Origin: a virus | Length of the DNA: 64,000 nt | Virus record (IMG/VR): IMGVR_UViG_3300035698_011044 | Coordinates: 1-64,000 of that record | Strand: one strand, 5' to 3' | Part shown: in pieces, positions 1-64,000 of the stretch | Numbering within the stretch: the stretch's first letter is position 1 | Layout: the number at the start of each line of letters is the position of its first letter | Notes under the pieces: generated by a model | Seen by the model: only the letters and a program-made list of their open reading frames with translations | What the model was told of the DNA's origin: nothing | Database searches by the model: none | Made by a program: the position numbers and the translations under genes

Positions 1-1875
1 ACCTGTTGCTCCACCGCCACTAGTTATTTGTAGGCCATCCCCTGTACCTGAGGCGGCAACAACAAGACCATCTCCATTCGTGGCCTGAGACGTAATATTG
101 AGACCATTTCCTGTAGCACCTGCGCCAGAAGTTAAAAGTGCTCCTGCACCAGTTGTACCACCAATAGACCTTAGCCCCTCAAAAGCCCCGCCACCCTGGA
201 GATAGAGTCCGACTCCACCTGCAGCGGATGAGGATATTCCATGATTTCCTGTTCCAGCAGTTACAGCAAGACCTATGCCTGTTCCACCAGAAGCATCTGC
301 ATAAATAGCAGCGCTTGCAGTGTCGGACTCGGCATATATTCCGCTTCCAGAAGTTGCTCCACCTTTACCATGTATTCCGTGTCCAGATGTCCCAGAACCA
401 CCACAATAAAGACCATCGTTACTTCCTGCAGCAAATATCCCAATACCCCTACCATTGTTGGTTGCACGAATATCCATACCTGCACCAGAAGTAGATCCTC
501 CGGCTATATTAACGCCATTTCCAGAAGCTCCACCTGTAATTGATAGACCAACACCAGAAGTAGCTCCCCCTGCAATTGTTGTTCCATTTCCGCTTGCTCC
601 ACCTGTGGAAGCTAATCCTGCTCCTGCACCTTGGCCAATCACGTTTAGTCCCACGCCATCAGTTGCACCACCAGTAGCTTTGAGCCCCGATCCAGCACCT
701 TGGCCAACGAGATCTAGTCCGTTACCATCAGTAGCTCCGCCAACAGAGCGTATCCCTTGCCCCGTTCCATGCCCAGTAATGCTAATTCCGTGACCAGCAT
801 CAGAAGCTGCAAGAATCCTTAATGCGCTCCCTGTAGCTCCAGCACCAGAAGTAAGACTCATTCCATCTCCGGTACCAGCTCCTGCAACAGCTATGCCTGT
901 CCCGTTAGTAGCAGCGGTAACTGTTATTCCATTTCCAGACGCCCCACTATTAAAGGTCGCTCCTGCGCCAGTTGCACCGCCTGTAGTGACTATTCCTGAT
1001 CCTGTGCCATTACCAAGAAGATTGAGAGCAGAACCATTTGTGGACAACGCAACAGCGTAAATACCATCTCCGGTTGCACCAGTACCAGACCTTGCGTATA
1101 ATCCGTGACCTGTTCCGGAACCATAAATACTTATGCCGTTACTATTGCCACCTCCGCTAATAGTAGCTCCACTTCCAGATGCACCTCCAGCAACATGAAG
1201 TCCTGCAGATGCGCCACGACCAGTAAGCCTTAGGCCAGATCCAGAAGTAGAACTTGCAACAGCATTAATGCCATTTCCTGTAGCACCACTACCTGAAAGA
1301 GCGTGTATTCCATGGCCTGTTCCTGCGCCAGCAAATCTAGCTCCATCTCCAGTTGTGCCACCAGAGGAGTACAATCCATGTCCAGAGCCATCACCAGCAA
1401 GAATTAATGCATGTCCATTGGTTGTGCTATTAACAATACTCAAACTATTAAGTTTCAAATCAGCGTTGTTGCCGCTAGTAGCGTTACCATCTATCTGAGT
1501 CATATCAACCTGGAACAGATCAGTTCCAAGGACCATTGAATCATAGATGGTCGCTGGCAAAACTACATATTCATGAAAGACAGGGAGTGCTCCCGAAATA
1601 TTTGCCGATAAGACAACTCTGCCCTCAGTGTTAGTATCAGTTGTTGTTATCTCTAAACTGTAATAACCATTAGCAACATGAGCCATGTCATGTGTAGAAG
1701 CCGATGCAGCAGGAGTAATGTCTACCTTAGTCAACGGATGTGTATTGTTAGTTTTATACAGATCAACATCTATGCTTGCTACAGTTAAGGCTGTCTCTGG
1801 GGTTTTGCCATCCGTATCGTCTATGAATGGCCCCACAAGAATAGCCGTAGCAGTGTCCGCCCTTAAATACCTCAT
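1..1875 (-). CDS. Gly/Ala/Thr/Ser-rich tail fibre or virion surface protein (3' end beyond window)
   Basis: Absent from the ORF track (no stop in window). ATG at 1875 gives MRYLRADTATAILVGPFIDDTDGKTPET..., and the same frame at base 1 reads ...VAASGTGDGLQITSGGGATG; many G-x-G...GGATG repeats; lies in the tail region. Confidence 0.8.
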   Translation of the reverse strand, partial: MRYLRADTATAILVGPFIDDTDGKTPETALTVASIDVDLYKTNNTHPLTKVDITPAASASTHDMAHVANGYYSLEITTTDTNTEGRVVLSANISGALPVFHEYVVLPATIYDSMVLGTDLFQVDMTQIDGNATSGNNADLKLNSLSIVNSTTNGHALILAGDGSGHGLYSSGGTTGDGARFAGAGTGHGIHALSGSGATGNGINAVASSTSGSGLRLTGRGASAGLHVAGGASGSGATISGGGNSNGISIYGSGTGHGLYARSGTGATGDGIYAVALSTNGSALNLLGNGTGSGIVTTGGATGAGATFNSGASGNGITVTAATNGTGIAVAGAGTGDGMSLTSGAGATGSALRILAASDAGHGISITGHGTGQGIRSVGGATDGNGLDLVGQGAGSGLKATGGATDGVGLNVIGQGAGAGLASTGGASGNGTTIAGGATSGVGLSITGGASGNGVNIAGGSTSGAGMDIRATNNGRGIGIFAAGSNDGLYCGGSGTSGHGIHGKGGATSGSGIYAESDTASAAIYADASGGTGIGLAVTAGTGNHGISSSAAGGVGLYLQGGGAFEGLRSIGGTTGAGALLTSGAGATGNGLNITSQATNGDGLVVAASGTGDGLQITSGGGATG

Positions 1876-1905
1876 AATATTTTCCTCTGTCTAAGGTAAT
1901 TTGTT

Positions 1906-2526
1906 TTATCCATTTTGCATATTTTTGTAGTGGTTATAAAAGATAGGAATAGTAATCCCGCCACCAGCCGTATAATCAACTTCTATCTTAAACGCTTCGA
2001 CAATCATCCATAATGCCGCGTTGCCTGTATCCATACTTACTATAACACCCCTACCAGAGGCGCTCTCGCTACCATCAGCAAAATCGTTAAAATGGGCAAC
2101 TAGCTCCGTGCTTGTTGGAATCGTAATTGTCCCAGTGCTAATACTTGTAATTGCTGGACTTGTTGACAATGCAGTAGGCCAAGATTCTGTTGGCCAAGCC
2201 GTACCCGTATCTCTGTCATCGTAATTGGGAGTAGTCCCGTTATCATTATAGTCGCCATCTGAGTTTTTGTAAACTGTAGCGTAGTAATTTGTAGCTACTG
2301 ACAGTGACTTGCTCTTAATGTCAAACTTAATCCTAACTGCTGTAACAGTATCTCCAGACCATGCTGTATCATCAACAGAACACAGTATCTCCGCAACATA
2401 AGCACTATCTCTTTCATCGTATCCCAGATACGGGTCCTGTGGAGAACTATTTTTACTGTAAGCCCTTGCTGTTCCATTGTAATTTTCTAATGCGTAATAA
2501 TCTACAGTTTGAATATCGGTAGCCAT
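1906..2526 (-). CDS. Putative virion structural protein
   Basis: 206-aa Thr/Asp/Tyr-rich ORF in the tail cluster, coupled to its neighbours. Confidence 0.6.
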   Translation of the reverse strand: MATDIQTVDYYALENYNGTARAYSKNSSPQDPYLGYDERDSAYVAEILCSVDDTAWSGDTVTAVRIKFDIKSKSLSVATNYYATVYKNSDGDYNDNGTTPNYDDRDTGTAWPTESWPTALSTSPAITSISTGTITIPTSTELVAHFNDFADGSESASGRGVIVSMDTGNAALWMIVEAFKIEVDYTAGGGITIPIFYNHYKNMQNG

Positions 2527-2741
2527 TAATCCTCCGGATTATTATAATCGGTTATAAGCGGAAGCGATTCGTCGCTATCAGAATATCTGAGCTGGATATA
2601 TTTATAGTACATGTCTTTACCTGTAACATGGATATCGTTAAATTTCGCTGCATCTTTTTCAGAAGTCAAGTATCCAATATCCTTGCTACTAGACTTGGTG
2701 CCATCCCACGTAATTTTAGATACTATACAATATCTCATCAA
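2526..2741 (-). CDS. Hypothetical protein
   Basis: 71-aa ORF, GGAG RBS, TAATG overlap with next gene. Confidence 0.6.
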   Translation of the reverse strand: MMRYCIVSKITWDGTKSSSKDIGYLTSEKDAAKFNDIHVTGKDMYYKYIQLRYSDSDESLPLITDYNNPED

Positions 2742-2746
2742 TTCTC

Positions 2747-2974
2747 CTAAGAAACAAAGCTGTCGTTGGCAGCCTTGTGGGATCTGAGCCTTTTAACAAG
2801 AGTAGTTAGCGCCTGGCTCACAACTTCTTTTCTAATCTCTTCAGACTTCGCAATAACTTCCTCGTCAGTCTTTACTTCACCATTGAAGTATTCAAGCTCA
2901 AAAGCTTCTTTAATCTCAGCAAGCTTGTCGCCTGGAATAGTTATTTCTGTTGATAAAACTTTATCTTCGGCCAT
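2747..2974 (-). CDS. Hypothetical protein
   Basis: 75-aa ORF with AAGGAG RBS. Confidence 0.65.
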   Translation of the reverse strand: MAEDKVLSTEITIPGDKLAEIKEAFELEYFNGEVKTDEEVIAKSEEIRKEVVSQALTTLVKRLRSHKAANDSFVS

Positions 2975-2977
2975 GAC

Positions 2978-3151
2978 TTACTCCTTGGAAATATTAAGTT
3001 TGTTATCTTCTAATTCTTTTATACGAGCCTTTGCCATCTGTAACTCGCCGTCCTTTTTGCTTAACTCATCGTAAAGCAGTCCCACTAACCCCTGAATTTC
3101 TGCAGCTTTCCGCATTGCTTCCAAGGCAACTTCGCTTATCCGAGGAGCCAT
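2978..3151 (-). CDS. Small coiled-coil hypothetical protein
   Basis: 57-aa ORF MAPRISEVALEAMRKAAEIQG... read manually; fills the gap with a TAATG overlap. Confidence 0.6.
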   Translation of the reverse strand: MAPRISEVALEAMRKAAEIQGLVGLLYDELSKKDGELQMAKARIKELEDNKLNISKE

Positions 3152-3531
3152 TAGGTAACCCCAATCGCAACGTCAGCAGTTCCAACTACAATATCACCAT
3201 TCTCGTCAAGAAGCATGAATCGATAGTTTCCAGCAGACCCATGAACATAAGATCCTGACTGAGAATCTGTGCCGGTTAGCCCAACTGATCCACCATCCGT
3301 AACACGCACACCCTCGTCTCCACCATCATTGCTAAGAAAGTTATCCTTAACGACAATATTGCCGTTAATGCGAGGCCAGAACCACCACAAAACACCGGCA
3401 TCGTCCTGTTGGCCGATACGATTGTATGTTGTTTCAAAACCCTGCTGCTTTGTTCTTCCAGTAAGAGCAGAAGTTAGAGCCGCGGCCGTTGGTACAACTA
3501 ATTGCTCAATATCGATTTCATAATCTGACAT
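3151..3531 (-). CDS. Putative tail-associated protein
   Basis: 126-aa ORF in the structural cluster. Confidence 0.6.
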   Translation of the reverse strand: MSDYEIDIEQLVVPTAAALTSALTGRTKQQGFETTYNRIGQQDDAGVLWWFWPRINGNIVVKDNFLSNDGGDEGVRVTDGGSVGLTGTDSQSGSYVHGSAGNYRFMLLDENGDIVVGTADVAIGVT

Positions 3532-3533
3532 CG

Positions 3534-3719
3534 TTATACTCCAGTTTGAATAATCTTGTTTGTAGAGTTTCCGGTTTGAATAATCTTATCAGTAGTGCTG
3601 CCTGTCTGCACAATCTTGTCATAGACAATAGTCGCATCGGTAAATTCAACAGTTAATCTCGACGTTCCGCTTGTTGGGGTTACCGAGAAGTCAGGATCTA
3701 TAATTTTAAAATCAGCCAT
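3534..3719 (-). CDS. Small protein with partial PKD-like motif and 10-aa repeats
   Basis: DFSVTPTSGTSRLTVEFTD resembles the start of a PKD domain; followed by three xKI(V/I)QTG units. Confidence 0.6.
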   Translation of the reverse strand: MADFKIIDPDFSVTPTSGTSRLTVEFTDATIVYDKIVQTGSTTDKIIQTGNSTNKIIQTGV

Positions 3720-5868
3720 TTTCTATTGACCCCCAAAAGATGTACCCCAGGTTTCTGCTGTATCCAGCGTTGTATGCAGTCTGCATTGAGCGTAGGACCT
3801 CTGCGATCCTATCCTTAGCCAGACCCTCACCGTAGTTTCGTCCAGTAAAAGTCCGAATCTCCGGCTCACTGGTTATAATCATCTCAGTATCCTCATCCAT
3901 GAAAGTGTTTCCACCCCAATCCATGCATCCAATATTGGGGTCAATGACATTCTTGGAGGATATAATAGCATGGGTTTCTCCAATATCGTCAATAATCTCT
4001 TGAGTAAAATTGGTAGAATCGACTTCATGCGTAGAATGAAGGCATGTTACAATCAGAGATTCCCTATGCATCTTTAATTGTATGATGCCATCATCAAACG
4101 TGATAACTTGATCGAGAGAATTGTAATATCCAACCAGATGCTCGTACCCTTGAGGGAACTCGCTATAATAGATCTTCTCTTCCTCTCTCCTAGCAACAAA
4201 CAGGAAGTTGCTACCAATCGCACCAGCATTAGAACGAGGAAGAGGGTCCCAAGCACGCTGTTTTAGCGGCCATGCTCTTATGCGAGCTCGAAGGGTAGTG
4301 TCGGAAACAGTGTCTCTAAAGTTTCTTGTTGAGGCATTAAACGCAGCCACAACTGGACTTGAGATAGTTGCTGAATCTGCAACCTTGACAGATCCTGTGC
4401 TTATAATCGATGTAATGTATTTTGTTGCACCATTAGAGCAGAAGAGAGGCTTGCCAATATCGTCCACAGTCAATGTCAAGGATCCACTTGTCAAGTTTAC
4501 TACTTTCCCTGATTGAGTAAATCGAAATGAATCAGTAGAGCCAATATTAAATGCGCTAAGAAATGCTCCACCACTATATGTTGATCCACCAATGTCTACA
4601 ATTGTGCCTGTAGTAGAGGTTATGACTGTGGCCAATTCTAAAAGTATTCCATCGACTGAGGTAATAACGCATCCAACATCCAGATCTTCAACCGTGCCCA
4701 TCGTTGCAATAAATGTTCCATCAGCCAACACGTGAAGCTCGACAGCTTTTGCAACCGGAATATCTGCAAGCCAAATATAGAGTTCGCTTTGATTCGCCTT
4801 GCCATTGACCGGATCGAATCCCAGATTACCCACATCAAGAGTTGCGTATACGGAGTAATGAGTCCAGTGCCGTTCGCCTATAGTTTTAACAACTTCGCCA
4901 TCATAAGGATTGGTAAGAATCCCGATAGTAACTCCGTTGTCGGTATCGATTTCATCATCAGCGCAAACAGCCGCAAAATCCTTTGTATCTGGATTATAGA
5001 CAACCGTTGCTGATTCGCACTCAATATTAACCCCGGGAGTAGTTCTGTCCCTGCTTCCAGTCCCAGACAGTCTGCTCATCGAATAGACATACCTTCGGCA
5101 GTATGGAGTAGTCTCTGTTGCTGTACCCTGACTTATAAGCTTGACTCTTGGAACACTCGAGTTTGTTTTGAAGACATAGGTAACAGTTTTCTCCAGGTCT
5201 ATCTTATATATGCCATTTGCATTTATTAAAAATGCGTAATTTTCATATTCAACTATTTCTGATGGGGAATCCTGGGGAATCTCCTGAGAAATAGTGTACG
5301 CCTGCTCCCAGCTCGTAACCGCAATGTCTGAAGTAAAGACTCTGCGATCAATAAGCATAATTATCTTACTCAGAGTTTCGTGAACATACAAGGCATTTAC
5401 CGGCCCTCTGCAAGCGCAATTTGCTTGAGCAATAGCAATGTCATCATCTGAGTCGTTTACTGTTATAGAGCCGGTTCCACCCACAGCAATGATTCGGTAA
5501 TGACGATCAATACCAGTTGATACTCCATCCTTCCATACAAAGTAGTTACCAATATCAGAAGATGTAAAATCACCACCATCCGTAACAGTAATTACATTCC
5601 CAGATTTTGTGGCAGTATAGTAGTTCCGCTCAACTCCAGCAACAGTCTTTAGATTGGGAAGTTTTGAATCTGACCAGCGTCTACATCCGCCACGGCCTTC
5701 CAGATACCATCCTTTATTTACAAAGTTTTTAAGCTCTCGCACACCGTTTTCGGGCACTCTATAAGAGGGTCCGTCAAGAAACATGCCCTCAGAGAAGTCT
5801 CTCTGCCTACGGGTAATATCCCGCTCCTGTTGTTGGATTGATCTAGGAGAGAAGTTTGTTCCCGACAT
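3712..5868 (-). CDS. Tail nozzle / DNA stabilization protein (tail tubular B, P22 gp10-like position)
   Basis: ~718-aa beta-rich ORF directly after the adaptor gene; call rests on size and synteny. Confidence 0.6.
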   Translation of the reverse strand: MSGTNFSPRSIQQQERDITRRQRDFSEGMFLDGPSYRVPENGVRELKNFVNKGWYLEGRGGCRRWSDSKLPNLKTVAGVERNYYTATKSGNVITVTDGGDFTSSDIGNYFVWKDGVSTGIDRHYRIIAVGGTGSITVNDSDDDIAIAQANCACRGPVNALYVHETLSKIIMLIDRRVFTSDIAVTSWEQAYTISQEIPQDSPSEIVEYENYAFLINANGIYKIDLEKTVTYVFKTNSSVPRVKLISQGTATETTPYCRRYVYSMSRLSGTGSRDRTTPGVNIECESATVVYNPDTKDFAAVCADDEIDTDNGVTIGILTNPYDGEVVKTIGERHWTHYSVYATLDVGNLGFDPVNGKANQSELYIWLADIPVAKAVELHVLADGTFIATMGTVEDLDVGCVITSVDGILLELATVITSTTGTIVDIGGSTYSGGAFLSAFNIGSTDSFRFTQSGKVVNLTSGSLTLTVDDIGKPLFCSNGATKYITSIISTGSVKVADSATISSPVVAAFNASTRNFRDTVSDTTLRARIRAWPLKQRAWDPLPRSNAGAIGSNFLFVARREEEKIYYSEFPQGYEHLVGYYNSLDQVITFDDGIIQLKMHRESLIVTCLHSTHEVDSTNFTQEIIDDIGETHAIISSKNVIDPNIGCMDWGGNTFMDEDTEMIITSEPEIRTFTGRNYGEGLAKDRIAEVLRSMQTAYNAGYSRNLGYIFWGSIENG

Positions 5869-6626
5869 TAGCAAATCCTCGGAACAGAATGCGTATCTTC
5901 TGGCTGGGCTCCTATTGTCATGTCTCGTTTGAATTTACTCATCCAAGAGAGTTGACCTGGCCTGTCAGTATGAAAAGCGTGCCATCGTTCGGAGGCTATG
6001 CCGTTTTGTTGCTTCTGAACTTTACCAATTACATAGTCTTCCAGAGCTTCTTCATAATATTCGGGTACGATCAGAGGTACACTTTCGGATGTTAATCTTG
6101 GTGCTTCTATTGTGAAAACGATAAAATATTTTTCTGTACTTGAACCAGGATCCTCTTTGAAGATAACCTTGGCTGGGACATTCTCAGTAGCTTCCCATGA
6201 TGCAACTGGAATATCTACCACATTGATACGCTCAAGAGATGTGCTGTATGGATTTTGCCATGAGAAGTGGTAAGGTTGCCCAAACCATCTCGTTCCGTAA
6301 TCGATGTTTGTTGAATCTATAAAGACATTAACGACGGTCCTCGCACGAATGGGATAGTCTATCCCGCCGATTGTGCGAACAAGAGAAGAGATTCCTGTTA
6401 GATAAGTTGCTGTAATATCGTATTCGTATTTCCCAGCAGTTGTTATAAGATAAGGAACCCATCCTTTGTTATCCGTTCCGAGATACTTCATCTGAGCACC
6501 GTCATATCGAAGTAGTAGATCCTGGCCCCTCTCGGCCATTCTCATAATACTACGATTTCCAGTGCTCCGAGAGTACCCCTCACGGATCTGAGGCATTAGA
6601 TCGTCTATTAATGTCTTCAAGCTCAT
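5868..6626 (-). CDS. Head-tail adaptor (tail tubular A-like)
   Basis: 252 aa; C-terminal PLIVPEYYEEALEDYV motif typical of podoviral adaptors; synteny. Confidence 0.6.
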   Translation of the reverse strand: MSLKTLIDDLMPQIREGYSRSTGNRSIMRMAERGQDLLLRYDGAQMKYLGTDNKGWVPYLITTAGKYEYDITATYLTGISSLVRTIGGIDYPIRARTVVNVFIDSTNIDYGTRWFGQPYHFSWQNPYSTSLERINVVDIPVASWEATENVPAKVIFKEDPGSSTEKYFIVFTIEAPRLTSESVPLIVPEYYEEALEDYVIGKVQKQQNGIASERWHAFHTDRPGQLSWMSKFKRDMTIGAQPEDTHSVPRIC

Positions 6627-6636
6627 AGCTTAACCT

Positions 6637-7806
6637 TTATGTTATCGTTTCCACGTCTGGCTGCATAACGCTTGAGGCAGATACCTCAACGATATCGCTA
6701 TCATCAACCTGGTAAATACTTTCCAAAGACGTTGGCGATGGCTCTTCCTGTTTGAGCAGGATAGCTTCAACGACCGATGCCTTTGTTGCTTCAGGTTGTG
6801 GAGCGAGACCAAGACTGATTGCCAGAACTCTTAGCTCATCAATCTTTTGACGCTTCAGTGCTGTTTTCGAGAATTTCTTCAGATCGAAACCGGCGGATGG
6901 AGAAGTAGGTGCAGATGCATCTATACGTCCTGGATAATCCGGAGTCGATGGAGTTGATGGAGTGCCTTTAAGCAGCCTAATCTCATCCTCACTCAAGCCC
7001 TTGATAATATCAAGAACATGTGCTTTAATATCGAAGCCAGGAACTGATATATTTTCTGGTTCGTAAGAAGCCGAGCGCTGTCTAACCAACTCATTCACCT
7101 CTGCCATAACAACTCTTTTGAAGTCGTCACAAGCTGTCCATCCATAAGGATCATAAGCATGGTCACGAATCATTTTGATAATGTTGGATTTTTTGCGAGC
7201 TTTCTTTCCAACGACAATTTTGCAATTGCGATTAACTTTCATCATCATTGGATAGTTGTGTTTTCCAGTCGGAACCAAAGTCTCTTCGTTAATGAAGTCT
7301 TCGGCATCTTCTCTGGTCCATTTGTAATCGATCTCTCTACCTTCACGCATAATCATGTAGATAGGAACAATCTCATTGACAACATCCCTGAGACACTGGA
7401 TCTCCATATTGATCTGTCTTCCAGGAATAACACCTTTCTCCTGGTCTCTCATCTCAAGAAGCTTAAGCTGAGGAGAGTCTGCAAGAATCATTCTGTTGTG
7501 ATAAAATCTGTCATCAGGCATGAAAGCGATAAGAGTACCTTTTTTATCAACAGCTTCATATTTAATGCCAGCAGAAGCTCCTGTAAGCCATGTCTCTTTG
7601 TACGCATTTGAACCTGGAGTAAAGTTCTCAATAACCTTAACATCAAATGGACCCATAAGAGGTCTTGAGATAAGGTCTGGACACCGTTTGTGATACATCA
7701 GCGTGAAAAGACGGACACCCGCCATTAACGCTAAATCATATTTTTCCGGCGGTTGGATCCCGCTCGAAAAAGCTGACCCGCCTGTGCCTATTGGAGACAT
7801 CTGCAT
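6637..7806 (-). CDS. Hypothetical protein with C-terminal Rho-N/HeH-like motif
   Basis: 389 aa; LKRQKIDELRVLAISLGL...ATKASVVEAIL resembles a Rho-N/HeH helix pair; follows the capsid gene. Confidence 0.55.
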   Translation of the reverse strand: MQMSPIGTGGSAFSSGIQPPEKYDLALMAGVRLFTLMYHKRCPDLISRPLMGPFDVKVIENFTPGSNAYKETWLTGASAGIKYEAVDKKGTLIAFMPDDRFYHNRMILADSPQLKLLEMRDQEKGVIPGRQINMEIQCLRDVVNEIVPIYMIMREGREIDYKWTREDAEDFINEETLVPTGKHNYPMMMKVNRNCKIVVGKKARKKSNIIKMIRDHAYDPYGWTACDDFKRVVMAEVNELVRQRSASYEPENISVPGFDIKAHVLDIIKGLSEDEIRLLKGTPSTPSTPDYPGRIDASAPTSPSAGFDLKKFSKTALKRQKIDELRVLAISLGLAPQPEATKASVVEAILLKQEEPSPTSLESIYQVDDSDIVEVSASSVMQPDVETIT

Positions 7807-7839
7807 AGTCTAACTCCTTGAAAAAAAGTTTAAGAGTAA

Positions 7840-7864
7840 TGCAGAGGGGCATTTCCCCCCTGCA
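7840..7864 (-). terminator. Hairpin after the major capsid gene (possible terminator or RNA stabiliser)
   Basis: TGCAGGGGG-GAAATGC-CCCTCTGCA stem on the minus strand; weak U tail. Confidence 0.45.
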
Positions 7865-7892
7865 CGTTTATATTCTATCGTAACAATCATGC

Positions 7893-9359
7893 TTATGATA
7901 CAGTTACAATTGGGTTACGGCTAATAGGAACTAAGCAAGAACCTTTTTGGATTTGAGTTGTGCTCGCACCATCAAGTCTTCCAGCAGCATCCTTGTCGAA
8001 AGCAGGAATCTGTATTCCGCATCCGAGGTAAGCTCCACGACCCTGGATCTGTCCGTACTCTGTAGATTCGGCAAGATTAGATACCAGAGGATCAACAAGG
8101 TACTCGGCAAGAGCGTTGGCTCCGCATACAAGCATCATGTCGAAAACAAAGTTAGTTGCACCCGATGTGTTGGTCCATGCAACATTGTTTCTGTCATCGT
8201 TGTTACCAGGATTCATGTATCCAACACTAAGAGTGTAAGATCCATAGGCTCCACCAACAGTGAGTGTAGGGGCACGGAAATCCTGAACGAAAACAAGCTG
8301 CTCAAGAACACGACCCATTTCACCAATAAGTGAAGGACGTTTTGGATCTTTATAATCCGAAACAGCCTGCATGTGCTCGCCAAGTCCACCAGATTTATTT
8401 GGATTCATTGTCCAACCAAGAACTTTTGGTGGAATGAGGCAAATATAACTAGGGATACCATCAAGCATAATGGGCTCAAGCTGCAGTGAGTCTGTCAGAT
8501 AGGTTTTGACCTGCATCAAAGTATCAACATTCAGAGTAGCTTTAGAGGTAGAACCTGATCCTGCTGCAGTCATAAGAGCGTCTGCAATGTTTTGCACGAA
8601 AGATGTAGCTCCACCATACGAACGACTTGAGTAGTAGCCATCTGCATCTACGGAACCATCTGTCTTTGTGAGAGCAGTAATATCCCATGACGGATATGCT
8701 GACTCTGCAAGATTAGGTATAATCCAGTTTTTGTTGAACTGCTGTGCATTATTGACAGGAGAATTTGTGAGTCCCTCGTCATAAGTAAGCATCAGAGCCT
8801 GGTGAATATGAGTGTCACGAAGTTCGGCCATATACTCAGACAAAGCTGACCCATAAGTCTCAATGTACTTGAGATACTTTGTATCATTGTAGTCATAGCC
8901 CCATTTTTTGTACTTGATACCCTTTTTAACTTCATTGTAGTAAAGCTCTGTCCAGACAAGATCCTGCTCGTCCTCGTTTCCAAGTATTGCATTGGAATTA
9001 CCGTAACGAGGAGCAGCTCTGAGAGGTTTTCTCATTGCAATACGACAAGACTGGCCGGAGTCAGGCGGAGTAGATATCTCCATCCAGATACCAGATTTAA
9101 CAATATTCACAACACTATCTACAACTTTAATTGCAGTTTTGAGCTGTGTAAAAACTGACGGACGAATCGAATCTTCTCTGAGTTTCTTTTCGTATGCAAC
9201 TCTACGAATAGCTGTAGCGTTGAGTCCTGATATTGTGCTTGGAGTACCAGGCACATAGGCTTGAGGAATGTGGAACATCATGTGCATAATTGCATTCAAA
9301 ATGCGCTCTGCTGCTCTCATTCCTGGAAGATAACGTAAAAACATAATAAACCCCTTCAT
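7893..9359 (-). CDS. Major capsid protein
   Basis: 488 aa, directly downstream of portal and scaffold and followed by a hairpin. Confidence 0.75.
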   Translation of the reverse strand: MKGFIMFLRYLPGMRAAERILNAIMHMMFHIPQAYVPGTPSTISGLNATAIRRVAYEKKLREDSIRPSVFTQLKTAIKVVDSVVNIVKSGIWMEISTPPDSGQSCRIAMRKPLRAAPRYGNSNAILGNEDEQDLVWTELYYNEVKKGIKYKKWGYDYNDTKYLKYIETYGSALSEYMAELRDTHIHQALMLTYDEGLTNSPVNNAQQFNKNWIIPNLAESAYPSWDITALTKTDGSVDADGYYSSRSYGGATSFVQNIADALMTAAGSGSTSKATLNVDTLMQVKTYLTDSLQLEPIMLDGIPSYICLIPPKVLGWTMNPNKSGGLGEHMQAVSDYKDPKRPSLIGEMGRVLEQLVFVQDFRAPTLTVGGAYGSYTLSVGYMNPGNNDDRNNVAWTNTSGATNFVFDMMLVCGANALAEYLVDPLVSNLAESTEYGQIQGRGAYLGCGIQIPAFDKDAAGRLDGASTTQIQKGSCLVPISRNPIVTVS

Positions 9360-9505
9360 TAATTAATTAAGAACCTGTTTGTTTAAGGGGGCCAATCAGA
9401 GAGGCACATCGTCTCAGTGGACGTTCGGTATGTTTGTGGTCGGGCAGCTTGTGGCATTCCGACCTTTATGTTTTTGGGCTGCTTCAGTTCGCTTGTGGCG
9501 TTCGC

Positions 9506-11053
9506 CTACAGTCCTTTTAATGCTGGGTTAAGGTCTTCTGGGTCAATATTGTGGTGCTTTGCTGTCTTCACCAGAAGGTCTCTGTCATGGTCAGTCCATT
9601 CGCTGGAGTGCTTTCTCATGACTTTATAAAAATCTTCAGCGGGGATTGCGCCGGCATCAAACTCGCCCTCGCCCTCGCCAACTCTAGTTTCGTTTGCATA
9701 CTTCTTGCGATTTTCAACTGCCTTGGCTTTCTTGCCGTACTTTTCGACCTGTTCCTCGAACCTTGCATCTTCATTAAGAGCCTTGTTTCCCTTAGACGCA
9801 ATTGCAAGTGCTTCGTCCCAACCCATCTCAGACACAATGTTACCAGAAGGGTCAGTTTTTTTATATGTTTGCTTAACCCTACGAATATCGTAGATCTTGT
9901 TAAGGACATCCATATCAACTGGTGGCTTGATATTATATCTTTCAGCAGCAGTGCGCAACTCTTCTCCCGCAGGAGCGTCAACATTAACCATGTCCTGCAT
10001 GGCCTTGTGTACTTGCGCCTTGAATGTATGGCCATCTGCCTCATAAATTCCACCATCAACTCCAATTAAATCGCCAAGATTTTTTGCGTACTCAATGAAA
10101 TCTGTCTCGATCTCGCGAACCGGTCTGCCTTCTCCAAGCACTTTTGCATGAGAGCTACGAAAGTTTTCGATCTCATCATAAGCTTCATCGATCTGTCGCA
10201 CTCTAAGAGCAACAGCGTTATCATTCTGCTGAGTCTTCTGACTCTGTTCCTGAGTCTCTTTGACACTACTAAGCTCAGTTTTAAATTCGTCACGAACAGA
10301 CTGCAATCCCTGGTTATACTTAACAGAATCGTTATGACGAAGCGCATTGAAGCGCTCGTCTTTTGACTTGTTGTAGGTTTCCATCGACTGCTGATACTCA
10401 GTAATCTTATCCTCGTCAAACTGATCGTCTCCTGCAGGAAATGCTGGAATCGGCAAAACCTCCGGAACCTCAACATCCTTGCTCTCTGGATTTTCAGCTT
10501 TTGCTGGAGGATTAGCCTTAAGCTTTTCCTGTTCGTCTTTATATCTCTGAAGCTGCTCTTTGAGAGAAATGTTCTCTGCATTCCTTTGATTAAGCTGTGC
10601 CTCGAGTTTTGGAAGCTTCTTTGTTTTATAAAAATCGATAGTGCTGTCTTTTTCAATACCACCCTTATGAAGCTCCAATACAGCTTCTTCTGGGCTACGG
10701 TTTTTGGCGTAACTTCCAAGCCACGAAGGTTTGATCTTAACGCTGATTTCTTCTTCATCTTGAATATCATCAATATCGCCTGTGTCTTTGTCTACATTGC
10801 CTTCAGCAAGAAGCTCGTCATTGTCTTCCCCTGGCAGCACCTCGTCCTCATCAGATTTTCCTATCAGCCCATCAGGCGACAGTAGTCCCTTTGCTTCAAG
10901 TTCCTCAATATCCTTTAGTGCCTGTTCCCGCAATATAGGATCATTATCCATTGCTTCTTTTAACTCTTCAAAGCTACTATAGCTCTTCGTCTCTTTTTCT
11001 TCTGCACCCTCTACTAAGGTTTGGTCGTCAACTGCGACTCCATCATTTTTCAT
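9506..11053 (-). CDS. Scaffolding protein
   Basis: 515 aa, very acidic N-terminus, coiled coil, between portal and capsid. Confidence 0.65.
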   Translation of the reverse strand: MKNDGVAVDDQTLVEGAEEKETKSYSSFEELKEAMDNDPILREQALKDIEELEAKGLLSPDGLIGKSDEDEVLPGEDNDELLAEGNVDKDTGDIDDIQDEEEISVKIKPSWLGSYAKNRSPEEAVLELHKGGIEKDSTIDFYKTKKLPKLEAQLNQRNAENISLKEQLQRYKDEQEKLKANPPAKAENPESKDVEVPEVLPIPAFPAGDDQFDEDKITEYQQSMETYNKSKDERFNALRHNDSVKYNQGLQSVRDEFKTELSSVKETQEQSQKTQQNDNAVALRVRQIDEAYDEIENFRSSHAKVLGEGRPVREIETDFIEYAKNLGDLIGVDGGIYEADGHTFKAQVHKAMQDMVNVDAPAGEELRTAAERYNIKPPVDMDVLNKIYDIRRVKQTYKKTDPSGNIVSEMGWDEALAIASKGNKALNEDARFEEQVEKYGKKAKAVENRKKYANETRVGEGEGEFDAGAIPAEDFYKVMRKHSSEWTDHDRDLLVKTAKHHNIDPEDLNPALKGL

Positions 11054-11065
11054 AGGATAACTCCT

Positions 11066-13222
11066 CTATTCAGCAGGTTCTTGTGGAACCGCATCGGTTT
11101 GAAAACCGCTTTCGAGAACTTGTGGTTCTGCGGGAGCGGGTGATTGGTCATTGGCCAGGTCTGGAGCCGGAGCGGTTTCCATAGGAGGAACTTCTGCACC
11201 ACCATCTACAGGTGGGAGAGTAGCTTCTGGAGACACGTCACCTTCTGCTGCCTGTTTTTCCATTTCATCAAGTTGTTTGAGCTGCTTCTCTAGTTTCTTT
11301 TTCTCAATCTCTAATTGCAGGTCTTGAATCTCCATACCCTTAACAAGAATACCAAGCTCCTTGTTTCCCACTTCGGTAAGAGTTTCGATAACCTCTTCAC
11401 CTAACGAGTCCATTCTCTTCATTGCTTCCATAGAGAGAACCTGGATTGATGCTTGTTTTTCAGGTGGAATTTTGCCAATAAATCTACCAATAGCATCCAG
11501 TTCTTCTAGCTTCTGCATCGGAGACTGCTGCTTTTCGGAGATGATAATTTTGTGTCGAATGTTTTTGAGCTGAGAAGCGTCATTCTTAATAGCCTTGCGA
11601 CCATCAGGAAGATCTACAACCTCGTTTAGTGTTATTGAGTCCGAGCCTTCGCAACACGAGAATTTCCGAGGGAGTCCCTCATTAGAATACGTCTCGGAAG
11701 CCTGTAAAAAGTAGGCTTCATAAACTTCATTCCAAAAGATCCGAAGCCCGTAGTGAATAGTATAGAGTTGCTGATCAGACTGTATTTTAAGCAACTCGAA
11801 AAGTTTCCCAGACTCCTGAGCCCCGCCCTGCATGCCACGCTGTGCTGGAGTAACCTTTGAGATATGGGGAAGAACTGTGTTGATTATGTGATCAAGATGA
11901 GAGTAAACCTCGTTCGGGAAAGCAGAGTTCCGTGTAGGCCGTGCTGGCTCACGTCCATCATCCGCTATTAACCCTGGTCTTACCTCGAAATTTGCTGTAG
12001 GATCGTTTCTGTTCTTTATGTAATTTTTATACTCATTGTCATCAACAAAACCACTTCTATCTACAAACTGAGATCCACCACCACCCTCGGTCTGGATCTT
12101 ATAAGTGAGTAGACTCTCATGATAATTTATGTTTGTCTGAACATCCTTAATAGAGTCAACAATAGAGTGAGACTCTCCATTTGCTCTGGATGCAGACCAG
12201 AAGAAGAATGGAGTCCTACCGATTTGAATCTCGGTCTTCCCGTCTTCCATGATATCTGATTTTGTAAGTGTAGGAACAATTGCCTTGACTTTGCAAACCT
12301 TATTTGTCCGGTCCTCCTCGAAAACGTAGTCTGGTCTCCATGTTGGGTGAAACTCATTCAACCATTGAGGCTTATCGGTATTCTCGAGATTACGAGGTAT
12401 CTCAACCTTACCATTCTCCGTAAGAGCAATTTCAACTTTAGTAATCTCTTCGGTAACAGTATACTCTTCAATGACTCTATGTAGGGATCCCCACATGCCA
12501 TCATCGTATTCCTGGTAGAATGGAGTAACACCATTATATACACCATACTCATCCGGATCAGACTTGCGCATATTCATTGCAGCTTTGATCTCGTATGACT
12601 TTTCTGGATAAATTTCAAGCAGATCTTCTGGTGTGTGCCATGATTCGTGCCAGCACTTCTTGCAAGTTTTGGATCCCCAGTCTTTCCAGTATGGAGAAGC
12701 AAGAGTAGATCCTGGTAAACAGTATTTAAAACCAATATTGCCAAGGTCATCATATTCATTGGAGACAACCATTTTAATAACTGACTCATGTATTAATCCA
12801 CCAGTAACAAGCTGAAGGTAAACGCTGCTCCAATCCATCAGCTCCTTATCGGAGTACATAGCTTTCTTGATTGCCCTAGTTAAGCTAGTCATTTCATCAT
12901 TAACTGGGAAAAATTCTGGATCAAAAGGAACCTGCATGATTCCACCGGCAATTGTATCTACCGCTGGCTTAATAAAATTATAGGTGAGCATCTGACGGTT
13001 TTGACTGGTCATGTACTCTACAGCTTTTGCCGGCCATTGACCCAAGCCAAGATCAGCATCATGCGCCCAGTACATTCGCCAGTTTTCAACCTCGCGACTC
13101 ATTTTTCGCACATAGTAATCCCGAGCATTGCGATATCCCTGAAGAACATTCACTAATCCGTCATGGTATTTTTCGTCCTTTTGGAGAGGACTATCTTTTG
13201 TGTTTTTGCCTATCGTAATCAT
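11066..13222 (-). CDS. Portal protein (P22-like)
   Basis: 718 aa; GQW...RQMLTYNFIKPAVDTIAG and SIVDSIKDVQTNIN motifs, C-terminal coiled coil and acidic tail. Confidence 0.85.
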   Translation of the reverse strand: MITIGKNTKDSPLQKDEKYHDGLVNVLQGYRNARDYYVRKMSREVENWRMYWAHDADLGLGQWPAKAVEYMTSQNRQMLTYNFIKPAVDTIAGGIMQVPFDPEFFPVNDEMTSLTRAIKKAMYSDKELMDWSSVYLQLVTGGLIHESVIKMVVSNEYDDLGNIGFKYCLPGSTLASPYWKDWGSKTCKKCWHESWHTPEDLLEIYPEKSYEIKAAMNMRKSDPDEYGVYNGVTPFYQEYDDGMWGSLHRVIEEYTVTEEITKVEIALTENGKVEIPRNLENTDKPQWLNEFHPTWRPDYVFEEDRTNKVCKVKAIVPTLTKSDIMEDGKTEIQIGRTPFFFWSASRANGESHSIVDSIKDVQTNINYHESLLTYKIQTEGGGGSQFVDRSGFVDDNEYKNYIKNRNDPTANFEVRPGLIADDGREPARPTRNSAFPNEVYSHLDHIINTVLPHISKVTPAQRGMQGGAQESGKLFELLKIQSDQQLYTIHYGLRIFWNEVYEAYFLQASETYSNEGLPRKFSCCEGSDSITLNEVVDLPDGRKAIKNDASQLKNIRHKIIISEKQQSPMQKLEELDAIGRFIGKIPPEKQASIQVLSMEAMKRMDSLGEEVIETLTEVGNKELGILVKGMEIQDLQLEIEKKKLEKQLKQLDEMEKQAAEGDVSPEATLPPVDGGAEVPPMETAPAPDLANDQSPAPAEPQVLESGFQTDAVPQEPAE

Positions 13223-13470
13223 TTGACCACCATTGCAACAGTTTCAGTATAGATTGTGCGGTCTTTTGGATCACGCACTTCTCGTGTTATCAAGCCGTCA
13301 GCATCAACAGTATGCCGATACCCGACACTACACCTTTGACAGAAATGTACAGCGCTATTAGGTTTGTCTGTTTGGAACTCGCCAAGATACGCACCACACG
13401 GCTTTCGTCTACTGGCCCTTTTAGTGGAATCGCATTTTACTTGCTGGAATGTGCCTTTAGATGTGTCCAT
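13219..13470 (-). CDS. Zinc-ribbon protein (Mu Com-like regulator candidate)
   Basis: VKC...PCGAYLGE...HFCQRC pattern; first gene behind the head-operon promoter. Confidence 0.55.
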   Translation of the reverse strand: MDTSKGTFQQVKCDSTKRASRRKPCGAYLGEFQTDKPNSAVHFCQRCSVGYRHTVDADGLITREVRDPKDRTIYTETVAMVVK

Positions 13471-13583
13471 AAATTAAGCCCTACCCCTCGTTAGAAGAGC
13501 AGAGCTCGTAGGTACACGGAAATGTTTAAAGATAAAACTCATTTGGAGCGCCCCAAAGTCGTTCTTCCCTGCACCTATTAACT

Positions 13584-13612
13584 ATTATACTTTAAGGTTT
13601 AGGGAAAAGCAA
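13584..13612 (-). promoter_or_regulatory. Sigma70-type promoter for the head/tail operon
   Basis: TTGCTT-17 bp-TATAAT on the minus strand. Confidence 0.65.
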
Positions 13613-13632
13613 TCTTTTTCAAAAACATCGTG

Positions 13633-15990
13633 CTACATAATGCTGTCACTGATGTTTTTGAAGACACGACCAATCTCTTTTGAATCTTTGATTGCAGCAT
13701 CACTCAGATTTTTGAAATCCACATCGAGTTTTAGGTCTGCCCAGAACAAGCTATTTTCAGCATTTAAGCGAACAGGATGCTTTGAAGCTTTCCGATATAC
13801 CCCCAAATGAATACCATGCTCTGCAATCATATTCGGTTTGCCGTCAACTACCTTTATGCCGGAATTTCTAACTATTCTCAGAAGCATCTCCTCATCGTAA
13901 CCCTTCTTGACTTTCTCGATTTTCTCCAATTTATCGAGTTCGTTTTCTCTTGCATCCCTGGTACGGTCCCACCAGTCACGACTAATGAAGTGAACCCCGA
14001 GCATCCTATTATCGACAGCATGATTGTCGTAGCACTCAAGCCCATACACACTCATAGAGGCGACATGCTGCTCGATAAGAGAGGGTTCCTCTTTCCTGAT
14101 AAGGATATCGATATCGGTGAGTAATACGTGGTCGTACTTTTTGAGACGCTCTTCTACTTCTGGAGACACGAATCGGAGGGCTGCAGCTTTATTTCCATCA
14201 GACTCGCTGAGTTCGATGCATACAACGGCGTCTCCAGGGTAAGCTTTTTCGGCGCAATACTTAAACATGTCGGCATAGGCAACCATCTTCTTATTATAGA
14301 CAACAGCGATGGCGCACGCACAGCGTGTTCCGTTTCCAGTGGAATCCATTGGGATGCCACCTTCGACTGGACTTATTTCTTCAGTTTTAACATTTAAAGC
14401 AGGTTTATTGCAAGATTCTTCCACAAAAGACTCTTTAGGTTTCTCTTTTTCAACATTAAGAGGAGCTTTGGCAGGAGACAGACTTGCCATCATTAAGCGA
14501 TACTTAGCCATTTTGCTTGGCACTCCCCAGTCCGGATGACCCTTTCCGAATCCTGCAGGAAGTTCAAATTCAGCATAAGGACGATTGTCGGTTTTGGTTA
14601 CAGCCACACTCTTTGGGGCAACTAGGTTCTGACGGATAGGTTGAATTGTACCAGCATTAATGCCATCGCCAGGCTTCACCATGAATCCATGCTTTTTCCG
14701 AAGGTTCCACTTTGCTCTCTTGCTTGGGACATTCCAGTCAGGATGACCCTCTCCGAAATCTGCAGGAAGACCATCGTCAAACTGCTCAACAATATCTGAT
14801 AGGTTTTCGTACACATAGACTCTGCGATCAGACATGCTGTCCTCGCGATTAGTATCCTTGTCTATAAAGCTAGTTGCGCCGGCAAGAAGAAGATCGTCGA
14901 TGAGAGGTTGGGGTCCGGTTCCGTTTGTCACAATCTTGATCGGCATATTTGGACGCGCTTTCCTTAAATGCGCAACGAGCTCTACGATACCCGGGTAAAG
15001 AGTAGGCTCTCCTCCAGTAATACGAATAGAGTCACAGCCTCCGAAGAGTGCCAGATTCGCAGTGCTCTTTGCCATGGCAAGAGGAATGAGATGCGGCAAA
15101 GAAGTATCGTCAATAGTTTTGCAGCCTTCACACCGACGATTACATGCTCTTCCAATAAATACTTCTGAAATTTTTCCCTCTTCCATACCGCTAAACTCCT
15201 TGTAATGGTTAATGTTGTTTATGATTACTTCTGGTAATTGCGAGCTATCTATCTGGACAATAGACTTCCAGGAACTCTCTGCCCCCACTGTTGGATGAAA
15301 ATCCTGAGCGTTCGGCAACTTGTCCCACTTATCTTTAATCCAGAGGTCCATATCGACGCACTCTGCCCCGTCCCCGATATGAGAGGTAATCATCTTGCCT
15401 TTAATCTCTTCCAGGCTCTCTCGCACTGCTGTGAAGTGGTGGAACTTGACGTCAAGCTCTGCTATGCTGGGAATAGCCGACCCACGGATCCCTGCAAAGT
15501 CTTTGATATCTGCCTTAACGAATACGACTGGCCTGCAGCGCTCTTCCGGATAAACTCTGTAGAAGATCGACTTAACATAAGTATGCATCCCACAGCGAAA
15601 CGCATCATTGTGACCATCATTTAGCATCACGGACTGAATTGCCTGGCGAAGCTGATCTACATCCCAGACCTCATCTGTGTCGATGAGCATAATGTAATCA
15701 CAGGGACGATGGTCTGAAAAATTAGCGAGTCTTATACGAGAGAATCCCGCCTCATAATGACTTGCTTGGTCTGCGTAAGAACCTCTAGCAAACCGAATTT
15801 TTTCATCAAGATCATATCTTCTTCCCCAATCCAACTGTCGTTGATAGCAAGTATTTTCGACAGGATTTCCGCTCCAGTCCACATTGGAATGTATAAACAA
15901 AATATTATCCACGAAGGGATAGATCGATTCGAGACTCGCCTCTAGGAACTCATGAGCCCTGGTTGTTTTATAGAGTGCTGTTATTTTCAT
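13633..15990 (-). CDS. Multidomain protein: GT-A glycosyltransferase + partial radical SAM + repeats + second GT-like domain
   Basis: IMLIDTDEVW (DxD); CNRRCEGC (CX3CX2C), ITGGEPTL and IVTNG; two LPxxFGxGHPDWxVPSK repeats; LLTDIDIL. Confidence 0.75.
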   Translation of the reverse strand: MKITALYKTTRAHEFLEASLESIYPFVDNILFIHSNVDWSGNPVENTCYQRQLDWGRRYDLDEKIRFARGSYADQASHYEAGFSRIRLANFSDHRPCDYIMLIDTDEVWDVDQLRQAIQSVMLNDGHNDAFRCGMHTYVKSIFYRVYPEERCRPVVFVKADIKDFAGIRGSAIPSIAELDVKFHHFTAVRESLEEIKGKMITSHIGDGAECVDMDLWIKDKWDKLPNAQDFHPTVGAESSWKSIVQIDSSQLPEVIINNINHYKEFSGMEEGKISEVFIGRACNRRCEGCKTIDDTSLPHLIPLAMAKSTANLALFGGCDSIRITGGEPTLYPGIVELVAHLRKARPNMPIKIVTNGTGPQPLIDDLLLAGATSFIDKDTNREDSMSDRRVYVYENLSDIVEQFDDGLPADFGEGHPDWNVPSKRAKWNLRKKHGFMVKPGDGINAGTIQPIRQNLVAPKSVAVTKTDNRPYAEFELPAGFGKGHPDWGVPSKMAKYRLMMASLSPAKAPLNVEKEKPKESFVEESCNKPALNVKTEEISPVEGGIPMDSTGNGTRCACAIAVVYNKKMVAYADMFKYCAEKAYPGDAVVCIELSESDGNKAAALRFVSPEVEERLKKYDHVLLTDIDILIRKEEPSLIEQHVASMSVYGLECYDNHAVDNRMLGVHFISRDWWDRTRDARENELDKLEKIEKVKKGYDEEMLLRIVRNSGIKVVDGKPNMIAEHGIHLGVYRKASKHPVRLNAENSLFWADLKLDVDFKNLSDAAIKDSKEIGRVFKNISDSIM

Positions 15991-16247
15991 AAATCATCTT
16001 TCGAAGAGTCGCCATACAAAACAACTGCCCCCTTAAACTTCTCGTGACAATCTTCACCGTGATCAAGACCGCCATCATCATTTAATATGTGGTAGACCTG
16101 CACAACAACGTGCTGAACATCCAAAATTACGCATCCATCAGATTCTAACGGATGCTTGAATGTGTCCTTGTTAATCATAACCGATTTGTGCGAATACCCA
16201 CTATTCATCAAATTCCCAAGTTTTTTGTATAATGTTCTTAACTGCAT
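15987..16247 (-). CDS. Hypothetical protein
   Basis: 86 aa, GAGG RBS, ATGA overlap. Confidence 0.6.
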   Translation of the reverse strand: MQLRTLYKKLGNLMNSGYSHKSVMINKDTFKHPLESDGCVILDVQHVVVQVYHILNDDGGLDHGEDCHEKFKGAVVLYGDSSKDDL

Positions 16248-16249
16248 AA

Positions 16250-16450
16250 CTATTCCTCACTTTCGATTTCATTTGTTCTCACCTTCATATATGGACAGTC
16301 TGGATGGATGGTACGCGTATCGCACTCTTTGTCAACATTAACATATCTGTTACTGTCTATTTCTGAGCATATTACCCCTACGTGTTCATCGTACTCAGAC
16401 GCTGGACAGTCATCACAGCTAGTTACTGTGCGCTTATATTCAAAACTCAT
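16250..16450 (-). CDS. Small Cys-rich protein
   Basis: MSFEYK...SCDDCP...VIC...IHPDCP; ATGA-coupled start. Confidence 0.55.
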   Translation of the reverse strand: MSFEYKRTVTSCDDCPASEYDEHVGVICSEIDSNRYVNVDKECDTRTIHPDCPYMKVRTNEIESEE

Positions 16451-16713
16451 TGCCCCTCGCAATCCATTGTCACTCTCAGATGAGCGCACTCTCTTCCATG
16501 AATGTTTGCAACAATCTCATCCTGACAGAGATTCCCTTGATTGTTTTCGCAAGCAATCTGAAAACACTTAAGCTCCGACAATCTTCCGTCAGCCTTAGCT
16601 TCTGCCCACGCTGCTCCAGCACGAAACGCATCTGCACGCTGGTTTGCTTCTTTATATCTAGCCCAACTCATTCCGTCTTCATATCCTACAACTGCCTCGT
16701 CGATACTTTGCAT
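16447..16713 (-). CDS. Small Cys-rich hypothetical protein
   Basis: GAGGAATAGT-ATG start; C-terminal Cys cluster. Confidence 0.55.
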   Translation of the reverse strand: MQSIDEAVVGYEDGMSWARYKEANQRADAFRAGAAWAEAKADGRLSELKCFQIACENNQGNLCQDEIVANIHGRECAHLRVTMDCEGQ

Positions 16714-16721
16714 ACTATTCC

Positions 16722-17441
16722 TCACTTCTCAAGTTGATATTTACCTGGAAAGGAAAACGCTGAGAATTTATCATTCCCAACAAGCTCCCATTTATACCCA
16801 TGACTCTGATACCGTTCTACATCTGCATCGAGCTGGTGTTTAATACTCTTCAGGTTCCCGCCTGACTTCCCCTGGTAGTGGATAATGGGAGAGCTGGTCA
16901 GGATTGCTGTACATAAGTCTCGCATATAAACTTGCTGGAAGATCCAGTCGTCTCCGCAAAACCATTCAATATCTTCAGGTATAGAAACGTAGAGGTTCTT
17001 CCTGACAGTGAAATCCCAGCCCTGCTTAATCCCTGTTTGGCACACATAGCTCAATCCTGTCTTCTTAGAATACTTCTCCAGGTTGGTAGTATGGACAACA
17101 GCTCCAACAGTTTCCTCTTTCTCAAAAACCTTGAGAGTGTCAGAGATGAAGTTGCTGGTGATCTCAATATCGTTATTCAGGAAGCATAGCAGCTCATCAC
17201 CAGTCTCTTTAGCGAACCAGTTCCATAGATGATTGAGAGGAGTGTTCCCCGTTCCGAGCACAATCTTAAAGCCAAACATCTTGCGGATCTCTTCGTAGTA
17301 CGCTTCAGTCCCAGGCTCAGTGGATCCGTTATCGTAAATGGTCAGCTTGAACGGAGCGTCCTGGTAGAGAAGATCGCTTACAAGTTGCTTCGTGTAAGCA
17401 AGATTGTTTATGTTTACTATTAAGCAGTGGACGTTATTCAT
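16722..17441 (-). CDS. Glycosyltransferase family 2
   Basis: IYDNGSTEPGT, LCFLNNDI, WFCGDDW motifs. Confidence 0.85.
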   Translation of the reverse strand: MNNVHCLIVNINNLAYTKQLVSDLLYQDAPFKLTIYDNGSTEPGTEAYYEEIRKMFGFKIVLGTGNTPLNHLWNWFAKETGDELLCFLNNDIEITSNFISDTLKVFEKEETVGAVVHTTNLEKYSKKTGLSYVCQTGIKQGWDFTVRKNLYVSIPEDIEWFCGDDWIFQQVYMRDLCTAILTSSPIIHYQGKSGGNLKSIKHQLDADVERYQSHGYKWELVGNDKFSAFSFPGKYQLEK

Positions 17442-17793
17442 TGAGAGCTTCTCGAATCACACTTGCGAGGTTATGCAATTTCAATTCCCATACACGAGAA
17501 AAATTGGCCGGAGCGCGAAAAGAGTATTCCTCCATAAGATCTGCGGATTTTCCCAACAACGCTAGACCTCCATTGGGTGCTTCAGGGGAGGCTAGATCCT
17601 GCAGATTGGTGTCACGCAAGAGTAGTCCATGACCTGCTAACTCTTTACGCAGACCAGCAAAGGTTATTCTAGCATTTAAGCATGCTTTACCGTAATCAAA
17701 CTTAACATGATCACCGCAATCACGAATATTCTCTATACGATCGAGATTTATAAACTGCTGTACTCCCGCCGCATCAACAACTTCAATAAACAT
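17434..17793 (-). CDS. Hypothetical protein
   Basis: 119 aa with AAGGAG RBS. Confidence 0.6.
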   Translation of the reverse strand: MFIEVVDAAGVQQFINLDRIENIRDCGDHVKFDYGKACLNARITFAGLRKELAGHGLLLRDTNLQDLASPEAPNGGLALLGKSADLMEEYSFRAPANFSRVWELKLHNLASVIREALNE

Positions 17794-17804
17794 ACTATTT
17801 CTCC

Positions 17805-18407
17805 TTATCTCGGTTGATTCCTGCTTCCTGCAGGGTGAAGAGTGTAGAGATATTTCACACTGTCAGGAACTGTACACATACAGAGCCCCTGCCTAACTAT
17901 CTCATCGACGATTGCTTTGTTGTAATCATAATCCTCAAACTCAGTGTCAGGCCACTTGATATGAAAGAGAGCCTTCCCGATCAAATAACTTCCCACCGTG
18001 TACATATTAGAGCCTTTGTCGAGAGCCGCTTTAAGCTGAAGAGCAGTATCCCATCGCTTACATGGCCAGCCTGGACAACCCGTTGGAGCTGTCTTGAACT
18101 GAGAATAATCTTCTGCTGCAATATGCTCTGCGTCATACATGATGAAATCAGCCTTATGCTTTATGCAATCCAGAAGATCCTCGCACACAAAATCTTCCGT
18201 AATGCAATCGTCATCATCCAAGAAGAGAATGTAATCTCCCTTTGCGTGCTGGACACCGTTATTGCGGTGCTCATAGGGAAGCTTCTCCCCGATCATAGCA
18301 ACTATCTCGTAATCAACCTTGCCCTTAAATGCGTTGTGGACTGAATTGAATGCTCGCTCCAGATAGAATGGCCTGAGTCCGAGGGATGGTATAACTACTG
18401 ATATCAT
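17805..18407 (-). CDS. Glycosyltransferase family 2
   Basis: ISVVIPS, RNNGVQHAKGDYILFLDDDD, FEDY motifs. Confidence 0.85.
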   Translation of the reverse strand: MISVVIPSLGLRPFYLERAFNSVHNAFKGKVDYEIVAMIGEKLPYEHRNNGVQHAKGDYILFLDDDDCITEDFVCEDLLDCIKHKADFIMYDAEHIAAEDYSQFKTAPTGCPGWPCKRWDTALQLKAALDKGSNMYTVGSYLIGKALFHIKWPDTEFEDYDYNKAIVDEIVRQGLCMCTVPDSVKYLYTLHPAGSRNQPR

Positions 18408-18538
18408 TCGGCTTCCTCTTCCTTCTTGAGACACTTGTCACACTTGTATTCAACCTTACCCTCGCCCGCAAATACAACAACCTTGCGCCATTTGTTGCAT
18501 GTCTCACACCGGCCCTTTTTCCACCCAATAGCTTCCAT
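18404..18538 (-). CDS. Small zinc-finger protein
   Basis: MEAIGWKKGRCETC...KCDKC; ATGA overlap with the GT2 gene. Confidence 0.5.
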   Translation of the reverse strand: MEAIGWKKGRCETCNKWRKVVVFAGEGKVEYKCDKCLKKEEEAE

Positions 18539-18676
18539 TGCTGTCTTTCTTCTGAAAATAATGAGTGTCAGGCGGGTGCGGGAACGTGGACGCGAGACCG
18601 TACCCAGCAAGGATGCTTGAACCTGACACTCAAACTTTACTTCAATTTATATCTGGAGGTGTCCACGCTCTTTCTT

Positions 18677-18705
18677 AATATAGCATCATCACATCTGGAG
18701 TGCAA
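18677..18705 (-). promoter_or_regulatory. Internal sigma70-type promoter (extended -10)
   Basis: TTGCAC-17 bp-TATATT with TG one base upstream of the -10. Confidence 0.55.
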
Positions 18706-18708
18706 CTA

Positions 18709-19457
18709 CTATATCTCAAGACTATATTTACCAACATGCTCTTCAAAGAAGTTGTCTATAAATTTCAGCTTCTTCTCAATAGGCATATCGTCCTGCTGTA
18801 GGCAATCGACATTTTTATTGTACCAGAAGTGCTTTTTCTTGTCAGTGTTATTGGTATACCCATCGCGATATCCGTCGGCAATTCCCACGCTTCCAAAAGT
18901 GTTCAACTCACTCTTTATGATATAGCAATTGTTGTACTGGACCTTTACTAGATCGTAGCCATACTTCGAGAGAATATCTTCAAGGCACTGTATGGAGAAT
19001 CCATAAAAATGACTCCCTGACGCATAGTAATAGTCATCACTGTAATTAACCGAAAATTTAATCGGAGGAGGAATCTTTTCGTTTAACTCCATACACACAA
19101 GATAAGGCTGGTATTCTGAGAGCACAGCTTTAAGAACATGGAAATCATACCCGTCAATATCAAGAATCCGAAATCGCGAGAGACATTGTTTTGCTTAAGA
19201 ATATCCACAATGTTATTCGGAGTTACCCTTACATTTATTACGATGTTATAGTCATCCCGGGGGTACACAGATAATCTCGCTGGATCCAGATCAAAGTAAA
19301 TCTTCCTATACCCCTCCAGCTCTTGCAAAAACGAATTGCCCGAAGCCCCAATATCAACCGCAGTAAGGACGCTGTTTTTCCCCAAATAATTAAGAATATC
19401 CTGCACAGTCAAATAATCAACCCCAGCAACGGGCATATCTGCATACTTCGGATCCAT
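18709..19457 (-). pseudogene. FkbM-like SAM methyltransferase split by a frameshift
   Basis: 5' ORF has AVDIGA...DFGFL; the other frame continues LDIDGYDFHVLKAVLSEYQPYLVCMELNEKIPPP; the family motif LSxDIDGxD is broken near 19160. Confidence 0.75.
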
Positions 19458-19477
19458 TATAATTCCTTTCTAGTTTC

Positions 19478-20293
19478 TTATTCGCGAGATTCAAATAAAT
19501 ACGGAACCTCAACATGAACTGCATTATGTTTAAAGGACAAGTCCTCAAGCAAAATTCCGTGGGATATTCTCTCTTCGTCAAGCCACCGATCGTTCAGTCT
19601 GTCAAGAGGCCAGTTGCCAGAGCGGTTGTTGGGATTGCACTCTTGGGTTTTGTTGTTAGGGATCCCAACCACAATACTTCTGTTGCAGCACCGCATATAA
19701 AGATCTCGCATTGGGGAATCTGCCAGAGCTCCTTCGAGTTGGTTTGGCCCATTGTAATTCATAACTCGCAACCGGTAGAGTATTGGAGCTGTTCTATAAA
19801 CACTCCCGTCCAAGCTCATCCCGTAGTCCCACTCTTTTGATCCACACCCTCGCCACACCCAGCAGTTCTCTGACACGAACTCTGGAGGAGGTGCAGGAAC
19901 ATCTCTCATATAGGAATGATTGATCTGAGGCGATAAGCGGAGGGATAGACACATGGTATCGGGATCCTTAGCAAACTCCTGAAAATTTTTGTCCTCAGTA
20001 GAAAATGGGAACACGAAAATATCGTCGTCCACTAGGAACTGAATGAATGGAGTGTGTTCTGATATAGTGTCCAGCAGCACTCCTCGAAATCCTCGCTCAT
20101 CCTCTTCGACAAAATCTACCCAGTTATACATTCCAATTAGAGAATTGTAACCCTGGCGGAATCTCTGATTAGTAGCTTTCCAGATAATCGTAGGTCTAAA
20201 TACTACAGCCTCCGGCCACATTTTCAGCATGCTCCGGATTAGCAGTTCAAGTTGGCAAGCACGGTCTTTTGAGAAGATGATGATTTGTATCAT
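19478..20293 (-). CDS. GT-A fold glycosyltransferase-like protein
   Basis: IIIFSKDRACQLELLIRS and QFLVDDDIF motifs. Confidence 0.75.
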   Translation of the reverse strand: MIQIIIFSKDRACQLELLIRSMLKMWPEAVVFRPTIIWKATNQRFRQGYNSLIGMYNWVDFVEEDERGFRGVLLDTISEHTPFIQFLVDDDIFVFPFSTEDKNFQEFAKDPDTMCLSLRLSPQINHSYMRDVPAPPPEFVSENCWVWRGCGSKEWDYGMSLDGSVYRTAPILYRLRVMNYNGPNQLEGALADSPMRDLYMRCCNRSIVVGIPNNKTQECNPNNRSGNWPLDRLNDRWLDEERISHGILLEDLSFKHNAVHVEVPYLFESRE

Positions 20294-20994
20294 TCATACA
20301 TTCCTGGGTTAGTATATTTATCAAGAGCAACCTTTAGAATAATCGATTTGTTGTATTTCTCCAAAACCCTAAGGCAGAAGTCGCTATCCTCCGCTGTTCC
20401 GTGGGTAAAGTCTCCCCACTCTTTCCATTTCACCTCAGCCAGAACCTCTTTTAATACCGCACATGGTCCACCGTGACATTTTCCAGCAAGAGACCCATAA
20501 GCACTCATCGGATTGCCAGAGAACTTTCCGGTGGGGTAGTAATGATCGAAGAGTTCCTGAGACCACATGACCTCGACAAGGAAATACTCCTTGTCAAATT
20601 CACGATTACCAGGAATCCATAGATGGTTAAGATGAACGATATCGTGTCGATTAAACTTTCCGCGAACAATCTCCACGCGCTGAGGATGAGAAAAGTCGTC
20701 TGCGTCATGGTAGAGGACGATGTCTCCTTCTGCAGCATCTCCTCCGGCCTGGCGATTTGGTCCATGGGTTAATATCTTTTGGTGTTTGATAATACGAACG
20801 GGAAACCGGCGGTAATAAGCTGTCTCTGATCGGAACACTGAATCTTCAAACGACTCGGGGCACTCGCTAATAGAGAATACCATTTCACTCGGCAGTGCTG
20901 TTCCCTCGGAATACATTTTTACAACTCGATGCATCCACTTTATATCTTTTGGGGCAACCGGCACAACTACGGATAAACTTAGATTCTTTCCCAT
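20290..20994 (-). CDS. Glycosyltransferase family 2
   Basis: LSVVVP, GDIVLYHDADDFSHPQR, AEDSDF motifs. Confidence 0.85.
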   Translation of the reverse strand: MGKNLSLSVVVPVAPKDIKWMHRVVKMYSEGTALPSEMVFSISECPESFEDSVFRSETAYYRRFPVRIIKHQKILTHGPNRQAGGDAAEGDIVLYHDADDFSHPQRVEIVRGKFNRHDIVHLNHLWIPGNREFDKEYFLVEVMWSQELFDHYYPTGKFSGNPMSAYGSLAGKCHGGPCAVLKEVLAEVKWKEWGDFTHGTAEDSDFCLRVLEKYNKSIILKVALDKYTNPGMYE

Positions 20995-21533
20995 ACAGTA
21001 AACCCCGTCCCCATTGTTGTGTGAGCTACCAGTTTCAGATCAGGAGTCATCATTATCAGTTCTTTAATTTTTATACATTTGTCAGTATTCCAGTCATGGA
21101 ACGCAAGGATAGATCCTTCTTTAATCCATGGCTGGAACATTTTATACTCTGCGACTGTTTGATCCGGATCTTCTGCGCCATCAAACAATACCATGTCAAC
21201 CTTTTCCATTCGCTTTAATATTTCAGGAAAAACACTCAAGGAATCTCCTGCATTAAAGTCTACAAATTGCTTCTGCTGAGGAAACTCATTATTGTATAGA
21301 GCTGAAGCTACTCTGGAAAAATTAGGATCCGGTTCTATTGTGTAAAGCTTTCCTGAACCATTATCCATCAGCGCACTGGAAATAAACAAAGTGGATCCAC
21401 CACCCTTCCATGTTCCAATTTCAAAGATGGCTTGTGGTTTCCGCTCGCGCACAACAAAGTAAAGGATGTGTCTTTCTACTGGGGACATTTGCCCCTGCTT
21501 GCTATCCCTGTTCAACATTCCAACATCCATCAT
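20979..21533 (-). CDS. Class I SAM-dependent methyltransferase (Methyltransf_24-like)
   Basis: IFEIGTWKGGGST, DMVLFDG, LAFHDW motifs. Confidence 0.85.
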   Translation of the reverse strand: MMDVGMLNRDSKQGQMSPVERHILYFVVRERKPQAIFEIGTWKGGGSTLFISSALMDNGSGKLYTIEPDPNFSRVASALYNNEFPQQKQFVDFNAGDSLSVFPEILKRMEKVDMVLFDGAEDPDQTVAEYKMFQPWIKEGSILAFHDWNTDKCIKIKELIMMTPDLKLVAHTTMGTGFTVWERI

Positions 21534-22357
21534 AATTCAACCTCTTCTATTCGTTTCTTCCAGTAGCTCATCTTGAGCATTGGACTATCTATAAAATGAG
21601 AGCCAGAGCCGTAAGCTTTGGAGAGAACATCAAACATCTTGTCATCAAGAAGATCAAGATTCTTCAACGTAACCATTGGTACTCCCTGTCGAAAAGATTT
21701 GATTAAGATAGACTCTTTGACGATAGGAACAGCACCAAGATATAGAGCCTCCCAGGTCCGATGGCAATCAATTCCATTCCCAGGGGGAGACAAGACATAC
21801 TTAGACAGTGACGCATTATGGAGATAGGTCTTAAAGGGAACTTTCTCGTCCAATATAACCCAGCGTTTACTCTTTAGCCTTTCATGAAGAGACTCTCTCT
21901 CTGCAGTATTGTTCTTTATATTAAAGTTCATGTACACGCCATTAAACGTAACATCAGGCTTCTCTATTAAACAATCCCTCAAAACTGTCATGTCAGAAGA
22001 TATTCCCCCGCCACTCGGTCTCTCCACTCCAATCGGAATCGGGATCAGATCCGGATGTTCATAGTCCACATTCTGAGCGAACCACTTTACTACGTTCTTC
22101 GGCTTAAAGCTGAAACGATTTTCGTCAATTGGTTTGTCAGAGTTCATGGAGATGACAATGTACTTGTTTCGCTTAAAGCTACCGAGAAGAGTCATGAGAT
22201 CGAGAACATAGTCTGTCTTGCAGAAGATCTTCATGTTTCCGCCTTCAGACAAGTTCAGGAGAATGTCTTGAGTAATGTCTGTCTCAATCTTTAAATCACA
22301 CAGATCTCTAAATCGATCACTAACGATATACTCTTCCATAAATTCTTCTGGCTTCAC
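21530..22357 (-). CDS. Exostosin-like (GT47-type) glycosyltransferase
   Basis: SKYVLSPPGNGIDCHRTWEALYLGAVPIV motif. Confidence 0.75.
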   Translation of the reverse strand: MKPEEFMEEYIVSDRFRDLCDLKIETDITQDILLNLSEGGNMKIFCKTDYVLDLMTLLGSFKRNKYIVISMNSDKPIDENRFSFKPKNVVKWFAQNVDYEHPDLIPIPIGVERPSGGGISSDMTVLRDCLIEKPDVTFNGVYMNFNIKNNTAERESLHERLKSKRWVILDEKVPFKTYLHNASLSKYVLSPPGNGIDCHRTWEALYLGAVPIVKESILIKSFRQGVPMVTLKNLDLLDDKMFDVLSKAYGSGSHFIDSPMLKMSYWKKRIEEVEL

Positions 22358-23412
22358 TTAATCTCCTTTAATATTTCATTCCAGGCATTTAGAGAAAAAG
22401 ACATTCTCTCAACATTGTGCAGCATCATGCTGTTAGATACCTTCTGAAAATTAGTTGTTTCTAGTAGCCCCGCCAAATCTTCCATTGAATCAAATTGAAT
22501 AACATGGCGCATCCAGTCGGAGTAGTAATCAGCATACTGCAGCCAGTGTTGTACCGCCCCCATATTCTCGTAATCGTTTGGATCAGGCTGCTCAGATTTC
22601 CCGGGAATAGCTGACTTGCTTGGCAACCCTTTAATCTGGTTCCAAGAAACCTCTCGCAGCACCTCGTGCCCTTGTTCGTAGAGCTCCATCATGTATCGCT
22701 TTGTTGGAACAAACATCGGAATACACATTGTGTAGTGCTCAAACATTGACATGGTAGAAACTTGGTATGGGAAGTGAACTACACACTTACAGTCTGCGAT
22801 ATTCTGCCATTCGTAGCCATTTGGATACTCCAGCTCTTTGGGGATCAAATTGACAATATGCTCATAATCCAGTTTTGAGCATCGACTGTAAAGCAGAGCA
22901 ATGCCACGTTTGCCTGTATACTTTGCTTTGGTATATGCGCATAAGCTGGGAGCATACCTGCATTCTCTCCCTGTAAAATGCTCGAAATACTTCTGGTCGT
23001 AGATGCTATTTGCGGTTGGAATTACCTGGGCTACTTGCAAAAACTGATTGAAGACACTCCAACTTATAGAATCGTTGCTGAATGGATGCTCATAACGGAT
23101 GGGAATATTGAGGATCATCGGCTTCTCAAAGAACCAATAAAGCATAGCGTGAACAGGAGGATAACAGGAAATGAACCCATTATAATCTGCGAGTCGGTCT
23201 TTGTACGCCTCGCGAAATGGTTCCCAAAGCCTCTTTGTTATGATATCAGCCATATTCTCTCGGCTAATAACATCCGTCTTGCAAAGAGTTTTTCCCATTA
23301 TATGAGCAGAAGTAGAGAGAGTCTGGTCATCAATCTTGCAGCCCAGATACTCGAAAGTACCTCTCAGATCTTCTATGACAGAAATGTGCCGGTCGATATT
23401 AAAAAACTTCAT
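22354..23412 (-). CDS. Putative glycosyltransferase (GT-B-like)
   Basis: MKFFNIDRHISVI...VHFPYQVSTMSMFEHYTMCIPMFVP; lies in the GT cluster. Confidence 0.55.
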   Translation of the reverse strand: MKFFNIDRHISVIEDLRGTFEYLGCKIDDQTLSTSAHIMGKTLCKTDVISRENMADIITKRLWEPFREAYKDRLADYNGFISCYPPVHAMLYWFFEKPMILNIPIRYEHPFSNDSISWSVFNQFLQVAQVIPTANSIYDQKYFEHFTGRECRYAPSLCAYTKAKYTGKRGIALLYSRCSKLDYEHIVNLIPKELEYPNGYEWQNIADCKCVVHFPYQVSTMSMFEHYTMCIPMFVPTKRYMMELYEQGHEVLREVSWNQIKGLPSKSAIPGKSEQPDPNDYENMGAVQHWLQYADYYSDWMRHVIQFDSMEDLAGLLETTNFQKVSNSMMLHNVERMSFSLNAWNEILKEIK

Positions 23413-23723
23413 TATGTTCCCCAAACTCTGCTTACAGCTATTTTTGTATGGCATTTATCGCACTCCAGAACATGTACTCCAAAATTAGAGTAAGAGTTCA
23501 TCTCCACTTCAATAATATCAAAGTGCCCACATCCAATATGTTCCATTCGATGCATCTCCTCGTGAATTTCTGGTATTGTAAACTCCCAAAGAATAACAGT
23601 GCTATTGCCATCCGCAGTGGTTATCCTAAACTTATGAGTCTTCTTCGTCTTCTCCTTCGATGTTTGTGAAAAAATCGACAAGTAAAGACTCTTCACTTTC
23701 GACAGATAATGTTTTGTTCTCAT
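23412..23723 (-). CDS. Hypothetical zinc-ribbon protein
   Basis: HIGCG...ECDKCH; overlaps both neighbours. Confidence 0.5.
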   Translation of the reverse strand: MRTKHYLSKVKSLYLSIFSQTSKEKTKKTHKFRITTADGNSTVILWEFTIPEIHEEMHRMEHIGCGHFDIIEVEMNSYSNFGVHVLECDKCHTKIAVSRVWGT

Positions 23724-24412
23724 CAGCTTTCATCCGTATATACTGGTCGTCCGCACCCTTCATATTTGTTTCCTATGAATGAATAGTTATTCGGCAATGG
23801 AATAACGAATGGCAGTTCGTCCCCACGAATCGTTTTCCGGTCATCGTGAGTGAGCATGTCTTCTTCATACAAAGGATACATGATGTTTGAGTAGAATGTT
23901 GTGTCTACTCCAAAGTACAACTTCTCTGGCTTCATGCAAATTGTGTCTCCAAACGGAGTATCAATAAACCTTGATAGTATTCTCTGAAATCCGGCCATCT
24001 GACTCGGTACTCCGCCCCACATTCCACCCGTAATCGGATGAGTATGGTTCTTGTGGTCTCTCATGTTATGTATCGTTTTTCCGGATTCTTCCCACTCCTT
24101 GACAGCAACAGCCTCTCGCTCACTCAGAAGAGCGTCGCAATCCCTGGAGATGAATCTCTCAACATCTGGGTCGTCAAATGACGGGAATGCCCGCCAGAAC
24201 TCTTTCATATAGCCCTCGAATGATTCCCCAACCCTTATTTCAGCACCAAGCCGTTTTAGTTCACCTACGGTCTCTAATGGCACCGTGTCGTCAATATAGA
24301 AACGACAAGTCCAGTCAGGATATACATCTGGAGCTACTTTTGCGTTTCGCACTGCCCCATCGGTAAACATAGGGTCCTTGCCCCATAAACAAAAACTTAT
24401 AATCTTTTTCAC
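23723..24412 (-). CDS. Putative GT-A-like glycosyltransferase
   Basis: KKIISFCLWG, ISRDCD (DxD), MRDH...ITGGMWG motifs; GTG start after AGGAGA. Confidence 0.6.
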   Translation of the reverse strand: MKKIISFCLWGKDPMFTDGAVRNAKVAPDVYPDWTCRFYIDDTVPLETVGELKRLGAEIRVGESFEGYMKEFWRAFPSFDDPDVERFISRDCDALLSEREAVAVKEWEESGKTIHNMRDHKNHTHPITGGMWGGVPSQMAGFQRILSRFIDTPFGDTICMKPEKLYFGVDTTFYSNIMYPLYEEDMLTHDDRKTIRGDELPFVIPLPNNYSFIGNKYEGCGRPVYTDES

Positions 24413-24420
24413 ACGTTCTC

Positions 24421-25026
24421 CTATTTCTGTATCGTTATGCAAGCTATGCCTATAATATCCTCGCCAACTCCATAATGCTTTAAATCAAAAAACTCCTTAG
24501 CATCATAGCAAGGAATCCATCTTAACCCACTTTTCTTAAACGTCTCAAAATCTATAGACGCATCATGCCTACCCACTATCAAATGTTGCCACAATTGGAT
24601 TTCAAGAGGAGAGTATGATTTTATCCAGTGGCGCACAAAATAACCTGGCACAGAAAACGGAACTGTAACATAGAGAATCCCACCCGTTTTAATTCTCCTT
24701 AACATGCTTCCAAGAGCCACAAGGTCTCCATACAAAGACGTTTTTTGGTTGTAACAATCTAACCCAAGATGCTCCACAACAGAAACACAAATGCCTGTAT
24801 CAACAGACTCTCTATCAGGCATTCCTGCGCCAGTAATAAGATTAGCCTGTATAATCCCATCATGAGCGGGGTTTAGATCATATTGACGATACTCGTTTTT
24901 CTCAAGGTCCACCCCATAGGTCTCCTTGCCCGTCTCGCACCCAAAGTCGCAGATCACTTTTCCTTCAACGCCTTTAAGTTTCTCTGTTATCCATGGAACT
25001 TCACAAGATCTTCCGCCATCTCCCAT
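24421..25026 (-). CDS. SAM-dependent methyltransferase
   Basis: ICDFGC, CVSVVEHLGL, GGILYVTVP motifs. Confidence 0.75.
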   Translation of the reverse strand: MGDGGRSCEVPWITEKLKGVEGKVICDFGCETGKETYGVDLEKNEYRQYDLNPAHDGIIQANLITGAGMPDRESVDTGICVSVVEHLGLDCYNQKTSLYGDLVALGSMLRRIKTGGILYVTVPFSVPGYFVRHWIKSYSPLEIQLWQHLIVGRHDASIDFETFKKSGLRWIPCYDAKEFFDLKHYGVGEDIIGIACITIQK

Positions 25027-25658
25027 TAATAAGTCGCCTCCAAAATATAAAGCCCTCGCTCATCAGAATTTTGTGTACTGCGAGAAATACCATACTCAAA
25101 TTTGTTAATAAAATCAAAAACCGCATTATTAACATCTGGAATGGCCTTAACATCATCCAGCCCTATCACATGGCAGCAATCTGCACATTGATAGAGATCG
25201 TAATAAGCTGCTGTCTCTGTGTGTTTGCCATCAACCCACCCAAATTCATACCAGGAAGATCTACCAGACTCTGTAACACGAGCAACAATGTCCGGCATGA
25301 TTTCAAGTGATGACCCATGATAGAATTTAATCCTGTTTCCAAACTTTTCATTTAAAATATCAACAGGATTTTGACACCAAGCCTGAGGATCCATTGTGTC
25401 AATGGTAGCATCCTCGTCTGCAAGCATGGTCAAATAACAGAAAAGCCCCTTGTTGGTTCCTATCTCTAATATCTTTGGTTTACAAGACCCGTCACTATAA
25501 ACAGCATCAGGAACAAGAAACTCTGCCAACAATTCAACCTGCTCCTTCATCCCTTTGCGATTGGGATTATGCAACAAAGCACCCTCGTTATGTTCTTGTG
25601 GAGAACAGCTCTTCAGTCTTTCTACGAAGTCCCAGTCTATTTTATCCCAGAGATCCAT
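25026..25658 (-). CDS. Class I SAM-dependent methyltransferase (Methyltransf_24-like)
   Basis: ILEIGTNKG, WVDGKH, GLDD motifs. Confidence 0.8.
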   Translation of the reverse strand: MDLWDKIDWDFVERLKSCSPQEHNEGALLHNPNRKGMKEQVELLAEFLVPDAVYSDGSCKPKILEIGTNKGLFCYLTMLADEDATIDTMDPQAWCQNPVDILNEKFGNRIKFYHGSSLEIMPDIVARVTESGRSSWYEFGWVDGKHTETAAYYDLYQCADCCHVIGLDDVKAIPDVNNAVFDFINKFEYGISRSTQNSDERGLYILEATY

Positions 25659-26465
25659 CTAAGCCTCCAATCCAGCATCTAAAAATGGAACAGTATTTGG
25701 GATCAGCCCCATTCTGTGCTGTCTCATCCGGTTCCTGTAAATGTCTACATCTTCCTCGTAGTAAATTGCCCGCTTATCGTTTCCGTCCTCGATGCTGAGA
25801 ACTTTGATGTCCCAGCAATTCTTCGGCTTAAATCCAAAAGAATAGGCTCGGTGCGCCATATCTCCATCAGCACAATAATACCGGTAAGCAGTATCGTACA
25901 TCCCAACTTTGCGGAAAACATCTTTCTTGTAAAGTCCATAATTAAGGACAATCTCATATTTTGCCACAGTGTTAAAGGCAACATCTCCATCTCCAGGCTG
26001 ACTCACTGCAGGTATAGTATTGTGGAGAAACCAGCCATTCTCTCGCCGGTTCCCATAATACCAATCAGTGCTTTCCAGATCCTCCCTGCAGCCACGCTTC
26101 CAATTGAAGAGATAGAAGTCGTGCTCCTCGTCGATCTCCTTAATCACATCATCCCAGGAACTAACGAGAAGAGTGTCGTCGTTAAACTGACACACAATCT
26201 CGTTACTCGCTGCTTCAATTGCCAGATTCATGTAGTGGGGGTAGGAAGATCTCTCTCCAACCTTAATGACTTTTATGCGAGAGAAAACATCGCTCTCAGT
26301 ATCCTGGCTATACCCTCGATACTTATCTAAAAACTCCAGTGTTCCATCCGTAGATCCTCCATCAACCAGGATCAGCTCAATTCGATCATCCGCAAGGACA
26401 GTATTCTCCAATAGGTCCGGAAGAAACTCTACCCGATTCAATGTTCCTGTGATTACGCTAATCAT
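25659..26465 (-). CDS. Glycosyltransferase family 2
   Basis: ISVITGTLNR, LVDGGSTDGT, QFNDD, YCADGD motifs; ATGA-coupled start. Confidence 0.85.
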   Translation of the reverse strand: MISVITGTLNRVEFLPDLLENTVLADDRIELILVDGGSTDGTLEFLDKYRGYSQDTESDVFSRIKVIKVGERSSYPHYMNLAIEAASNEIVCQFNDDTLLVSSWDDVIKEIDEEHDFYLFNWKRGCREDLESTDWYYGNRRENGWFLHNTIPAVSQPGDGDVAFNTVAKYEIVLNYGLYKKDVFRKVGMYDTAYRYYCADGDMAHRAYSFGFKPKNCWDIKVLSIEDGNDKRAIYYEEDVDIYRNRMRQHRMGLIPNTVPFLDAGLEA

Positions 26466-27106
26466 CCAACAATCTCTCTTAGTTTCATTTTGAAGTAGTC
26501 GTAGAGCTTCTGTTCGCTTGGAAGCTTGCAATACATGGCGAGGATATCGTCTGCAGTGGCGAGAAGATCTGAAGCAGAATATTCCATGCTTTTTATCACG
26601 CTAACCTCCGTAGAGCTATTAAAAGTCCCAGCAGCAAATGGACCCTCCACTAGCTTCTCGTGATTTCCAAGACGATATCCAAATTTTACCAGGAGACTAT
26701 TTAAAGAGTTGTGCGACCACATGTTGATATGGTACGCCCATGTTCCCTCGGCACTTCCACACATCAGCCTTGTAACCGCCAACATTTTGGGAAAGTCGCG
26801 ACTACCACAGGCTTCAAGGTACTGTGCGCATAGTCTTCGCATGTCAGGAACCCCAATATAGAGAACTCCCCCAGGCTTCAAAGCAAGCGTCCACTTAATC
26901 ATCATTCCAAGTGCCTCATAGTAATTGAGATGCTCAAAGAAGTGGTGAGAGTAGATCTCCTCGCACGGCTCATAGTCGAACTTCAGCAAGTCGGCATGGA
27001 TATCAGCATTAACCGTCACGGTGTTGTGCTCGGATTGCGGGAAATCAATATTAACATAGCCCTGTTTATACTGAGCCCCGCATCCGCAATGGTATTTAAT
27101 CCCCAT
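26462..27106 (-). CDS. SAM-dependent methyltransferase (type 11-like)
   Basis: HCGCG...YVNID, SHHFFEH, LKPGGVLYIGVPD motifs. Confidence 0.85.
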   Translation of the reverse strand: MGIKYHCGCGAQYKQGYVNIDFPQSEHNTVTVNADIHADLLKFDYEPCEEIYSHHFFEHLNYYEALGMMIKWTLALKPGGVLYIGVPDMRRLCAQYLEACGSRDFPKMLAVTRLMCGSAEGTWAYHINMWSHNSLNSLLVKFGYRLGNHEKLVEGPFAAGTFNSSTEVSVIKSMEYSASDLLATADDILAMYCKLPSEQKLYDYFKMKLREIVG

Positions 27107-27453
27107 TATTTCTTGCCAGCCCTGAAAGCGTTAAGCTCTGTCTCCATGTTGATAGCAAGCTGACGATACTGATCTCTCTCGTTTGCAATAGCATTGAAAG
27201 ATGTCTGAATGCCGTACAAGACATCCATGATCTCAAGGTTCTGCCTGTTCTTCGTGTTGAAGAGCTTGCTCATGTTGGCAACAACTTCATCAATCGTCGG
27301 CAGTCTCTGCTCCGGCTGCTGAGGGGCTGCAGGAGTCTGTGGGATCGCAGGAGCTGGCGGAACTACTGGGGCAGCCTTCTCCGGAGTTACCGGTGGGGTC
27401 ATCGGGATGACGTTTGTTGTTAGGTTCTTTCTTGCTGGTTTCTTGTTGCTCAT
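27106..27453 (-). CDS. Pro-rich / coiled-coil hypothetical protein
   Basis: AGGAGG RBS; Pro/Ala-rich N-terminal half, helical C-terminal half. Confidence 0.6.
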   Translation of the reverse strand: MSNKKPARKNLTTNVIPMTPPVTPEKAAPVVPPAPAIPQTPAAPQQPEQRLPTIDEVVANMSKLFNTKNRQNLEIMDVLYGIQTSFNAIANERDQYRQLAINMETELNAFRAGKK

Positions 27454-27745
27454 TACGAGCCTCCTTGTAGGTGGTTGAACATTCGGTTCCATCATCTATT
27501 ACTAAAACATTTATTGATACAGTTTCTTTTCCAGTATCACCAGTCCCCTTGCAACACGGGCAAGTTATAAGATTAAACGAGATATTCATAAGGTGTCCAG
27601 GCTCAGTAGAAAATCCGTTCCCACCTCGAATTGTAGTTGATGTCCTATTCCATATCTTCTGAAACCCATCACAAACAGGACAACTGTATGTGTCCTTATT
27701 TCCTGGCCATAGAGGAAGTTTTGCTGGTATAAAACCTGACATCAT
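27290..27745 (-). CDS. DnaJ-type zinc-finger protein
   Basis: CPVCDG...CPCCKGTG; 3' part overlaps the next gene, so the true extent is uncertain. Confidence 0.45.
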   Translation of the reverse strand: MMSGFIPAKLPLWPGNKDTYSCPVCDGFQKIWNRTSTTIRGGNGFSTEPGHLMNISFNLITCPCCKGTGDTGKETVSINVLVIDDGTECSTTYKEARNEQQETSKKEPNNKRHPDDPTGNSGEGCPSSSASSCDPTDSCSPSAAGAETADD

Positions 27746-28305
27746 TTCACCGCCTCCACGTTAAGACTTATAAGAGTCCCATGCACCTTATCCATATGAG
27801 GAATGTATGCTTGGGAGTAATCATCAATATCTGCATGCTCGGTCTTGCGCCAGTCGTACTTGCGAACTTTACTGAACCCGGCGTTTACAAGTTCGTAGGA
27901 GAGAAGATCGTATGTAAATAGAGAATTATGGATATTGTAAAGATAGTCCTGCCGTCCCATAATTGGACCAACAACTTCGCTGAAATTCTTGCGTGTCATA
28001 TAAACCTTACACAACGCATCGAAATCTGGAACAGATATTCGACAAACTCCTCCATAATCAAGAACTCTTGCCCACTCACGCAAAGCATGCCGAACATGTC
28101 TGCGAGGGAAGTGTTCGAGAACATGACATACATAAACTAATATCGCGCTTCCGTCTTCAAATAGCTCAAGGTCTTCGACTGGAGACTGGCAATTAATATG
28201 CGGATATTCTACAGCATCTATATGATGAGTAAAGCGATCTCCATAATCACGTTTTCCGCACCCCAGACATAGCCTTAAACCAAATCCTTCAATAGTTTTT
28301 CCCAC
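27742..28305 (-). CDS. SAM-dependent methyltransferase (type 11-like)
   Basis: LCLGCG, CHVLEHF, GGVCRISVPD, SLNVEAVK motifs. Confidence 0.85.
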   Translation of the reverse strand: MGKTIEGFGLRLCLGCGKRDYGDRFTHHIDAVEYPHINCQSPVEDLELFEDGSAILVYVCHVLEHFPRRHVRHALREWARVLDYGGVCRISVPDFDALCKVYMTRKNFSEVVGPIMGRQDYLYNIHNSLFTYDLLSYELVNAGFSKVRKYDWRKTEHADIDDYSQAYIPHMDKVHGTLISLNVEAVK

Positions 28306-29096
28306 AACTTTCTTTCTGCAACAGTATATTCAGAAGCCTTGTCAAAGTTTTCTCGAATAGCCTTTTGTCTTTTATTATAATTTAGTTCCGTAGCATTGAC
28401 AAGCAATCTCTCCAATTCACTTAAATTACTAAACCATAACACTCCACGCTTATTGAAATAATCAGCAATTTTATTCGCCCCCCAATAGATAGGAATAGTC
28501 CCAGTCCTGAAAGCGTCTACAATTTTCTCGGTAAATAAATGGTCTGATTTATCATTCTCAACAACAATGGTATACCGGTATCGTTTAAGAGCTTCAAGCT
28601 TCTCTTCTATCTCATAATATCCACGTCCGCACAGGAAATCAATCTTGTACGCAAACCTCTCGGCTATCCTATGCCGGAGCTTATGACCTTTAGTATCATT
28701 TTTGCTAGAAGCAATCATTGAAATACCCTGAGTCTTGGGATAGATAAATTGCTGATCCGGATGAACCCAGCATCCTCCTGGGGACAAAAGGATATGCTTT
28801 GGTGATAAGATATACTTGGCCTCCGGAAGAACAATCCAGTCAAAATCGTCCTGCCCGCCATTGAAGATATATTTATAGGCTTCAGGGTTAATTACCTCTG
28901 GCTCCAATAGCCAAGCAATCTTGATCTTAGCACCAGAAGTCTTTGCTTCACGAAAACATTGATCCGTAAACACAGCAATATCCTGCGACTCTTCGCCACG
29001 ACACCACTCGAAATAACCGATATCGACATCGTATATGCCATTCTGGTAATTGTAGGTATGTGCAAAATTCTTGTCATGTAATTTAATCTTTACCAT
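28275..29096 (-). CDS. GT10-like (alpha-1,3-fucosyltransferase family) glycosyltransferase
   Basis: YRYTIVVEN...FTEKIVDAFRTGTIPIYWG motif. Confidence 0.8.
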   Translation of the reverse strand: MVKIKLHDKNFAHTYNYQNGIYDVDIGYFEWCRGEESQDIAVFTDQCFREAKTSGAKIKIAWLLEPEVINPEAYKYIFNGGQDDFDWIVLPEAKYILSPKHILLSPGGCWVHPDQQFIYPKTQGISMIASSKNDTKGHKLRHRIAERFAYKIDFLCGRGYYEIEEKLEALKRYRYTIVVENDKSDHLFTEKIVDAFRTGTIPIYWGANKIADYFNKRGVLWFSNLSELERLLVNATELNYNKRQKAIRENFDKASEYTVAERKLWEKLLKDLV

Positions 29097-29844
29097 GCGG
29101 ATCTCCTTGGATCTTCTTATACGGTTCTTTTGCTTTAATTCTCCACGTGCAGTTTGACTGCTCTCCACCTGGCCTTTTGTGTTCAGACAAATTGTTCAGC
29201 CCATTATAGCAATATAATATATCTTCAACGAACCTTGAGTGTTCATGTCCAGCCATTTCGATTACAGGAGCCATGATTGCCAAATCTCCAGCCATTGGAT
29301 AAAACTCACCATTTTCATCAATCAGGTCTTCAGGCTTGATTAGCCTAAACAGCCACACCCTAAACGTCCTCAAGTGAGATATGAGCCATGGCTTGTTAAC
29401 ATCCCTAGCGTCCGCAAGATCTTCCTGCAGTGCAGCCCACCCAACAGCAACACCGCTTCTTTCTGTGTAAATCTCATAGCTTCCGTAAGAAGTCCACACT
29501 TTAGGATCACTATAGATCTGCTGCACTCTATCAAAAACATTGTTGTGTGGCAACCAATCATCACCATCGACGTTTATGCAGATATCTTCCGGGCGGATCT
29601 CTGGGCGATTTAATGTGTGATAATAATTACCTGCGACAAATCTCTTCTCTGTGTTTTGAATGAAGACGAATCTCCCATCAGTATCCGCAAACACCTTAAT
29701 CTTCTGAGGAGTTTCGTCAACAGAGAGGTCGTCTATAATATAACACACCCAATCTTCAACGCTCTGAGACTTGATTGACTCGAGACATCTCTCGATATAA
29801 TCTTCGCAATTCCAGCAAGTAGTTACTATTCTGAGCATTTGCAT
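29083..29844 (-). CDS. Glycosyltransferase family 2 (paralog B)
   Basis: IDDLSVD, INVDGDDW, SHLRTF, AGDLAIM motifs. Confidence 0.85.
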   Translation of the reverse strand: MQMLRIVTTCWNCEDYIERCLESIKSQSVEDWVCYIIDDLSVDETPQKIKVFADTDGRFVFIQNTEKRFVAGNYYHTLNRPEIRPEDICINVDGDDWLPHNNVFDRVQQIYSDPKVWTSYGSYEIYTERSGVAVGWAALQEDLADARDVNKPWLISHLRTFRVWLFRLIKPEDLIDENGEFYPMAGDLAIMAPVIEMAGHEHSRFVEDILYCYNGLNNLSEHKRPGGEQSNCTWRIKAKEPYKKIQGDPHGKD

Positions 29845-30575
29845 TTCAACTTTCTGTACTGAGGCTTCTCTTTTATCTTCCAGCCGAGCCGCATCTGCAG
29901 CTTCTTGTTTTTGTTCCAGTCTGACACTGGATTATCAGCTCGGTATTTATATAACACCTCTTTAATGAACTTTGAATTTTCCAAGCCAGCCATCTCAAGC
30001 ATTGGTATCATTATTGCAAGATCTCCAGCCATTGGATACCAAATTCCATCGGACCCTATAAGGTCTTCCCGTTTAATCTTCCTGAAGAGCCAGGTTTTAA
30101 ATGTCCTGAGATGAGACGCATTCCAGTTTTTGTTTGGATCTCTGAGATCATCAATACTCTCGATCTGCTTGGAATTTCCACGAATGATATTGTTCGGTTC
30201 CGCAATGCAGTCAAAGCTACCGTAAGTAATCCATACATCAGGATCTTCGTATTCTCGTAGCACAACTCCAAGAACACCATTGTGGGCAAGAGAGTCGTCG
30301 CCATCCACGTTGATACAAATATCCTCTGGATGGAACTGAGAGAGATGAACTACAGAATAACAGTTTCCTGGAACATAAAGTTTTCGGTAATTTGAAAGAA
30401 CTGAAAATCGAGAATCATCCTTAGTCAGCTCTCGCGCCCGCTCCCATGTTCTGTCTGTAGACATGTCGTCAAGAATGTAGCACTCCCACTCCTGGACAGT
30501 CTGAGCTTTAATGGAGATAATGCACTGCTCTATATATCGAACACAGTTCCAGCATGGAACAATTATCCTTATCAC
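29826..30575 (-). CDS. Glycosyltransferase family 2 (paralog A)
   Basis: LDDMSTD, INVDGDDS, SHLRTF, AGDLAIM motifs. Confidence 0.85.
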   Translation of the reverse strand: MIRIIVPCWNCVRYIEQCIISIKAQTVQEWECYILDDMSTDRTWERARELTKDDSRFSVLSNYRKLYVPGNCYSVVHLSQFHPEDICINVDGDDSLAHNGVLGVVLREYEDPDVWITYGSFDCIAEPNNIIRGNSKQIESIDDLRDPNKNWNASHLRTFKTWLFRKIKREDLIGSDGIWYPMAGDLAIMIPMLEMAGLENSKFIKEVLYKYRADNPVSDWNKNKKLQMRLGWKIKEKPQYRKLKCKCSE

Positions 30576-31570
30576 ACGTATCTCCTTATCAATTTTCCGA
30601 AAGAAGAGTTGTCACAGAATCTTCCCGCAGCTATACTCATAATAAACAGGTGGTGAGTTTTGTACATTGCGAACGCTTCCTCCAGCCCCTCAAGGATTGA
30701 AGATGGCATGGTGTTTTTTAGCATCACGCCGGTTTTCCCTGGAGTCATTGTCGCAGCAGCTCCACCGCTCGGAGTCATTACCGGAATGCACCCGCATCTT
30801 TGAGCTTCAACGCTCGCGAGAGAGAATGATTCCTGCTGAGAAGGGATGCAAAGAACTTGGTGCTGCGCATATATGTCTGGCATGTCTTCGTTTTTTATTT
30901 CTCCCCAGAACACAATGCGATCTGACTCAAATTCCTTCTTAAGCGTGTCGAGATATTCAGTAGATGTCTCATTCCATAAGTCAGGACTTCCGTAAATATC
31001 GAGAATGCAATCCAGATTTCGGGCTGCCATGCAAAGACGATCAATATTTTTAGTTGGATAAATTGCCCCCGCATACATAATGCTCCTGGGAGAAGAGCTC
31101 CTGCCGCGAAATCGAAAAGTGCTTGGATCCACGAAGTGAGGAATGACCCAGATCATCTCTCGCGGGAACTTGAATGATAGAATGTTGTTTGCGTGAGTAT
31201 CACTGAGTGTTACAAAGACATCAAACTTAGCCATATCCTTAACGGTTTCTTTCCCAGGATTCCAACAGTTGAAATATCTCACCCATATCTGGTGTCGCTG
31301 CTTCCTGAGAGGAACGCCTATTGGATAAGAGGCGAAGACAATCACGTCGTAATGGCTGTAGTCATCCGGATTCGTCATATACTTCTGCAGGTGATGGTCT
31401 TGAACAGTCTCGTTCTTCCTTGTAGATTTGCCTGTTATAGTTACGTCGTACCCCAACTTCTTGCATGACTCAGCAGCGTTAAACACTGCCACACAGCTTC
31501 CGCCGTACGCTCTCCCAGAATTGTGCATCCCGTCATAGTAGAATAGAATGTGTGGATTGTCGCCTCTCAT
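30572..31570 (-). CDS. Glycosyltransferase family 4 (GT-B)
   Basis: IMYAGAIYPTKN and ESFSLASVEAQRCG (EX7E) motifs. Confidence 0.85.
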   Translation of the reverse strand: MRGDNPHILFYYDGMHNSGRAYGGSCVAVFNAAESCKKLGYDVTITGKSTRKNETVQDHHLQKYMTNPDDYSHYDVIVFASYPIGVPLRKQRHQIWVRYFNCWNPGKETVKDMAKFDVFVTLSDTHANNILSFKFPREMIWVIPHFVDPSTFRFRGRSSSPRSIMYAGAIYPTKNIDRLCMAARNLDCILDIYGSPDLWNETSTEYLDTLKKEFESDRIVFWGEIKNEDMPDIYAQHQVLCIPSQQESFSLASVEAQRCGCIPVMTPSGGAAATMTPGKTGVMLKNTMPSSILEGLEEAFAMYKTHHLFIMSIAAGRFCDNSSFGKLIRRYV

Positions 31571-31742
31571 GCTATTGCTTTAACCTCTCCTTAAAAGAGG
31601 CGCACTCAACCGACGCAGGGAGGAATAGTAGTACCTGCGTGTAGAACGGTATTATTGTGCGCCGAGTCATTCGTTGTCCAAAGGATGGACAATCCCTTTT
31701 AGCTCATCAAAGACTTGATCCTTGAGACCTTGAGAGATTTCA

Positions 31743-32219
31743 TCACGCCTCCCACTTAGTATCGTCAATAACTTTCCCGCCCACGGTTATAACCTGCTTC
31801 TCAACAAACTCACTGAGCTTCTCATACTTCACTTTGAAGCCCCAAAAGAAGAACATCCTGCGCAAAACCACAATTGGCTTAACAAATATAAAGCTCAGTA
31901 TCAGAGCCACCACCTCAAATGGAAGATAGAACAAGGATGTAAATGCGTTCTTGGGAGCAAGTTTATAGATGAACACTGGAGGCAGTAGTCCAATGATGAA
32001 GCGCCACATGTTCAGATACCAGGCTGGAGCTACATTGCGGGAAAGATACTGTGCCCATTTGGGAACGTGTTTCAATCTGAGTGGCTCGGCGTGGGCCTGC
32101 ATTTTCTTGCGAGCAGCTTCATGCCGGAGATTTCTCTGCCGGTCCAGCTCTGCTCTGTATCGGTCTTCGTGGCCAAGATCTTTCATGCGCTTCCTCTTCA
32201 TTGCTCTGTTTGGTTTCAT
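31743..32219 (-). CDS. Putative membrane protein
   Basis: 158 aa with a basic N-terminus and hydrophobic segments. Confidence 0.55.
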   Translation of the reverse strand: MKPNRAMKRKRMKDLGHEDRYRAELDRQRNLRHEAARKKMQAHAEPLRLKHVPKWAQYLSRNVAPAWYLNMWRFIIGLLPPVFIYKLAPKNAFTSLFYLPFEVVALILSFIFVKPIVVLRRMFFFWGFKVKYEKLSEFVEKQVITVGGKVIDDTKWEA

Positions 32220-32756
32220 TTATTCCTCTTTGGTAATTAGTTCTGGATGCTCTATATTCTCCAATAGAAACACACAAAACTCTCTGATTATATAAAGTTT
32301 GTGATTGCTTCTCTGCTTGATTATGTTGAAGATATTCTTGTAGTTCAGCTTCCAGATACGAGTCTGCAGGAACCCCTCCGGCAACTTCCGCTTCAGTCTA
32401 ATGAAGTCATTTTCCTTAATTAGATGGTTAAGCATTGACAGATACCGTGCGGAAATATCTCCAGCCTCAAAATTCTCTGCAGTCAATGGACCCTTCATAA
32501 TTGTATGATTAGTGCTCTCAGACTGCTTTGAAGTCAAGCGATAAGTATCAAAGTCCTGCCACACATACCTGGGAACCCGAACCTCTACCCAAACATCGAT
32601 GCTCTCCAGGAACTTGTTGTGCCCGTAGTCATGAAATGCCAGTTTCTCTGCAACCGATGGCATCTTGTCTTCTGGTTGATTCTTATTTAGAGAGATACCC
32701 TTTAATGCAGGGAGATATCCAGCCTCTTCTAATATTTTGAATTTGTGTCCACGCAT
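32220..32756 (-). CDS. Divergent ThyX/Thy1-like flavoprotein
   Basis: GHNKFLESI.V.V...PRY.WQDFDTYR...SEST.H and LPEG...NY...QRSNHKL resemble the ThyX fold but lack canonical RHRX7S. Confidence 0.55.
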   Translation of the reverse strand: MRGHKFKILEEAGYLPALKGISLNKNQPEDKMPSVAEKLAFHDYGHNKFLESIDVWVEVRVPRYVWQDFDTYRLTSKQSESTNHTIMKGPLTAENFEAGDISARYLSMLNHLIKENDFIRLKRKLPEGFLQTRIWKLNYKNIFNIIKQRSNHKLYIIREFCVFLLENIEHPELITKEE

Positions 32757-32771
32757 GTTGTTCTGTTCCTT

Positions 32772-33263
32772 TTAAAGTTCGACTTTTTCGTAAGTCTGCT
32801 TAAAGATATCTGGTTTGCATGGGTAATACTCACCCTTCACTCCAGTTATAATGAAATCTCCAGGACAGACGACGTGTCCACCCTCTAGGGTATCTATATC
32901 ATTAAGAGATAAAAGCTTGCCAGAATCACTACAACCCGAAAGCACTCTCTTCCGTAATCTACGTACATTGATACCTGTTAATTCAGACCATTCTGATACG
33001 GACCTAGTTACACCATTATGGGTAATTCTAATAGTGGAGCTCTTATTACGAGCCTGCTCAGTCTTAGTTGCCCATTTGCAATTATCTTTATAATAGCCCT
33101 TATTGTTATCAATACGCTCTATAGAATAATTGGATCCTGGGCGAGACCCCATATCTCTAAAAAAAGACTCAAAACTATTCATCCAATCAGGGCATATGAC
33201 TACACCTCTACCTCCGTACCTATCAAAGAACTCACTGTTTGGGTTAGTTGTCCTAGTCTTCAT
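32772..33263 (-). CDS. HNH endonuclease-like domain fused to a TLEG/PGD phage domain
   Basis: RYGGRG...SIERIDNNKGY...NCKWAT; C-terminal IDTLEG..CPGDFIITGVKGEYYPCKPDIF. Confidence 0.7.
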   Translation of the reverse strand: MKTRTTNPNSEFFDRYGGRGVVICPDWMNSFESFFRDMGSRPGSNYSIERIDNNKGYYKDNCKWATKTEQARNKSSTIRITHNGVTRSVSEWSELTGINVRRLRKRVLSGCSDSGKLLSLNDIDTLEGGHVVCPGDFIITGVKGEYYPCKPDIFKQTYEKVEL

Positions 33264-33296
33264 AGATTCCCAACAGACATATTCAGGGCTATCATC

Positions 33297-33764
33297 CTAA
33301 CAAGGGTATTCGTTTTGCAATAAATACCCCTCAAGCTGCCAGATCTTATCCCGAGCATTCTTGAATGCGATTTTATTCCCGATATCCTGGTCAAAGTTCT
33401 CTGGAGAAACACAAGCACTCTCACCACGAACAGTGTAACCGTTCTGAAGAGTGATCTCGCAAATTACACACTTCTTCGATGGGAGGTTGGTGTAAGTTGT
33501 GTCGGCGATTTTCTTGTCGATATCGAGGGGGGTCAGGCGTGGAGCATTGAGCCCCTTCTCCTGGATTTGCTGCTCAATGTTTTCTTCTGTACTCATATCT
33601 ATTCCTTTGGTTTGAGACTCACTGACTACTGTTAATATGTCTAAGTTTTCTGATACCGGCACTAATTTCGTTGTGCGGCCACTTGTTGTAACATAGTACT
33701 CTATAGGCTTTATTTTCTTCTCCACCATAAAAGCTGCCATTTTTCTTAGCGACGCTGTATCCAT
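33297..33764 (-). CDS. N4 gp49 / Sf6 gp66 family protein (candidate nucleotide-signal sponge); internal start at 33596
   Basis: LQNGYTVRGESACVSPENFDQDIG...ARDKIWQLEGYLL signature; AAGGAATAG RBS before ATG at 33596. Confidence 0.75.
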   Translation of the reverse strand: MDTASLRKMAAFMVEKKIKPIEYYVTTSGRTTKLVPVSENLDILTVVSESQTKGIDMSTEENIEQQIQEKGLNAPRLTPLDIDKKIADTTYTNLPSKKCVICEITLQNGYTVRGESACVSPENFDQDIGNKIAFKNARDKIWQLEGYLLQNEYPC

Positions 33765-34033
33765 TATCTAAACACAGTCTTCATTGGAGGTTCCCAGAAC
33801 GGATCCACGTCAGCTTTAATCTGCACCGCCGGAAATCTCTTGCTCTTCTCCGCAACTTCAGCATCACGCTTCAACTTCTCTTCTGCACGCTTCTTCTTGC
33901 GCTCCATCTCGGAATCATCGCTCCAATCAATGTTCTCGAAGTTCTTGTCGAATACCTCGTGATCAATATTGAGAGCAGTTTCCGGACGTGAAACAGTGCG
34001 GATAACGCGCTTAACGCTCTTCTTGTCTGACAT
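33764..34033 (-). CDS. Hypothetical protein
   Basis: 89 aa, GGGAG RBS. Confidence 0.6.
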   Translation of the reverse strand: MSDKKSVKRVIRTVSRPETALNIDHEVFDKNFENIDWSDDSEMERKKKRAEEKLKRDAEVAEKSKRFPAVQIKADVDPFWEPPMKTVFR

Positions 34034-34133
34034 AATTTCTCCCTGAAGCTTTCACTCTTCTATTCCGTTTAAGAGCGGGCAGTGGCCAATGTTTTTACGG
34101 TCGCACTGCCCTTTACTGAATTAGCATACAAAT

Positions 34134-34162
34134 AATATAATAGCACGTTTTGTTATTGGCAA
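34134..34162 (-). promoter_or_regulatory. Sigma70-type promoter upstream of the accessory/glycan island
   Basis: TTGCCA-17 bp-TATATT on the minus strand in an intergenic gap. Confidence 0.6.
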
Positions 34163-34198
34163 TCTCTTTCTTAATTTTTAATAAGAGACTGCCAACAA

Positions 34199-34387
34199 CT
34201 ACATTTTTCCCATGGTAGTCTTAGCCTTGCCCGCCTGCTTGTACGCCATTGCTGAGGCTATATCGCGAGCGTGCTTATCGGATCTCGGAGTAATGTTTCC
34301 GATACGACCAGTAGACTTGTAGCCATTGAGAATCTCTTCGATGTTACCCTGAATGGTCTGGGTAGACTGTCCTTTCGCTAATGGCAT
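34199..34387 (-). CDS. Small conserved phage protein
   Basis: MPLAKGQS...NIEE...IASAMAY pattern, common near packaging genes. Confidence 0.6.
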   Translation of the reverse strand: MPLAKGQSTQTIQGNIEEILNGYKSTGRIGNITPRSDKHARDIASAMAYKQAGKAKTTMGKM

Positions 34388-35082
34388 TATGCGCCTCCAT
34401 ATTTATAACGGGACATCCCATTACGTTTTCCTGCATACTGAGCTCGAGGTGACCTACCGCCGATTGTCTGGAACTGAGCACTGTCACCTGAAGTGGTAGA
34501 TGGAGCGCTATATCTATTCTTGATCCTGCCAAGAGCCCGTCCGTTTTCTGCGACATTGGCTGGGGAGGCGTTCTTTGCTGCTTGCTCGGCATAATACTTC
34601 TCTTTAGCAGCTTGTTGTCCAGCACTTCCGCCAGCCGACCTCATTCCAGCAGTAGCGCTACTTGCCATCCCTTGACTTGTGTTCATCTTGCCCTGCTGCC
34701 CAGAGGCTTTGGCTTGGGAAGTTTTTATCGCAGCCTCTTTGGCCCTAGACGCTGCAATAGACTTAGCCCTTGCCTCTTGTTGCCCTGCACTTCCCCTAGC
34801 ATGGCCAACGCCAGCAGAAGCGTTGCTTGCCATACCCTGATTGATATTCATCTTACCTTGCCGAGCAGAAGCTTTTGCCTGAGAAGCTTTCTTTTCGGAG
34901 ATACGATCTTCCATCGGTTTAAGTGCAGACATCTGAGCCTGCCTCTTTTCGGCCATCTGAGTCTGTCTGTCTGCTTGAGTATTATTCATCCCACCATACC
35001 GGCTCTGCATTTGAGCCCTGTTTTCATTTGAGTCAGTTCTACCTGCCTGAGAACTGCCTGCTTTTCTTCTGCCGTACATCAT
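34387..35082 (-). CDS. Low-complexity basic Ala/Gln/Gly-rich protein with internal duplication
   Basis: 231 aa; two copies of SQAKASxxQGKMNxxQGMASxAxAG...GSAGQQ. Confidence 0.65.
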   Translation of the reverse strand: MMYGRRKAGSSQAGRTDSNENRAQMQSRYGGMNNTQADRQTQMAEKRQAQMSALKPMEDRISEKKASQAKASARQGKMNINQGMASNASAGVGHARGSAGQQEARAKSIAASRAKEAAIKTSQAKASGQQGKMNTSQGMASSATAGMRSAGGSAGQQAAKEKYYAEQAAKNASPANVAENGRALGRIKNRYSAPSTTSGDSAQFQTIGGRSPRAQYAGKRNGMSRYKYGGA

Positions 35083-35107
35083 AACTGTCTCCCATTGAAG
35101 TCTAAAT

Positions 35108-37171
35108 TTAAGTCATCCATCCACTGCCGGAGGACGCATTACTAACACCTCTCTCAGCCTGAGCTACTTCTCTCCACCGTCCTGCTGCGGTTTGTGCTGC
35201 GAGATTCTTGAGATACCTCGTGTGTTCATTGGAGTAATTTTTCATCTTATGCTGCCGAGGAGACATTCTGCCGGTCTCCCAGAGAGATGAGACGATATTA
35301 CTGAGCGCCCTGCACAATCCATGTCCCGGGGCTGGTTTGTTGCGCTCCATTGTCCAAGAACTCATTTGCCGAGAAAGCTTCTGACACTTTGCGTGTATTA
35401 CAAGCTTCTTCCTGGAGAGTAATCTGCTAACATAAGTAATGGATCCAAGTTCATCGTATTTATGGTTAGGTCTCAGATTATACTTCAGCTTCCGGTATGC
35501 AGACCGAGTATCACCTCCGGCCTTTCCAAACATCTTCGGGCTACCATACCACTCGAAAGCTCTCATATCTCTTAATATACCATTGGTATCTGCTTTTAGC
35601 ATCTCTGTAAGTGCAACAGCCGTAATTTGTGGCCGAGTAGTTCCAGAGACATATTCATCAAAAACAACGAGCCTTCCAGTTTTAGCCGTCCAAAGCATGA
35701 AGAGAACGCTGGTTGAGTAGTCGTCGTCAATCCACTCGCTGCAGAGGAGAATAGTCCGGTCATCGAGCCCCTCCCATCCAATATTAAATTCTGCAGTTTC
35801 CCCACGGTACTCCTTAAAGATTCGCTTCTCCAACTTCAAAATCTTATTCCCGCCCGATACCGCATCCACGCCATCACGTTTTCCAAATGGGAACGCTACG
35901 CACTGCGCAATGAAAGCCTTGTTCCAATTAGCACGAAGGAGATACACTCCTCCCTGTTCAGCAAGTGCATTCCATGGCCTAGCCCTCTCCACCTTTTTAC
36001 CGCTCGGAGGATCCCCGATAACAATTCTGTCCGCCAACACATTCCTGGTGTAATGATCTGTCACGAATTTTCCGGAAGAACCTTTCTCCTCCTCGATTGC
36101 GACTCTGACATCCGGCCCATCCATATCTGCACAGGCTCGAACCTTCTTCTCTGTATTCGCTGGCAACTCTTTGAACATGGTGATATCTGCAATATAGAGG
36201 TTTGCCCCCTGATACCCCACGAGGGCCCCTGCAGTGAAGTCTGGATCATTATCCTCCTTCTCTTCGGTTGCAGCGAAATCCCAGTACCTGAGCCATTCTA
36301 CGCCGTCTGGGAGTATGTCTAGGTATTTGAACCACTCAGCTCTGAACATTCCCTTCTTGGAAGAGATATTCCAGTTACCTTTGAGTAGTTGTTCACGAGT
36401 AACTGCATCCTGCATTGATAATTTTCTAGCGTAGTCAGCATCACCCTCTGGATTATCAGAGAGTAGCGCTGGAATAAACGTGAATGAATAAGGAGGAAAT
36501 CCCTCTTCATCGATGAAATCTTTATCTACCCATGTAATTATGTCGTCCACAACGACAAAGTATCGAACAACCCCACTCCGCTCTGCAATCGGATAACCAT
36601 TTTCGCCAATCCACCAATCAACGAGAGTTCTTACCCAGCCACCAATTGGATCCTCTTCCTCCCCGCTGGTTGGATTGCAAGTAGCTCGGGTATAACATTT
36701 TCGGTCATACCCATTCGCCTGCCTATTCCTGGTGAGGAGATAAAAGAACATCTTCCTGGTAAAGTGAGTAAGCTCATCAAATCCGAGAAAGGCAATCTGA
36801 TCTCCCTGGTGATCGATTGTATTCTTCTCATGTTCGAGATGTGAGAATGATATCTCTGAGCCCGAAGGAAATCTCCACTTGAGTCTGTTCTCAACCGGCA
36901 CTCCTCCTTGAGTAGGAAATAACTGCATAGAAGTATCCCAGAGTCCACCTGAGCTTGTTACTTGCTTACCGGTTCTCCTGAAGATCGTTGCAGTGAATCG
37001 TGGATGACTAACGTGTCGAAGTGGATCCAGAAGCATAGCATAAGATTTTCCCCCGCCGGCAGCCCCGCCATATAGCACAAAATCTGCCTTCGACTCCAGG
37101 AATTTAGTCTGGGGTCCAGGGTTTGCCCTGATCACATTATAAGTAACTCCGTCTATTACTTCGAGGGGCAT
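35108..37171 (-). CDS. terL: Terminase large subunit
   Basis: Walker A YGGAAGGGKS, Walker B GFDELTHF, coupling RATCNP, nuclease WDFA...DGVDA. Confidence 0.93.
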   Translation of the reverse strand: MPLEVIDGVTYNVIRANPGPQTKFLESKADFVLYGGAAGGGKSYAMLLDPLRHVSHPRFTATIFRRTGKQVTSSGGLWDTSMQLFPTQGGVPVENRLKWRFPSGSEISFSHLEHEKNTIDHQGDQIAFLGFDELTHFTRKMFFYLLTRNRQANGYDRKCYTRATCNPTSGEEEDPIGGWVRTLVDWWIGENGYPIAERSGVVRYFVVVDDIITWVDKDFIDEEGFPPYSFTFIPALLSDNPEGDADYARKLSMQDAVTREQLLKGNWNISSKKGMFRAEWFKYLDILPDGVEWLRYWDFAATEEKEDNDPDFTAGALVGYQGANLYIADITMFKELPANTEKKVRACADMDGPDVRVAIEEEKGSSGKFVTDHYTRNVLADRIVIGDPPSGKKVERARPWNALAEQGGVYLLRANWNKAFIAQCVAFPFGKRDGVDAVSGGNKILKLEKRIFKEYRGETAEFNIGWEGLDDRTILLCSEWIDDDYSTSVLFMLWTAKTGRLVVFDEYVSGTTRPQITAVALTEMLKADTNGILRDMRAFEWYGSPKMFGKAGGDTRSAYRKLKYNLRPNHKYDELGSITYVSRLLSRKKLVIHAKCQKLSRQMSSWTMERNKPAPGHGLCRALSNIVSSLWETGRMSPRQHKMKNYSNEHTRYLKNLAAQTAAGRWREVAQAERGVSNASSGSGWMT

Positions 37172-37689
37172 GGCGCTGGTTTCTCTGTCCCGTTAGAAGG
37201 AAGCATGATAAGTGTCTGGATTCCAGCAGATCCATCCGAGCTGGTAATATCGACAGCCTTCTTGGATGGAGCCAGTGCGCCCGCCATCTCATTGTAGATC
37301 TTAATGAAGCCCTTGTCTCCAGCAGCAACTCCCTCTACAACCTTCTTGATAACATCCCCAGGAGGAAGACCCTGCTTCGCAAACATTTCTACAGTGAAGT
37401 TCTCGTAAGCGTGCTGGATTTTCTCTTTGTTGACAGCCTTCCCCCACTTGTCTCTCACGCCTCGCTTCTTAATGGCAGAAAGAGATGGACAGACTTTCAT
37501 CACTTTAGAACAAGCTTGGTGCAACAGCCTAAAGCTCGCAAAAGATCCAGATTCATAGTACGACTTGAGTAATGCCCACTCCTGTTCTGTGTACTTTAAT
37601 CCAGATGACCTCCGCTGCTTCTTGGGTTCCTCAGTCTTCTTAGCGACTTTCTTCTTCGGCCCTTTTACTGGGCTCCTCTTCGTTGCCAT
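37156..37689 (-). CDS. Terminase small subunit (putative)
   Basis: 177 aa overlapping the terL start; HTH-like N-terminus, KAVDITSSDG...IMLPSNG C-terminus. Confidence 0.65.
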   Translation of the reverse strand: MATKRSPVKGPKKKVAKKTEEPKKQRRSSGLKYTEQEWALLKSYYESGSFASFRLLHQACSKVMKVCPSLSAIKKRGVRDKWGKAVNKEKIQHAYENFTVEMFAKQGLPPGDVIKKVVEGVAAGDKGFIKIYNEMAGALAPSKKAVDITSSDGSAGIQTLIMLPSNGTEKPAPCPSK

Positions 37690-37774
37690 GTTATCTCCTC
37701 TGGACGTTTGTTACTTCTTCCGTGTACCAGTGGAGTTGCTTGCCTTACTATGCTTGTTGCCTGTTCTGGTTTCC

Positions 37775-38230
37775 TCACACATAGGATGGCGCTACCCGCT
37801 TAACTTCAGTAGCGACAATATCTCTCATAATGGCGCTAAATGTCTTCTCTGAATAATCGCCATCGGCCAAGTCGCCACTTCTGTGCCAGTCTTCTCCAAC
37901 ACAACACTTTCTGTTAGTAACGATGCATCCGAGGTAGCCGCGGGTGTATTTATTAGCTTCATTCTGCATACCTGGCTTCACTGCGATTTTGTAGTTGTGG
38001 TTCTCAGTGTAGAGATTGACACTAATCCTCTCTGGCTCATTAGAATATTGCTGAAACACGGCGTTTTTTGCTATCCCGCCGCTTCTGCTAAGGTATTTGT
38101 CCAGCCAATAGTTCAGCTCTGGAGCAAACTCTTTGAATTTCTCCGCCGAGAGATTATGCCTGTAAGGCTTTTGCGAAAAAGGTCCTTCGCACTTATTGGT
38201 AGTTGGTGTTTTTTCTGTTTTCATAATCAA
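37775..38230 (-). CDS. Hypothetical protein
   Basis: 151-aa ORF with RBS. Confidence 0.6.
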   Translation of the reverse strand: MIMKTEKTPTTNKCEGPFSQKPYRHNLSAEKFKEFAPELNYWLDKYLSRSGGIAKNAVFQQYSNEPERISVNLYTENHNYKIAVKPGMQNEANKYTRGYLGCIVTNRKCCVGEDWHRSGDLADGDYSEKTFSAIMRDIVATEVKRVAPSYV

Positions 38231-38261
38231 CTCTCTTTCCTACGCCGAGTACCTATGTAAG

Positions 38262-38381
38262 TTATTTCTTGGGAGCCTTCTTAACCGGCTGCTGTTTTGT
38301 TCCCTTGTTTCCTCTTCCTCCGCCTGTTCCATCTCTTCGTGGTGTTCCTCCGCAAGCTCCCTGCTTTGTTCCTTTTGGCAT
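38262..38381 (-). CDS. Small basic Gly-rich peptide
   Basis: MPKGTKQGACGGTPRRDGTGGGRGNKGTKQQPVKKAPKK, AAGGAG RBS; read manually. Confidence 0.5.
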   Translation of the reverse strand: MPKGTKQGACGGTPRRDGTGGGRGNKGTKQQPVKKAPKK

Positions 38382-38410
38382 AACATGCTCCTTCTGTTGG
38401 TTTGGATTAA

Positions 38411-38695
38411 TTACTTGTGCTTACTTAAATCAAGAAACTCTCCTCCGGAAAGGATGTTGCCTCCGAAGATCTTCTCTGGGCCAGTGCACTCTATGTTGCA
38501 AATCTCCTTTGCACTGGGAACATAAGCCATCCCTCTGCGATCGCCGTCACCCGGGTCTCCCAGCTTATCTTTTAGGGTCTTGGCAGTCTCTTTGATTTTC
38601 TTGATCTCAGGAGAGTCGGGCTCGGGCTTTCCAGCTACAAGAACACCGTGTCTCTCCCAAGTGCGAGCATCTATTGTGTCGCTAAGAATTGACAT
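38411..38695 (-). CDS. Hypothetical protein
   Basis: 94 aa, TAATG coupling. Confidence 0.55.
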   Translation of the reverse strand: MSILSDTIDARTWERHGVLVAGKPEPDSPEIKKIKETAKTLKDKLGDPGDGDRRGMAYVPSAKEICNIECTGPEKIFGGNILSGGEFLDLSKHK

Positions 38696-38922
38696 TATGC
38701 TTTCCTTTCATTGAAGAATATATTTAGCCAGGATTTTTTCTCAGGTTCAGGAGTGTCTGAAATTCTCGCCGTCCCAATCACGCGGGGAGTAGATATTGCA
38801 TTGCAAAGGTTTCCGCAAGCCCCCTCGGAAGAACGACTGTGCCTAATTGGTTCTTCTATCTGTCTGGAGCTATCTGCAATAACCTGCCCCAAAGCAAGTC
38901 CTGTTGTTAGATCAAGCATCAT
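38695..38922 (-). CDS. Hypothetical protein
   Basis: 75 aa, coupled at both ends. Confidence 0.5.
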   Translation of the reverse strand: MMLDLTTGLALGQVIADSSRQIEEPIRHSRSSEGACGNLCNAISTPRVIGTARISDTPEPEKKSWLNIFFNERKA

Positions 38923-39155
38923 GTCCTTCCGGCTTCAACCGTAGTTATCGGTCTTGGGATTGGGTTATAGATAAACATCTCTTCCCGAGAGCTGCTCAAG
39001 CTACCGAGATGTCCCCACGTGATCCTACGTGATCCTACGTGATCCTACGTGATCCTACGTGCTTCTTGGGATAACTTTAAAGCTCTGGCAACATCATAAA
39101 CATCAACCATCGTCAAAGGTTTAGATATTACTTTTTTGATAGTTTGTGTTTCCAC
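38919..39155 (-). pseudogene. Small gene interrupted by an in-frame TAG inside a tandem repeat
   Basis: GTG at 39155 to TGA at 38919 is 237 nt and overlaps both neighbours; the only internal stop lies in the 10-bp repeat. Confidence 0.55.
39017..39061. repeat. Perfect 10-bp tandem repeat (GATCCTACGT) x4
   Basis: Four exact copies at 39021-39060 plus partial flanks. Confidence 0.95.
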
Positions 39156-39457
39156 TACTCCCACACTACAAGGTTACTTAATGATTTGCAAAATTGTTCT
39201 GGAGTAGCCTGTTCGAGCTTGTATTTTTTATACCACAGCTTACAATCGAACGCTTCTCTCCGTGAGTTTTTAAACTCTCCCGCACTTCTTTCGGTAATGT
39301 ACTCTTCCGTTTCATTTACTATCCTGTTTTTCGCTTCCCGCTTTTCAGCAGTTTTGCTCCCACGCTCGTCACTTTCCCACCAATTAACATACCCCTTTTG
39401 AGGATGGCAGTCGGTTTTCCCCGGGAAGTTGATTGGTCTTCTACCCATTGGTTGCAT
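39155..39457 (-). CDS. Hypothetical protein
   Basis: 100 aa, coupled. Confidence 0.55.
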   Translation of the reverse strand: MQPMGRRPINFPGKTDCHPQKGYVNWWESDERGSKTAEKREAKNRIVNETEEYITERSAGEFKNSRREAFDCKLWYKKYKLEQATPEQFCKSLSNLVVWE

Positions 39458-39786
39458 TAAGAAGCTTCTCCGGCTTTCCGGACCCGCCGAGATTCCTCGT
39501 ATTTTCTCAATTCAGCCTCGTATTCAGCCTTCTGTTTTGGGGTTGTGGTAACACTATGTCTTTTAGTGAACTTCTCCATTGCAGATTCATACTCTCTAGG
39601 AGTAAGACCTTTGCCTATAGCAAGAGCATCCTCGATCTCCTTGGTGCAAGTGCCTGCTGGCATTGTTTTGTCTATGTTAGATATTATTCCACACCTCCCA
39701 CGCCTTTTTAAAGCATTCGAGTTGATAGACTCGCACACAACTCCTATCACTGCAGGTGGAGATATTGCGTTTGGGTAAGATGTCAT
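39457..39786 (-). CDS. Hypothetical protein
   Basis: 109 aa, coupled. Confidence 0.55.
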   Translation of the reverse strand: MTSYPNAISPPAVIGVVCESINSNALKRRGRCGIISNIDKTMPAGTCTKEIEDALAIGKGLTPREYESAMEKFTKRHSVTTTPKQKAEYEAELRKYEESRRVRKAGEAS

Positions 39787-40280
39787 GATCTCCCCCGCCT
39801 TTTAGAGAGCATTTTATCGAGGGCTTCGTTACGGCTTAGAGCTTTCTTCTTTTCTTTAGTTTCAATGGGAGCATAAAAATCCTTGTATCGCACAGGAAAA
39901 GCATGGAACACGAAAGATTCTTCTGGGCCCGCCAATCTTTTGCGTCCATAATCGTCGATTTCCTTGCATTTTTTAAGAGTTAATGGCTCGGGGGATATTT
40001 TGTGAGAATTATAGGAATGATAATTTTCAGAGTCTCTGGCAGTACAATCCTCTGACACTTTCCCAAAAAGCTCTGCAACCATATTTTCCTGAATTTCTTC
40101 CCAATGATCGGCAATCACAATCTCTAACATCTCCTGTAGAGCTTTCGCAATTTCCGAAGATACCTCATGATCAACAATCACTACTGGGGGGTGGTCCTTC
40201 AAAGCCTGCTTGTAATTGTCAGAAATTCTTTGACAGAACACTCTCGCGGTCTCGGATGGTTGGCGTTCTCTTTGCATCAT
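39783..40280 (-). CDS. Hypothetical protein
   Basis: 165 aa, ATGA overlaps. Confidence 0.55.
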   Translation of the reverse strand: MMQRERQPSETARVFCQRISDNYKQALKDHPPVVIVDHEVSSEIAKALQEMLEIVIADHWEEIQENMVAELFGKVSEDCTARDSENYHSYNSHKISPEPLTLKKCKEIDDYGRKRLAGPEESFVFHAFPVRYKDFYAPIETKEKKKALSRNEALDKMLSKRRGRS

Positions 40281-41167
40281 AGGCCACTTGAATTGCTAGA
40301 GTTTTCGCCAGTACGAGTAGCCTTCTCTTGTGTTTTCCGTTTGTCCATATACGTCTTCACGCCATTCTCAAGCTCCTGCTTGACGTTGATAGGTTGTTCT
40401 GGTGTTGGAAGAGGAGATGGTCCAGTAAATGGTGGCCCGAAAGATTCTACAAGGTAAACTCCATCAAATTTTCCGACAAGAAATGGGATCTCAGGCATTG
40501 TCTCGCATTCAGATTCAGGAATAGCTATCATTTTAGCAAGACGATCTTTTGGGCAAAATACGCCAAGTTCCTTCTTTGTAAGATAACAGATTGGCAATCC
40601 TCCTGCCTTGGAACCCGTTTTAATCCAAGCGTCCTTAATATTAGAAATTCTCTCGAGCAGAAAGGCTCTGGTTATTGGTAACGCTGAAATCCCAGCCTCT
40701 TCGTAAACTTTTTCTGTTGCATCCTGATATTCTTTTGCTTTTGCGTTTTCAACTTCCTCCAGAGCCCCGTGACCAACCACTTCTACAGGATGGCACCTCT
40801 TGGCCATATCTTTCTCAGTCTTCGCCTTAGCTTCTTTCATATAAGCAAGATGCTCTTTTCCCCATAGGCTATCTTCCATAACATACATGACATCCTCGCG
40901 TACTTTTTTATCAATTGCACTTGTGCGAAGATGAGGGGTCTCTGCTTTTTCTAGGGGATTTTCCAGCTCTTTTATTATAAACCTGAACCCCTCGAGCTGG
41001 CAAGGCCGAAAATGTTCCAGTGTAAAAATTCCATCTTTACTGATTGGCACAATTTCGGGAAACGCAGTCGTGACTACAAATCCCATTTTGGCCAAGTGAT
41101 CTCTAAGTATTTGCTCGACCTTCTTGGCTGGCATTATGATTGTTGTTGTTTTCTTGATGTCCATCAC
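40277..41167 (-). CDS. Hypothetical protein
   Basis: 296 aa with AAGGAATAG RBS. Confidence 0.65.
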   Translation of the reverse strand: MMDIKKTTTIIMPAKKVEQILRDHLAKMGFVVTTAFPEIVPISKDGIFTLEHFRPCQLEGFRFIIKELENPLEKAETPHLRTSAIDKKVREDVMYVMEDSLWGKEHLAYMKEAKAKTEKDMAKRCHPVEVVGHGALEEVENAKAKEYQDATEKVYEEAGISALPITRAFLLERISNIKDAWIKTGSKAGGLPICYLTKKELGVFCPKDRLAKMIAIPESECETMPEIPFLVGKFDGVYLVESFGPPFTGPSPLPTPEQPINVKQELENGVKTYMDKRKTQEKATRTGENSSNSSGL

Positions 41168-41210
41168 TATTCCTTTTCCGGCTTTTTGACTAAGCTCTTG
41201 GTACTATATA

Positions 41211-41687
41211 TTATACATTATGTTCAGGGTTTTGGCAACTACAGGATACATTTTCAACCATGTCTATTAGCCCTTTGACAATCTCCATCACGCTGTAGTA
41301 TCCCTTCTCTCCGCGCAGATAGACCGCATTGCAACGACGCTCAGAAAGTCCCACGCCCAGCCGCTCACACACTTCGTCTGTAGTCTTGCTTGGCTTTGGG
41401 AGAGCGTCTCCTATAATATTAAGGGTATGCGTATCAAGATCGAATAGAGAGCATTCGGCGCAGAATCCATCTATCTCCACCACCTTCATGTGCTGCGTGC
41501 ATTTCTCCTCATAGCAGTAGCGTCTAAAAGGCTCCCCCCCCGACTTGGGTTCTTTCCGATGCTTGCACCCGAACTCTCGCTGGTTCTGGTTGAGATCATT
41601 CTTCTTTGCTTTCTTAAGGAACTCTGCTACTCCTCCGGCTGGAATGTCAATGCCTTTGGATGTTTTGATTTTCATTTTCATATTCAC
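41211..41687 (-). CDS. Cys-rich hypothetical protein
   Basis: 158 aa, AAGGAG RBS. Confidence 0.6.
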   Translation of the reverse strand: MNMKMKIKTSKGIDIPAGGVAEFLKKAKKNDLNQNQREFGCKHRKEPKSGGEPFRRYCYEEKCTQHMKVVEIDGFCAECSLFDLDTHTLNIIGDALPKPSKTTDEVCERLGVGLSERRCNAVYLRGEKGYYSVMEIVKGLIDMVENVSCSCQNPEHNV

Positions 41688-41699
41688 TGTTCTCCTTAA

Positions 41700-41867
41700 T
41701 CAATGGTTACTGTCAAGATTTAAATACCTTTTGTTTATTTCACTTTTAATTTTTCCTATCTCACGCTCAAAATATGTAATCCTACGTTTTGACGCTTTGT
41801 GTTTCAAGCTGTTTAGCTCTGCTTTGTGTATCATTAAAGTTGAAATTGAATATTTTGAATAGTCCAC
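41700..41867 (-). CDS. Small basic hypothetical protein
   Basis: GTG start after AAGGAGAG; MDYSKYSISTL... 55 aa; read manually. Confidence 0.45.
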   Translation of the reverse strand: MDYSKYSISTLMIHKAELNSLKHKASKRRITYFEREIGKIKSEINKRYLNLDSNH

Positions 41868-41890
41868 ACTCTCTCCTTGTGTCTACTGGT

Positions 41891-42097
41891 TTAAGTTATA
41901 CGCTCCACAACATTTTTTGTAGAGTCTGGGGGCTGCTCCATGCGCCTAAGCTCTTTCCTTGCATCGGCAAGCCTTTTAGCCTGTCTCGACTCTGCCTTCT
42001 CCCATAACTCCAGACATCTATCACAGACCACGTTTAGCTTTTGGCCTGTAGTTATCTGCATTTGGAATTTTCCGCAGATTATGCAGTTGTATGTCAT
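41891..42097 (-). CDS. Small zinc-finger protein
   Basis: CIICG...CDRC; RBS supplied by the 109-bp repeat. Confidence 0.55.
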   Translation of the reverse strand: MTYNCIICGKFQMQITTGQKLNVVCDRCLELWEKAESRQAKRLADARKELRRMEQPPDSTKNVVERIT

Positions 42098-42100
42098 CCT

Positions 42101-42209
42101 CTATTCCTCTCTACTAATTTATTAATTATTAGTACCTGTTAATTATCAATGGGTTACAGTCATGTTTTGCTTATGCATGCAGTTTGGTACTACTCCTCTT
42201 TATGGTCTA
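42101..42209. repeat. 109-bp dispersed direct repeat, copy 1
   Basis: Aligns without gaps to 54753-54861; 11 mismatches by manual count. Confidence 0.9.
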
Positions 42210-42348
42210 CAGAAACACACTTTACTATCTCAAATTGCGAATCAGATCCGATATAACCACATCGTACGGCTTCACCTGTACATTCATGTAATTCCCGATG
42301 CCTACACTCTGGCGGGCAATGCTTATTTTTCCCATTACATATCTTCAT
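42190..42348 (-). CDS. Small Cys/His-rich peptide
   Basis: MKICNGKNKHCPPECRHRELHEC...DHKEE, 52 aa, GGAGG RBS; read manually. Confidence 0.5.
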   Translation of the reverse strand: MKICNGKNKHCPPECRHRELHECTGEAVRCGYIGSDSQFEIVKCVSVDHKEE

Positions 42349-42351
42349 CCT

Positions 42352-42642
42352 CTACACCTCCGGTTTATCGGTTGACTTCTGACGGTCTCTATGTTTCTTT
42401 AATGCACCGATAGCTTGCTCAGGATACCTCAAGCACGCTTCCCTAAAAGAGAGCCCACACATATCAAGTTTATAAAACGGTTTCTCTTGGTTGGCATCTT
42501 CAAGAAGTCCATCTATCCGCATGGTTACCTTTTTTGTTTTCTGATTAATCACAAAATTAACTAATACCTTTTCTTCGGAGATGTTAAGTCCATTTACAAT
42601 ATCCACCACCATGTCTGTTAACTCTTCTGCCGACCTATCCAT
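42352..42642 (-). CDS. Hypothetical protein
   Basis: 96 aa, AAGGAG RBS. Confidence 0.6.
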   Translation of the reverse strand: MDRSAEELTDMVVDIVNGLNISEEKVLVNFVINQKTKKVTMRIDGLLEDANQEKPFYKLDMCGLSFREACLRYPEQAIGALKKHRDRQKSTDKPEV

Positions 42643-42663
42643 ATTTCACTCTCCTTTACCGGT

Positions 42664-42840
42664 TTACCATGAAACATTACCTACGATAAATTGTTTCTTG
42701 CATTCTTCGCACTGTATTATTTCTCCCCAATCCTCCCACCTCGCACACCCGCCAGGACATACGAAGACGGTTTTCCCGAGATCATCTTTTCTTCTGGCTT
42801 TTATGCGTCGCATTTCTGATTTGCATTTGGGACAGTTCAT
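42664..42840 (-). CDS. Small zinc-ribbon protein
   Basis: MNCPKC...CPGGC...CEEC, AAGGAGG RBS; read manually. Confidence 0.55.
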   Translation of the reverse strand: MNCPKCKSEMRRIKARRKDDLGKTVFVCPGGCARWEDWGEIIQCEECKKQFIVGNVSW

Positions 42841-43002
42841 TTTTTAGCCTCCTTCTCCCATCTATGATAACCATAACAGGTATTACATCTGTCGATTTTT
42901 ATACTTGATTTTCCATATCTACACGTCTCACAAATCTTATCAACGTCTTCCTTCTCCTCGACCTCCTCAGGTTTTTGTTTGGATGGGCGGGCACAAACTT
43001 CG

Positions 43003-43428
43003 TCATCTTCTAATATGACAGCCTTGTTTAACTATCGGTTGAGATTTTTCCAAGAACTCCATAGTTCTGAGAATATGTGGTCCGACTTTTTCCCAATCAA
43101 CCATCGGCCTGCCATCCATCTCTTTTGACGCTATCATCGGACAACCAAAGGCAGCATCGTCGATATAGACATGGGCATAGGCTTTGGGAGAGCTTGTCCA
43201 GGAGTCCTGATCCGGATTGTGGTTAATGCCATACATCTTGATATCGCAATCCCGCAGATATCGGACAGCATCATCCAGCTCTCTCCCGCTCCGCATTGTG
43301 AAGAGGATGAGCTTTGCACCGGCCTCCTGGAACTTTCTCATGAAGTGAAGAGCGAAGGGAACGTCTTTCCCGATCTTTGGGTATTTGTGCTCTACGATGG
43401 TTCCGTCAAAATCAATTGCAATGTACAT
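43003..43428 (-). CDS. HAD-superfamily phosphatase-like protein
   Basis: IAIDFDGTIV (DxDGT), LFTMR, K...YIDD motifs. Confidence 0.85.
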   Translation of the reverse strand: MYIAIDFDGTIVEHKYPKIGKDVPFALHFMRKFQEAGAKLILFTMRSGRELDDAVRYLRDCDIKMYGINHNPDQDSWTSSPKAYAHVYIDDAAFGCPMIASKEMDGRPMVDWEKVGPHILRTMEFLEKSQPIVKQGCHIRR

Positions 43429-43513
43429 ATCTACTCCTCTTTAAAAGTTGCTGACGGCAGTTTAGCCATTTTTTCCCAATTGTTGAGAGACCACCGCCAG
43501 CAGTGAATTTTAT

Positions 43514-43807
43514 TTACCGATATCGGTCTCTTTTCAAGTAGAGCATAAAAACACCACCAGTATTGGCGGCACATATTATTACAGACACAATCGCAAATGG
43601 ATTCCCGTCTAAAACCCCAGGAACATTTGCCGCTGTAGCCAATAAACAAATAATAACAGATATCATAACACTCCTTCTTACATTATTGAGCCCAGTGAGC
43701 TCATCAGTGATCAGATAGTCGCCTGATTTTCCCTGCACCACGCAGAATTTCTGATCTTTTTTTAGCTGTCTTGCCCTCAGCAATCTTGGTATCGACATAA
43801 CTTTCAT
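43514..43807 (-). CDS. Putative membrane protein
   Basis: 97 aa with two hydrophobic segments; competing overlapping ORFs. Confidence 0.4.
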   Translation of the reverse strand: MKVMSIPRLLRARQLKKDQKFCVVQGKSGDYLITDELTGLNNVRRSVMISVIICLLATAANVPGVLDGNPFAIVSVIICAANTGGVFMLYLKRDRYR

Positions 43808-43900
43808 AGTATTCCCGTTCCCGTCTATTCCGTTTGAGGTTTGCGATATTGCAGGTAGTGGCTCCGATATTTAGAACCAGGATGCAGACTATTAGAAAGT

Positions 43901-44086
43901 TCATTTCCGGCTCTTAGACTCTTTGATTTTTGCACTAATAAAATCAGATCCTACCACAAACCCCATGACCAGACACAGGGAACAAGCTACGCCAATAACG
44001 CCGATATACGACATTACAACATGCTCAGGTAACGGAAGGGCTCTATAGATTGTATCGATTAAGGTTGTGTATACGGTATCCATCAA
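43901..44086 (-). CDS. Small membrane protein
   Basis: 61 aa, one hydrophobic segment, AAGGAATAG RBS. Confidence 0.5.
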   Translation of the reverse strand: MMDTVYTTLIDTIYRALPLPEHVVMSYIGVIGVACSLCLVMGFVVGSDFISAKIKESKSRK

Positions 44087-44162
44087 GATCTATTCCTTTC
44101 TTCTGTGATAGATGCTGCCACCAACGCAATCAAGATCAGTAGCAGCTTGAACAAAGCAATCA

Positions 44163-44933
44163 TTATCGTCCTGTGTACCGAAGAGGGTTTTCTTTATACT
44201 TCCAAGAATCATCACCATTCGTAACCTCAAGGGATCCCCAATGCTTCAGCACTTCGATACCACTGAGATACTCCTCCATGATTTTAAGCTGCGCATCCTG
44301 GATTATCTCATCAAACTCAAGGCATCTAAGCTTGAACGAGAGCGTAATATCTCCATCACCACCATCAGAATAATCAAATACCGGCTCCATTGGAATCTTT
44401 ACGGTTTCCGGATGGAACTGCAGGAGTGGGACTGTAACGAAAATTACTTCAGGAAACTCAGCCGTCTCTTTGTTGTTTTTTCTCTGAACAGCATACTTGT
44501 AGTTTCCGTTGTCATCCTTCTGACGTTCAACGTCGGTGATCTTCTGCATTTTGAAATCACGAACTTTTGCAAGAAGCTGCTGCCCCTCGAAATCCAAATA
44601 CTTTTTCATCTCACCCAAGAGATCCTCGAATTGAGAAATAGCGAATGCTTTCCCGATAAGATTTTCCACTCTTCCAGCCTGAACCGAAAGCTGAATCGCA
44701 CATGTGGCGAGAGGTTTTGAATAACGGGTTGTGTTGCTGCTCATAGCATAGCACTTCCGGTGATCATAAAAGATCTCAAACTTATCATCCTCAGGAGATG
44801 CTGCAAGATAGCCCTTGAAAGCCTCAAGTTTATCTGTCTTGAACGTGATTTGAGACTGATCTTTTAAAACATGAAAATCTCCACCAATAACTACTTTGCC
44901 ATCTTTGGCAACAACATTAATCTTTGGTTCCAT
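44163..44933 (-). CDS. Hypothetical protein (possibly YfdQ/DUF2303-like)
   Basis: ~256 aa from MEPKINV; family guess from size and pairing with the upstream 124-aa gene only. Confidence 0.5.
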   Translation of the reverse strand: MEPKINVVAKDGKVVIGGDFHVLKDQSQITFKTDKLEAFKGYLAASPEDDKFEIFYDHRKCYAMSSNTTRYSKPLATCAIQLSVQAGRVENLIGKAFAISQFEDLLGEMKKYLDFEGQQLLAKVRDFKMQKITDVERQKDDNGNYKYAVQRKNNKETAEFPEVIFVTVPLLQFHPETVKIPMEPVFDYSDGGDGDITLSFKLRCLEFDEIIQDAQLKIMEEYLSGIEVLKHWGSLEVTNGDDSWKYKENPLRYTGR

Positions 44934-45291
44934 TTTTTTCCTCAAACGGTATAGTGTTAAGAATTTTCCCAGACTCGTCCAAGAAACTGAGCTGGAGTAT
45001 ATCGACCATATCTTTTCCGTCCATAAGATGGATCCCCTCGTCATTTGTTTCGGAGATCATTGTTGGAGACTGTCTTTTTGGAGGTTTGATATACATGGTG
45101 TGCCTGTAGGTTGTAAACAGATCATCCTTACCCTGCCGAGGGTAAACAATAAGCTTCAGGCCAATCTCAGTAGGTTTTCCATGGTGTTCGGAAAGCTCCT
45201 GAGCCTCTATAAATAACGCCTGGAGTTCCTCGGAAAACTTCCCCTTCTGTAATGCCATAATATGTAATGGCCGTTTTTTGTCGCTACTCAT
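44917..45291 (-). CDS. Hypothetical protein
   Basis: 124 aa, overlaps both neighbours. Confidence 0.6.
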   Translation of the reverse strand: MSSDKKRPLHIMALQKGKFSEELQALFIEAQELSEHHGKPTEIGLKLIVYPRQGKDDLFTTYRHTMYIKPPKRQSPTMISETNDEGIHLMDGKDMVDILQLSFLDESGKILNTIPFEEKNGTKD

Positions 45292-45637
45292 TTTCGTCTA
45301 CGCTTTCTGCTAACTCAAGAGCCTGCTGCTCACCGTCAACCGCTTTTGGTCGAGGGATCCCAGAGAGATTGAGCCGCTCATTGGTTTCGTATTTTCTGAT
45401 TAACACATCTGCCCAGGATTCAAACATACTCTTCTGCATTCGCTGAACAAACTCAGCATCCTCAAGAGGAATCCCGTCCACAAGAATAACATCCTTAACC
45501 TGTACTCGATATCCTTTTAAGCCCTGAGTAACTGTTGGCAGTAGTCTGACAGGAACCCTGCACATATCTTCTGCTGCACGGATATAGTTTTGTGCCTCAG
45601 CAGATCTTACTCGGATATCATCTAAAATCTGTCCCAT
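45284..45637 (-). CDS. Hypothetical protein
   Basis: 117 aa, GGAGG RBS. Confidence 0.6.
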   Translation of the reverse strand: MGQILDDIRVRSAEAQNYIRAAEDMCRVPVRLLPTVTQGLKGYRVQVKDVILVDGIPLEDAEFVQRMQKSMFESWADVLIRKYETNERLNLSGIPRPKAVDGEQQALELAESVDENE

Positions 45638-45733
45638 CCTATCCTCCGTATACCCTTTCGCATATCAGATGCCCCACAAATATGCCAGAACCTGTAGTCA
45701 CAGCAAACATCAGCAGAGCAATCAATATATCTT

Positions 45734-46024
45734 TTACAAGTTGCATTTTTTATGATTCTTCAGGAACATCAGATCCTTTACAAACGCGAGTAACCTTTCC
45801 ACGTCCTCCGGAACCATCTTTTTTATCTTTCCGATCAGGATATTTTTTCTCTCGTCCAACTTTATCCCTGGAAATATTCTTCTTAGTCGCCTGGCCATAA
45901 TGTCTGACGGATTTCTTATCCCCGTCTCGATCATTGACACATGCGCCTGTGACACTCTTAGTCGTTTCGCAAGCTCTGGTTGTGTCATCCCCGCATCCTC
46001 TCTCGCTTTTATTATTGCTTTCAT
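45734..46024 (-). CDS. XRE-family helix-turn-helix regulator
   Basis: AREDAGMTQPELAKRLRVSQAHVSMIETGIRNPS. Confidence 0.85.
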   Translation of the reverse strand: MKAIIKAREDAGMTQPELAKRLRVSQAHVSMIETGIRNPSDIMARRLRRIFPGIKLDERKNILIGKIKKMVPEDVERLLAFVKDLMFLKNHKKCNL

Positions 46025-46628
46025 ATTTGTTAATATAACATGTTTTGTTATATTTGCCAACAGGTTCTTGTTCGTTAAAGTTAATTAATTTTTCTAGCAT
46101 TCTCACAGTCTTCAGAAACACATCAAAGTCTCTCTGAAAGTCTTCTACAGAATGCCACTCCCTAACACTGCAACATTTCGCCCATTCTTTCTGAGCGTGA
46201 TTAAACTTATCCCGTCCAATCTTCACATCTCCCTGGAGATCAAGATTCATACCATTTCCGAGAGATGCAAAAACCTTAAGATCCGGTTTGCCCTTAAACT
46301 CATCAGCCCATTCCTTTTTAATGCGAAGAGCAATCTGGTATCCCAGAGCTTTATCTAAAACTCCTGAGAGACCGTTTGGTTTAATCGGATTGTAGATCCC
46401 GAAAGTCTGGTATAGAGTGTCTGGGACGTGCTCATATTTTAATCCCGCCAGCTCAACGCGCTCAATGCAAGCGAAGAGTACATCGTTGTGCCGAGGCAGA
46501 ATGGTTACAGTTCCGTCTTTGTTCTTGGTTATTTTAGCCTGCCTCCATGCGTCCCCTGAGCTTCGCTTTTTACGGCGAGGCTTCGGGAACGCGCATCCGG
46601 AGGTGGCTTTTGGAGTTTCGTATCTCAT
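45750..46628 (-). CDS. Putative VRR-NUC/PD-(D/E)XK-like nuclease; 3' third overlaps the XRE gene
   Basis: KGKPDL...DVKIGRDKFNHAQKEW resembles VRR-NUC; C-terminal ~100 aa may be non-functional run-on. Confidence 0.45.
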   Translation of the reverse strand: MRYETPKATSGCAFPKPRRKKRSSGDAWRQAKITKNKDGTVTILPRHNDVLFACIERVELAGLKYEHVPDTLYQTFGIYNPIKPNGLSGVLDKALGYQIALRIKKEWADEFKGKPDLKVFASLGNGMNLDLQGDVKIGRDKFNHAQKEWAKCCSVREWHSVEDFQRDFDVFLKTVRMLEKLINFNEQEPVGKYNKTCYINKYESNNKSERGCGDDTTRACETTKSVTGACVNDRDGDKKSVRHYGQATKKNISRDKVGREKKYPDRKDKKDGSGGRGKVTRVCKGSDVPEES

Positions 46629-46631
46629 AGA

Positions 46632-47225
46632 TTAAAATTGGAGATCGCTTTCCTCAACCAATGGCGCAGACTGCTGTCCTTGAGGCTGCTGAAAAGCATT
46701 TTGCTGTGTAGCTGGTTGCTGTTGATAGTTCTGCTGCACCGGCTGTTGATATGACTGGTTCTGGGGCTGATAGTTCTGCTGCTGTCCTTGAGGCTGCTGT
46801 TGATATTGCTGGGTCTGGTTGTAGTTCTGTTGCTGTGGAGCTTGGTTATACCCCTGCTGCTGATAGTTCTGTTGTCCCTGCTGCTGATTCTGGGGAGCTG
46901 GATCGAGGAACTGAAAGTCCTGCACATTCACCTCTGTGGAATATCTCTTGTTCCCATCTTTATCGTCCCAGCTACGATGAATAGTTTTTCCCTCAATGTA
47001 AACCTTAGAACCCTTCTTAAGGTACTGAGCAAAAACGTCTGCAGCTTTACCCCAGACTACAAGGTTGTGCCATTGGGTGTCAGTTTGTTTCTGTCCATTC
47101 GCATCAGTGTAGCTATCGGATGTTGCTATCGTTGCCGACACAACCGACTTACCACTTTGCGTCTTACGCATCTCGGGATCTTTCCCAAGATTTCCTAAAA
47201 GTATTGCTTTGTTTACTCCTGCCAT
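46632..47225 (-). CDS. ssb: Single-stranded DNA-binding protein
   Basis: VNKAILLGNLGKDPE, WHNLVVWGK, KKGSKVYIEG; Gln-rich linker and acidic ESDLQF tail. Confidence 0.95.
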   Translation of the reverse strand: MAGVNKAILLGNLGKDPEMRKTQSGKSVVSATIATSDSYTDANGQKQTDTQWHNLVVWGKAADVFAQYLKKGSKVYIEGKTIHRSWDDKDGNKRYSTEVNVQDFQFLDPAPQNQQQGQQNYQQQGYNQAPQQQNYNQTQQYQQQPQGQQQNYQPQNQSYQQPVQQNYQQQPATQQNAFQQPQGQQSAPLVEESDLQF

Positions 47226-47478
47226 ATTTCCTCCTGGTTAAAATTATTCAATATCGTATTTTTTAATCGATGTAACAGGGACAACAAGACTACCTTTTAT
47301 AGTCGCAACTTCACCATTATTTACCCTTCTTTGCAAGAGGAGAAAACCTCTCTAATAATCCGTGAGCAAAAATACGAAAGTGAAGCAGTTTTTTGCGTCC
47401 GCAAGGTCACTACAAGAGAAACCACTATAAAAGAGGGTTTTAATGCAGCACCTTGCTCGGATCTGTACTCATTCAAAG

Positions 47479-48741
47479 CTATCCCACCATTCCGCAATCT
47501 TTAAGCATGATACAATTCTGAGTTCCCCCAGCATTATCTCCGACAAATTCTATCAGAAGCTGGAACCCGCGGGATGTGAGATCCTTGATAACTTCACGCT
47601 GATTGTCATTATCTAGAAGCTGAAAGTCCTGGAGGAAAATATACTTAAATTCCGACTTACTTTTCTCAGCCATGAGGACGGGTACAATCCTCAGAGCTTC
47701 CCCCGAGCTGAGGTGCTTCATGTATCTATCGTTGTAGAGGAGTTCTCCAGCCTCGTTGATAGAGAGTTCTGGGAATGGGAGATTCTGAGTCGCAAGATAT
47801 TCTCCACGCACTACCTCGATCTCTTTCTGCTCGGCACGATTGCCAGCAAGAGCCTTTGTGGAAACTTCTTTGTCGGCTATAGATTTAATGTACGCCTGAT
47901 AGAGATTGGCTTTATTATTAGTTTCGTTGATATTGAAAATTTTTGTTTCAATCACTGAAATGTCAAGGCGAGGGTTTTGCTCTATCCAGGAATCGATCCC
48001 AGCAAGACGCTCTGTCCGGGCCACTATCTCCCCCCTCATTAACCGAATCTCTTCTTCCTTTTCGATAATGTATTTTCGATCTGAAACATTATCCTCTTCA
48101 AGAGATGCCTTAATGGCAAGTCTCTGGTCAACGCTCAGATTGAACTGATTAGCACTTGCCAGCGCACCCATCAGCTCTCCCGCATTTGCCCCAACGACTT
48201 CCTCAACTGGATCCGGAACAACAATCTTATTGTCGTCACGCTTCAGGTTGGTGTGCGTCTCTTTAAGCTTCTGAAGACAAGCATCAAAGTCGTCGGTATC
48301 TATACCGAGAGATCCAGCCTGCTGCTTTGGAGTAAGTTCCAAAAATCTTCTAGGAGCAATGAGGTGAAGATTAAAAAGTCCGTTCAACCAGTCCTGGTCA
48401 AGAGTAACTCCCTCCGGACCGTCAATTTTAAGTGTTTGTTTACTCTTCGTAAAATTGCGAGCAACTCGCACTTCCTGCCCAAGGTGATCTACTAATGATA
48501 TTGAGATATTCGCAGAAGCTCCAGCCTTCCCAATATATTCATCCTTCGTGCCTGGGAGAGGAATTACCTCACCCTTCTTTACTGCAGCAATACCCTGGAG
48601 GGCTGCCCAAATAACATCGAGCCCAACAGTCGTCTTACCAGCACCATTTTTACCAATGAGATATGTAACATTATTGCTGAAGCTTGCCTCAAACTCCATG
48701 AACCCAGCGAAGTTTGTGAGGTTGATTTTTTTGAGTTTCAT
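47479..48741 (-). CDS. SMC/Rad50-like ABC ATPase
   Basis: Walker A GKNGAGKT, central coiled coil, LSSGE signature, Walker B-like IFLQD..LD. Confidence 0.8.
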   Translation of the reverse strand: MKLKKINLTNFAGFMEFEASFSNNVTYLIGKNGAGKTTVGLDVIWAALQGIAAVKKGEVIPLPGTKDEYIGKAGASANISISLVDHLGQEVRVARNFTKSKQTLKIDGPEGVTLDQDWLNGLFNLHLIAPRRFLELTPKQQAGSLGIDTDDFDACLQKLKETHTNLKRDDNKIVVPDPVEEVVGANAGELMGALASANQFNLSVDQRLAIKASLEEDNVSDRKYIIEKEEEIRLMRGEIVARTERLAGIDSWIEQNPRLDISVIETKIFNINETNNKANLYQAYIKSIADKEVSTKALAGNRAEQKEIEVVRGEYLATQNLPFPELSINEAGELLYNDRYMKHLSSGEALRIVPVLMAEKSKSEFKYIFLQDFQLLDNDNQREVIKDLTSRGFQLLIEFVGDNAGGTQNCIMLKDCGMVG

Positions 48742-48814
48742 CCGTGTACCTATTCCTTTGAATATAGTATAAGAAAACATGTTATATTTAAGATACTATT
48801 AATAACAGTTTGCG

Positions 48815-49717
48815 TTAATAGTTTTGTTGTATTAATTTTGAATAATCAATATTTCTGGAAAGGGCATATCCAATTCCCTCATAGGTATCATTGTATTCTA
48901 CTGCGTCCATCTTGTCCATTTTTGCCGGTATCTTCTGGTCGCTATGTTGGAATGTTACATTTCGTTTTGTGCGAGCAATTTCCCTCATGTCTTGAACAGA
49001 AGATCTAATTGACTCGGCACGAGCAAGACCGCCATGTTTAGGACTCAAAAATGCCATAACCTGCTTCCCCGCACGAGCCCTAATTGCGTCTTTGTAACTC
49101 ATAGAATAATCTGACCACCCACAACCCAGGGATAAAATGTGGATCCGTTTGTCGTCCCAGCCCTGACGATTGATTTCTACCCATGCCTGACGGAGAGGAG
49201 AGTTTGCTCCGCCACATCCGCCATCCATCCAAACTTCTTTTTCGATAGGATCTATCATCGAACCAAAAAATAGGGGAGCTGCGAAAGATCTACAGACCAC
49301 TTCAGTGAGTGCAAGTTTTCCGTCCTTTGGCTCCCAGCTTTTAAAGTAGTGTGTCCGGCCAGATACAAGTCCAAAGGAAGTGCTCATGAACCTAGTGTCC
49401 ATATCTTCCATCTGGAGGTGAGGCCCAATATTATCGTGCAAAAGGTTGGAGACTTTTTTGCGATCGTACTTTGGGATCCTGAAGAATCTTTTTTTGAAAA
49501 TGTCCGGCAAATTCTTCATTGCAAGATCGTGACTCGTGCCTGCTGTTATTCGGCCAGAAGCCATGAGAGCCCCGTTAATCGATCCGGCAGAGGTTCCAAC
49601 TATAAGGTCGAAGATGTCACTGATCGACATTTTTACGCGCTGCTCTATCATTTTGAGCTGCATCGATTCTATTGGGAGTTTATCTCCTCCGCCTGCTAAT
49701 ACGAGTACACGTTTCAT
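48815..49717 (-). CDS. Patatin-like phospholipase
   Basis: VLVLAGGG, GTSAG nucleophile elbow, SFAAP, DGG, ILSLGCG motifs. Confidence 0.88.
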   Translation of the reverse strand: MKRVLVLAGGGDKLPIESMQLKMIEQRVKMSISDIFDLIVGTSAGSINGALMASGRITAGTSHDLAMKNLPDIFKKRFFRIPKYDRKKVSNLLHDNIGPHLQMEDMDTRFMSTSFGLVSGRTHYFKSWEPKDGKLALTEVVCRSFAAPLFFGSMIDPIEKEVWMDGGCGGANSPLRQAWVEINRQGWDDKRIHILSLGCGWSDYSMSYKDAIRARAGKQVMAFLSPKHGGLARAESIRSSVQDMREIARTKRNVTFQHSDQKIPAKMDKMDAVEYNDTYEGIGYALSRNIDYSKLIQQNY

Positions 49718-49748
49718 AAGCCATTCCCATTTGGGTTGTATGTAAAGA

Positions 49749-50042
49749 CTAAAGCGTTTTTGCTTCCCATCTTTGAAACTCATTGTATTCATATGTGATC
49801 TTATTTAATTTTTCCTGAGCTTTCGAGACGTTAGATTGCAACACTTCTCTATATCCAGCGATAGCCTCTTCAGAAGTTTTAAAATACCACAACCCTACAT
49901 CTGACTTTGATATCTTCTTTAAATATCTATCCATTGTGGTGTTTTTCAGGGTTATAGTATTCTTGGTCTCTTTTTCAATTAAAGTTTCACAGACTTTTAT
50001 GTTCCCATCCCAAAACTTATGTACATAGTAAATTTTTTCCAT
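49749..50042 (-). CDS. Hypothetical protein
   Basis: 97-aa ORF with RBS. Confidence 0.55.
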   Translation of the reverse strand: MEKIYYVHKFWDGNIKVCETLIEKETKNTITLKNTTMDRYLKKISKSDVGLWYFKTSEEAIAGYREVLQSNVSKAQEKLNKITYEYNEFQRWEAKTL

Positions 50043-50070
50043 TATCCCATTCCTTAGTTAAAGTAACTGT

Positions 50071-50196
50071 TTACTCTTTACCAATATGCTTATCACTATT
50101 CCCACAGTAAGGGCATTTGTAATACGTTAAAATTTTGTCTCCGCAAGAGCTTTGGCCTTTTTTCCTAGACGGCTTATTGCATTTCGTACAGTTCAT
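50071..50196 (-). CDS. Small zinc-ribbon peptide
   Basis: MNCTKC...YKCPYCG, 41 aa, GGAG RBS; read manually. Confidence 0.5.
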   Translation of the reverse strand: MNCTKCNKPSRKKGQSSCGDKILTYYKCPYCGNSDKHIGKE

Positions 50197-50215
50197 CAAT
50201 TCTCCATTCTGTTTT

Positions 50216-50608
50216 TTAACAATCATGATCTACCATATCTATTAGTTCTGGATTTTCAAACATATTCCCAGCAAGTTTTATCTCAGACATTAATCGGAGA
50301 CAATCCGGCGTTTCGTAATTACCAATAAAGGATAATAGGTTGTATCCAATCAATTCGTATGCGTCAACATGTATAGGCTTGAGAGCAATGAGAATATGAC
50401 TTCCAAAATCACTATCAACAACAAGGTCGCCTTCGTATATTAAATTGCCGTTGCGGTCCAGGAGAGTCGTGCATTGCATCACATAGTAATCACTCGTGTC
50501 AGTTCCGCTTTCCAGGATAGCTTTTTGAAAGTCTTCGTGCTCCTGGAAGTTGTTAATTATTACCTTGTTCTTTTTGTCCCATGCTCGGAACCTGTATCGG
50601 TCGGTCAT
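50216..50608 (-). CDS. YopX-family phage protein
   Basis: FRAWDK, MQCTTLLDRNGNLIYEGD, GNMFENPEL motifs. Confidence 0.88.
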   Translation of the reverse strand: MTDRYRFRAWDKKNKVIINNFQEHEDFQKAILESGTDTSDYYVMQCTTLLDRNGNLIYEGDLVVDSDFGSHILIALKPIHVDAYELIGYNLLSFIGNYETPDCLRLMSEIKLAGNMFENPELIDMVDHDC

Positions 50609-50832
50609 TATTCCTCCTCCACAAATCCATTTTCTAGTGCCCACTCGCGAAGGTATTCGTCTTCACAAACATCTTCGATTGATTGGTTTTTAGCCCAATC
50701 AAACAAGTCTTTTTCTGCAAACACTTCCTCAGGGCTAAGGGTTTCTTTAATCCAAGTTAGAGCCTCTTCCAAAAGGCTATCTCTATCAATTATAGAGTCC
50801 GTAAACCTCCTGCTTGATTCGTATGAGGCCAT
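50608..50832 (-). CDS. Acidic hypothetical protein
   Basis: 74 aa, coupled. Confidence 0.6.
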   Translation of the reverse strand: MASYESSRRFTDSIIDRDSLLEEALTWIKETLSPEEVFAEKDLFDWAKNQSIEDVCEDEYLREWALENGFVEEE

Positions 50833-50835
50833 AAG

Positions 50836-51165
50836 TTATTCCTTTTCTGCGCAGTAAATAGGTGTCCGCGCGGGTAGTTTAAGTTGTCTCCAAAAGTAAT
50901 CTCTAAACTGTTGTATCATTCCTACTGTTACCCATTTTTTAGGAGCGAAGTAGAGACACCACTTCTCCACATCTCTCCGGCACTTAATTGACTCGATTAG
51001 GATGGAGTGTGTGAATCCATATCCCGGGTTATAGAACTCTACGAAGTAGCCACTAAAAACTATCATACGGTCCTTCTGCGACTTCCTCAAAGAGAGAATA
51101 TTGCCCTTGAAAACTAAACTTAGCGGGAACCTTTCCTGTTGAACCATCTCTTTGTTTGGCAACAA
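50836..51165 (-). CDS. Hypothetical protein (true start probably near 51066)
   Basis: ORF fills the gap after dnaB. Confidence 0.4.
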   Translation of the reverse strand: MLPNKEMVQQERFPLSLVFKGNILSLRKSQKDRMIVFSGYFVEFYNPGYGFTHSILIESIKCRRDVEKWCLYFAPKKWVTVGMIQQFRDYFWRQLKLPARTPIYCAEKE

Positions 51166-52399
51166 TTAATTCAGCAACACCCTTGAGTTCAAGATCATTT
51201 TTATAAACCTCTTCTCTAAATGGAAAAATTATAATATCTGCATCCTGCTCAATCTCACCAGAATTTCTAAGATCCGACATTTTGGGGCGCGGATCCGGAC
51301 GGTTCTCTGTTTGTCTTGAGAGTTGACTTAAAGCAATTACCGGAATGTTAAGCTCTTTAGATATCTGCTTAAGCCCGCGAGTAATAGATCCAGTCTTCTC
51401 ACTTGTACTCACATCATCTCCACCCTCAAGTTTCATAAGTTGCAAATAGTCAATTATAACCATCCCAATATTCTCCTGCTTATACATCCTGCGAGTTTTT
51501 GATTTTATGCTAGATATCGTAGTGTTAGTATCGTCATCAATGTAAAGTGGATAGTTTACCAACGAAGAAACCGTACTATTTAACTGCGTCCAATCATCAT
51601 GAGTAAGTTTGCCAGATCTAAGCCTACCCATAGAAATCTTCGCTTCTGACGCCATGCAACGCCGAACAAGCTGCTCTTTAGACATCTCTATAGAAAAAAT
51701 TAACACATGAGTTTGCATAAGCTTAATAGCGTTAAGGGCAAAGTTAAGAGCTAAAGCTGTCTTTCCCATACTTGGTCTTCCAGCAATAACCGTAAGTTGT
51801 CCTCCCTCAAATCCATATATCATTCTATCAAGAGATGGGAAGCCTGTAATTATACCCTTAATCTCATCCCTGGATCTCCGCTCAATATTCTCCAGTGTTC
51901 CAGGAAGGATATCTTTAACATTACTGATTTTTGAGGCATAAGTCTCTTCTGAAAACCCAATCGTTTTCTTCTCAGAAAAATCAATAAGGTTGCCGACATT
52001 AACATCTGGCTCATACGCTTTACCTAAAATCTCAGTAGAACTCACAATAATGTCCCTGAGAGTAGCCTTATTTTTGAGTATATTTACATGCCCTTCAATT
52101 TTAGATACGGAACTTATGCTCTCTGTGAGCTCACAAAGAAAGAGCTCTCCTCCACAGTCCTTAAGACACTTTTGAGTACGCATCTCTTCTGCAAGTGTTA
52201 CAATATCGATACCAGTACCTCTTGAGTACAAAGTCTCTATACAGTTGAACACTTTTTTGTGAATACTACTGTAAAAATAACTTTCTTGCATTAAGTCAAT
52301 AATATCATCTATAAGATTTGGGTTTGTCATCGCTGTTGCAAGGACAACTTTTTCAATACAGGTAGATTGTGGCATCATCTTGTTTTGGTGGTAAGACAT
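51053..52399 (-). CDS. dnaB: Replicative DNA helicase
   Basis: IAGRPSMGKT, FSIEMS, IIDYLQL, ALSQLSR, DLRNSGEIEQDAD, AKQRDG motifs. Confidence 0.96.
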   Translation of the reverse strand: MSYHQNKMMPQSTCIEKVVLATAMTNPNLIDDIIDLMQESYFYSSIHKKVFNCIETLYSRGTGIDIVTLAEEMRTQKCLKDCGGELFLCELTESISSVSKIEGHVNILKNKATLRDIIVSSTEILGKAYEPDVNVGNLIDFSEKKTIGFSEETYASKISNVKDILPGTLENIERRSRDEIKGIITGFPSLDRMIYGFEGGQLTVIAGRPSMGKTALALNFALNAIKLMQTHVLIFSIEMSKEQLVRRCMASEAKISMGRLRSGKLTHDDWTQLNSTVSSLVNYPLYIDDDTNTTISSIKSKTRRMYKQENIGMVIIDYLQLMKLEGGDDVSTSEKTGSITRGLKQISKELNIPVIALSQLSRQTENRPDPRPKMSDLRNSGEIEQDADIIIFPFREEVYKNDLELKGVAELIVAKQRDGSTGKVPAKFSFQGQYSLFEEVAEGPYDSF

Positions 52400-53180
52400 A
52401 TTCGTCTCCTTCTAGGTTTTCAAGTTCTGCTACGGAATGGTAGTTAAGATTATGTTGAGCTTGACCATTTATAGGTTTATCAACTTTCCAAGTAACGCTA
52501 TTTAATGGATCACATTCGGGAAGATACTGTTTGAAAGGAGAGCTTTTTTGACTATCAGGTCGAAAGAAGTTCTCAAGAGTATATTTATATTTCCCATAAA
52601 AATCCCGGCCATCAACCATAAGCGCATTATAATTCTTAATACTCCCAGCAATATCCTCAAAAGAATGCTCACCCAAAACTCTACGGATAACATCCTTCAT
52701 TCTTTTAGTTATTCCCTTATGAGTAGTAATACCCTTAAGGCTTTGCCAATAACTATAAACACCATCAATATTAAAATTCTGAGGCGGGCTTTTTATCTCT
52801 TTTTTATTCTTACTTCTTACTTCTAACTTCTGGCTTCCACTTTTTTTTAAGTTACTTCTAACATTTTTCGTGTAAGTGTCTGATATTGCAGTAAGTTTTT
52901 GGCAGGATATTGAAATTCTATTTGAAGTGTAACTCAACTGGAATCGATCTCTACTTGAGAAGTAATTCAAAATAAGCTTAAGTTTTGGTCCAGATATTCC
53001 AGGAAACCACATCTTAAAAGCCTTGAAATTCATATCAAGCGGCTCTTCTATCGCATCCTCTCTACTGAGTATTTCAAGCGTATTAAAGAATACATAATAT
53101 CCCGCAGGCCCAAACTCCATAATTGCAGTAACAAGATCGCCGTCAGAAGTGCTATTGGCTAAATGTTTAAACCACTTCAT
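52353..53180 (-). CDS. Phage replication initiator / replisome organiser
   Basis: MKWFKH...GPAGYYVF N-terminus, EVRSKNK linker, directly upstream of dnaB. Confidence 0.7.
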   Translation of the reverse strand: MKWFKHLANSTSDGDLVTAIMEFGPAGYYVFFNTLEILSREDAIEEPLDMNFKAFKMWFPGISGPKLKLILNYFSSRDRFQLSYTSNRISISCQKLTAISDTYTKNVRSNLKKSGSQKLEVRSKNKKEIKSPPQNFNIDGVYSYWQSLKGITTHKGITKRMKDVIRRVLGEHSFEDIAGSIKNYNALMVDGRDFYGKYKYTLENFFRPDSQKSSPFKQYLPECDPLNSVTWKVDKPINGQAQHNLNYHSVAELENLEGDEYVLPPKQDDATIYLY

Positions 53181-53412
53181 TTTTATCAACTTTTTCTATA
53201 TTGTCAAAAATTTTGACGACATCATCCTCGGTGTAACCCTTGTGTTTAATTAGCACAGTAAAAAACCATAAAGAGACACTCTTACTATGTCCTCCATGTA
53301 TTTCGTAATGGCAACAGGTGCATCGATAAGAGTCTCTGCTTAACACCGCACCTCTTAATTTAAGCCACTTAATATCTTTAAGGCTAGTTGAGTACCTCTT
53401 TTTAAAATCCAT
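53167..53412 (-). CDS. Degenerate HNH-like protein
   Basis: WLKLRGAVLSRDSYRC start of an HNH domain followed at once by CHYEIH; core missing. Confidence 0.5.
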   Translation of the reverse strand: MDFKKRYSTSLKDIKWLKLRGAVLSRDSYRCTCCHYEIHGGHSKSVSLWFFTVLIKHKGYTEDDVVKIFDNIEKVDKNEVV

Positions 53413-53581
53413 AATTAACCTTTAAAAAGAACAGGACCAACAACCAGTTGAGAGGAATTACCCAATGGAGAAAGGAATTCGTATTCTGATTGCCAATCCT
53501 GTTTTGTTTTTTTGAGTTTGTAACATTTTGAAGCTCCATTGTTTTTGAGTCTGCGTCGGATCTCACACCTTCACACTAACC

Positions 53582-53609
53582 AATATAGATCTCGCAATTT
53601 ACTTGTCAA
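53582..53609 (-). promoter_or_regulatory. Sigma70-type promoter for the replication operon
   Basis: TTGACA-16 bp-TATATT. Confidence 0.6.
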
Positions 53610-53624
53610 TCAATTTTTAATTTA

Positions 53625-53942
53625 TTAACTACAATCATCAATATACCCACTAAGAGTCCTAATAGCGTCAATCACATACAGGGCTTTATAGAAGGTATCC
53701 CTGAAAAAATAGTCACCATTGTTTTTGTGATAGACAAAAAAACACATACACACATCATTCTCTTCACCACTCTTGTAAAGCGCATAAATCTCCACAAAGC
53801 TATCTCTATCACAAGACACATCTTCTTCTTTATAGCACAGCATTGATCCTATTAATATTTTTTTTGCAGGGAAAGTCCATAGTCCATTATCTAAATCAAT
53901 CTTGTTTTCGCTCAGAATTTTTGTTGCTTTACGCTTATCCAT
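53625..53942 (-). CDS. Hypothetical protein
   Basis: GAGGAG RBS, MDKRKATK... Confidence 0.55.
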   Translation of the reverse strand: MDKRKATKILSENKIDLDNGLWTFPAKKILIGSMLCYKEEDVSCDRDSFVEIYALYKSGEENDVCMCFFVYHKNNGDYFFRDTFYKALYVIDAIRTLSGYIDDCS

Positions 53943-53952
53943 CAACTTCTCC

Positions 53953-54234
53953 TCACATGTTAGGAACTGATTGTTGTTTATCCAGCATATCTGCATACGA
54001 GTCGGTCTTCTTAGCTCGCCTGATTATCTTGCTCCACCTGTCATAGTATTCCTCAAACTTCTCAGAGAACTTGTGGCTAGGGCCTTTCATGCTGGCATCC
54101 TTCAAGTTGTGGAAACACTTTCTTAGTGGGCAGTCCTCAACATCGTCCGGAGTTTTTGAAGAGCAGTCCATGATCGCTGTTTTAGAGTGCCGGTCGCAGA
54201 GGTAGTTTCTACATTGCTGTTTATGTGGAGCCAT
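53953..54234 (-). CDS. Cys-rich hypothetical protein
   Basis: 93 aa, TAATG coupling. Confidence 0.55.
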   Translation of the reverse strand: MAPHKQQCRNYLCDRHSKTAIMDCSSKTPDDVEDCPLRKCFHNLKDASMKGPSHKFSEKFEEYYDRWSKIIRRAKKTDSYADMLDKQQSVPNM

Positions 54235-54443
54235 TAGGTTTTACCTTTCGTTATTCCGGTTTCACATTTGTCTTTGCCGTACTTTGGATGTTTGTGGTTA
54301 TTGAAAATAAGTTTTCCTCTTAGATGATGAGTGTAGTTCATTGCGCCACATTTTCTGCACCAATTAGCCCTGTAAATTATCACTCCTTTTTCTATAAGAA
54401 TTTCCTTTTTAACAATTTGGACATAGTCGTGGTGAGTGCTCAT
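54234..54443 (-). CDS. Small zinc-binding hypothetical protein
   Basis: HHDY...WCRKCG, AAGGAG RBS. Confidence 0.55.
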   Translation of the reverse strand: MSTHHDYVQIVKKEILIEKGVIIYRANWCRKCGAMNYTHHLRGKLIFNNHKHPKYGKDKCETGITKGKT

Positions 54444-54446
54444 TTT

Positions 54447-54749
54447 TTATTTCTCCTTTCGCTTATCCCATGAGAGAAGTAATTCGTATTTGCCATTATA
54501 TTTAGTCCGGCCAGAATCTCGCTCGGATACCTGTCTCACTTCTACCATCGCGTTGTCGAGGAGTATTCCCACAAAAGCGTCATCCTCTTTACCTATATGG
54601 TGAGTCCGAGTTCTTAGCCCCGCCTCATTTAAAGCCGTTAGAAGAGGAATTGCCTTGTTGTTGGCTACAAATGGACCATCGCCGAGATCGATGAGCTGGT
54701 GATCTGCTCCGATCTCGTGGTGGTGATTACAGTTGTACTTGCATTGCAT
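54447..54749 (-). CDS. Hypothetical protein
   Basis: 100 aa; RBS supplied by the 109-bp repeat. Confidence 0.6.
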   Translation of the reverse strand: MQCKYNCNHHHEIGADHQLIDLGDGPFVANNKAIPLLTALNEAGLRTRTHHIGKEDDAFVGILLDNAMVEVRQVSERDSGRTKYNGKYELLLSWDKRKEK

Positions 54750-54752
54750 TCG

Positions 54753-54861
54753 CTATTCCTCTCTACTAATTTATTAATTATTAGTACCTGGTAATTATCA
54801 ATGGATTACATTCGCATTCTGCTTATGCTGGCAGTTTGGTACTATTCCTCTCTATGGTCTA
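54753..54861. repeat. 109-bp dispersed direct repeat, copy 2
   Basis: Aligns without gaps to 42101-42209. Confidence 0.9.
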
Positions 54862-55018
54862 TGGGTTCATAGCAACTATGCTTCATCCCGTCTTTAATAT
54901 TGTGTGGCAATAGATTTGGACAATCATTTTCTATGTGACATTGATGATTTCTCTCTCTAGCCTCTAATGGTAATGTCTACACCTTCGGTTTATCTGGGGT
55001 TTCCGTGTTATTGCTCGG

Positions 55019-55408
55019 CTAGACTATATATCGATCTTTTGGGTGAACCACGTTATTGCCAGTAATATAATCAGCTATTTTTTTAAATAATCTTACCCAA
55101 AACCCCCAGCTAGAGTTCTGTTTTTTTAACTTAATCCTAATAGCCTCGATACTAGCTAACTGTTCGTTACGAAGGTCTGGCAAGCTCCAATCAGCATCAA
55201 AATACTGGCATCCACAACAAAACTTCAAACCGTGAATACTCTGCTGAGCACACCCAACACAACCACCATGGAAGACACGAGTTGTCTTACGGTTAGAACT
55301 ATTCATCATTCGGCTCCCATTCCAGCGTACTCTCATTGCAAACAAAACCACACTCGTGACAAGCGCGCACTCCACGACGTTCTGAATTATGGGAGTGACA
55401 ACATTCAT
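55019..55408 (-). CDS. Cys-rich hypothetical protein (start uncertain)
   Basis: FHGGCVGC...FCCGCQYF. Confidence 0.5.
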   Translation of the reverse strand: MNVVTPIIQNVVECALVTSVVLFAMRVRWNGSRMMNSSNRKTTRVFHGGCVGCAQQSIHGLKFCCGCQYFDADWSLPDLRNEQLASIEAIRIKLKKQNSSWGFWVRLFKKIADYITGNNVVHPKDRYIV

Positions 55409-55459
55409 GTTCTTCGTAAGGATCGATATGACTGGTGTCTGGAAAATTGCGTTTCATAA

Positions 55460-55735
55460 CTAAGCCTTAATCCCAATAGTGTCAAGAGCATCCATGATAA
55501 TCGTTCCGGCTACTGCGGGATCTGTAGCGTAAGATGTGCGCTCTTCCCCATTCGCATTGTTAAGCTTTCCGAGGAGAGCCTCGATAACCTGAGGAACCTC
55601 CGCGTTAGCATCGATGCCAACCAGGAGAGAGTCTGCACTCTGCTTAAAGAGAATCTTCATGTTTATGACATACCCCTTATTATCGCAAGGCACAACCTCG
55701 ACGAACAATTTATACAATTCCTTTTTTGGGCTCAT
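55460..55735 (-). CDS. Hypothetical protein
   Basis: 91 aa, AAGGAG RBS. Confidence 0.6.
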   Translation of the reverse strand: MSPKKELYKLFVEVVPCDNKGYVINMKILFKQSADSLLVGIDANAEVPQVIEALLGKLNNANGEERTSYATDPAVAGTIIMDALDTIGIKA

Positions 55736-55768
55736 TACAACTCCTTGTTAATTGTTGTTTGCTTTAAT

Positions 55769-55987
55769 TTAACTTTTAATGTACGCCTTGTACCATCTTC
55801 TACAAACTGATTTAAAACTTCCCTCGCTTGCTGAGAGAGTCGAACCGCTCAATCTTCCACCCCTACATATCTGATTTCCGAGCGTTCCATCTTTACCGTT
55901 GAGGTTGACGTATACGTATGATGTTCCGTTTCCGCTGAAGAATGTAATTTTTTTGTTAAGTTTTCTGCTTTTAATTGTGTGTTCCAT
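55769..55987 (-). CDS. Small basic hypothetical protein downstream of the ribozyme
   Basis: 72 aa, AAGGAG RBS. Confidence 0.65.
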   Translation of the reverse strand: MEHTIKSRKLNKKITFFSGNGTSYVYVNLNGKDGTLGNQICRGGRLSGSTLSASEGSFKSVCRRWYKAYIKS

Positions 55988-56009
55988 TTCGTTAACTCCT
56001 TTATTGATT

Positions 56010-56073
56010 GTTCAGCCTATCTCATCAGTATCGGTAGGCTAACCCCGATAGACGCCCCGAAAGGCGTTTCGAC
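56010..56073 (-). ncRNA. Type II hammerhead ribozyme with pseudoknot
   Basis: Minus strand: GUC-GAAA-CGCCU(UUCG)GGGCG-UC^-UAUCGG(GGUUAGCCUA)CCGAUA-CUGAUGA-GAU-AGGCUGA; complete catalytic core and three stems. Confidence 0.92.
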
Positions 56074-56160
56074 TTCTACTCTACTGATCCCACCCTTCTG
56101 GGAGTTCCTCCATGTCAAAGAAAGTTACCTTAGTTACCTTAGTTAACTGCTACACTATTA

Positions 56161-56189
56161 AAGGTAACTCTTCTAGGTAACTTTGTCAA
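56161..56189 (-). promoter_or_regulatory. Sigma70-type promoter with repeated AGTTACCT boxes
   Basis: TTGACA-17 bp-TACCTT. Confidence 0.7.
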
Positions 56190-56197
56190 CACTTATT

Positions 56198-56833
56198 TTA
56201 TTTTATTTCGCTGAAGGCTGTATCATTGCATTCTTTTTTGTCTCCAGTAAAATTAAAATAGCGATCTTCGCAAATCTCGATAAATTTCTCATAAGCAATA
56301 ACATCTGCAAGTGCGTCATGAGCGCCTTCTCCTAGGTCAATCCCAAAGAACTCGCATACGCTGGTAAGCTTTAAGTTCTGGGTCGTTGGAATAATACCAT
56401 AGAAACGAAGGATTCTGGCAAGACCGTATCCGTCATAAACGTAGGGCTCAAAGAGAGAGCCGTAAAATTTGTCACCATGATGAAACCAAAACTTCCGTGC
56501 AAACTTAGCGTCAAAGTTTCCCTGGTATCCAGAGAAGACCATTTTGTCGGTTTTATCGTATGGATCCACATAGGTTTTTATTATTGCAGAAATCTCTTCA
56601 AAAGCTTGTTTGGAAGGCATAAATTCCGCAAGCTCTTCCTTTGTAACCTTCCCAACCTTGAGAGCATCTTCGGAAATGTGCTCCATGCTAAACGGACGCA
56701 TCTTGTAATTAAATTCATGAACATCTTTTCCCGGGCAGTGGATCCGTCCGGAAAATTGCCAGATGTTATGTATTGATGGATCTGTTCCGGTTGTTTCTGT
56801 GTCTGCGTTCATTATTTTTCTTGGACAATTCAT
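56198..56833 (-). CDS. DEDDh 3'-5' exonuclease (DnaQ-like)
   Basis: ADTETTG, GYQGNFD, AHDALAD motifs. Confidence 0.9.
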   Translation of the reverse strand: MNCPRKIMNADTETTGTDPSIHNIWQFSGRIHCPGKDVHEFNYKMRPFSMEHISEDALKVGKVTKEELAEFMPSKQAFEEISAIIKTYVDPYDKTDKMVFSGYQGNFDAKFARKFWFHHGDKFYGSLFEPYVYDGYGLARILRFYGIIPTTQNLKLTSVCEFFGIDLGEGAHDALADVIAYEKFIEICEDRYFNFTGDKKECNDTAFSEIK

Positions 56834-56993
56834 TATCTCTTTCCTCCAATATTTTTAAAGTTTCTAGTAGTTTAGGCTTTTCTGAATGACCATAGTCAAG
56901 ACCTTCAATCCAGCCACGGACTGTTGCTGCACTTGTACCTCGATAACTTGATAAAACATCCTCTTTTTTAATGACCCAGCTCCCATCCTTCAA
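56766..56993 (-). CDS. Hypothetical protein
   Basis: 75-aa ORF filling the gap; overlaps both sides. Confidence 0.35.
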   Translation of the reverse strand: MKDGSWVIKKEDVLSSYRGTSAATVRGWIEGLDYGHSEKPKLLETLKILEERDNELSKKNNERRHRNNRNRSINT

Positions 56994-57408
56994 CCTCGTT
57001 TGGCAGAGGAATATAAACCCCTAAAAATTCTGAAGCCCACATTCTTACCTCAACCATTTTGTCTTCCCATTCCATAGCTTCCCACTCGCCTATTGCTGTG
57101 CTGCGAATGTAGTAAAGATCTAGCTGCTCATTGTAGTACCTGAAAAACTTGTCCTGGATTAATCCGTGCATTTCATCATCAGAATAACCGGTATCTCGGG
57201 CAAGGATCGCCAGCACTACTCCGCGATAATATTTCTGCTGAGGACGACTATTGTCTTTTGTCAACTCCTTGAGAATGAGCACACACTTTTTCCCACGTTG
57301 CTTAAGATACCAGCACCAACGCAAGAATCGAAAGCCATCTTGAAGGATAGGCAGGCCAGATTTTTTCCAGCCTGATATTTCCCAAGTATGAGTAAGCCTC
57401 TTACCCAT
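56968..57408 (-). CDS. NinB/YbcN-like recombination-associated protein
   Basis: SRPQQKYYRGVV...TGYS.DEMH...RST...WASEFLGVYIPLP pattern. Confidence 0.6.
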   Translation of the reverse strand: MGKRLTHTWEISGWKKSGLPILQDGFRFLRWCWYLKQRGKKCVLILKELTKDNSRPQQKYYRGVVLAILARDTGYSDDEMHGLIQDKFFRYYNEQLDLYYIRSTAIGEWEAMEWEDKMVEVRMWASEFLGVYIPLPNEVEGWELGH

Positions 57409-58775
57409 TACGCTTTAGCCTTCCTGCTCTTAGCTTCATCGGACTGCTTCTTGTTTGCTTTGTCAATGATTGCTGCAGCCTTTGCCTCTTTGTCAAATCT
57501 TGCCTTTGTCTCTGCCAGTCCAGCGAACATCCCTGGCCCATTGGCAGAAATCTGAGCTTCGATATCATCATACCATGCTCGTGGAATATTGATAAGAGAG
57601 CTAATCTCAAGGTTCTGTTTTTGGGAATACATATTAAGCCAAATCTTCCAATCCTCAGGAGATATCTTATTCTGTGTCAGGAAGGTTTCGACGAAGGATA
57701 TCTGAAAACAAGACAACAACCCATGGCGATGCTGATAAACCTCATTAATTCTTCCTCCAACAACCTGAGCACCAACATCAGCACCAACAGCATATCTATT
57801 GATCTGATCTTTATTCCCAGTAATTATCCCCTTGACAAGAACGACATCTTCAGCTCCGATATCGTACCATGCACAACCTAGCTCTTTGTCAAGCCAGACG
57901 ATAAACTTCTCCATGATGATATTGTTGTCATTTAGAGCCTGAACCATTTCGACAATCTCATCTCTGGAGATTAGGTTGGCATTGGTCTGGTATTCCTCGT
58001 TAATAGCTCGTCCAGTTTTGCGTTCAGGAGGAAGAGCCGGAAGCATTGAGCTTGCACTCTTTTTGTTTCCGGATCCTTTTGGAGGCTCATCCTTAATTGG
58101 ATTTGTAATTTCCGGAAGAGCGTCATTCTGAACCTGAGGCGGAAGGTTCTGTTGCTGGGGAGGAATGTTCTGCTGAGGCTGAATGTTTTGAGGTTGCTGT
58201 TGCGGTGGAAGCGGGGGATAAAATCCACCTTGGTTCTGTTGCTGAAAGTTCTGTTGCCGAGGCTGATTAAACCCATTGTTCTGAGGATGCTGAAGCCCAC
58301 TGGAAGCATTTCCATCGTCATCCTCACCCTGGGCTATAGTTCCAAGAATTGCCGAATAAGAATATCTGCGAAGGTATGTTATTGCAGATCCAACAATCTG
58401 AGAACTATTCGCGTTTTCAAGACCAGCACTGATTGTACTGCGAAACCATTGCCCAGACTTATGCGAGACCTCCGTGATTAGGTCAACCCTGCCAGCCTGT
58501 AATAAAACAGTTTTTTCCGAATCCTCATACTTAGTTTTCTTACGCTGAATGGTAGGTATAACGTCTCCAATAAGTATCACCTCTGGGTGCTGAGATACCA
58601 TCAAGCCGTTATTAGCAAGCGCATCTTTTGCTGCTTGAATATGAGAATACAACGATGCGTATTTTGATTTATGAAAAGTATTCTCGCAATCCAATTTTGC
58701 AGGCAACAATTCTGACTGCATTACTGCCATTGCACCTAAAATTTCCGAACATTCTTCCGAGCGTTCTATGCCCAT
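57408..58775 (-). CDS. erf: ERF-family single-strand annealing protein with Gln/Pro-rich linker and C-terminal extension
   Basis: KSKYASL, HKSGQW, GSAITYLRRYSYSAILG, EDDDGN motifs. Confidence 0.9.
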   Translation of the reverse strand: MGIERSEECSEILGAMAVMQSELLPAKLDCENTFHKSKYASLYSHIQAAKDALANNGLMVSQHPEVILIGDVIPTIQRKKTKYEDSEKTVLLQAGRVDLITEVSHKSGQWFRSTISAGLENANSSQIVGSAITYLRRYSYSAILGTIAQGEDDDGNASSGLQHPQNNGFNQPRQQNFQQQNQGGFYPPLPPQQQPQNIQPQQNIPPQQQNLPPQVQNDALPEITNPIKDEPPKGSGNKKSASSMLPALPPERKTGRAINEEYQTNANLISRDEIVEMVQALNDNNIIMEKFIVWLDKELGCAWYDIGAEDVVLVKGIITGNKDQINRYAVGADVGAQVVGGRINEVYQHRHGLLSCFQISFVETFLTQNKISPEDWKIWLNMYSQKQNLEISSLINIPRAWYDDIEAQISANGPGMFAGLAETKARFDKEAKAAAIIDKANKKQSDEAKSRKAKA

Positions 58776-58825
58776 AAAAAACCTCTTTCTGTTATTCTAT
58801 TAGATATCACAAAACTTGTTATATT

Positions 58826-58854
58826 AAGATACCATTATACGCAAATAGTGTCAA
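58826..58854 (-). promoter_or_regulatory. Sigma70-type promoter upstream of erf
   Basis: TTGACA-17 bp-TATCTT. Confidence 0.65.
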
Positions 58855-58857
58855 CCA

Positions 58858-59442
58858 CTACTTGTTATAATAAGTATACCACTCGTTGTGGTTTTTGAAT
58901 TTTGAATGATATTCTTTGCCGTCAATAATCATTACCCAATCATTCCAGGCAATCTTACTATCTGGCACTACTATTCCGTTGCTATTGTAGTATTCCTTAA
59001 GCTGTTGCCCGCTATAATTGAGCTCCATCCAAACTTGCTTTGTTCCCCAAAATGGCTCCAGCCCATGTTCACTTAGCAGTTTAAAGCCACGCGATAAGAC
59101 ATATAAGATATGGTTCCGGTCAACAGCCCCCTTTGTATAAAGCGCAAAGAGTCGTCCTGAGTGGATAAACTTATGGCACGCGACACAAAGCGAAACAACC
59201 GCTTTAAATTCCACCCGTCCCGTATCGGGACAGATATAGTAACATTCGTGAGCTTCGAGCCGTTTCTGAAAACGAGCTTTGCTCTTATGCGTCCCGCAAG
59301 CATGGCAACAACCATCGTGTTTTGCATAGGATTCCTCTCGAATAAAGTTCCACCATTCAGCACCAAAGACACTCCTTGGATTAACTCCATGAAGTGCCGT
59401 TGGAATTGTTGGATGCTGAAGGATTGTTGGGTTAAAAGACAT
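58858..59442 (-). CDS. HNH-like nuclease
   Basis: CCHACG...LEAHE...SLCVACHKFIH. Confidence 0.75.
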   Translation of the reverse strand: MSFNPTILQHPTIPTALHGVNPRSVFGAEWWNFIREESYAKHDGCCHACGTHKSKARFQKRLEAHECYYICPDTGRVEFKAVVSLCVACHKFIHSGRLFALYTKGAVDRNHILYVLSRGFKLLSEHGLEPFWGTKQVWMELNYSGQQLKEYYNSNGIVVPDSKIAWNDWVMIIDGKEYHSKFKNHNEWYTYYNK

Positions 59443-60479
59443 TAGTACCCGCTCTGCCCCACTTCAATATGGGTCTTGTTGTAGTAAGTACAAAAGCGCT
59501 TTGCAACACAATAATCTGCACAACGCTTGTCTATTCCAAGACGTTCTTCTATCCGAAATGTTGAAGCCGGATATTTTGTCTCCTGCTCCTTTTGGAAGCG
59601 ATCAGCAAACCCATTATCCATTTCAAACTTCTTGAAGTTCTTGGATGACTTTTTGTTCCACTTGCCAGCAGTGCTCTTCATCAAAGCATACTCTGTCTCA
59701 GAAGCCCAGCGCTCTTCAAAAGTACAGTCTGGGATGTCATTATCAGAAGCCTTGCTACAAGCAATGAACAATTTCATCCGGTCAATGATATATTTCTCAC
59801 ACATAGTATTGGGCCATACATTGGGATACATTTCTGCGTATGGAATAACCGGATAGTCACCTTTGCCTGCCTGGAATTTATCCCAGTTTTTCAGGAAAAA
59901 GCAAACTCGAAGCTTGTTTACCTCATGCCCGAGAAGCCTTAGTCCAAAAGCGCCAATGTTAAGCTGGCACTCACGCTCAGGCTTTAATCCATACACAATT
60001 TCCCATGGCTGAGTCCTCTTGTAATCTTCCAGACATTTTTCTGCAATCTCAAAACAGTCATACTGCATCGAGAGATAGAACTTGTCTTTATCATACCATT
60101 CCTGCTTTGCAACATCAATACGAGTTTCGCCTGGTTCAGCAACGGCAAGATAGCATTTCCAGTCAGGAATTTGACGCCCCTCATGCATGGGAACCTCAAT
60201 AAACATTCTCTCCTCAGATTTACGCTCGGTGCTAGGCTGCATATTAGACATCTCTAGTGCATAATGGACAGCAGATCCATCAAACATCCAGAAATTATCA
60301 CTCACATCCCGCTCAAGCTCTTTGTCGTGCCTGCGCTTTAGAAAATATGGTTTTGGAGCACCAATTACCGTGGTGCAAGAGAATACATTCGCTGGCGGAT
60401 TTACGAGGGCGTAGTCGTCAGCAGTCAACGCATCAACTACGGAGGGAGACTTGATCTGATACTTGTTTGTAGTCTTCAC
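59442..60479 (-). CDS. PD-(D/E)XK (RecB/Cas4-like) exonuclease
   Basis: GSAVHYALE, YD...EDYK, QLN, C-terminal RCADYC...FC; GTG start after GGGGAG. Confidence 0.7.
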   Translation of the reverse strand: MKTTNKYQIKSPSVVDALTADDYALVNPPANVFSCTTVIGAPKPYFLKRRHDKELERDVSDNFWMFDGSAVHYALEMSNMQPSTERKSEERMFIEVPMHEGRQIPDWKCYLAVAEPGETRIDVAKQEWYDKDKFYLSMQYDCFEIAEKCLEDYKRTQPWEIVYGLKPERECQLNIGAFGLRLLGHEVNKLRVCFFLKNWDKFQAGKGDYPVIPYAEMYPNVWPNTMCEKYIIDRMKLFIACSKASDNDIPDCTFEERWASETEYALMKSTAGKWNKKSSKNFKKFEMDNGFADRFQKEQETKYPASTFRIEERLGIDKRCADYCVAKRFCTYYNKTHIEVGQSGY

Positions 60480-60814
60480 TAGAACTCCCCTTTGATCTGA
60501 GCGCTTCCGCACACATGGTTCATAAATTGCAACTCACCCTCACACTCTGGGCAATGCCCCTTTTTCCAGAAACCTACAACTTCACGCATGAATGATTCCT
60601 GAGTCTGCGTAGGAACTCCCGTGTCTGCAGCACACGCATTGTGGAGCTCTATCTGCGACACGAGATAGTCATGGTCTCCTGGCGTACACATAACGCCACT
60701 CAGCGCAGCTTTTACGCCGTGCATGGCCACACCATCCCAGGTCATGCCTGTTTTTTTCTTCTCCACAACATCTTCTTCCGTCAGATGCAAATGGACCAGC
60801 TTGGTTTTTGACAC
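60479..60814 (-). CDS. Hypothetical protein with C-terminal zinc ribbon
   Basis: AAGGAGG RBS + GTG; HCPECEG...HVCG. Confidence 0.55.
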   Translation of the reverse strand: MSKTKLVHLHLTEEDVVEKKKTGMTWDGVAMHGVKAALSGVMCTPGDHDYLVSQIELHNACAADTGVPTQTQESFMREVVGFWKKGHCPECEGELQFMNHVCGSAQIKGEF

Positions 60815-60827
60815 AAGTCCTCCTTTG

Positions 60828-61010
60828 TTAATAAAAAATCTTGGGGATACTTCTAGGATCATCTATACCATTCAATCTATCACACACCGCTTTAGCCATA
60901 TCGTCATGAGCCCTGTCGCAGTATTCCATCGTCAGAACTCGATCACCATTGGTAGCACAGATATACGTCTGCATACCATCTTTTTCTGCGTAAAACGGCT
61001 TCTTACCCAT
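60828..61010 (-). CDS. Small hypothetical protein, first gene of the early operon
   Basis: 60 aa, AAGGAG RBS. Confidence 0.55.
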   Translation of the reverse strand: MGKKPFYAEKDGMQTYICATNGDRVLTMEYCDRAHDDMAKAVCDRLNGIDDPRSIPKIFY

Positions 61011-61055
61011 CGCAACTCCTTTGGTTAAGTAATATTTAAAGTTACCTTACCATTA

Positions 61056-61084
61056 AAGTTACCATATTGAGGTATCCTTGTCAA
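61056..61084 (-). promoter_or_regulatory. Sigma70-type early promoter with GGTAACT boxes
   Basis: TTGACA-17 bp-TAACTT. Confidence 0.7.
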
Positions 61085-61154
61085 TACTTTTCTTTTGTGG
61101 AGCGTATTTATGGATCGATACTCTATAAGAATGTTTGAGGATTATGTGTGTGCA

Positions 61155-61188
61155 ACAAAAAAAGCCCCAACTAGCAAGGTCGGGGCTT
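61155..61188 (-). terminator. Rho-independent terminator after the lysis genes
   Basis: AAGCCCCGAC-CTTGCTA-GTTGGGGCTT followed by a T run on the minus strand. Confidence 0.85.
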
Positions 61189-61225
61189 AAACAAGTAGGA
61201 AAAGAAAGCGAAAACCTACCTGCTG

Positions 61226-61765
61226 TCAGTCGTTTTCTGCCATCCATTTTCTGATACCATGGACGATGCTAATAGCTATTGAAAACTGGTATGACTCAAT
61301 GTAGAGGCGACTCTCTTCGATTATGTTCGATAGAAATCCCACCTCTATCAGTGCGCATGGAAATCTTGTTTTCTTTAGAACTGCGAGGTTGTCGCGAGGA
61401 TGGATCTTGCGGGCTCTGTCTGCAGCGCAAAGCATCTCAGTGTCTATACATGTGGCGAGCGCTTTACCTTTTGAAGAATAGGGGTAATACATAACATGAT
61501 ACCCGTGAGTCTTTGTATCAGTGCTTACGTCAGCATGGATGGACACTCCCCCTGTACACCCCATGCTTTTTGCGAGGCGAACATCAAAGGATCCGATTAT
61601 CTGCCGATGCCGAATGTCCAACAATGACAATAGCATTGAGACTTTTGAAGAGATCGATTGAGTGATAGCGGTCTCGATGCTATAGATAGAATCGTTTTCT
61701 CTACCGTCAATAGCACCGGAATCTTTTCCAGCGTGTCCAACGAATATGGCTATGTCGTGCATCAT
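61226..61765 (-). CDS. N-acetylmuramoyl-L-alanine amidase (Amidase_3 endolysin)
   Basis: VGHAGKDSGA...E, VSIHAD, LAVLK, LIEVGFLSN zinc-amidase motifs. Confidence 0.9.
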   Translation of the reverse strand: MMHDIAIFVGHAGKDSGAIDGRENDSIYSIETAITQSISSKVSMLLSLLDIRHRQIIGSFDVRLAKSMGCTGGVSIHADVSTDTKTHGYHVMYYPYSSKGKALATCIDTEMLCAADRARKIHPRDNLAVLKKTRFPCALIEVGFLSNIIEESRLYIESYQFSIAISIVHGIRKWMAEND

Positions 61766-62214
61766 TTACGCTCCTTAACGGCAGTGAGAATGCTGTCGAG
61801 GAGTTGTGCGGTCTTACCCTCTTCGTGCTGCAGGCGGATGTATTTGACATCATCGCTAACACGCTGAACACTCAGCTTGGTTTCTGAGAGAGCATCTTTA
61901 ATCTTATCTTGCTCTCCTTTGATATACTCATCTTCTTTCTGCGTATCATTTCTGAGATTAGTCTGTTCTTTCTCAATGGCAATCTGCCTGGTAATAATCG
62001 CCCCTTTATCTGGACACACAAATCCATTCGAGCGCTTTACTTTCCCGAAAGTTAGTCGGACATTTGAAAATCTTCCTTTAACAAAAAGGAATCCAGCAAC
62101 ACTCAAGATCCCTCCTCCCAAAAAAGTGCTAACCTGGGCAATCGTGTTTACCCCAGACTGACCATGTAGGACTGCTGCGCGTAGGGAATCTATCATAACT
62201 GTCAATGTATCCAT
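61762..62214 (-). CDS. Putative holin-like membrane protein
   Basis: One transmembrane segment plus coiled coil, coupled to the amidase. Confidence 0.5.
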   Translation of the reverse strand: MDTLTVMIDSLRAAVLHGQSGVNTIAQVSTFLGGGILSVAGFLFVKGRFSNVRLTFGKVKRSNGFVCPDKGAIITRQIAIEKEQTNLRNDTQKEDEYIKGEQDKIKDALSETKLSVQRVSDDVKYIRLQHEEGKTAQLLDSILTAVKERK

Positions 62215-64000
62215 TATTTGCCTTTCCGCATTTTTTTAACAAACTTCTTCTGATCCTCCAAGATCTCTTTGCGCTTATCTTGGTACTCCTTCAAAGTATA
62301 CTCTCCACTCTTTCGCTTCTTCTGAGCGTTACTGAGACGGACCTGGAAATTAGTCTTCACGGATTTCCCGCTCTTAGTCTTTCCTTGGCCGAGATTCTTG
62401 CTGAGATATTTATTTATTTTGGTGTAATCCTTTGCAAATTCCTTTAGCCCATACTCTTTTCGGAATTTAAGTCTTTTTTCCGGAGAGAGCTTCTTGTACC
62501 ACTCCTTAAAAGCAACCCTATCTTCCCATTTAGTAGATCTCTCAAGACGCTTCTTCATCGCTCCAGCTATTGAAGGATCTTTATCCATAACATACTTGGA
62601 ATAAACAAGCGCCCTATGCTCTTTAATCTTCTCCCAAGTTGAAAGCTTTTCGCCTTCCTTGGTGTAAACTTTGGAAACTCTCATGCCTCCAACAATCAGC
62701 TTTTTAACTGCAGGATAACCCTGCCCACTGATTTTCATAAAAGATCTGAACGCCTTCTTGGGATTGTGTTGTGCAATACTAAGCGCAGCATCCTCCACTG
62801 GCCCCAATGAAGGAGGAAGTAGATTTAAGAGCATCTCCGCAGAACCGTAGTCCACTTTTCCACCACGCGCCTTGATCGTTGCGTTAGTAATCCCCATCAT
62901 GACTGAGTCTACCATCCTATTCCCAATTGCAAACCCTCCAGTAAACTGTGACACAAAGAATTTTGCAAATCCCTCCGGGTCTTCCCATGGTGGTCTAAGT
63001 GCACTAGAAATCCAATACATGTACGTTGCCGGTAGGAGCGCAAGCAGTGACGCATGCAAAAGGTTTTGACCGATATCACGTTTGCCTGTAGTCTGCTTAT
63101 AGTCAATCAACATATTCGCATCTTGATTAAGCTGATTTGTAAATACTGTATAAGCTCTTGCAAGTCCGTTTCCTCGATATATAGCTGGAAGATGAACCAG
63201 ACCACCCATTGGCTGAGTTCTCCTTATAACAGAATTAGCAGCTTTAATCGCAGTCTTTTCATTACCCGACTTCGCCATCACTTCGTGGTACTTGCCATAC
63301 CATAAGATTGTCGTTGTCATCATATCCGCTTTTGTGATAAATGACATCGAAAACTCTCTGACTTTCTCAAGCGCATCGACAGCTTTATCTTTAGCCATCT
63401 TAGTTCTCTGAAGAAGGGTCTTTTCGTTTATAGGAGTACCGTCCTGCTTCATCTGCTTAAGTTCTGATTTAGATATCCCAAGAGCTTCCGGAATAAGCTT
63501 CTTCTCCGCCATCTCCGCCATCTCGCGCTCATAACTCGTTGCACGATTCCGCATCATAACGCTTTTCTCTTTAACAAAAGCCTCTTGAGCAGATCTGCCA
63601 GTCGCATACTTTCTGATGGAATGTGCGAGAGCCCCCTTATTGACCTCTTTTGATCCCTGGAAAAAGGAGGCTGGCTGTTTTGCAACAGTTATAAGATTGA
63701 ATCCAAGAGCGTAAGTCATATACTTGTTTCTAAGCCAGTCACTGGCTTGGTCGAGAACGTTTTCAGAAGCACCAATTCGACCATAAGCAGCAGCTCTCAG
63801 CCAATCGTTAAGCTGCAGAGAATATTCGGTGTTGCGATCATCCATAGCTTTTTTGACTTCAGTCTTGTTGAGGAACTGATTAACATCGCGCACTATGTCA
63901 TTGTATGCAATGTAATGCTCGGATTGTCTAATGCTTTTAACCGTAGTTCCAAAGTAATCAAGTTCTGCAAAGGCAGCTTTGGAATTAACACGACTCTTAG
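62214..64000 (-). CDS. C-terminal part of a very large virion/ejection protein (5' end beyond window)
   Basis: Frame stays open from 63893 to the window end; helical, with A..VIRRTQP...L..YTVFTNQ and hydrophobic segments typical of podoviral internal proteins. Confidence 0.65.
   Translation of the reverse strand, partial: KSRVNSKAAFAELDYFGTTVKSIRQSEHYIAYNDIVRDVNQFLNKTEVKKAMDDRNTEYSLQLNDWLRAAAYGRIGASENVLDQASDWLRNKYMTYALGFNLITVAKQPASFFQGSKEVNKGALAHSIRKYATGRSAQEAFVKEKSVMMRNRATSYEREMAEMAEKKLIPEALGISKSELKQMKQDGTPINEKTLLQRTKMAKDKAVDALEKVREFSMSFITKADMMTTTILWYGKYHEVMAKSGNEKTAIKAANSVIRRTQPMGGLVHLPAIYRGNGLARAYTVFTNQLNQDANMLIDYKQTTGKRDIGQNLLHASLLALLPATYMYWISSALRPPWEDPEGFAKFFVSQFTGGFAIGNRMVDSVMMGITNATIKARGGKVDYGSAEMLLNLLPPSLGPVEDAALSIAQHNPKKAFRSFMKISGQGYPAVKKLIVGGMRVSKVYTKEGEKLSTWEKIKEHRALVYSKYVMDKDPSIAGAMKKRLERSTKWEDRVAFKEWYKKLSPEKRLKFRKEYGLKEFAKDYTKINKYLSKNLGQGKTKSGKSVKTNFQVRLSNAQKKRKSGEYTLKEYQDKRKEILEDQKKFVKKMRKGK

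What the first reader, a model, noticed from the sequence alone, without database searches (positions are those of the whole stretch)
13633..31570. 18-kb glycan-building island between terminase and portal: candidate virion glycosylation and glycan-methylation system
Seen: about 13 glycosyltransferase-like genes (six GT2, GT4, GT10-like, exostosin-like, three atypical, one multidomain) and 6 SAM methyltransferases (one frameshifted), nearly all translationally coupled. They sit where terL and portal are normally adjacent. I see no nucleotide-sugar synthesis enzymes, no Wzx/Wzy/GtrA-type membrane machinery, and no DNA polymerase in the window. Known: virus-encoded glycosylation of virion proteins with methylated glycans is established for chloroviruses and mimiviruses, and some mycobacteriophages glycosylate virions with a few GTs. 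Inference: this phage uses soluble enzymes and host NDP-sugars to build a complex methylated glycan on its capsid or fibres, at a scale unusual for a phage of this type.
Basis: partly seen in the sequence, partly recalled or inferred. Interest (0 to 1): 0.9.

Follow-up and report, generated by a model that had tools for sequence, protein, structure and literature searches.

The report
Phage glycan-building island beside the portal
An uncultured 87-kb salt-lake phage spends a fifth of its genome on soluble sugar-adding and methylating enzymes wedged between its DNA-packaging and portal genes, most likely to coat its own particle with a methylated glycan, a large and unusually organised version of a trick proven so far only in mycobacteriophages and algal viruses.

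Summary
Between terL (35108-37171) and portal (11066-13222), all on the minus strand, window 13633-31570 carries 28 tightly packed ORFs. Seven GTs pass Pfam cut-offs and two fall just below. One is a virus-specific GT-B. One 785-aa protein has two GT-A domains and a radical-SAM remnant. There are six SAM methyltransferases, one truly frameshifted. The contig is a complete 87,553-bp phage genome. Independent salt-lake assemblies reproduce the island, both junctions and the frameshift, and its composition matches the rest of the genome, so it is not a chimera.

New here: the C-terminal domain of the 785-aa protein ("X") is a GT-A family with no Pfam model, found almost only in viral sequence. 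It lies just upstream of the portal in 11 of 13 distinct related phages, while the rest of each cassette differs. X-bearing cassettes also sit beside capsid or terminase genes in other lineages.

The genome has no membrane export machinery, integrase, ThyA homologue or C5-methylase. Virion protein glycosylation is the best reading (about 0.5) but is unproven, and no acceptor was identified.

GT/MT cassettes inside head modules are already described in Cluster J mycobacteriophages, so this is a new variant of a known kind.

The parts
35108..37171 (-). Large terminase (687 aa). The canonical part is aa 1-463, followed by a conserved C-terminal extension. It forms the upstream border of the variable region.
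   Evidence: Pfam Terminase_6N/6C. phrog_979 at E 6e-122. 55% identical to the G001 TerL. The C-terminal extension is shared with L014, L044 and L046.
31743..35082 (-). Non-glycan genes between terL and the island: a 231-aa ORF, a 62-aa ORF (conserved in G001), an 89-aa ORF, an N4 gp49-like gene (33297-33764), an HNH endonuclease (32772-33263), a weak ThyX-like 178-aa gene (32220-32756), and a 158-aa protein with one hydrophobic segment (31743-32219).
   Evidence: The ThyX-like gene scores Pfam Thy1 26.0 bits against a cut-off of 24.8, and has no PDB match by sequence.
30572..31570 (-). GT4/GT1-family GT-B glycosyltransferase (332 aa). First gene of the island.
   Evidence: Pfam Glycos_transf_1 at 74 bits. 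phrog_2170 glycosyltransferase.
29083..30575 (-). Two paralogous GT2 glycosyltransferases: 29826-30575 (249 aa) and 29083-29844 (253 aa).
   Evidence: Pfam GT2 at 63.7 and 57.4 bits. 47% identical to each other.
28275..29168 (-). GT10-like (fucosyltransferase C-terminal-like) protein, 297 aa. Just below the Pfam threshold.
   Evidence: Pfam Glyco_transf_10 at 23.0 bits against a cut-off of 23.9.
27742..28305 (-). Class I SAM methyltransferase (187 aa).
   Evidence: Pfam Methyltransf_11 at 29.1 bits. phrog_6636 methyltransferase.
27106..27745 (-). Two ORFs that overlap by 206 nt. One is a CxxC/CxxC zinc-ribbon protein (27290-27745). The other is a Pro/Thr-rich plus helical protein (27106-27495). 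They may be one frameshifted gene. Neither is an enzyme by any search.
   Evidence: Translations. No Pfam family. No homologue in the related loci.
26462..27106 (-). SAM methyltransferase paralogue (214 aa).
   Evidence: BLASTP E 4e-6 to 27742-28305. Pfam Methyltransf_23/11 sub-threshold.
25659..26531 (-). GT2 glycosyltransferase. The true start is probably near 26465.
   Evidence: Pfam GT2 at 45.8 bits, with the domain starting at aa 25. Translation.
24421..25658 (-). Two methyltransferase-like genes: 25026-25658 (Methyltransf_24, borderline) and 24421-25026 (DUF268/MT_11-like, weak).
   Evidence: 26.2 bits against a cut-off of 26.3, and 19.9 bits against 25.
23723..24442 (-). Virus-specific 239-aa protein. 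Possible GT-A (lead only).
   Evidence: The nearest Atlas clusters are 95-100% viral. The nearest named clusters are GT8/nucleotide-diphospho-sugar transferase at 0.92 with few shared features. Not related to domain X.
22354..23454 (-). Virus-specific GT-B glycosyltransferase (366 aa) with no Pfam family.
   Evidence: Atlas clusters named glycosyltransferase at 0.98, mostly viral. Structure TM 0.63-0.66 to bacterial GT4 clusters.
21530..22357 (-). Exostosin/RXYLT1-like putative GT (275 aa). Just below threshold.
   Evidence: Pfam RXYLT1_C at 26.6 bits against 27. Exostosin_GT47 at E 0.06.
20979..21533 (-). O-methyltransferase of the Methyltransf_24 / CmcI-rhamnosyl-O-MT type (184 aa).
   Evidence: Pfam Methyltransf_24 at 63.6 bits, Methyltransf_3 at 26.9. 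27-28% identical to the MT_24 genes of the L020, L021 and L026 cassettes.
20290..20994 (-). GT2 glycosyltransferase (234 aa).
   Evidence: Pfam GT2 at 29.2 bits.
19478..20293 (-). 271-aa protein of unknown family. It carries a 'VDDDIF' DxD-like motif (read by eye). GT status is unverified.
   Evidence: No Pfam, PHROG, NCBIfam or PDB match. Motif seen.
18709..19457 (-). FkbM-family SAM methyltransferase broken by a -1 frame change near 19125-19140. N-terminal half 19083-19457, C-terminal half 18709-19125.
   Evidence: Full-length homologues of 245-288 aa align to both halves, at 36% and 55% identity to P0162. Four of 11 carry PF05050. Contigs of two other runs cover the site without any difference.
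17805..18434 (-). GT2 glycosyltransferase (209 aa).
   Evidence: Pfam GT2 at 38.3 bits. phrog_14775 glycosyltransferase.
16722..17441 (-). GT2 glycosyltransferase (239 aa). It is the only other island gene with homologues in related cassettes, where it lies directly upstream of X.
   Evidence: Pfam GT2 at 33.6 bits. 42% identical to L039:2536-3921 and 39% to L032:5826-7181.
15987..16725 (-). Three small ORFs (92, 79 and 86 aa) of unknown function. The 79-aa ORF is Cys-rich.
   Evidence: No family in any library. Translations.
13633..15990 (-). 785-aa multidomain enzyme with three parts. aa 1-263 is a GT2-like GT-A domain. aa 276-376 is a partial radical-SAM domain with C283-x3-C287-x2-C290. 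aa 540-785 is 'domain X', a GT-A family without a Pfam model and with invariant DxD and His.
   Evidence: Pfam Radical_SAM at 47.9 bits, covering profile positions 3-102 of 166. AF2 gives pLDDT above 90 for both GT domains and below 50 for aa 274-405. Fold matches: X to GT6, GT8 and chondroitin synthase. N domain to ThuS/SunS at Z 15.1/14.2 and to many GT2 at Z 12-13.8. X is 38% identical to G001.
13219..13470 (-). 83-aa four-Cys zinc-ribbon protein, conserved between X and the portal across the clade.
   Evidence: Alignment A4, with invariant C13, C25, C44 and C47. The HMM finds it upstream of the portal in 14 of 28 metagenome loci, 11 of them at E below 1e-11.
11066..13222 (-). P22-like portal protein (718 aa). 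Downstream border of the island.
   Evidence: Pfam P22_portal at 111.6 bits. 60% identical to G001.
7893..9359 (-). Major capsid protein, a candidate acceptor (not shown). The true start is probably about 33 codons downstream of the longest ORF.
   Evidence: phrog_334 major head protein. 78% identical to G001 and 45% to L015.

Best explanation
The island is a late-expressed, wholly cytoplasmic glycan assembly line. It most likely builds a complex, partly O-methylated glycan directly on one or more proteins of the phage particle, using the host's nucleotide sugars and SAM.

Shown:
- It encodes about 11-13 soluble glycosyltransferase genes (up to 14 GT domains) and six SAM methyltransferases, one of them broken.
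- They are packed head-to-tail on the strand of the structural genes, between terL and portal.
- The phage is complete and has no membrane glycan-export machinery.
- One GT-A domain (X) and, less strictly, one GT2 are conserved next to the portal across a clade of related phages. All other enzymes are swapped between relatives.

Inferred:
- X, the clade's core enzyme, makes the linkage or core sugar on a conserved acceptor. The capsid protein or another exposed head protein is the obvious candidate.
- The variable GTs, O-methyltransferases and, in relatives, radical-SAM, TPP, aminotransferase and sulfotransferase enzymes build a strain-specific outer glycan, much as O-antigen loci vary between serotypes.
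- The coat would shield or solubilise the virion, or tune adsorption.
For: (1) Enzyme content and solubility. None of 116 ORFs has three or more hydrophobic segments.

(2) Position in the late/structural block, with 24 of 29 junctions overlapping or abutting.

(3) In two more distant relatives a TerL-like gene lies directly upstream of the portal.

(4) X lies within 2 kb upstream of the portal in 11 of 13 distinct clade members that have at least 2 kb of upstream sequence.

(5) The cassettes differ in every member. They carry typical sugar-tailoring enzymes: epimerase/dehydratase, DegT, TylF and CmcI-type O-MTs, and a sulfotransferase.

(6) In unrelated lineages, X cassettes sit immediately after the capsid gene (L020, L021, L026), next to terL (L014) or near the portal (L024).

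(7) The capsid protein of the L020/L021/L026 lineage has a conserved Thr/Ser-rich loop. This is a lead only.

(8) X has a GT-A fold with invariant DxD and His. The N domain's top structural matches are the peptide S-glycosyltransferases ThuS and SunS, but these are nearly tied with polysaccharide GT2s.

(9) No ThyA homologue or C5-DNA methylase in four X-bearing phage genomes. No integrase or resolvase above cut-off.

(10) Precedents. Mycobacteriophage capsid and tail-tube glycans are described in a passage of PMC12619734 citing Freeman 2023. Cluster J mycobacteriophages carry GT/MT insertions between capsid and connector genes (PMC3706429 section 20). PBCV-1 A064R has two GT domains plus a methyltransferase acting on the capsid glycan (PMC7019647 passages).
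Against: - No acceptor was identified. The structural proteins have no Ser/Thr-rich region above 0.43 in a 40-residue window. The capsid protein has no C-terminal or other extension compared with relatives.
- Gene position is only guilt by association. The same site holds an anti-defence gene (Tad2-like) in L039, so it may simply be an accessory-gene hot spot.
- X cassettes in three other contexts lie among nucleotide-metabolism or replication genes (L017/L018, L019) or next to a C5-DNA methylase (L027).
- One methyltransferase is a fixed pseudogene, and the radical-SAM domain looks degenerate.
- There are no expression or proteomic data.
Confidence: 0.5

Rival explanations
1. Host envelope remodelling. 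The soluble GTs and MTs act at the inner face of the membrane on host lipid-linked or wall polymers, as prophage TarP does on wall teichoic acid. The host's own flippases then export the altered glycan, which blocks superinfection or stops progeny sticking to debris.
For: - Small soluble GT2/GT4 enzymes of this type normally work on undecaprenyl-linked glycans. NCBIfam gives weak similarities to EPS, teichuronic-acid and colanic-acid GTs, all far below their cut-offs.
- Structural neighbours of the N domain include TarS, TarP and RmlT.
- Published readings of GT-rich cyanophages favour host-surface modification (PMC12801897 passages).
Against: - No initiating phosphoglycosyltransferase, flippase, polymerase or any polytopic membrane protein among 116 ORFs.
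- No integrase or resolvase above cut-off, so lysogenic conversion is unlikely.
- The genes are embedded in the late structural block and anchored to the portal across the clade.
- A lytic phage would need to rebuild a surface polymer with 13 GTs within one infection cycle (inference).
Confidence: 0.15
2. DNA hypermodification. The enzymes build an oligosaccharide on a base of the phage DNA shortly before packaging, to block restriction and other nucleases.
For: - Phage DNA can carry tri-arabinosyl or about 1-kDa oligosaccharide-like groups (PMC13326640 abstract; PMC9023294 abstract and passages).
- The island adjoins the packaging genes.
- A weak ThyX-like gene (32220-32756) and an HNH gene lie next to it.
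- One X homologue (L027) lies two ORFs from a C5-DNA methylase.
- L039 has an anti-defence gene at the site.
Against: - Known DNA glycosylation needs a hydroxylated base made by a ThyA homologue, or by a C5-MT plus a 5mYOX dioxygenase (preprint 10.1101/2023.12.21.572611 passages; PMC13326640 abstract).
- Neither ThyA nor C5-MT is found in the six frames of G000, G001, G002 or G003. The Tet_JBP search was uninformative because its control was silent.
- No DNA polymerase of its own was found.
- The DNA was assembled routinely from 12 salt-lake runs. [quoted passage not shown] This is weak evidence, by inference.
- Thirteen GTs, O-methyltransferases and, in a relative, a sulfotransferase far exceed any known DNA glycan.
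Confidence: 0.12
3. A non-virion product. The island makes a glycosylated small peptide or protein (glycocin-like) from one of the small Cys-rich ORFs of the island, or a free cytoplasmic methylated oligosaccharide. Its role would lie in host takeover or competition.
For: - The N domain's best structural matches are ThuS and SunS, which glycosylate Cys/Ser of peptides.
- The island and its border hold four small Cys-rich ORFs: 13219-13470, 16250-16489, 18404-18610 and 27290-27745.
- Relatives carry SPASM and B12 radical-SAM enzymes of types common in peptide maturation.
- The radical-SAM genes tested match PqqE and SkfB, as well as viperin and MoaA.
Against: - ThuS and SunS lead other GT2s by only about 1-2 Z units.
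- The small ORFs other than the zinc-ribbon 13219-13470 are not conserved in relatives.
- No leader-peptide protease or exporter is present.
- The radical-SAM matches are generic.
Confidence: 0.08

Closest known systems
Mycobacteriophage virion glycosylation (Che8, Corndog and others) and the Cluster J GT/MT insertion between capsid and head-tail connector genes
   Same: Phage-encoded soluble GTs and SAM methyltransferases are inserted inside the virion structural operon, and their content varies between related phages (PMC3706429 section 20). Glycans have been shown on capsid and tail-tube subunits (passage of PMC12619734 citing Freeman 2023).
   Different: - This is an unrelated phage lineage: P22-type portal, salt-lake habitat, and a bacterial host inferred from DnaB, SSB and a muramoyl-alanine amidase.
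- The island is about twice as large: 28 ORFs over 18 kb, or 20% of the genome.
- It is anchored by a GT-A family (X) that tblastn does not find in 50,697 deposited phage records.
- It is recurrently linked or fused to radical-SAM domains.
- No C-terminal acceptor extension was seen on the capsid protein.
- Freeman 2023 itself was not held and is known here only through citing papers.
Chlorovirus PBCV-1 capsid (Vp54) glycosylation: A064R, A075L, A111/114R
   Same: Virus-encoded, multidomain, soluble GTs plus a sugar O-methyltransferase build a methylated glycan on the capsid protein (PMC7019647 passages). The 366-aa GT-B and domain X have their nearest look-alikes partly in giant viruses.
   Different: The chlorovirus has a eukaryotic host and a different capsid fold. 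No sequence homology to A064R was tested or shown. Chlorovirus GT genes are not reported in the passages read as one cassette at the packaging/portal junction.
Cyanomyovirus S-SCSM2R and relatives (13 predicted GTs)
   Same: A similar number of GT genes in one phage genome, also with unproven targets (PMC12801897 passages).
   Different: That is a much larger myovirus genome. Its GT genes (ORF96-310) are not one portal-anchored cassette, and nucleotide-sugar and KDO synthesis genes are present. It is interpreted as acting on the host cell wall or on DNA. Here the GTs form one 18-kb co-directional block in an 87-kb genome with no sugar-nucleotide genes.
Phage DNA glycosylation pathways (T4 alpha/beta-GT, 5mYOX- or ThyS-linked GTs, RB69/DLP3 arabinosyl-5hoC)
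   Same: Phage-encoded GT-A or GT-B enzymes acting late in infection, shortly before packaging (PMC13326640 abstract; preprint 10.1101/2023.12.21.572611 passages).
   Different: The defining partner enzymes are absent. No ThyA homologue or C5-MT was found in four X-bearing genomes. Far more GTs and O-methyltransferases are present than in any described DNA pathway.
Cytoplasmic sequential O-glycosylation of bacterial serine-rich-repeat adhesins (GtfA/B, GlyE and others)
   Same: A series of soluble GTs adds sugars one by one to a protein in the cytoplasm. GlyE is among the structural matches of X. The pathway description is recalled, not read here.
   Different: No serine-rich acceptor is encoded in the phage. 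No sequence-level relationship was shown.

Membership tests
Pfam GT2 (PF00535) glycosyltransferases | Score above the Pfam gathering cut-off of 23.3 bits | tested here: met
   Six genes score 29.2-63.7 bits.
Pfam GT4/GT1 (PF00534) | Score above the cut-off of 26.4 bits | tested here: met
   30572-31570 scores 74 bits.
GT10 fucosyltransferase (PF00852) and RXYLT1/exostosin-like (PF24785, PF03016) | Score above the Pfam cut-off | tested here: not met
   23.0 against 23.9 bits for GT10. 26.6 against 27 bits for RXYLT1_C. GT47 at E 0.06. These are near misses, so 'GT10-like' and 'exostosin-like' remain resemblances only.
Radical SAM superfamily (PF04055) | CX3CX2C cluster motif and a full (beta/alpha)6 core | tested here: inconclusive
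   The motif C283-x3-C287-x2-C290 is present and the Pfam score is 47.9 bits. However, only profile positions 3-102 of 166 match, and AF2 pLDDT is below 50 over aa 274-405.
FkbM methyltransferase (PF05050) | Intact reading frame homologous to full-length family members | tested here: not met
   The homology is clear: 55% and 36% identity to P0162 over the two halves, and 4 of 11 homologues carry PF05050. The frame is broken, however, and the break is reproduced in other runs.
Phage virion glycosylation systems (mycobacteriophage type) | Phage-encoded GTs in or beside the virion structural genes | tested here: met
   The island lies between terL and portal. X is next to the portal in 11 of 13 clade members.
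Phage virion glycosylation systems (mycobacteriophage type) | Glycan demonstrated on capsid or tail proteins | not testable with these tools
   This needs glycoproteomics or staining of particles.
Phage virion glycosylation systems (mycobacteriophage type) | Acceptor segment at the C-terminus of capsid or tail-tube subunits | tested here: not met
   The capsid protein has no C-terminal extension compared with relatives at 78% and 45% identity. No Ser/Thr-rich stretch was found in the structural proteins. The tail-tube criterion does not apply if the phage is a podovirus, which was not verified.
DNA glycosylation (hypermodification) pathways | An enzyme that makes a hydroxylated pyrimidine: a ThyA homologue, or a C5-MT plus a 5mYOX/TET dioxygenase | tested here: not met
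   PF00303 and PF00145 gave 0 of 4 genomes, with positive controls ringing. PF12851 also gave 0 of 4, but its control was silent, so that part is inconclusive.
Wzx/Wzy-, ABC- or Gtr-type surface glycan systems / lysogenic seroconversion | Polytopic membrane flippase, polymerase or GtrA, an initiating transferase, and a temperate lifestyle | tested here: not met
   None of 116 ORFs has three or more hydrophobic segments. No integrase or resolvase was found in G000.
Chlorovirus-type cytoplasmic capsid glycosylation | Soluble multidomain viral GTs combined with a sugar O-methyltransferase and no membrane machinery | tested here: met
   The 785-aa protein has two GT-A domains. CmcI/Methyltransf_24-type MTs are present. 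No membrane proteins were found. This shows likeness of mechanism only. Homology to A064R was not tested.

The most novel reading that the evidence does not exclude
A whole clade of virulent, P22-portal-type phages carries a two-layer 'virion serotype' system. The fixed layer is a core made of a previously undescribed, nearly virus-exclusive GT-A family (X), often fused or paired with a radical-SAM enzyme and fixed next to the portal. The variable layer is an outer cassette of GTs, O-methyl- and sulfo-transferases and sugar-tailoring radical-SAM or TPP enzymes. Phage particles would then carry strain-specific, chemically exotic glycans that diversify like bacterial O-antigens. X marks the same function in many other phage lineages: 238 clusters at 50% identity.
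Probability: 0.4. Interest if true: 0.8.

Novelty: new variant of a known kind. Interest (0 to 1): 0.62.

Why it matters
If the glycan sits on the particle, virion glycosylation would no longer be a curiosity of actinobacteriophages and algal viruses. It would be a widespread and rapidly diversifying trait of environmental phages, which bears on adsorption, stability in brine, escape from host or grazer recognition, and phage engineering.

Domain X would give a searchable marker for such systems. The cassettes are also a source of soluble GTs, sugar O-methyltransferases and radical-SAM sugar-tailoring enzymes with new specificities.

If the target is DNA or the host envelope instead, this would be the largest such phage pathway known. 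It would also work without the usual precursor enzymes or export machinery. Either outcome is testable with recombinant proteins.

Tried and rejected
- Chimeric assembly: rejected. Contigs of four other runs match at 99% or more with no indels, and they bridge both junctions. The island's tetranucleotide correlation with the rest of the genome is 0.919, inside the range of 0.906-0.963 for other 18-kb segments, and GC is 43.6% against 43.1%. The 785-aa protein is on record from 4 contigs.
- Close relatives in deposited phages: none. Megablast of the island found nothing, and neither did tblastn of the capsid protein or of X.
- Complex prediction of X with the zinc-ribbon protein gave no verdict.
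- Promoter and terminator scans found no more sites than shuffled sequence.
- The rest of the genome has no tRNA genes.
- Host inference from TerL hits (Methanoculleus and Rhizobium viruses at about 43%) was uninformative.
- The PHROG label 'phosphoheptose isomerase' for 43003-43428 was rejected. The protein matches a HAD-like hypothetical protein (2obb), and Pfam gives nothing.
- Relation of the 239-aa and 271-aa ORFs to X: none.
- BLAST of a verified FkbM protein (L014) against the two fragments found nothing. The homologue search was needed to show the relationship.
- Function of the radical-SAM partners: PDB sequence matches were generic, to PqqE, viperin-like proteins, MoaA, HydE and SkfB.
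- Ser/Thr-rich or Pro/Thr-rich acceptor search in G000: nothing convincing.
- Genome-collection scan for X: 1 locus among the patterns matched. The pattern search reaches only close relatives, so absence from cellular genomes is not proven.
- The search of earlier findings by place and by sequence returned nothing.

Full report
**What is there**

The window is the first 64 kb of an 87,553-bp virus record with a 119-bp direct terminal repeat, so it is a complete phage genome. Nearly all genes lie on the minus strand.

The genes around the island are:
- Large terminase at 35108-37171: Terminase_6N/6C, and phrog_979 at E 6e-122.
- P22-type portal at 11066-13222.
- Major capsid protein at 7893-9359.
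- The rest of the genome has DnaB, SSB, an ERF recombinase, an Amidase_3 endolysin, a 4428-aa polyvalent protein and large unknown structural genes.

No DNA polymerase, tRNA, integrase or resolvase was found.

**The island (13633-31570)**

It holds 28 minus-strand ORFs. Taking the longest ORFs, 24 of 29 junctions overlap or abut, counting through to the portal.

Glycosyltransferases:
- Pfam places six genes in GT2 and one in GT4/GT1, all above the curated cut-offs.
- A GT10-like gene and an RXYLT1/exostosin-like gene miss their cut-offs by less than 1 bit.
- The 366-aa ORF 22354-23454 has no Pfam family. It belongs to mostly viral clusters labelled glycosyltransferase, and its Atlas model superposes on bacterial GT4 proteins at TM 0.63-0.66.
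- The 239-aa ORF 23723-24442 belongs to clusters that are 95-100% viral, with only a GT8-like lead.
- The 271-aa ORF 19478-20293 has no support beyond a DxD-like motif read by eye.

Methyltransferases:
- Two pass Pfam, and one is borderline at 26.2 against 26.3 bits.
- One is a paralogue of a passing one.
- One is weak.
- One FkbM-type gene is split into 19083-19457 and 18709-19125.

For the split gene, full-length homologues of 245-288 aa align to both halves, and 4 of 11 carry PF05050. Contigs from two other runs cover the break with no difference. The frameshift is therefore real and not an assembly error.

No island protein has a hydrophobic 19-mer above 1.5 on the Kyte-Doolittle scale. 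No ORF of the whole genome has three or more such segments. It omitted only the radical-SAM domain.

**Not a chimera**

The stretch is held by 12 salt-lake metagenome runs. Contigs of four of them, leaving out the likely source, cover all 30 bins at 99% identity or more without indels. They bridge both borders (12500-14522 and 12500-15182; 31197-32400 and 31492-32400).

The island's tetranucleotide profile correlates with the rest of the genome at 0.919. Other 18-kb segments give 0.906-0.963. GC is 43.6% against 43.1%.

**The 785-aa protein and domain X**

AlphaFold models give three parts:
- aa 1-263 is a GT2-like GT-A domain with pLDDT above 90. VIA-align gives Z 15.1 and 14.2 to the glycocin S-glycosyltransferases ThuS and SunS, then Z 12-13.8 to many polysaccharide and teichoic-acid GT2s. 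That is a near tie, so it is a lead only.
- aa 276-376 matches the first 100 of 166 radical-SAM profile positions and keeps CX3CX2C. It is modelled at pLDDT below 50, so it may be a remnant.
- aa 540-785 ('X') is modelled at pLDDT 92 from a 94-row alignment.

X has a GT-A fold. Its nearest matches are GT6 ABO transferases, chondroitin synthase and GlyE, at Foldseek E about 1e-4 and TM about 0.45. D87, D89 (the DxD) and H189 are invariant.

X has no Pfam model. An exhaustive HMMER search of 1.84 billion representatives found 238 clusters at E 1e-3 or better, and 128 at 1e-10 or better. Members are either stand-alone proteins of 240-290 aa or fusions. Of 42 members scanned, mostly the longer ones:
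- 9 carry an N-terminal radical-SAM domain.
- 4 carry a GT32-like domain.
- 1 carries GT2 above the cut-off.
- 1 carries an intein.
- 27 carry nothing known.

tblastn finds X in none of 50,697 deposited phage records. A pattern scan of 185,579 species genomes confirmed one locus, L027, which looks phage-like. That scan reaches only close relatives.

**Relatives**

Portal searches gave 2 IMG/VR loci and 28 metagenome loci. G001 is a complete 98-kb relative. It shares the structural genes (capsid 78%, portal 60%, TerL 55%) but nothing of the island except X (38%) and the 83-aa four-Cys zinc-ribbon gene (48%).

After removing duplicates, 13 distinct phages have a portal at least 37% identical and at least 2 kb of upstream sequence. 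X lies within 2 kb upstream of the portal in 11 of them. The exceptions are L034 and L042. In the L014 locus, which comes from a contig of the same length as L034's (61,753 bp), X lies next to terL. None of 6 more distant loci (27-32% portal identity) has X.

The cassettes differ in every member:
- G001 and L028/L031: Lar, radical-SAM/SPASM, TPP E1 alpha/beta-like, B12-radical-SAM, radical-SAM, GT2-X.
- L015: epimerase/dehydratase, DegT, radical-SAM, three GT2, an MT.
- L016: GT2, three MTs, two radical-SAM.
- L029: GT2, two TylF-type O-MTs, a sulfotransferase, radical-SAM, GT32-X.
- L032: GT2 genes and two MTs.
- L039: radical-SAM, three GT2, and a Tad2-like anti-defence gene.

Only GT2 16722-17441 has homologues elsewhere, at 39-42% identity, and there it lies directly upstream of X. 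In L044 and L046 a TerL-like gene lies directly upstream of the portal. The cassette is therefore an insertion at that junction.

**X in other lineages**
- L020, L021 and L026 have portal, protease and capsid genes followed at once by GT9-MT, X, GT2, two CmcI-type MTs, GT2 and an epimerase.
- In L024, X is near the portal.
- In L017/L018 and L019, X sits among sugar-tailoring genes but next to PhoH, dUTPase or replication genes.
- In L027, X is two ORFs from a C5-DNA methylase.

The capsid proteins of L020, L021 and L026 share a Thr/Ser-rich loop. This is a lead only.

**Which target?**

For virion proteins: the position, the clade-wide anchoring to the portal, the association with head genes in several independent lineages, soluble enzymes with no export machinery, and the published precedents.

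Against DNA:
- No ThyA homologue and no C5-methylase in the six frames of four X-bearing genomes, with positive controls ringing.
- The Tet_JBP search had a silent control, so it says nothing.
- The DNA assembles routinely from ordinary metagenomes.

Against host-surface remodelling: no membrane proteins or initiating transferase, and no integrase.

Against the main reading:
- No acceptor motif was found. The capsid protein has no extension, and no structural protein is Ser/Thr-rich.
- The site can hold unrelated accessory genes (L039).
- Three X contexts are not structural.

I put virion glycosylation at about 0.5, host envelope at 0.15, DNA at 0.12 and a non-virion glycopeptide or free glycan at 0.08. 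The rest is unassigned.

**Comparison with what is known**
- Cluster J mycobacteriophages carry 8-10 inserted genes, including at least five GTs and MTs, between capsid and connector genes, varying among members and with targets unknown (PMC3706429, section 20 read).
- Glycans on mycobacteriophage capsid and tail-tube C-termini are reported by Freeman 2023. That paper was not held and was seen only as cited in PMC12619734.
- PBCV-1 A064R combines two rhamnosyltransferase domains and a 2-O-methyltransferase acting on the capsid glycan (PMC7019647 passages).
- A cyanomyovirus with 13 predicted GTs is described as possibly the record for a marine phage (PMC12801897 passages).
- Full-text searches for capsid or virion glycosylation in phages found no description of the X family or of a portal-anchored core with a variable cassette. 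Supplements were not consulted.
- Earlier unchecked notes of this scan list eight similar GT/MT/radical-SAM cassettes in head modules of other phages. They suggest the pattern recurs but are not independent evidence.

**Verdict**

This is a new variant of a known kind: unusually large, in a new lineage, and organised around an undescribed viral GT-A family that is often paired with radical-SAM enzymes. Interest 0.62.

Noticed in passing
window 62214-64000, continuing to genome position 75500 (L001:214-13500): A 4428-aa 'polyvalent' protein with ART-PolyVal (E 8e-44), a PBECR5 nuclease domain and a weak GGDEF hit. It is probably an ejected virion protein. The G001 counterpart is 5858 aa.
   Followed up: partly
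window 35108-37171; G001 42177-46322: TerL carries a conserved extension of about 220 aa after the nuclease domain. In L014, L044 and L046 only this extension matches by BLASTP. The G001 TerL is one 1381-aa open frame with the TerL matches split into three pieces, as if interrupted by inteins.
   Followed up: partly
L039:4907-5251: A Tad2-like (Thoeris anti-defence) gene sits between X and the zinc-ribbon/portal genes of a clade member. This shows that the site also accepts anti-defence cargo.
   Followed up: no
window 27106-27745: A CxxC/CxxC zinc-ribbon ORF and a Pro/Thr-rich plus helical ORF overlap by 206 nt in different frames. This may be a second frameshifted or recoded gene inside the island. 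No homologues were found in the related loci.
   Followed up: partly
window 32220-32756: A 178-aa protein scoring just above the Pfam ThyX cut-off (26.0 against 24.8 bits). It also matches phrog_6721, which has no known function, and it has no PDB match by sequence. It is absent from G001.
   Followed up: partly
window 47479-49792: An SMC/AAA_15-like ATPase (433 aa) lies next to a patatin-like phospholipase (325 aa) in the replication region. The pair resembles defence or anti-defence modules.
   Followed up: no
window 43003-43428: A 141-aa protein labelled 'phosphoheptose isomerase' by PHROGs. It actually matches a HAD-like hypothetical protein (2obb, E 2e-18) and no Pfam family, so the label looks wrong.
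   Followed up: yes
L021:7205-8155, L026:7023-7973, L020:7232-8188: Capsid proteins that lie directly upstream of X-bearing cassettes share a conserved Thr/Ser-rich loop, GT-x-P-[TS]-TT-[TS]-KPTT-[TS]-KVT, near residue 75-90. It is a possible O-glycosylation site.
   Followed up: partly
L029:2412-2993: A sulfotransferase (PF03567) lies beside two TylF-type O-methyltransferases in a clade member's cassette. This hints at sulfated as well as methylated glycans.
   Followed up: no
L004:4015-5162 and L031:4013-5160: Split TPP-dependent E1 alpha/beta-like genes lie between radical-SAM genes in the G001-type cassette. From recall, this arrangement resembles branched-chain sugar biosynthesis in antibiotic pathways.
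   Followed up: no

Follow-up and report, generated by a model that had tools for sequence, protein, structure and literature searches.

A type II hammerhead motif with a loop I/tail pseudoknot between the recombination genes and small genes of a phage genome

Positions 56073-56009, on the minus strand of the phage genome held as IMG/VR virus record IMGVR_UViG_3300035698_011044, almost certainly encode a real pseudoknot-stabilised type II hammerhead ribozyme of the phage kind. Four direct observations carry this assignment: the motif itself, its statistical significance, covariation across the wider family and the spacing to the next ribosome-binding site (RBS). We are fairly confident that the ribozyme is genuine and very probably active, and that its cut would give the mRNA of the small genes that follow a constant, hairpin-capped leader. 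The genome is 87,553 bp long, has direct terminal repeats and is rated complete; the window, by which we mean the whole stretch of DNA analysed, covers its first 64,000 nucleotides. The phage is present in 13 listed sequencing runs from 13 studies, all of DNA (one of them perhaps the source), and it recurs in salt-lake metagenomes.

Architecture and statistical support of the hammerhead

The elements of the ribozyme are as follows.
56009..56073, minus strand: the whole type II hammerhead, 5' strand of stem II through 3' tail (RF02276 and R1 matches)
56073-56071, minus strand: 5' strand of stem II, GUC, which pairs with GAU at 56021-56019 (sequence and R1 alignment)
56070-56068, minus strand: core GAA, G12 to A14 (sequence)
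56052..56067, minus strand: stem III, 6 bp including A15.1-U16.1 and one U.G pair (sequence, model alignments)
56050..56051, minus strand: predicted cleavage site between C17 (56051) and U1.1 (56050) (GUC triplet in model alignments)
56029..56050, minus strand: stem I, 6 bp, UAUCGG at 56050-56045 with CCGAUA at 56034-56029 (sequence, model alignments)
56022..56028, minus strand: core CUGAUGA, C3 to A9 (sequence)
56012..56018, minus strand: 3' tail AGGCUGA, forming a pseudoknot with UUAGCCU of loop I at 56042-56036 (complementarity, shuffles, relatives)

Along the RNA, the 5' strand of stem II is followed by GAAA, the stem III hairpin, the cut site, the stem I hairpin, CUGAUGA and the 3' strand of stem II. 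Loops close stems I and III and stem II is open, which is the type II permutation. A UUCG loop (56061-56058) caps stem III, loop I has 10 nt (56044-56035), and stem II has 3 bp, the outermost of which, G56073.U56019, is a wobble; the corresponding column pair in the relatives is G-C in 90, A-U in 10 and G-U in 1 of 101 among the matches listed. The conserved core is complete, with CUGAUGA, GAA and C17 (an H17 that is not G) aligned to invariant columns of both covariance models that we used, and none of the 101 phage hammerheads in alignment A1 (among the matches listed) varies in the CUGAUGA columns. The part of PMC3088659 that deals with hammerhead search methods gives the standard pairs next to the core as a rejection rule. 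All of these pairs are present here, namely G56021-C56071 (10.1-11.1), U56050-A56029 (1.1-2.1) and A56067-U56052 (A15.1-U16.1), and direct reading of the sequence reveals no core substitution and no mispair beside the core. An earlier sequence-only reading of this DNA had described an intact core, a 6-bp stem I, a UUCG-capped stem III and a 3-bp open stem II, and every one of these elements is present in the sequence; the cut that it predicted between 56051 and 56050 agrees with the position of the GUC triplet in the model alignments.

The pseudoknot between loop I and the tail comprises 7 bp, one of them G.U, and begins at the first nucleotide after stem II; in this class a pseudoknot is counted once loop I forms at least 4 bp with the nucleotides that directly follow stem II. 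A helix of at least 7 bp arose in 0.56% of 100,000 shuffles of the tail (P = 0.0056), in keeping with the UUAGCCU/AGGCUGA pairing that had been proposed from the sequence. Neither of the covariance models, RF02276 or R1, scores this helix, and the pseudoknot is independent evidence against a chance look-alike.

RF02276 (Hammerhead_II) matches 56011-56074 on the minus strand with 36.3 bits over model positions 1-66 of 66, with E-values of 6e-6 in a 351-nt stretch, 3.5e-7 in the 87,553-bp genome and 0.0011 for the whole window searched against 4227 families. The gathering score of this family, a score cut-off and not a structural feature, is 37 bits. Default Rfam annotation misses the hammerhead because its score falls 0.7 bit under this value, and a scan of the window at the gathering thresholds gave no match. 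The Infernal search with the Rfam type II model, proposed in the sequence-only reading, thus delivered a full-length match at E 3.5e-7 per genome but narrowly failed to reach the gathering score. In a control search, matches at E up to 1 were found in 6 of 14 control genomes and matches over the cut-off in 0 of 14. The second covariance model, R1, was built from the 101 IMG/VR phage hammerheads of alignment A1, drawn from the matches listed and with the window excluded; its match to 56073-56009 spans model positions 1-66 of 66 and scores 67.3 bits, with an E-value of 1.7e-16 that is rough, as are all R1 E-values, owing to a shortened calibration. This full-length score marks the hammerhead as a typical member of a large phage subclass, despite its narrowly missing the Rfam threshold. 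Sequence, RF02276, R1 and the pseudoknot shuffles together fully support the type II pseudoknotted hammerhead that had been proposed, and the result matches the class as the relevant part of PMC3088659 describes it.

Thermodynamic folding counts neither way. The nested minimum-free-energy fold of a 76-nt stretch is not the hammerhead and, at -20.2 kcal/mol (z -0.64), is no better than those of shuffles; the nested hammerhead helices alone amount to -14.0 kcal/mol, and plain folding picks the pseudoknot helix in place of stem I. Such a fold is expected, because folding programs omit the pseudoknot and the tertiary contacts.

No other ribozyme was found in the 87.5-kb genome by E-value scans of the window and the remaining 23.5 kb; a match to a microRNA family (E 0.097) in these scans was taken as chance. 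A second R1 match, at 41990-41973 on the minus strand, was also set down to chance (14.2 bits, E 0.12, 48 model positions deleted). The 18-nt string at 41973-41990 resembles a hammerhead without its middle, with a stem II strand, GA, the other stem II strand and the tail, and it falls within a 68-aa Cys-rich ORF (41891-42097). A search for tRNA genes found none.

Relatives, covariation and placement across phages

Neither megablast nor blastn of the region returned relatives from the phage collection, and a search with the exonuclease protein encoded upstream matched no viral locus. As no close phage relative was available, hammerheads of the same design were gathered from IMG/VR by means of two patterns: pattern 1, with the tail fixed, gave 29 stretches, and pattern 2, with the tail free, gave at least 120, the sample not being exhaustive. 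When 14 window proteins were compared with all gathered loci by tblastn, there were just distant ERF and DnaB matches and one other. A parser kept candidates in which stems I and III had at least 4 consecutive pairs and stem II 3 of 3 pairs, and it yielded 187 candidates (178 unique) on 136 locus-strands among the matches listed. The parser retained 23 of the 29 tail-fixed loci; by eye, three that it dropped (L005, L016 and L024) are hammerheads with a bulge or a mismatch, and three others (L025-L027) are chance matches.

Among the matches listed, loop I is at least 6 nt long in 107 copies, 84 of which pair at least 5 contiguous bp with their own tail. With re-dealt tails the mean was 23.4 and the maximum 34 of 107 in 200 trials, and the loop/tail helices of the relatives have many different sequences. 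Alignment A1, made with MAFFT, takes 101 of 164 candidates from the matches listed, with the window excluded, that are unique and have a stem III region of at most 26 nt, a tail of at least 12 nt and a loop I of at least 6 nt. In these 101 relatives (among the matches listed), 90.0% of the cells are paired, compared with 65.6% in shuffles, a level that is partly built in for stems I-III because the parser demanded those stems; sliding the partners by 1-3 columns brings pairing down to 31-39%. Changes on both sides occur in 20 of 21 pairs, and all six pseudoknot pairs covary (6/6, among the matches listed), the pseudoknot not having been a selection criterion apart from the length of loop I (at least 6 nt). 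The covariation is a property of the wider family: contigs of the phage itself in four further salt-lake DNA runs are identical wherever they cover the hammerhead stretch, so there is no covariation within the lineage.

The remaining copies point to a second common type II design. Loop I is shorter than 6 nt in 71 of the 178 unique copies (among the matches listed), in which, typically, a 3-nt loop closes stem I, the tail starts with C and A-rich sequence, and the loop/tail pseudoknot is missing; L033, L035, L055, L067 and L130 are examples.

Individual matches resemble the window's hammerhead more closely. L010 (232-296), and L029 with the same sequence, carry a closely similar hammerhead immediately behind a TAA stop codon; the viral contig is GC-rich and has no tblastn match to the 14 queried window proteins. 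Other contigs from three salt-lake runs (X2, X3 and X4) match just 56014-56080 or 56017-56053, with 6-7 differing letters and unlike flanks, one of which is a Shine-Dalgarno (SD)-like run after the tail; these matches indicate related hammerheads in other genomes of the same salt-lake habitat. The same tail subclass also occurs at 6 genome loci, in Aneurinibacillus, Heyndrickxia, Anoxynatronum and a Lachnospiraceae MAG (Bacillota) as well as in Desulfoluna. A host assignment from the tail subclass was set aside, as both Bacillota and Desulfoluna carry it.

The placement of these ribozymes relative to genes follows a pattern, which is a tendency of the class and not part of its definition. Of the 178 unique listed candidates, 170 could be evaluated for SD spacing and 172 for stop spacing, the rest lying too near the end of their locus. 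An SD-preceded start codon of an ORF of at least 40 aa lies within 120 nt of the tail start in 135 of 170 hammerheads (among the matches listed), and the distance from tail start to start codon in these 135 has a median of 26 nt and an interquartile range of 21-31 nt (among the matches listed); in the window it is 31 nt. An SD motif occurs within 30 nt in 127/170 (among the matches listed), compared with 23.5% of random 30-nt windows. On the upstream side, a same-strand ORF of at least 60 aa ends between -12 and +10 nt of the first stem II nucleotide in 125/172 copies (among the matches listed), an arrangement found at 5.7% of random positions. The downstream ORFs are short, with a median of 89.5 aa and 79 of 134 at or below 100 aa, and belong to 48 PHROG families, none of which recurs in more than 3 of 134 (both among the matches listed). 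Several copies occur on 26 of 136 locus-strands (among the matches listed), up to nine in the array of L067. Ribozyme and genes always share a strand, and among the matches listed the two strands of a locus never both carry copies. The hammerhead described here has the typical downstream spacing and is an exception upstream, where 124 nt separate it from the preceding stop codon.

We note that the stop codon often abuts or overlaps the 5' strand of stem II in the relatives, with the G of TAG serving as the first stem II base or TAA immediately preceding it. Part of the ribozyme would then lie under a terminating ribosome, and cleavage in these stop-abutting copies might be coupled to upstream translation.

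The locus and its promoter-like region

The features around the ribozyme are as follows.
56198..56833, minus strand: RNase T-like exonuclease gene (PHROG phrog_192, 3.8e-21; Pfam RNase_T, 4.7e-6)
56161..56189, minus strand: promoter-like site with TTGACA at 56189-56184, a 17-nt spacer and TACCTT at 56166-56161 (similarity to the 61084 stretch)
56121..56184, minus strand: four GTTACCT/AGGTAAC repeats, two direct and two inverted (repeat search)
55996..56001, minus strand: Shine-Dalgarno-like AAGGAG of the downstream gene (sequence)
55769..55987, minus strand: first downstream gene, 72 aa (ORF; no Pfam or PHROG family)

All neighbouring genes lie on the minus strand, as does the ribozyme, which occupies the sense strand of the early recombination and replication region. 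Upstream are genes for an ERF-type annealing protein, a 146-aa ORF and the RNase T-like exonuclease, whose stop codon ends the 124-nt gap; downstream is a run of small ORFs (the 55987-53625 cluster) and later a DnaB-type helicase. A gap of 10 nt separates the pseudoknot tail from the AAGGAG motif, whose end is 8 nt ahead of the ATG at 55987. The predicted cut is 63 nt from this ATG, close to the 60 nt or so given in the sequence-only reading. A single relative of the 72-aa gene was found, at locus L002 (53% identity), and no hammerhead precedes it, from which it follows that the downstream gene does not need one.

A TTGACA promoter at 56189, claimed from the sequence, receives a mixed verdict. 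The consensus promoter scan listed promoter-like sites on the minus strand at 58854, 56859 and 53609 and did not call the site at 56189, whose second hexamer TACCTT has 3/6 matches. What speaks for it is a second intergenic stretch at 61084, to which a 41-nt core at 56189 is identical at 30 of 41 positions. The two stretches (56105-56205 and 61011-61100, minus strand) lie 4.9 kb apart and have in common TTGACA, a 17-nt spacing, TA(A/C)CTT (TAACTT at 61084), TAAT and GGTAAC/GTTACC repeats. We regard a regulated promoter at 56189 as plausible but weakly indicated by this sequence similarity. The earlier estimate that the cut falls about 100 nt past TTGACA holds only when counted from a presumed start near 56154; from the first T of the hexamer the distance is 138 nt. 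As a separate observation, the 61084 and 56189 stretches look like the work of one regulator controlling two units; the former leads straight to the SD and ATG of a 60-aa ORF with no ribozyme between, and TATCTT occupies the equivalent position in the 58854 site.

The GTTACCT/AGGTAAC repeats may act as an operator at the DNA level, and in RNA they are predicted to be able to form a long hairpin. The fold of 56200-56100 has an energy of -27.7 kcal/mol (z -2.76), and 3 of 200 shuffles fold as well. This hairpin was considered and rejected as a terminator, as it lacks a following U-run and is absent from the terminator-like sites of the scan. The scan listed no terminator-like site between the exonuclease gene and the ribozyme, and read-through from 58854 and 56859 is therefore equally possible; RNA from upstream probably arrives at the ribozyme as well. 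With read-through, the ribozyme would cut the RNA of the recombination genes off that of the small genes and would do more than trim a leader.

The presumed leader also contains, at 56139-56151, an 11/13 copy of the segment from SD to ATG (55988-56000), with GCAG where the real site has GGAG. Both segments contain the palindrome GTTAAC and could pair together. Pairing between the leader and the ribosome-binding region was set aside, since on a rough count 400 nt should contain about one match of this kind by chance.

Predicted consequences of the cut and comparison with known hammerheads

The end chemistry of hammerhead cleavage, a 2',3'-cyclic phosphate and a 5'-OH, is established for the class. 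From the sequence we infer that the locus is transcribed, that the RNA cuts itself in the cell and that the cut bears on stability and translation, in the following manner. With about 65 nt transcribed, the RNA would fold into its three stems and the loop I/tail pseudoknot and would then cut itself after C56051. The upstream product would be either a leader of about 100 nt begun at 56189 or the read-through RNA of the erf-exonuclease genes, and its 3' end, which would carry a 2',3'-cyclic phosphate, would be formed by the stem III hairpin with its UUCG cap. In place of a triphosphate, a 5'-OH would head the downstream product, which is the mRNA of the cluster of small genes (from 55987). Its new 5' nucleotide would already be paired in stem I, leaving no unpaired 5' nucleotide, and the pseudoknot could still form within this product, followed by the 10-nt gap and the Shine-Dalgarno motif. 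The likely effect would be a fixed, hairpin-capped leader without a triphosphate, whatever the promoter or the upstream RNA, so that the stability and translation of the small-gene mRNA would be uncoupled from what lies upstream. The processed 5'-OH end for the 55987-53625 cluster and the removal of the repeat-containing leader, both put forward in the sequence-only reading, would follow only if the RNA is made and cuts itself.

Accessibility predictions agree weakly in direction with this constant-leader effect. In the cut product the SD and the AUG have predicted accessibilities of 0.75 and 0.63, from a model that ignores pseudoknots; in uncut RNAs, with pseudoknots likewise ignored, the predicted values are 0.14-0.67 for the SD and 0.10-0.55 for the AUG, varying with the upstream RNA included.

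RiboJ is an engineered insulator derived from a satellite-RNA hammerhead of a different permutation. The working principle would be common to both arrangements: a hammerhead between a promoter or leader and an RBS strips variable 5' RNA and leaves a constant leader that begins with a hairpin. By this analogy the ribozyme at 56073-56009 could act as an insulator in the manner of RiboJ. We suggest more tentatively, as a possibility that we would not call probable, that phage type II hammerheads, this one included, are natural ribozyme insulators held at a fixed distance ahead of the RBS. To the best of our knowledge, type II is the sole hammerhead permutation that leaves both products hairpin-capped (stem III at the 3' end; stem I with the pseudoknot at the 5' end). 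If the insulator reading is true, transcripts started at 56189 and those reading through from the recombination genes would be trimmed to one identical leader, and the output of the small genes would be set by the number of transcripts and not by their origin. A limited literature search found no report in print that names natural phage hammerheads insulators, which is not proof of absence.

Against a constant leader as the result of the cut, the ribozyme may be real and yet a passenger, a small module that recombines between phages with little or no effect on gene expression. This is unlikely in our view, even though a very similar hammerhead stands in the unrelated setting of L010 and L029, with no protein match among the 14 queried, the ribozyme-only salt-lake contigs differ from it by 6-7 letters and have unlike flanks, the downstream gene's relative at L002 does without one, and the genome holds a single copy. 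The tight spacing to the next RBS in 135 of 170 phage copies and the constant agreement with the strand of the genes, with no locus carrying both strands (each among the matches listed), would be unexpected of a neutral element, and ribozymes may also resemble one another because a 65-nt motif built on an invariant core has little sequence space to vary in. We consider it quite improbable, furthermore, that the DNA at 56073-56009 is a chance look-alike or a decayed, inactive copy, which we rank lowest of all the alternatives. The score under the Rfam gathering value, the control matches at E up to 1 in 6 of 14 genomes (though none over the cut-off) and the undistinguished minimum-free-energy fold would fit such an origin; it is opposed by the E-value of 3.5e-7 per genome over the full length of RF02276, the 67.3 bits with R1, the faultless core and core-adjacent pairs, the P value of 0.0056 for the pseudoknot, and a strand, intergenic position and SD spacing that are all typical.

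The cut might also act in the opposite direction. The 5'-OH end left by the glmS ribozyme can destabilise RNA in hosts with RNase J1, which makes the direction of any effect uncertain, and 5'-terminal stem-loops are the usual protection from 5'-end-dependent decay. If a 5'-end-dependent nuclease of the host attacked the new 5'-OH end in the glmS/RNase J1 manner, the ribozyme would lower expression and, once the early phase was over, shut off read-through into the small-gene cluster. A strong AAGGAG site and TTGACA hexamers fit a Bacillota-type host, and Bacillota, along with Desulfoluna, are where the 6 genome loci of the tail subclass lie. The new 5' nucleotide, however, is paired in a 6-bp stem backed by the pseudoknot, and placement directly ahead of an RBS in most relatives (among the matches listed) better fits a role that supports expression; we give this lowering effect little chance. 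Roles in circular-RNA formation or splicing were dropped from consideration, as these need two ribozymes and the genome has one. A constant, hairpin-capped leader remains our preferred outcome of the cut.

Pseudoknotted type II hammerheads beside small phage genes were described in 2011 (PMC3088659), which agrees with the sequence-only reading that they are known in phages. According to the parts of that study bearing on type II, the majority of members have a loop I/tail pseudoknot, fast cleavage at 0.5 mM Mg2+ depends on such pseudoknots, and clustered prophage hammerheads have been proposed to cut long transcripts into gene-length mRNAs (PMC3088659). The hammerhead at 56073-56009 has the core, the permutation, the short open stem II and the start of the pseudoknot in common with the class as RF02276 and these parts of PMC3088659 define it, along with the setting, a phage, the sense strand and a position beside small non-conserved genes. 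It departs from the RF02276 class in scoring 0.7 bit under the cut-off, in the G.U pair at the outer end of stem II (1/101 among the matches listed) and in being a single copy and not an array; in contrast to the 125/172 stop-abutting relatives (among the matches listed), it stands behind a promoter-like repeat region.

Two further systems invite comparison. In the haloviruses HF1/HF2, as the passages on them in PMC3088659 report, 13 nt separate a hammerhead from the start codon of the early gene behind it, and the 5' end of the major early transcript, when mapped, fell no more than 3 nt from the cut. This "HHphage" hammerhead is likewise a few nucleotides ahead of the start of an early gene in a virus of a salty habitat; it has a variant core, is discussed as salt-dependent and belongs to an archaeal host (PMC3088659), whereas the hammerhead at 56073-56009 has a canonical core and bacterial-looking signals (an SD site and sigma-70-like -35 hexamers). 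For Desulfovibrio vulgaris, the relevant part of PMC8782182 reports from cyPhyRNA-seq that three type II hammerheads cleave in vivo, with proof of cleavage in vitro as well, and they too lie near hypothetical and phage-like genes. Those are chromosomal or prophage elements of a cultured bacterium whose cleavage has been shown (PMC8782182); the cut in ours is predicted from the sequence.

The class, its pseudoknot and its habit of flanking phage genes have thus been in print since 2011, and a hammerhead is ordinary for a phage. The features that 56073-56009 has of its own (the outer G.U pair, the single copy and the promoter-like region upstream) are minor. To the annotation of this genome the hammerhead adds one RNA feature that default Rfam annotation misses, and it points to where the RNA is probably processed, between the recombination genes and small genes of no assigned function. 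What prokaryotic and phage hammerheads do is still described as open in the part of a review that addresses it (PMC6155905), and the locus by itself does not settle the role of the prokaryotic ones. A single ribozyme behind a candidate regulated promoter is a simple construct for asking whether such elements insulate, stabilise or destabilise an mRNA, and the survey gives the question of their role a concrete geometry, in which the stop codon abuts stem II and the SD and start codon come after the tail.
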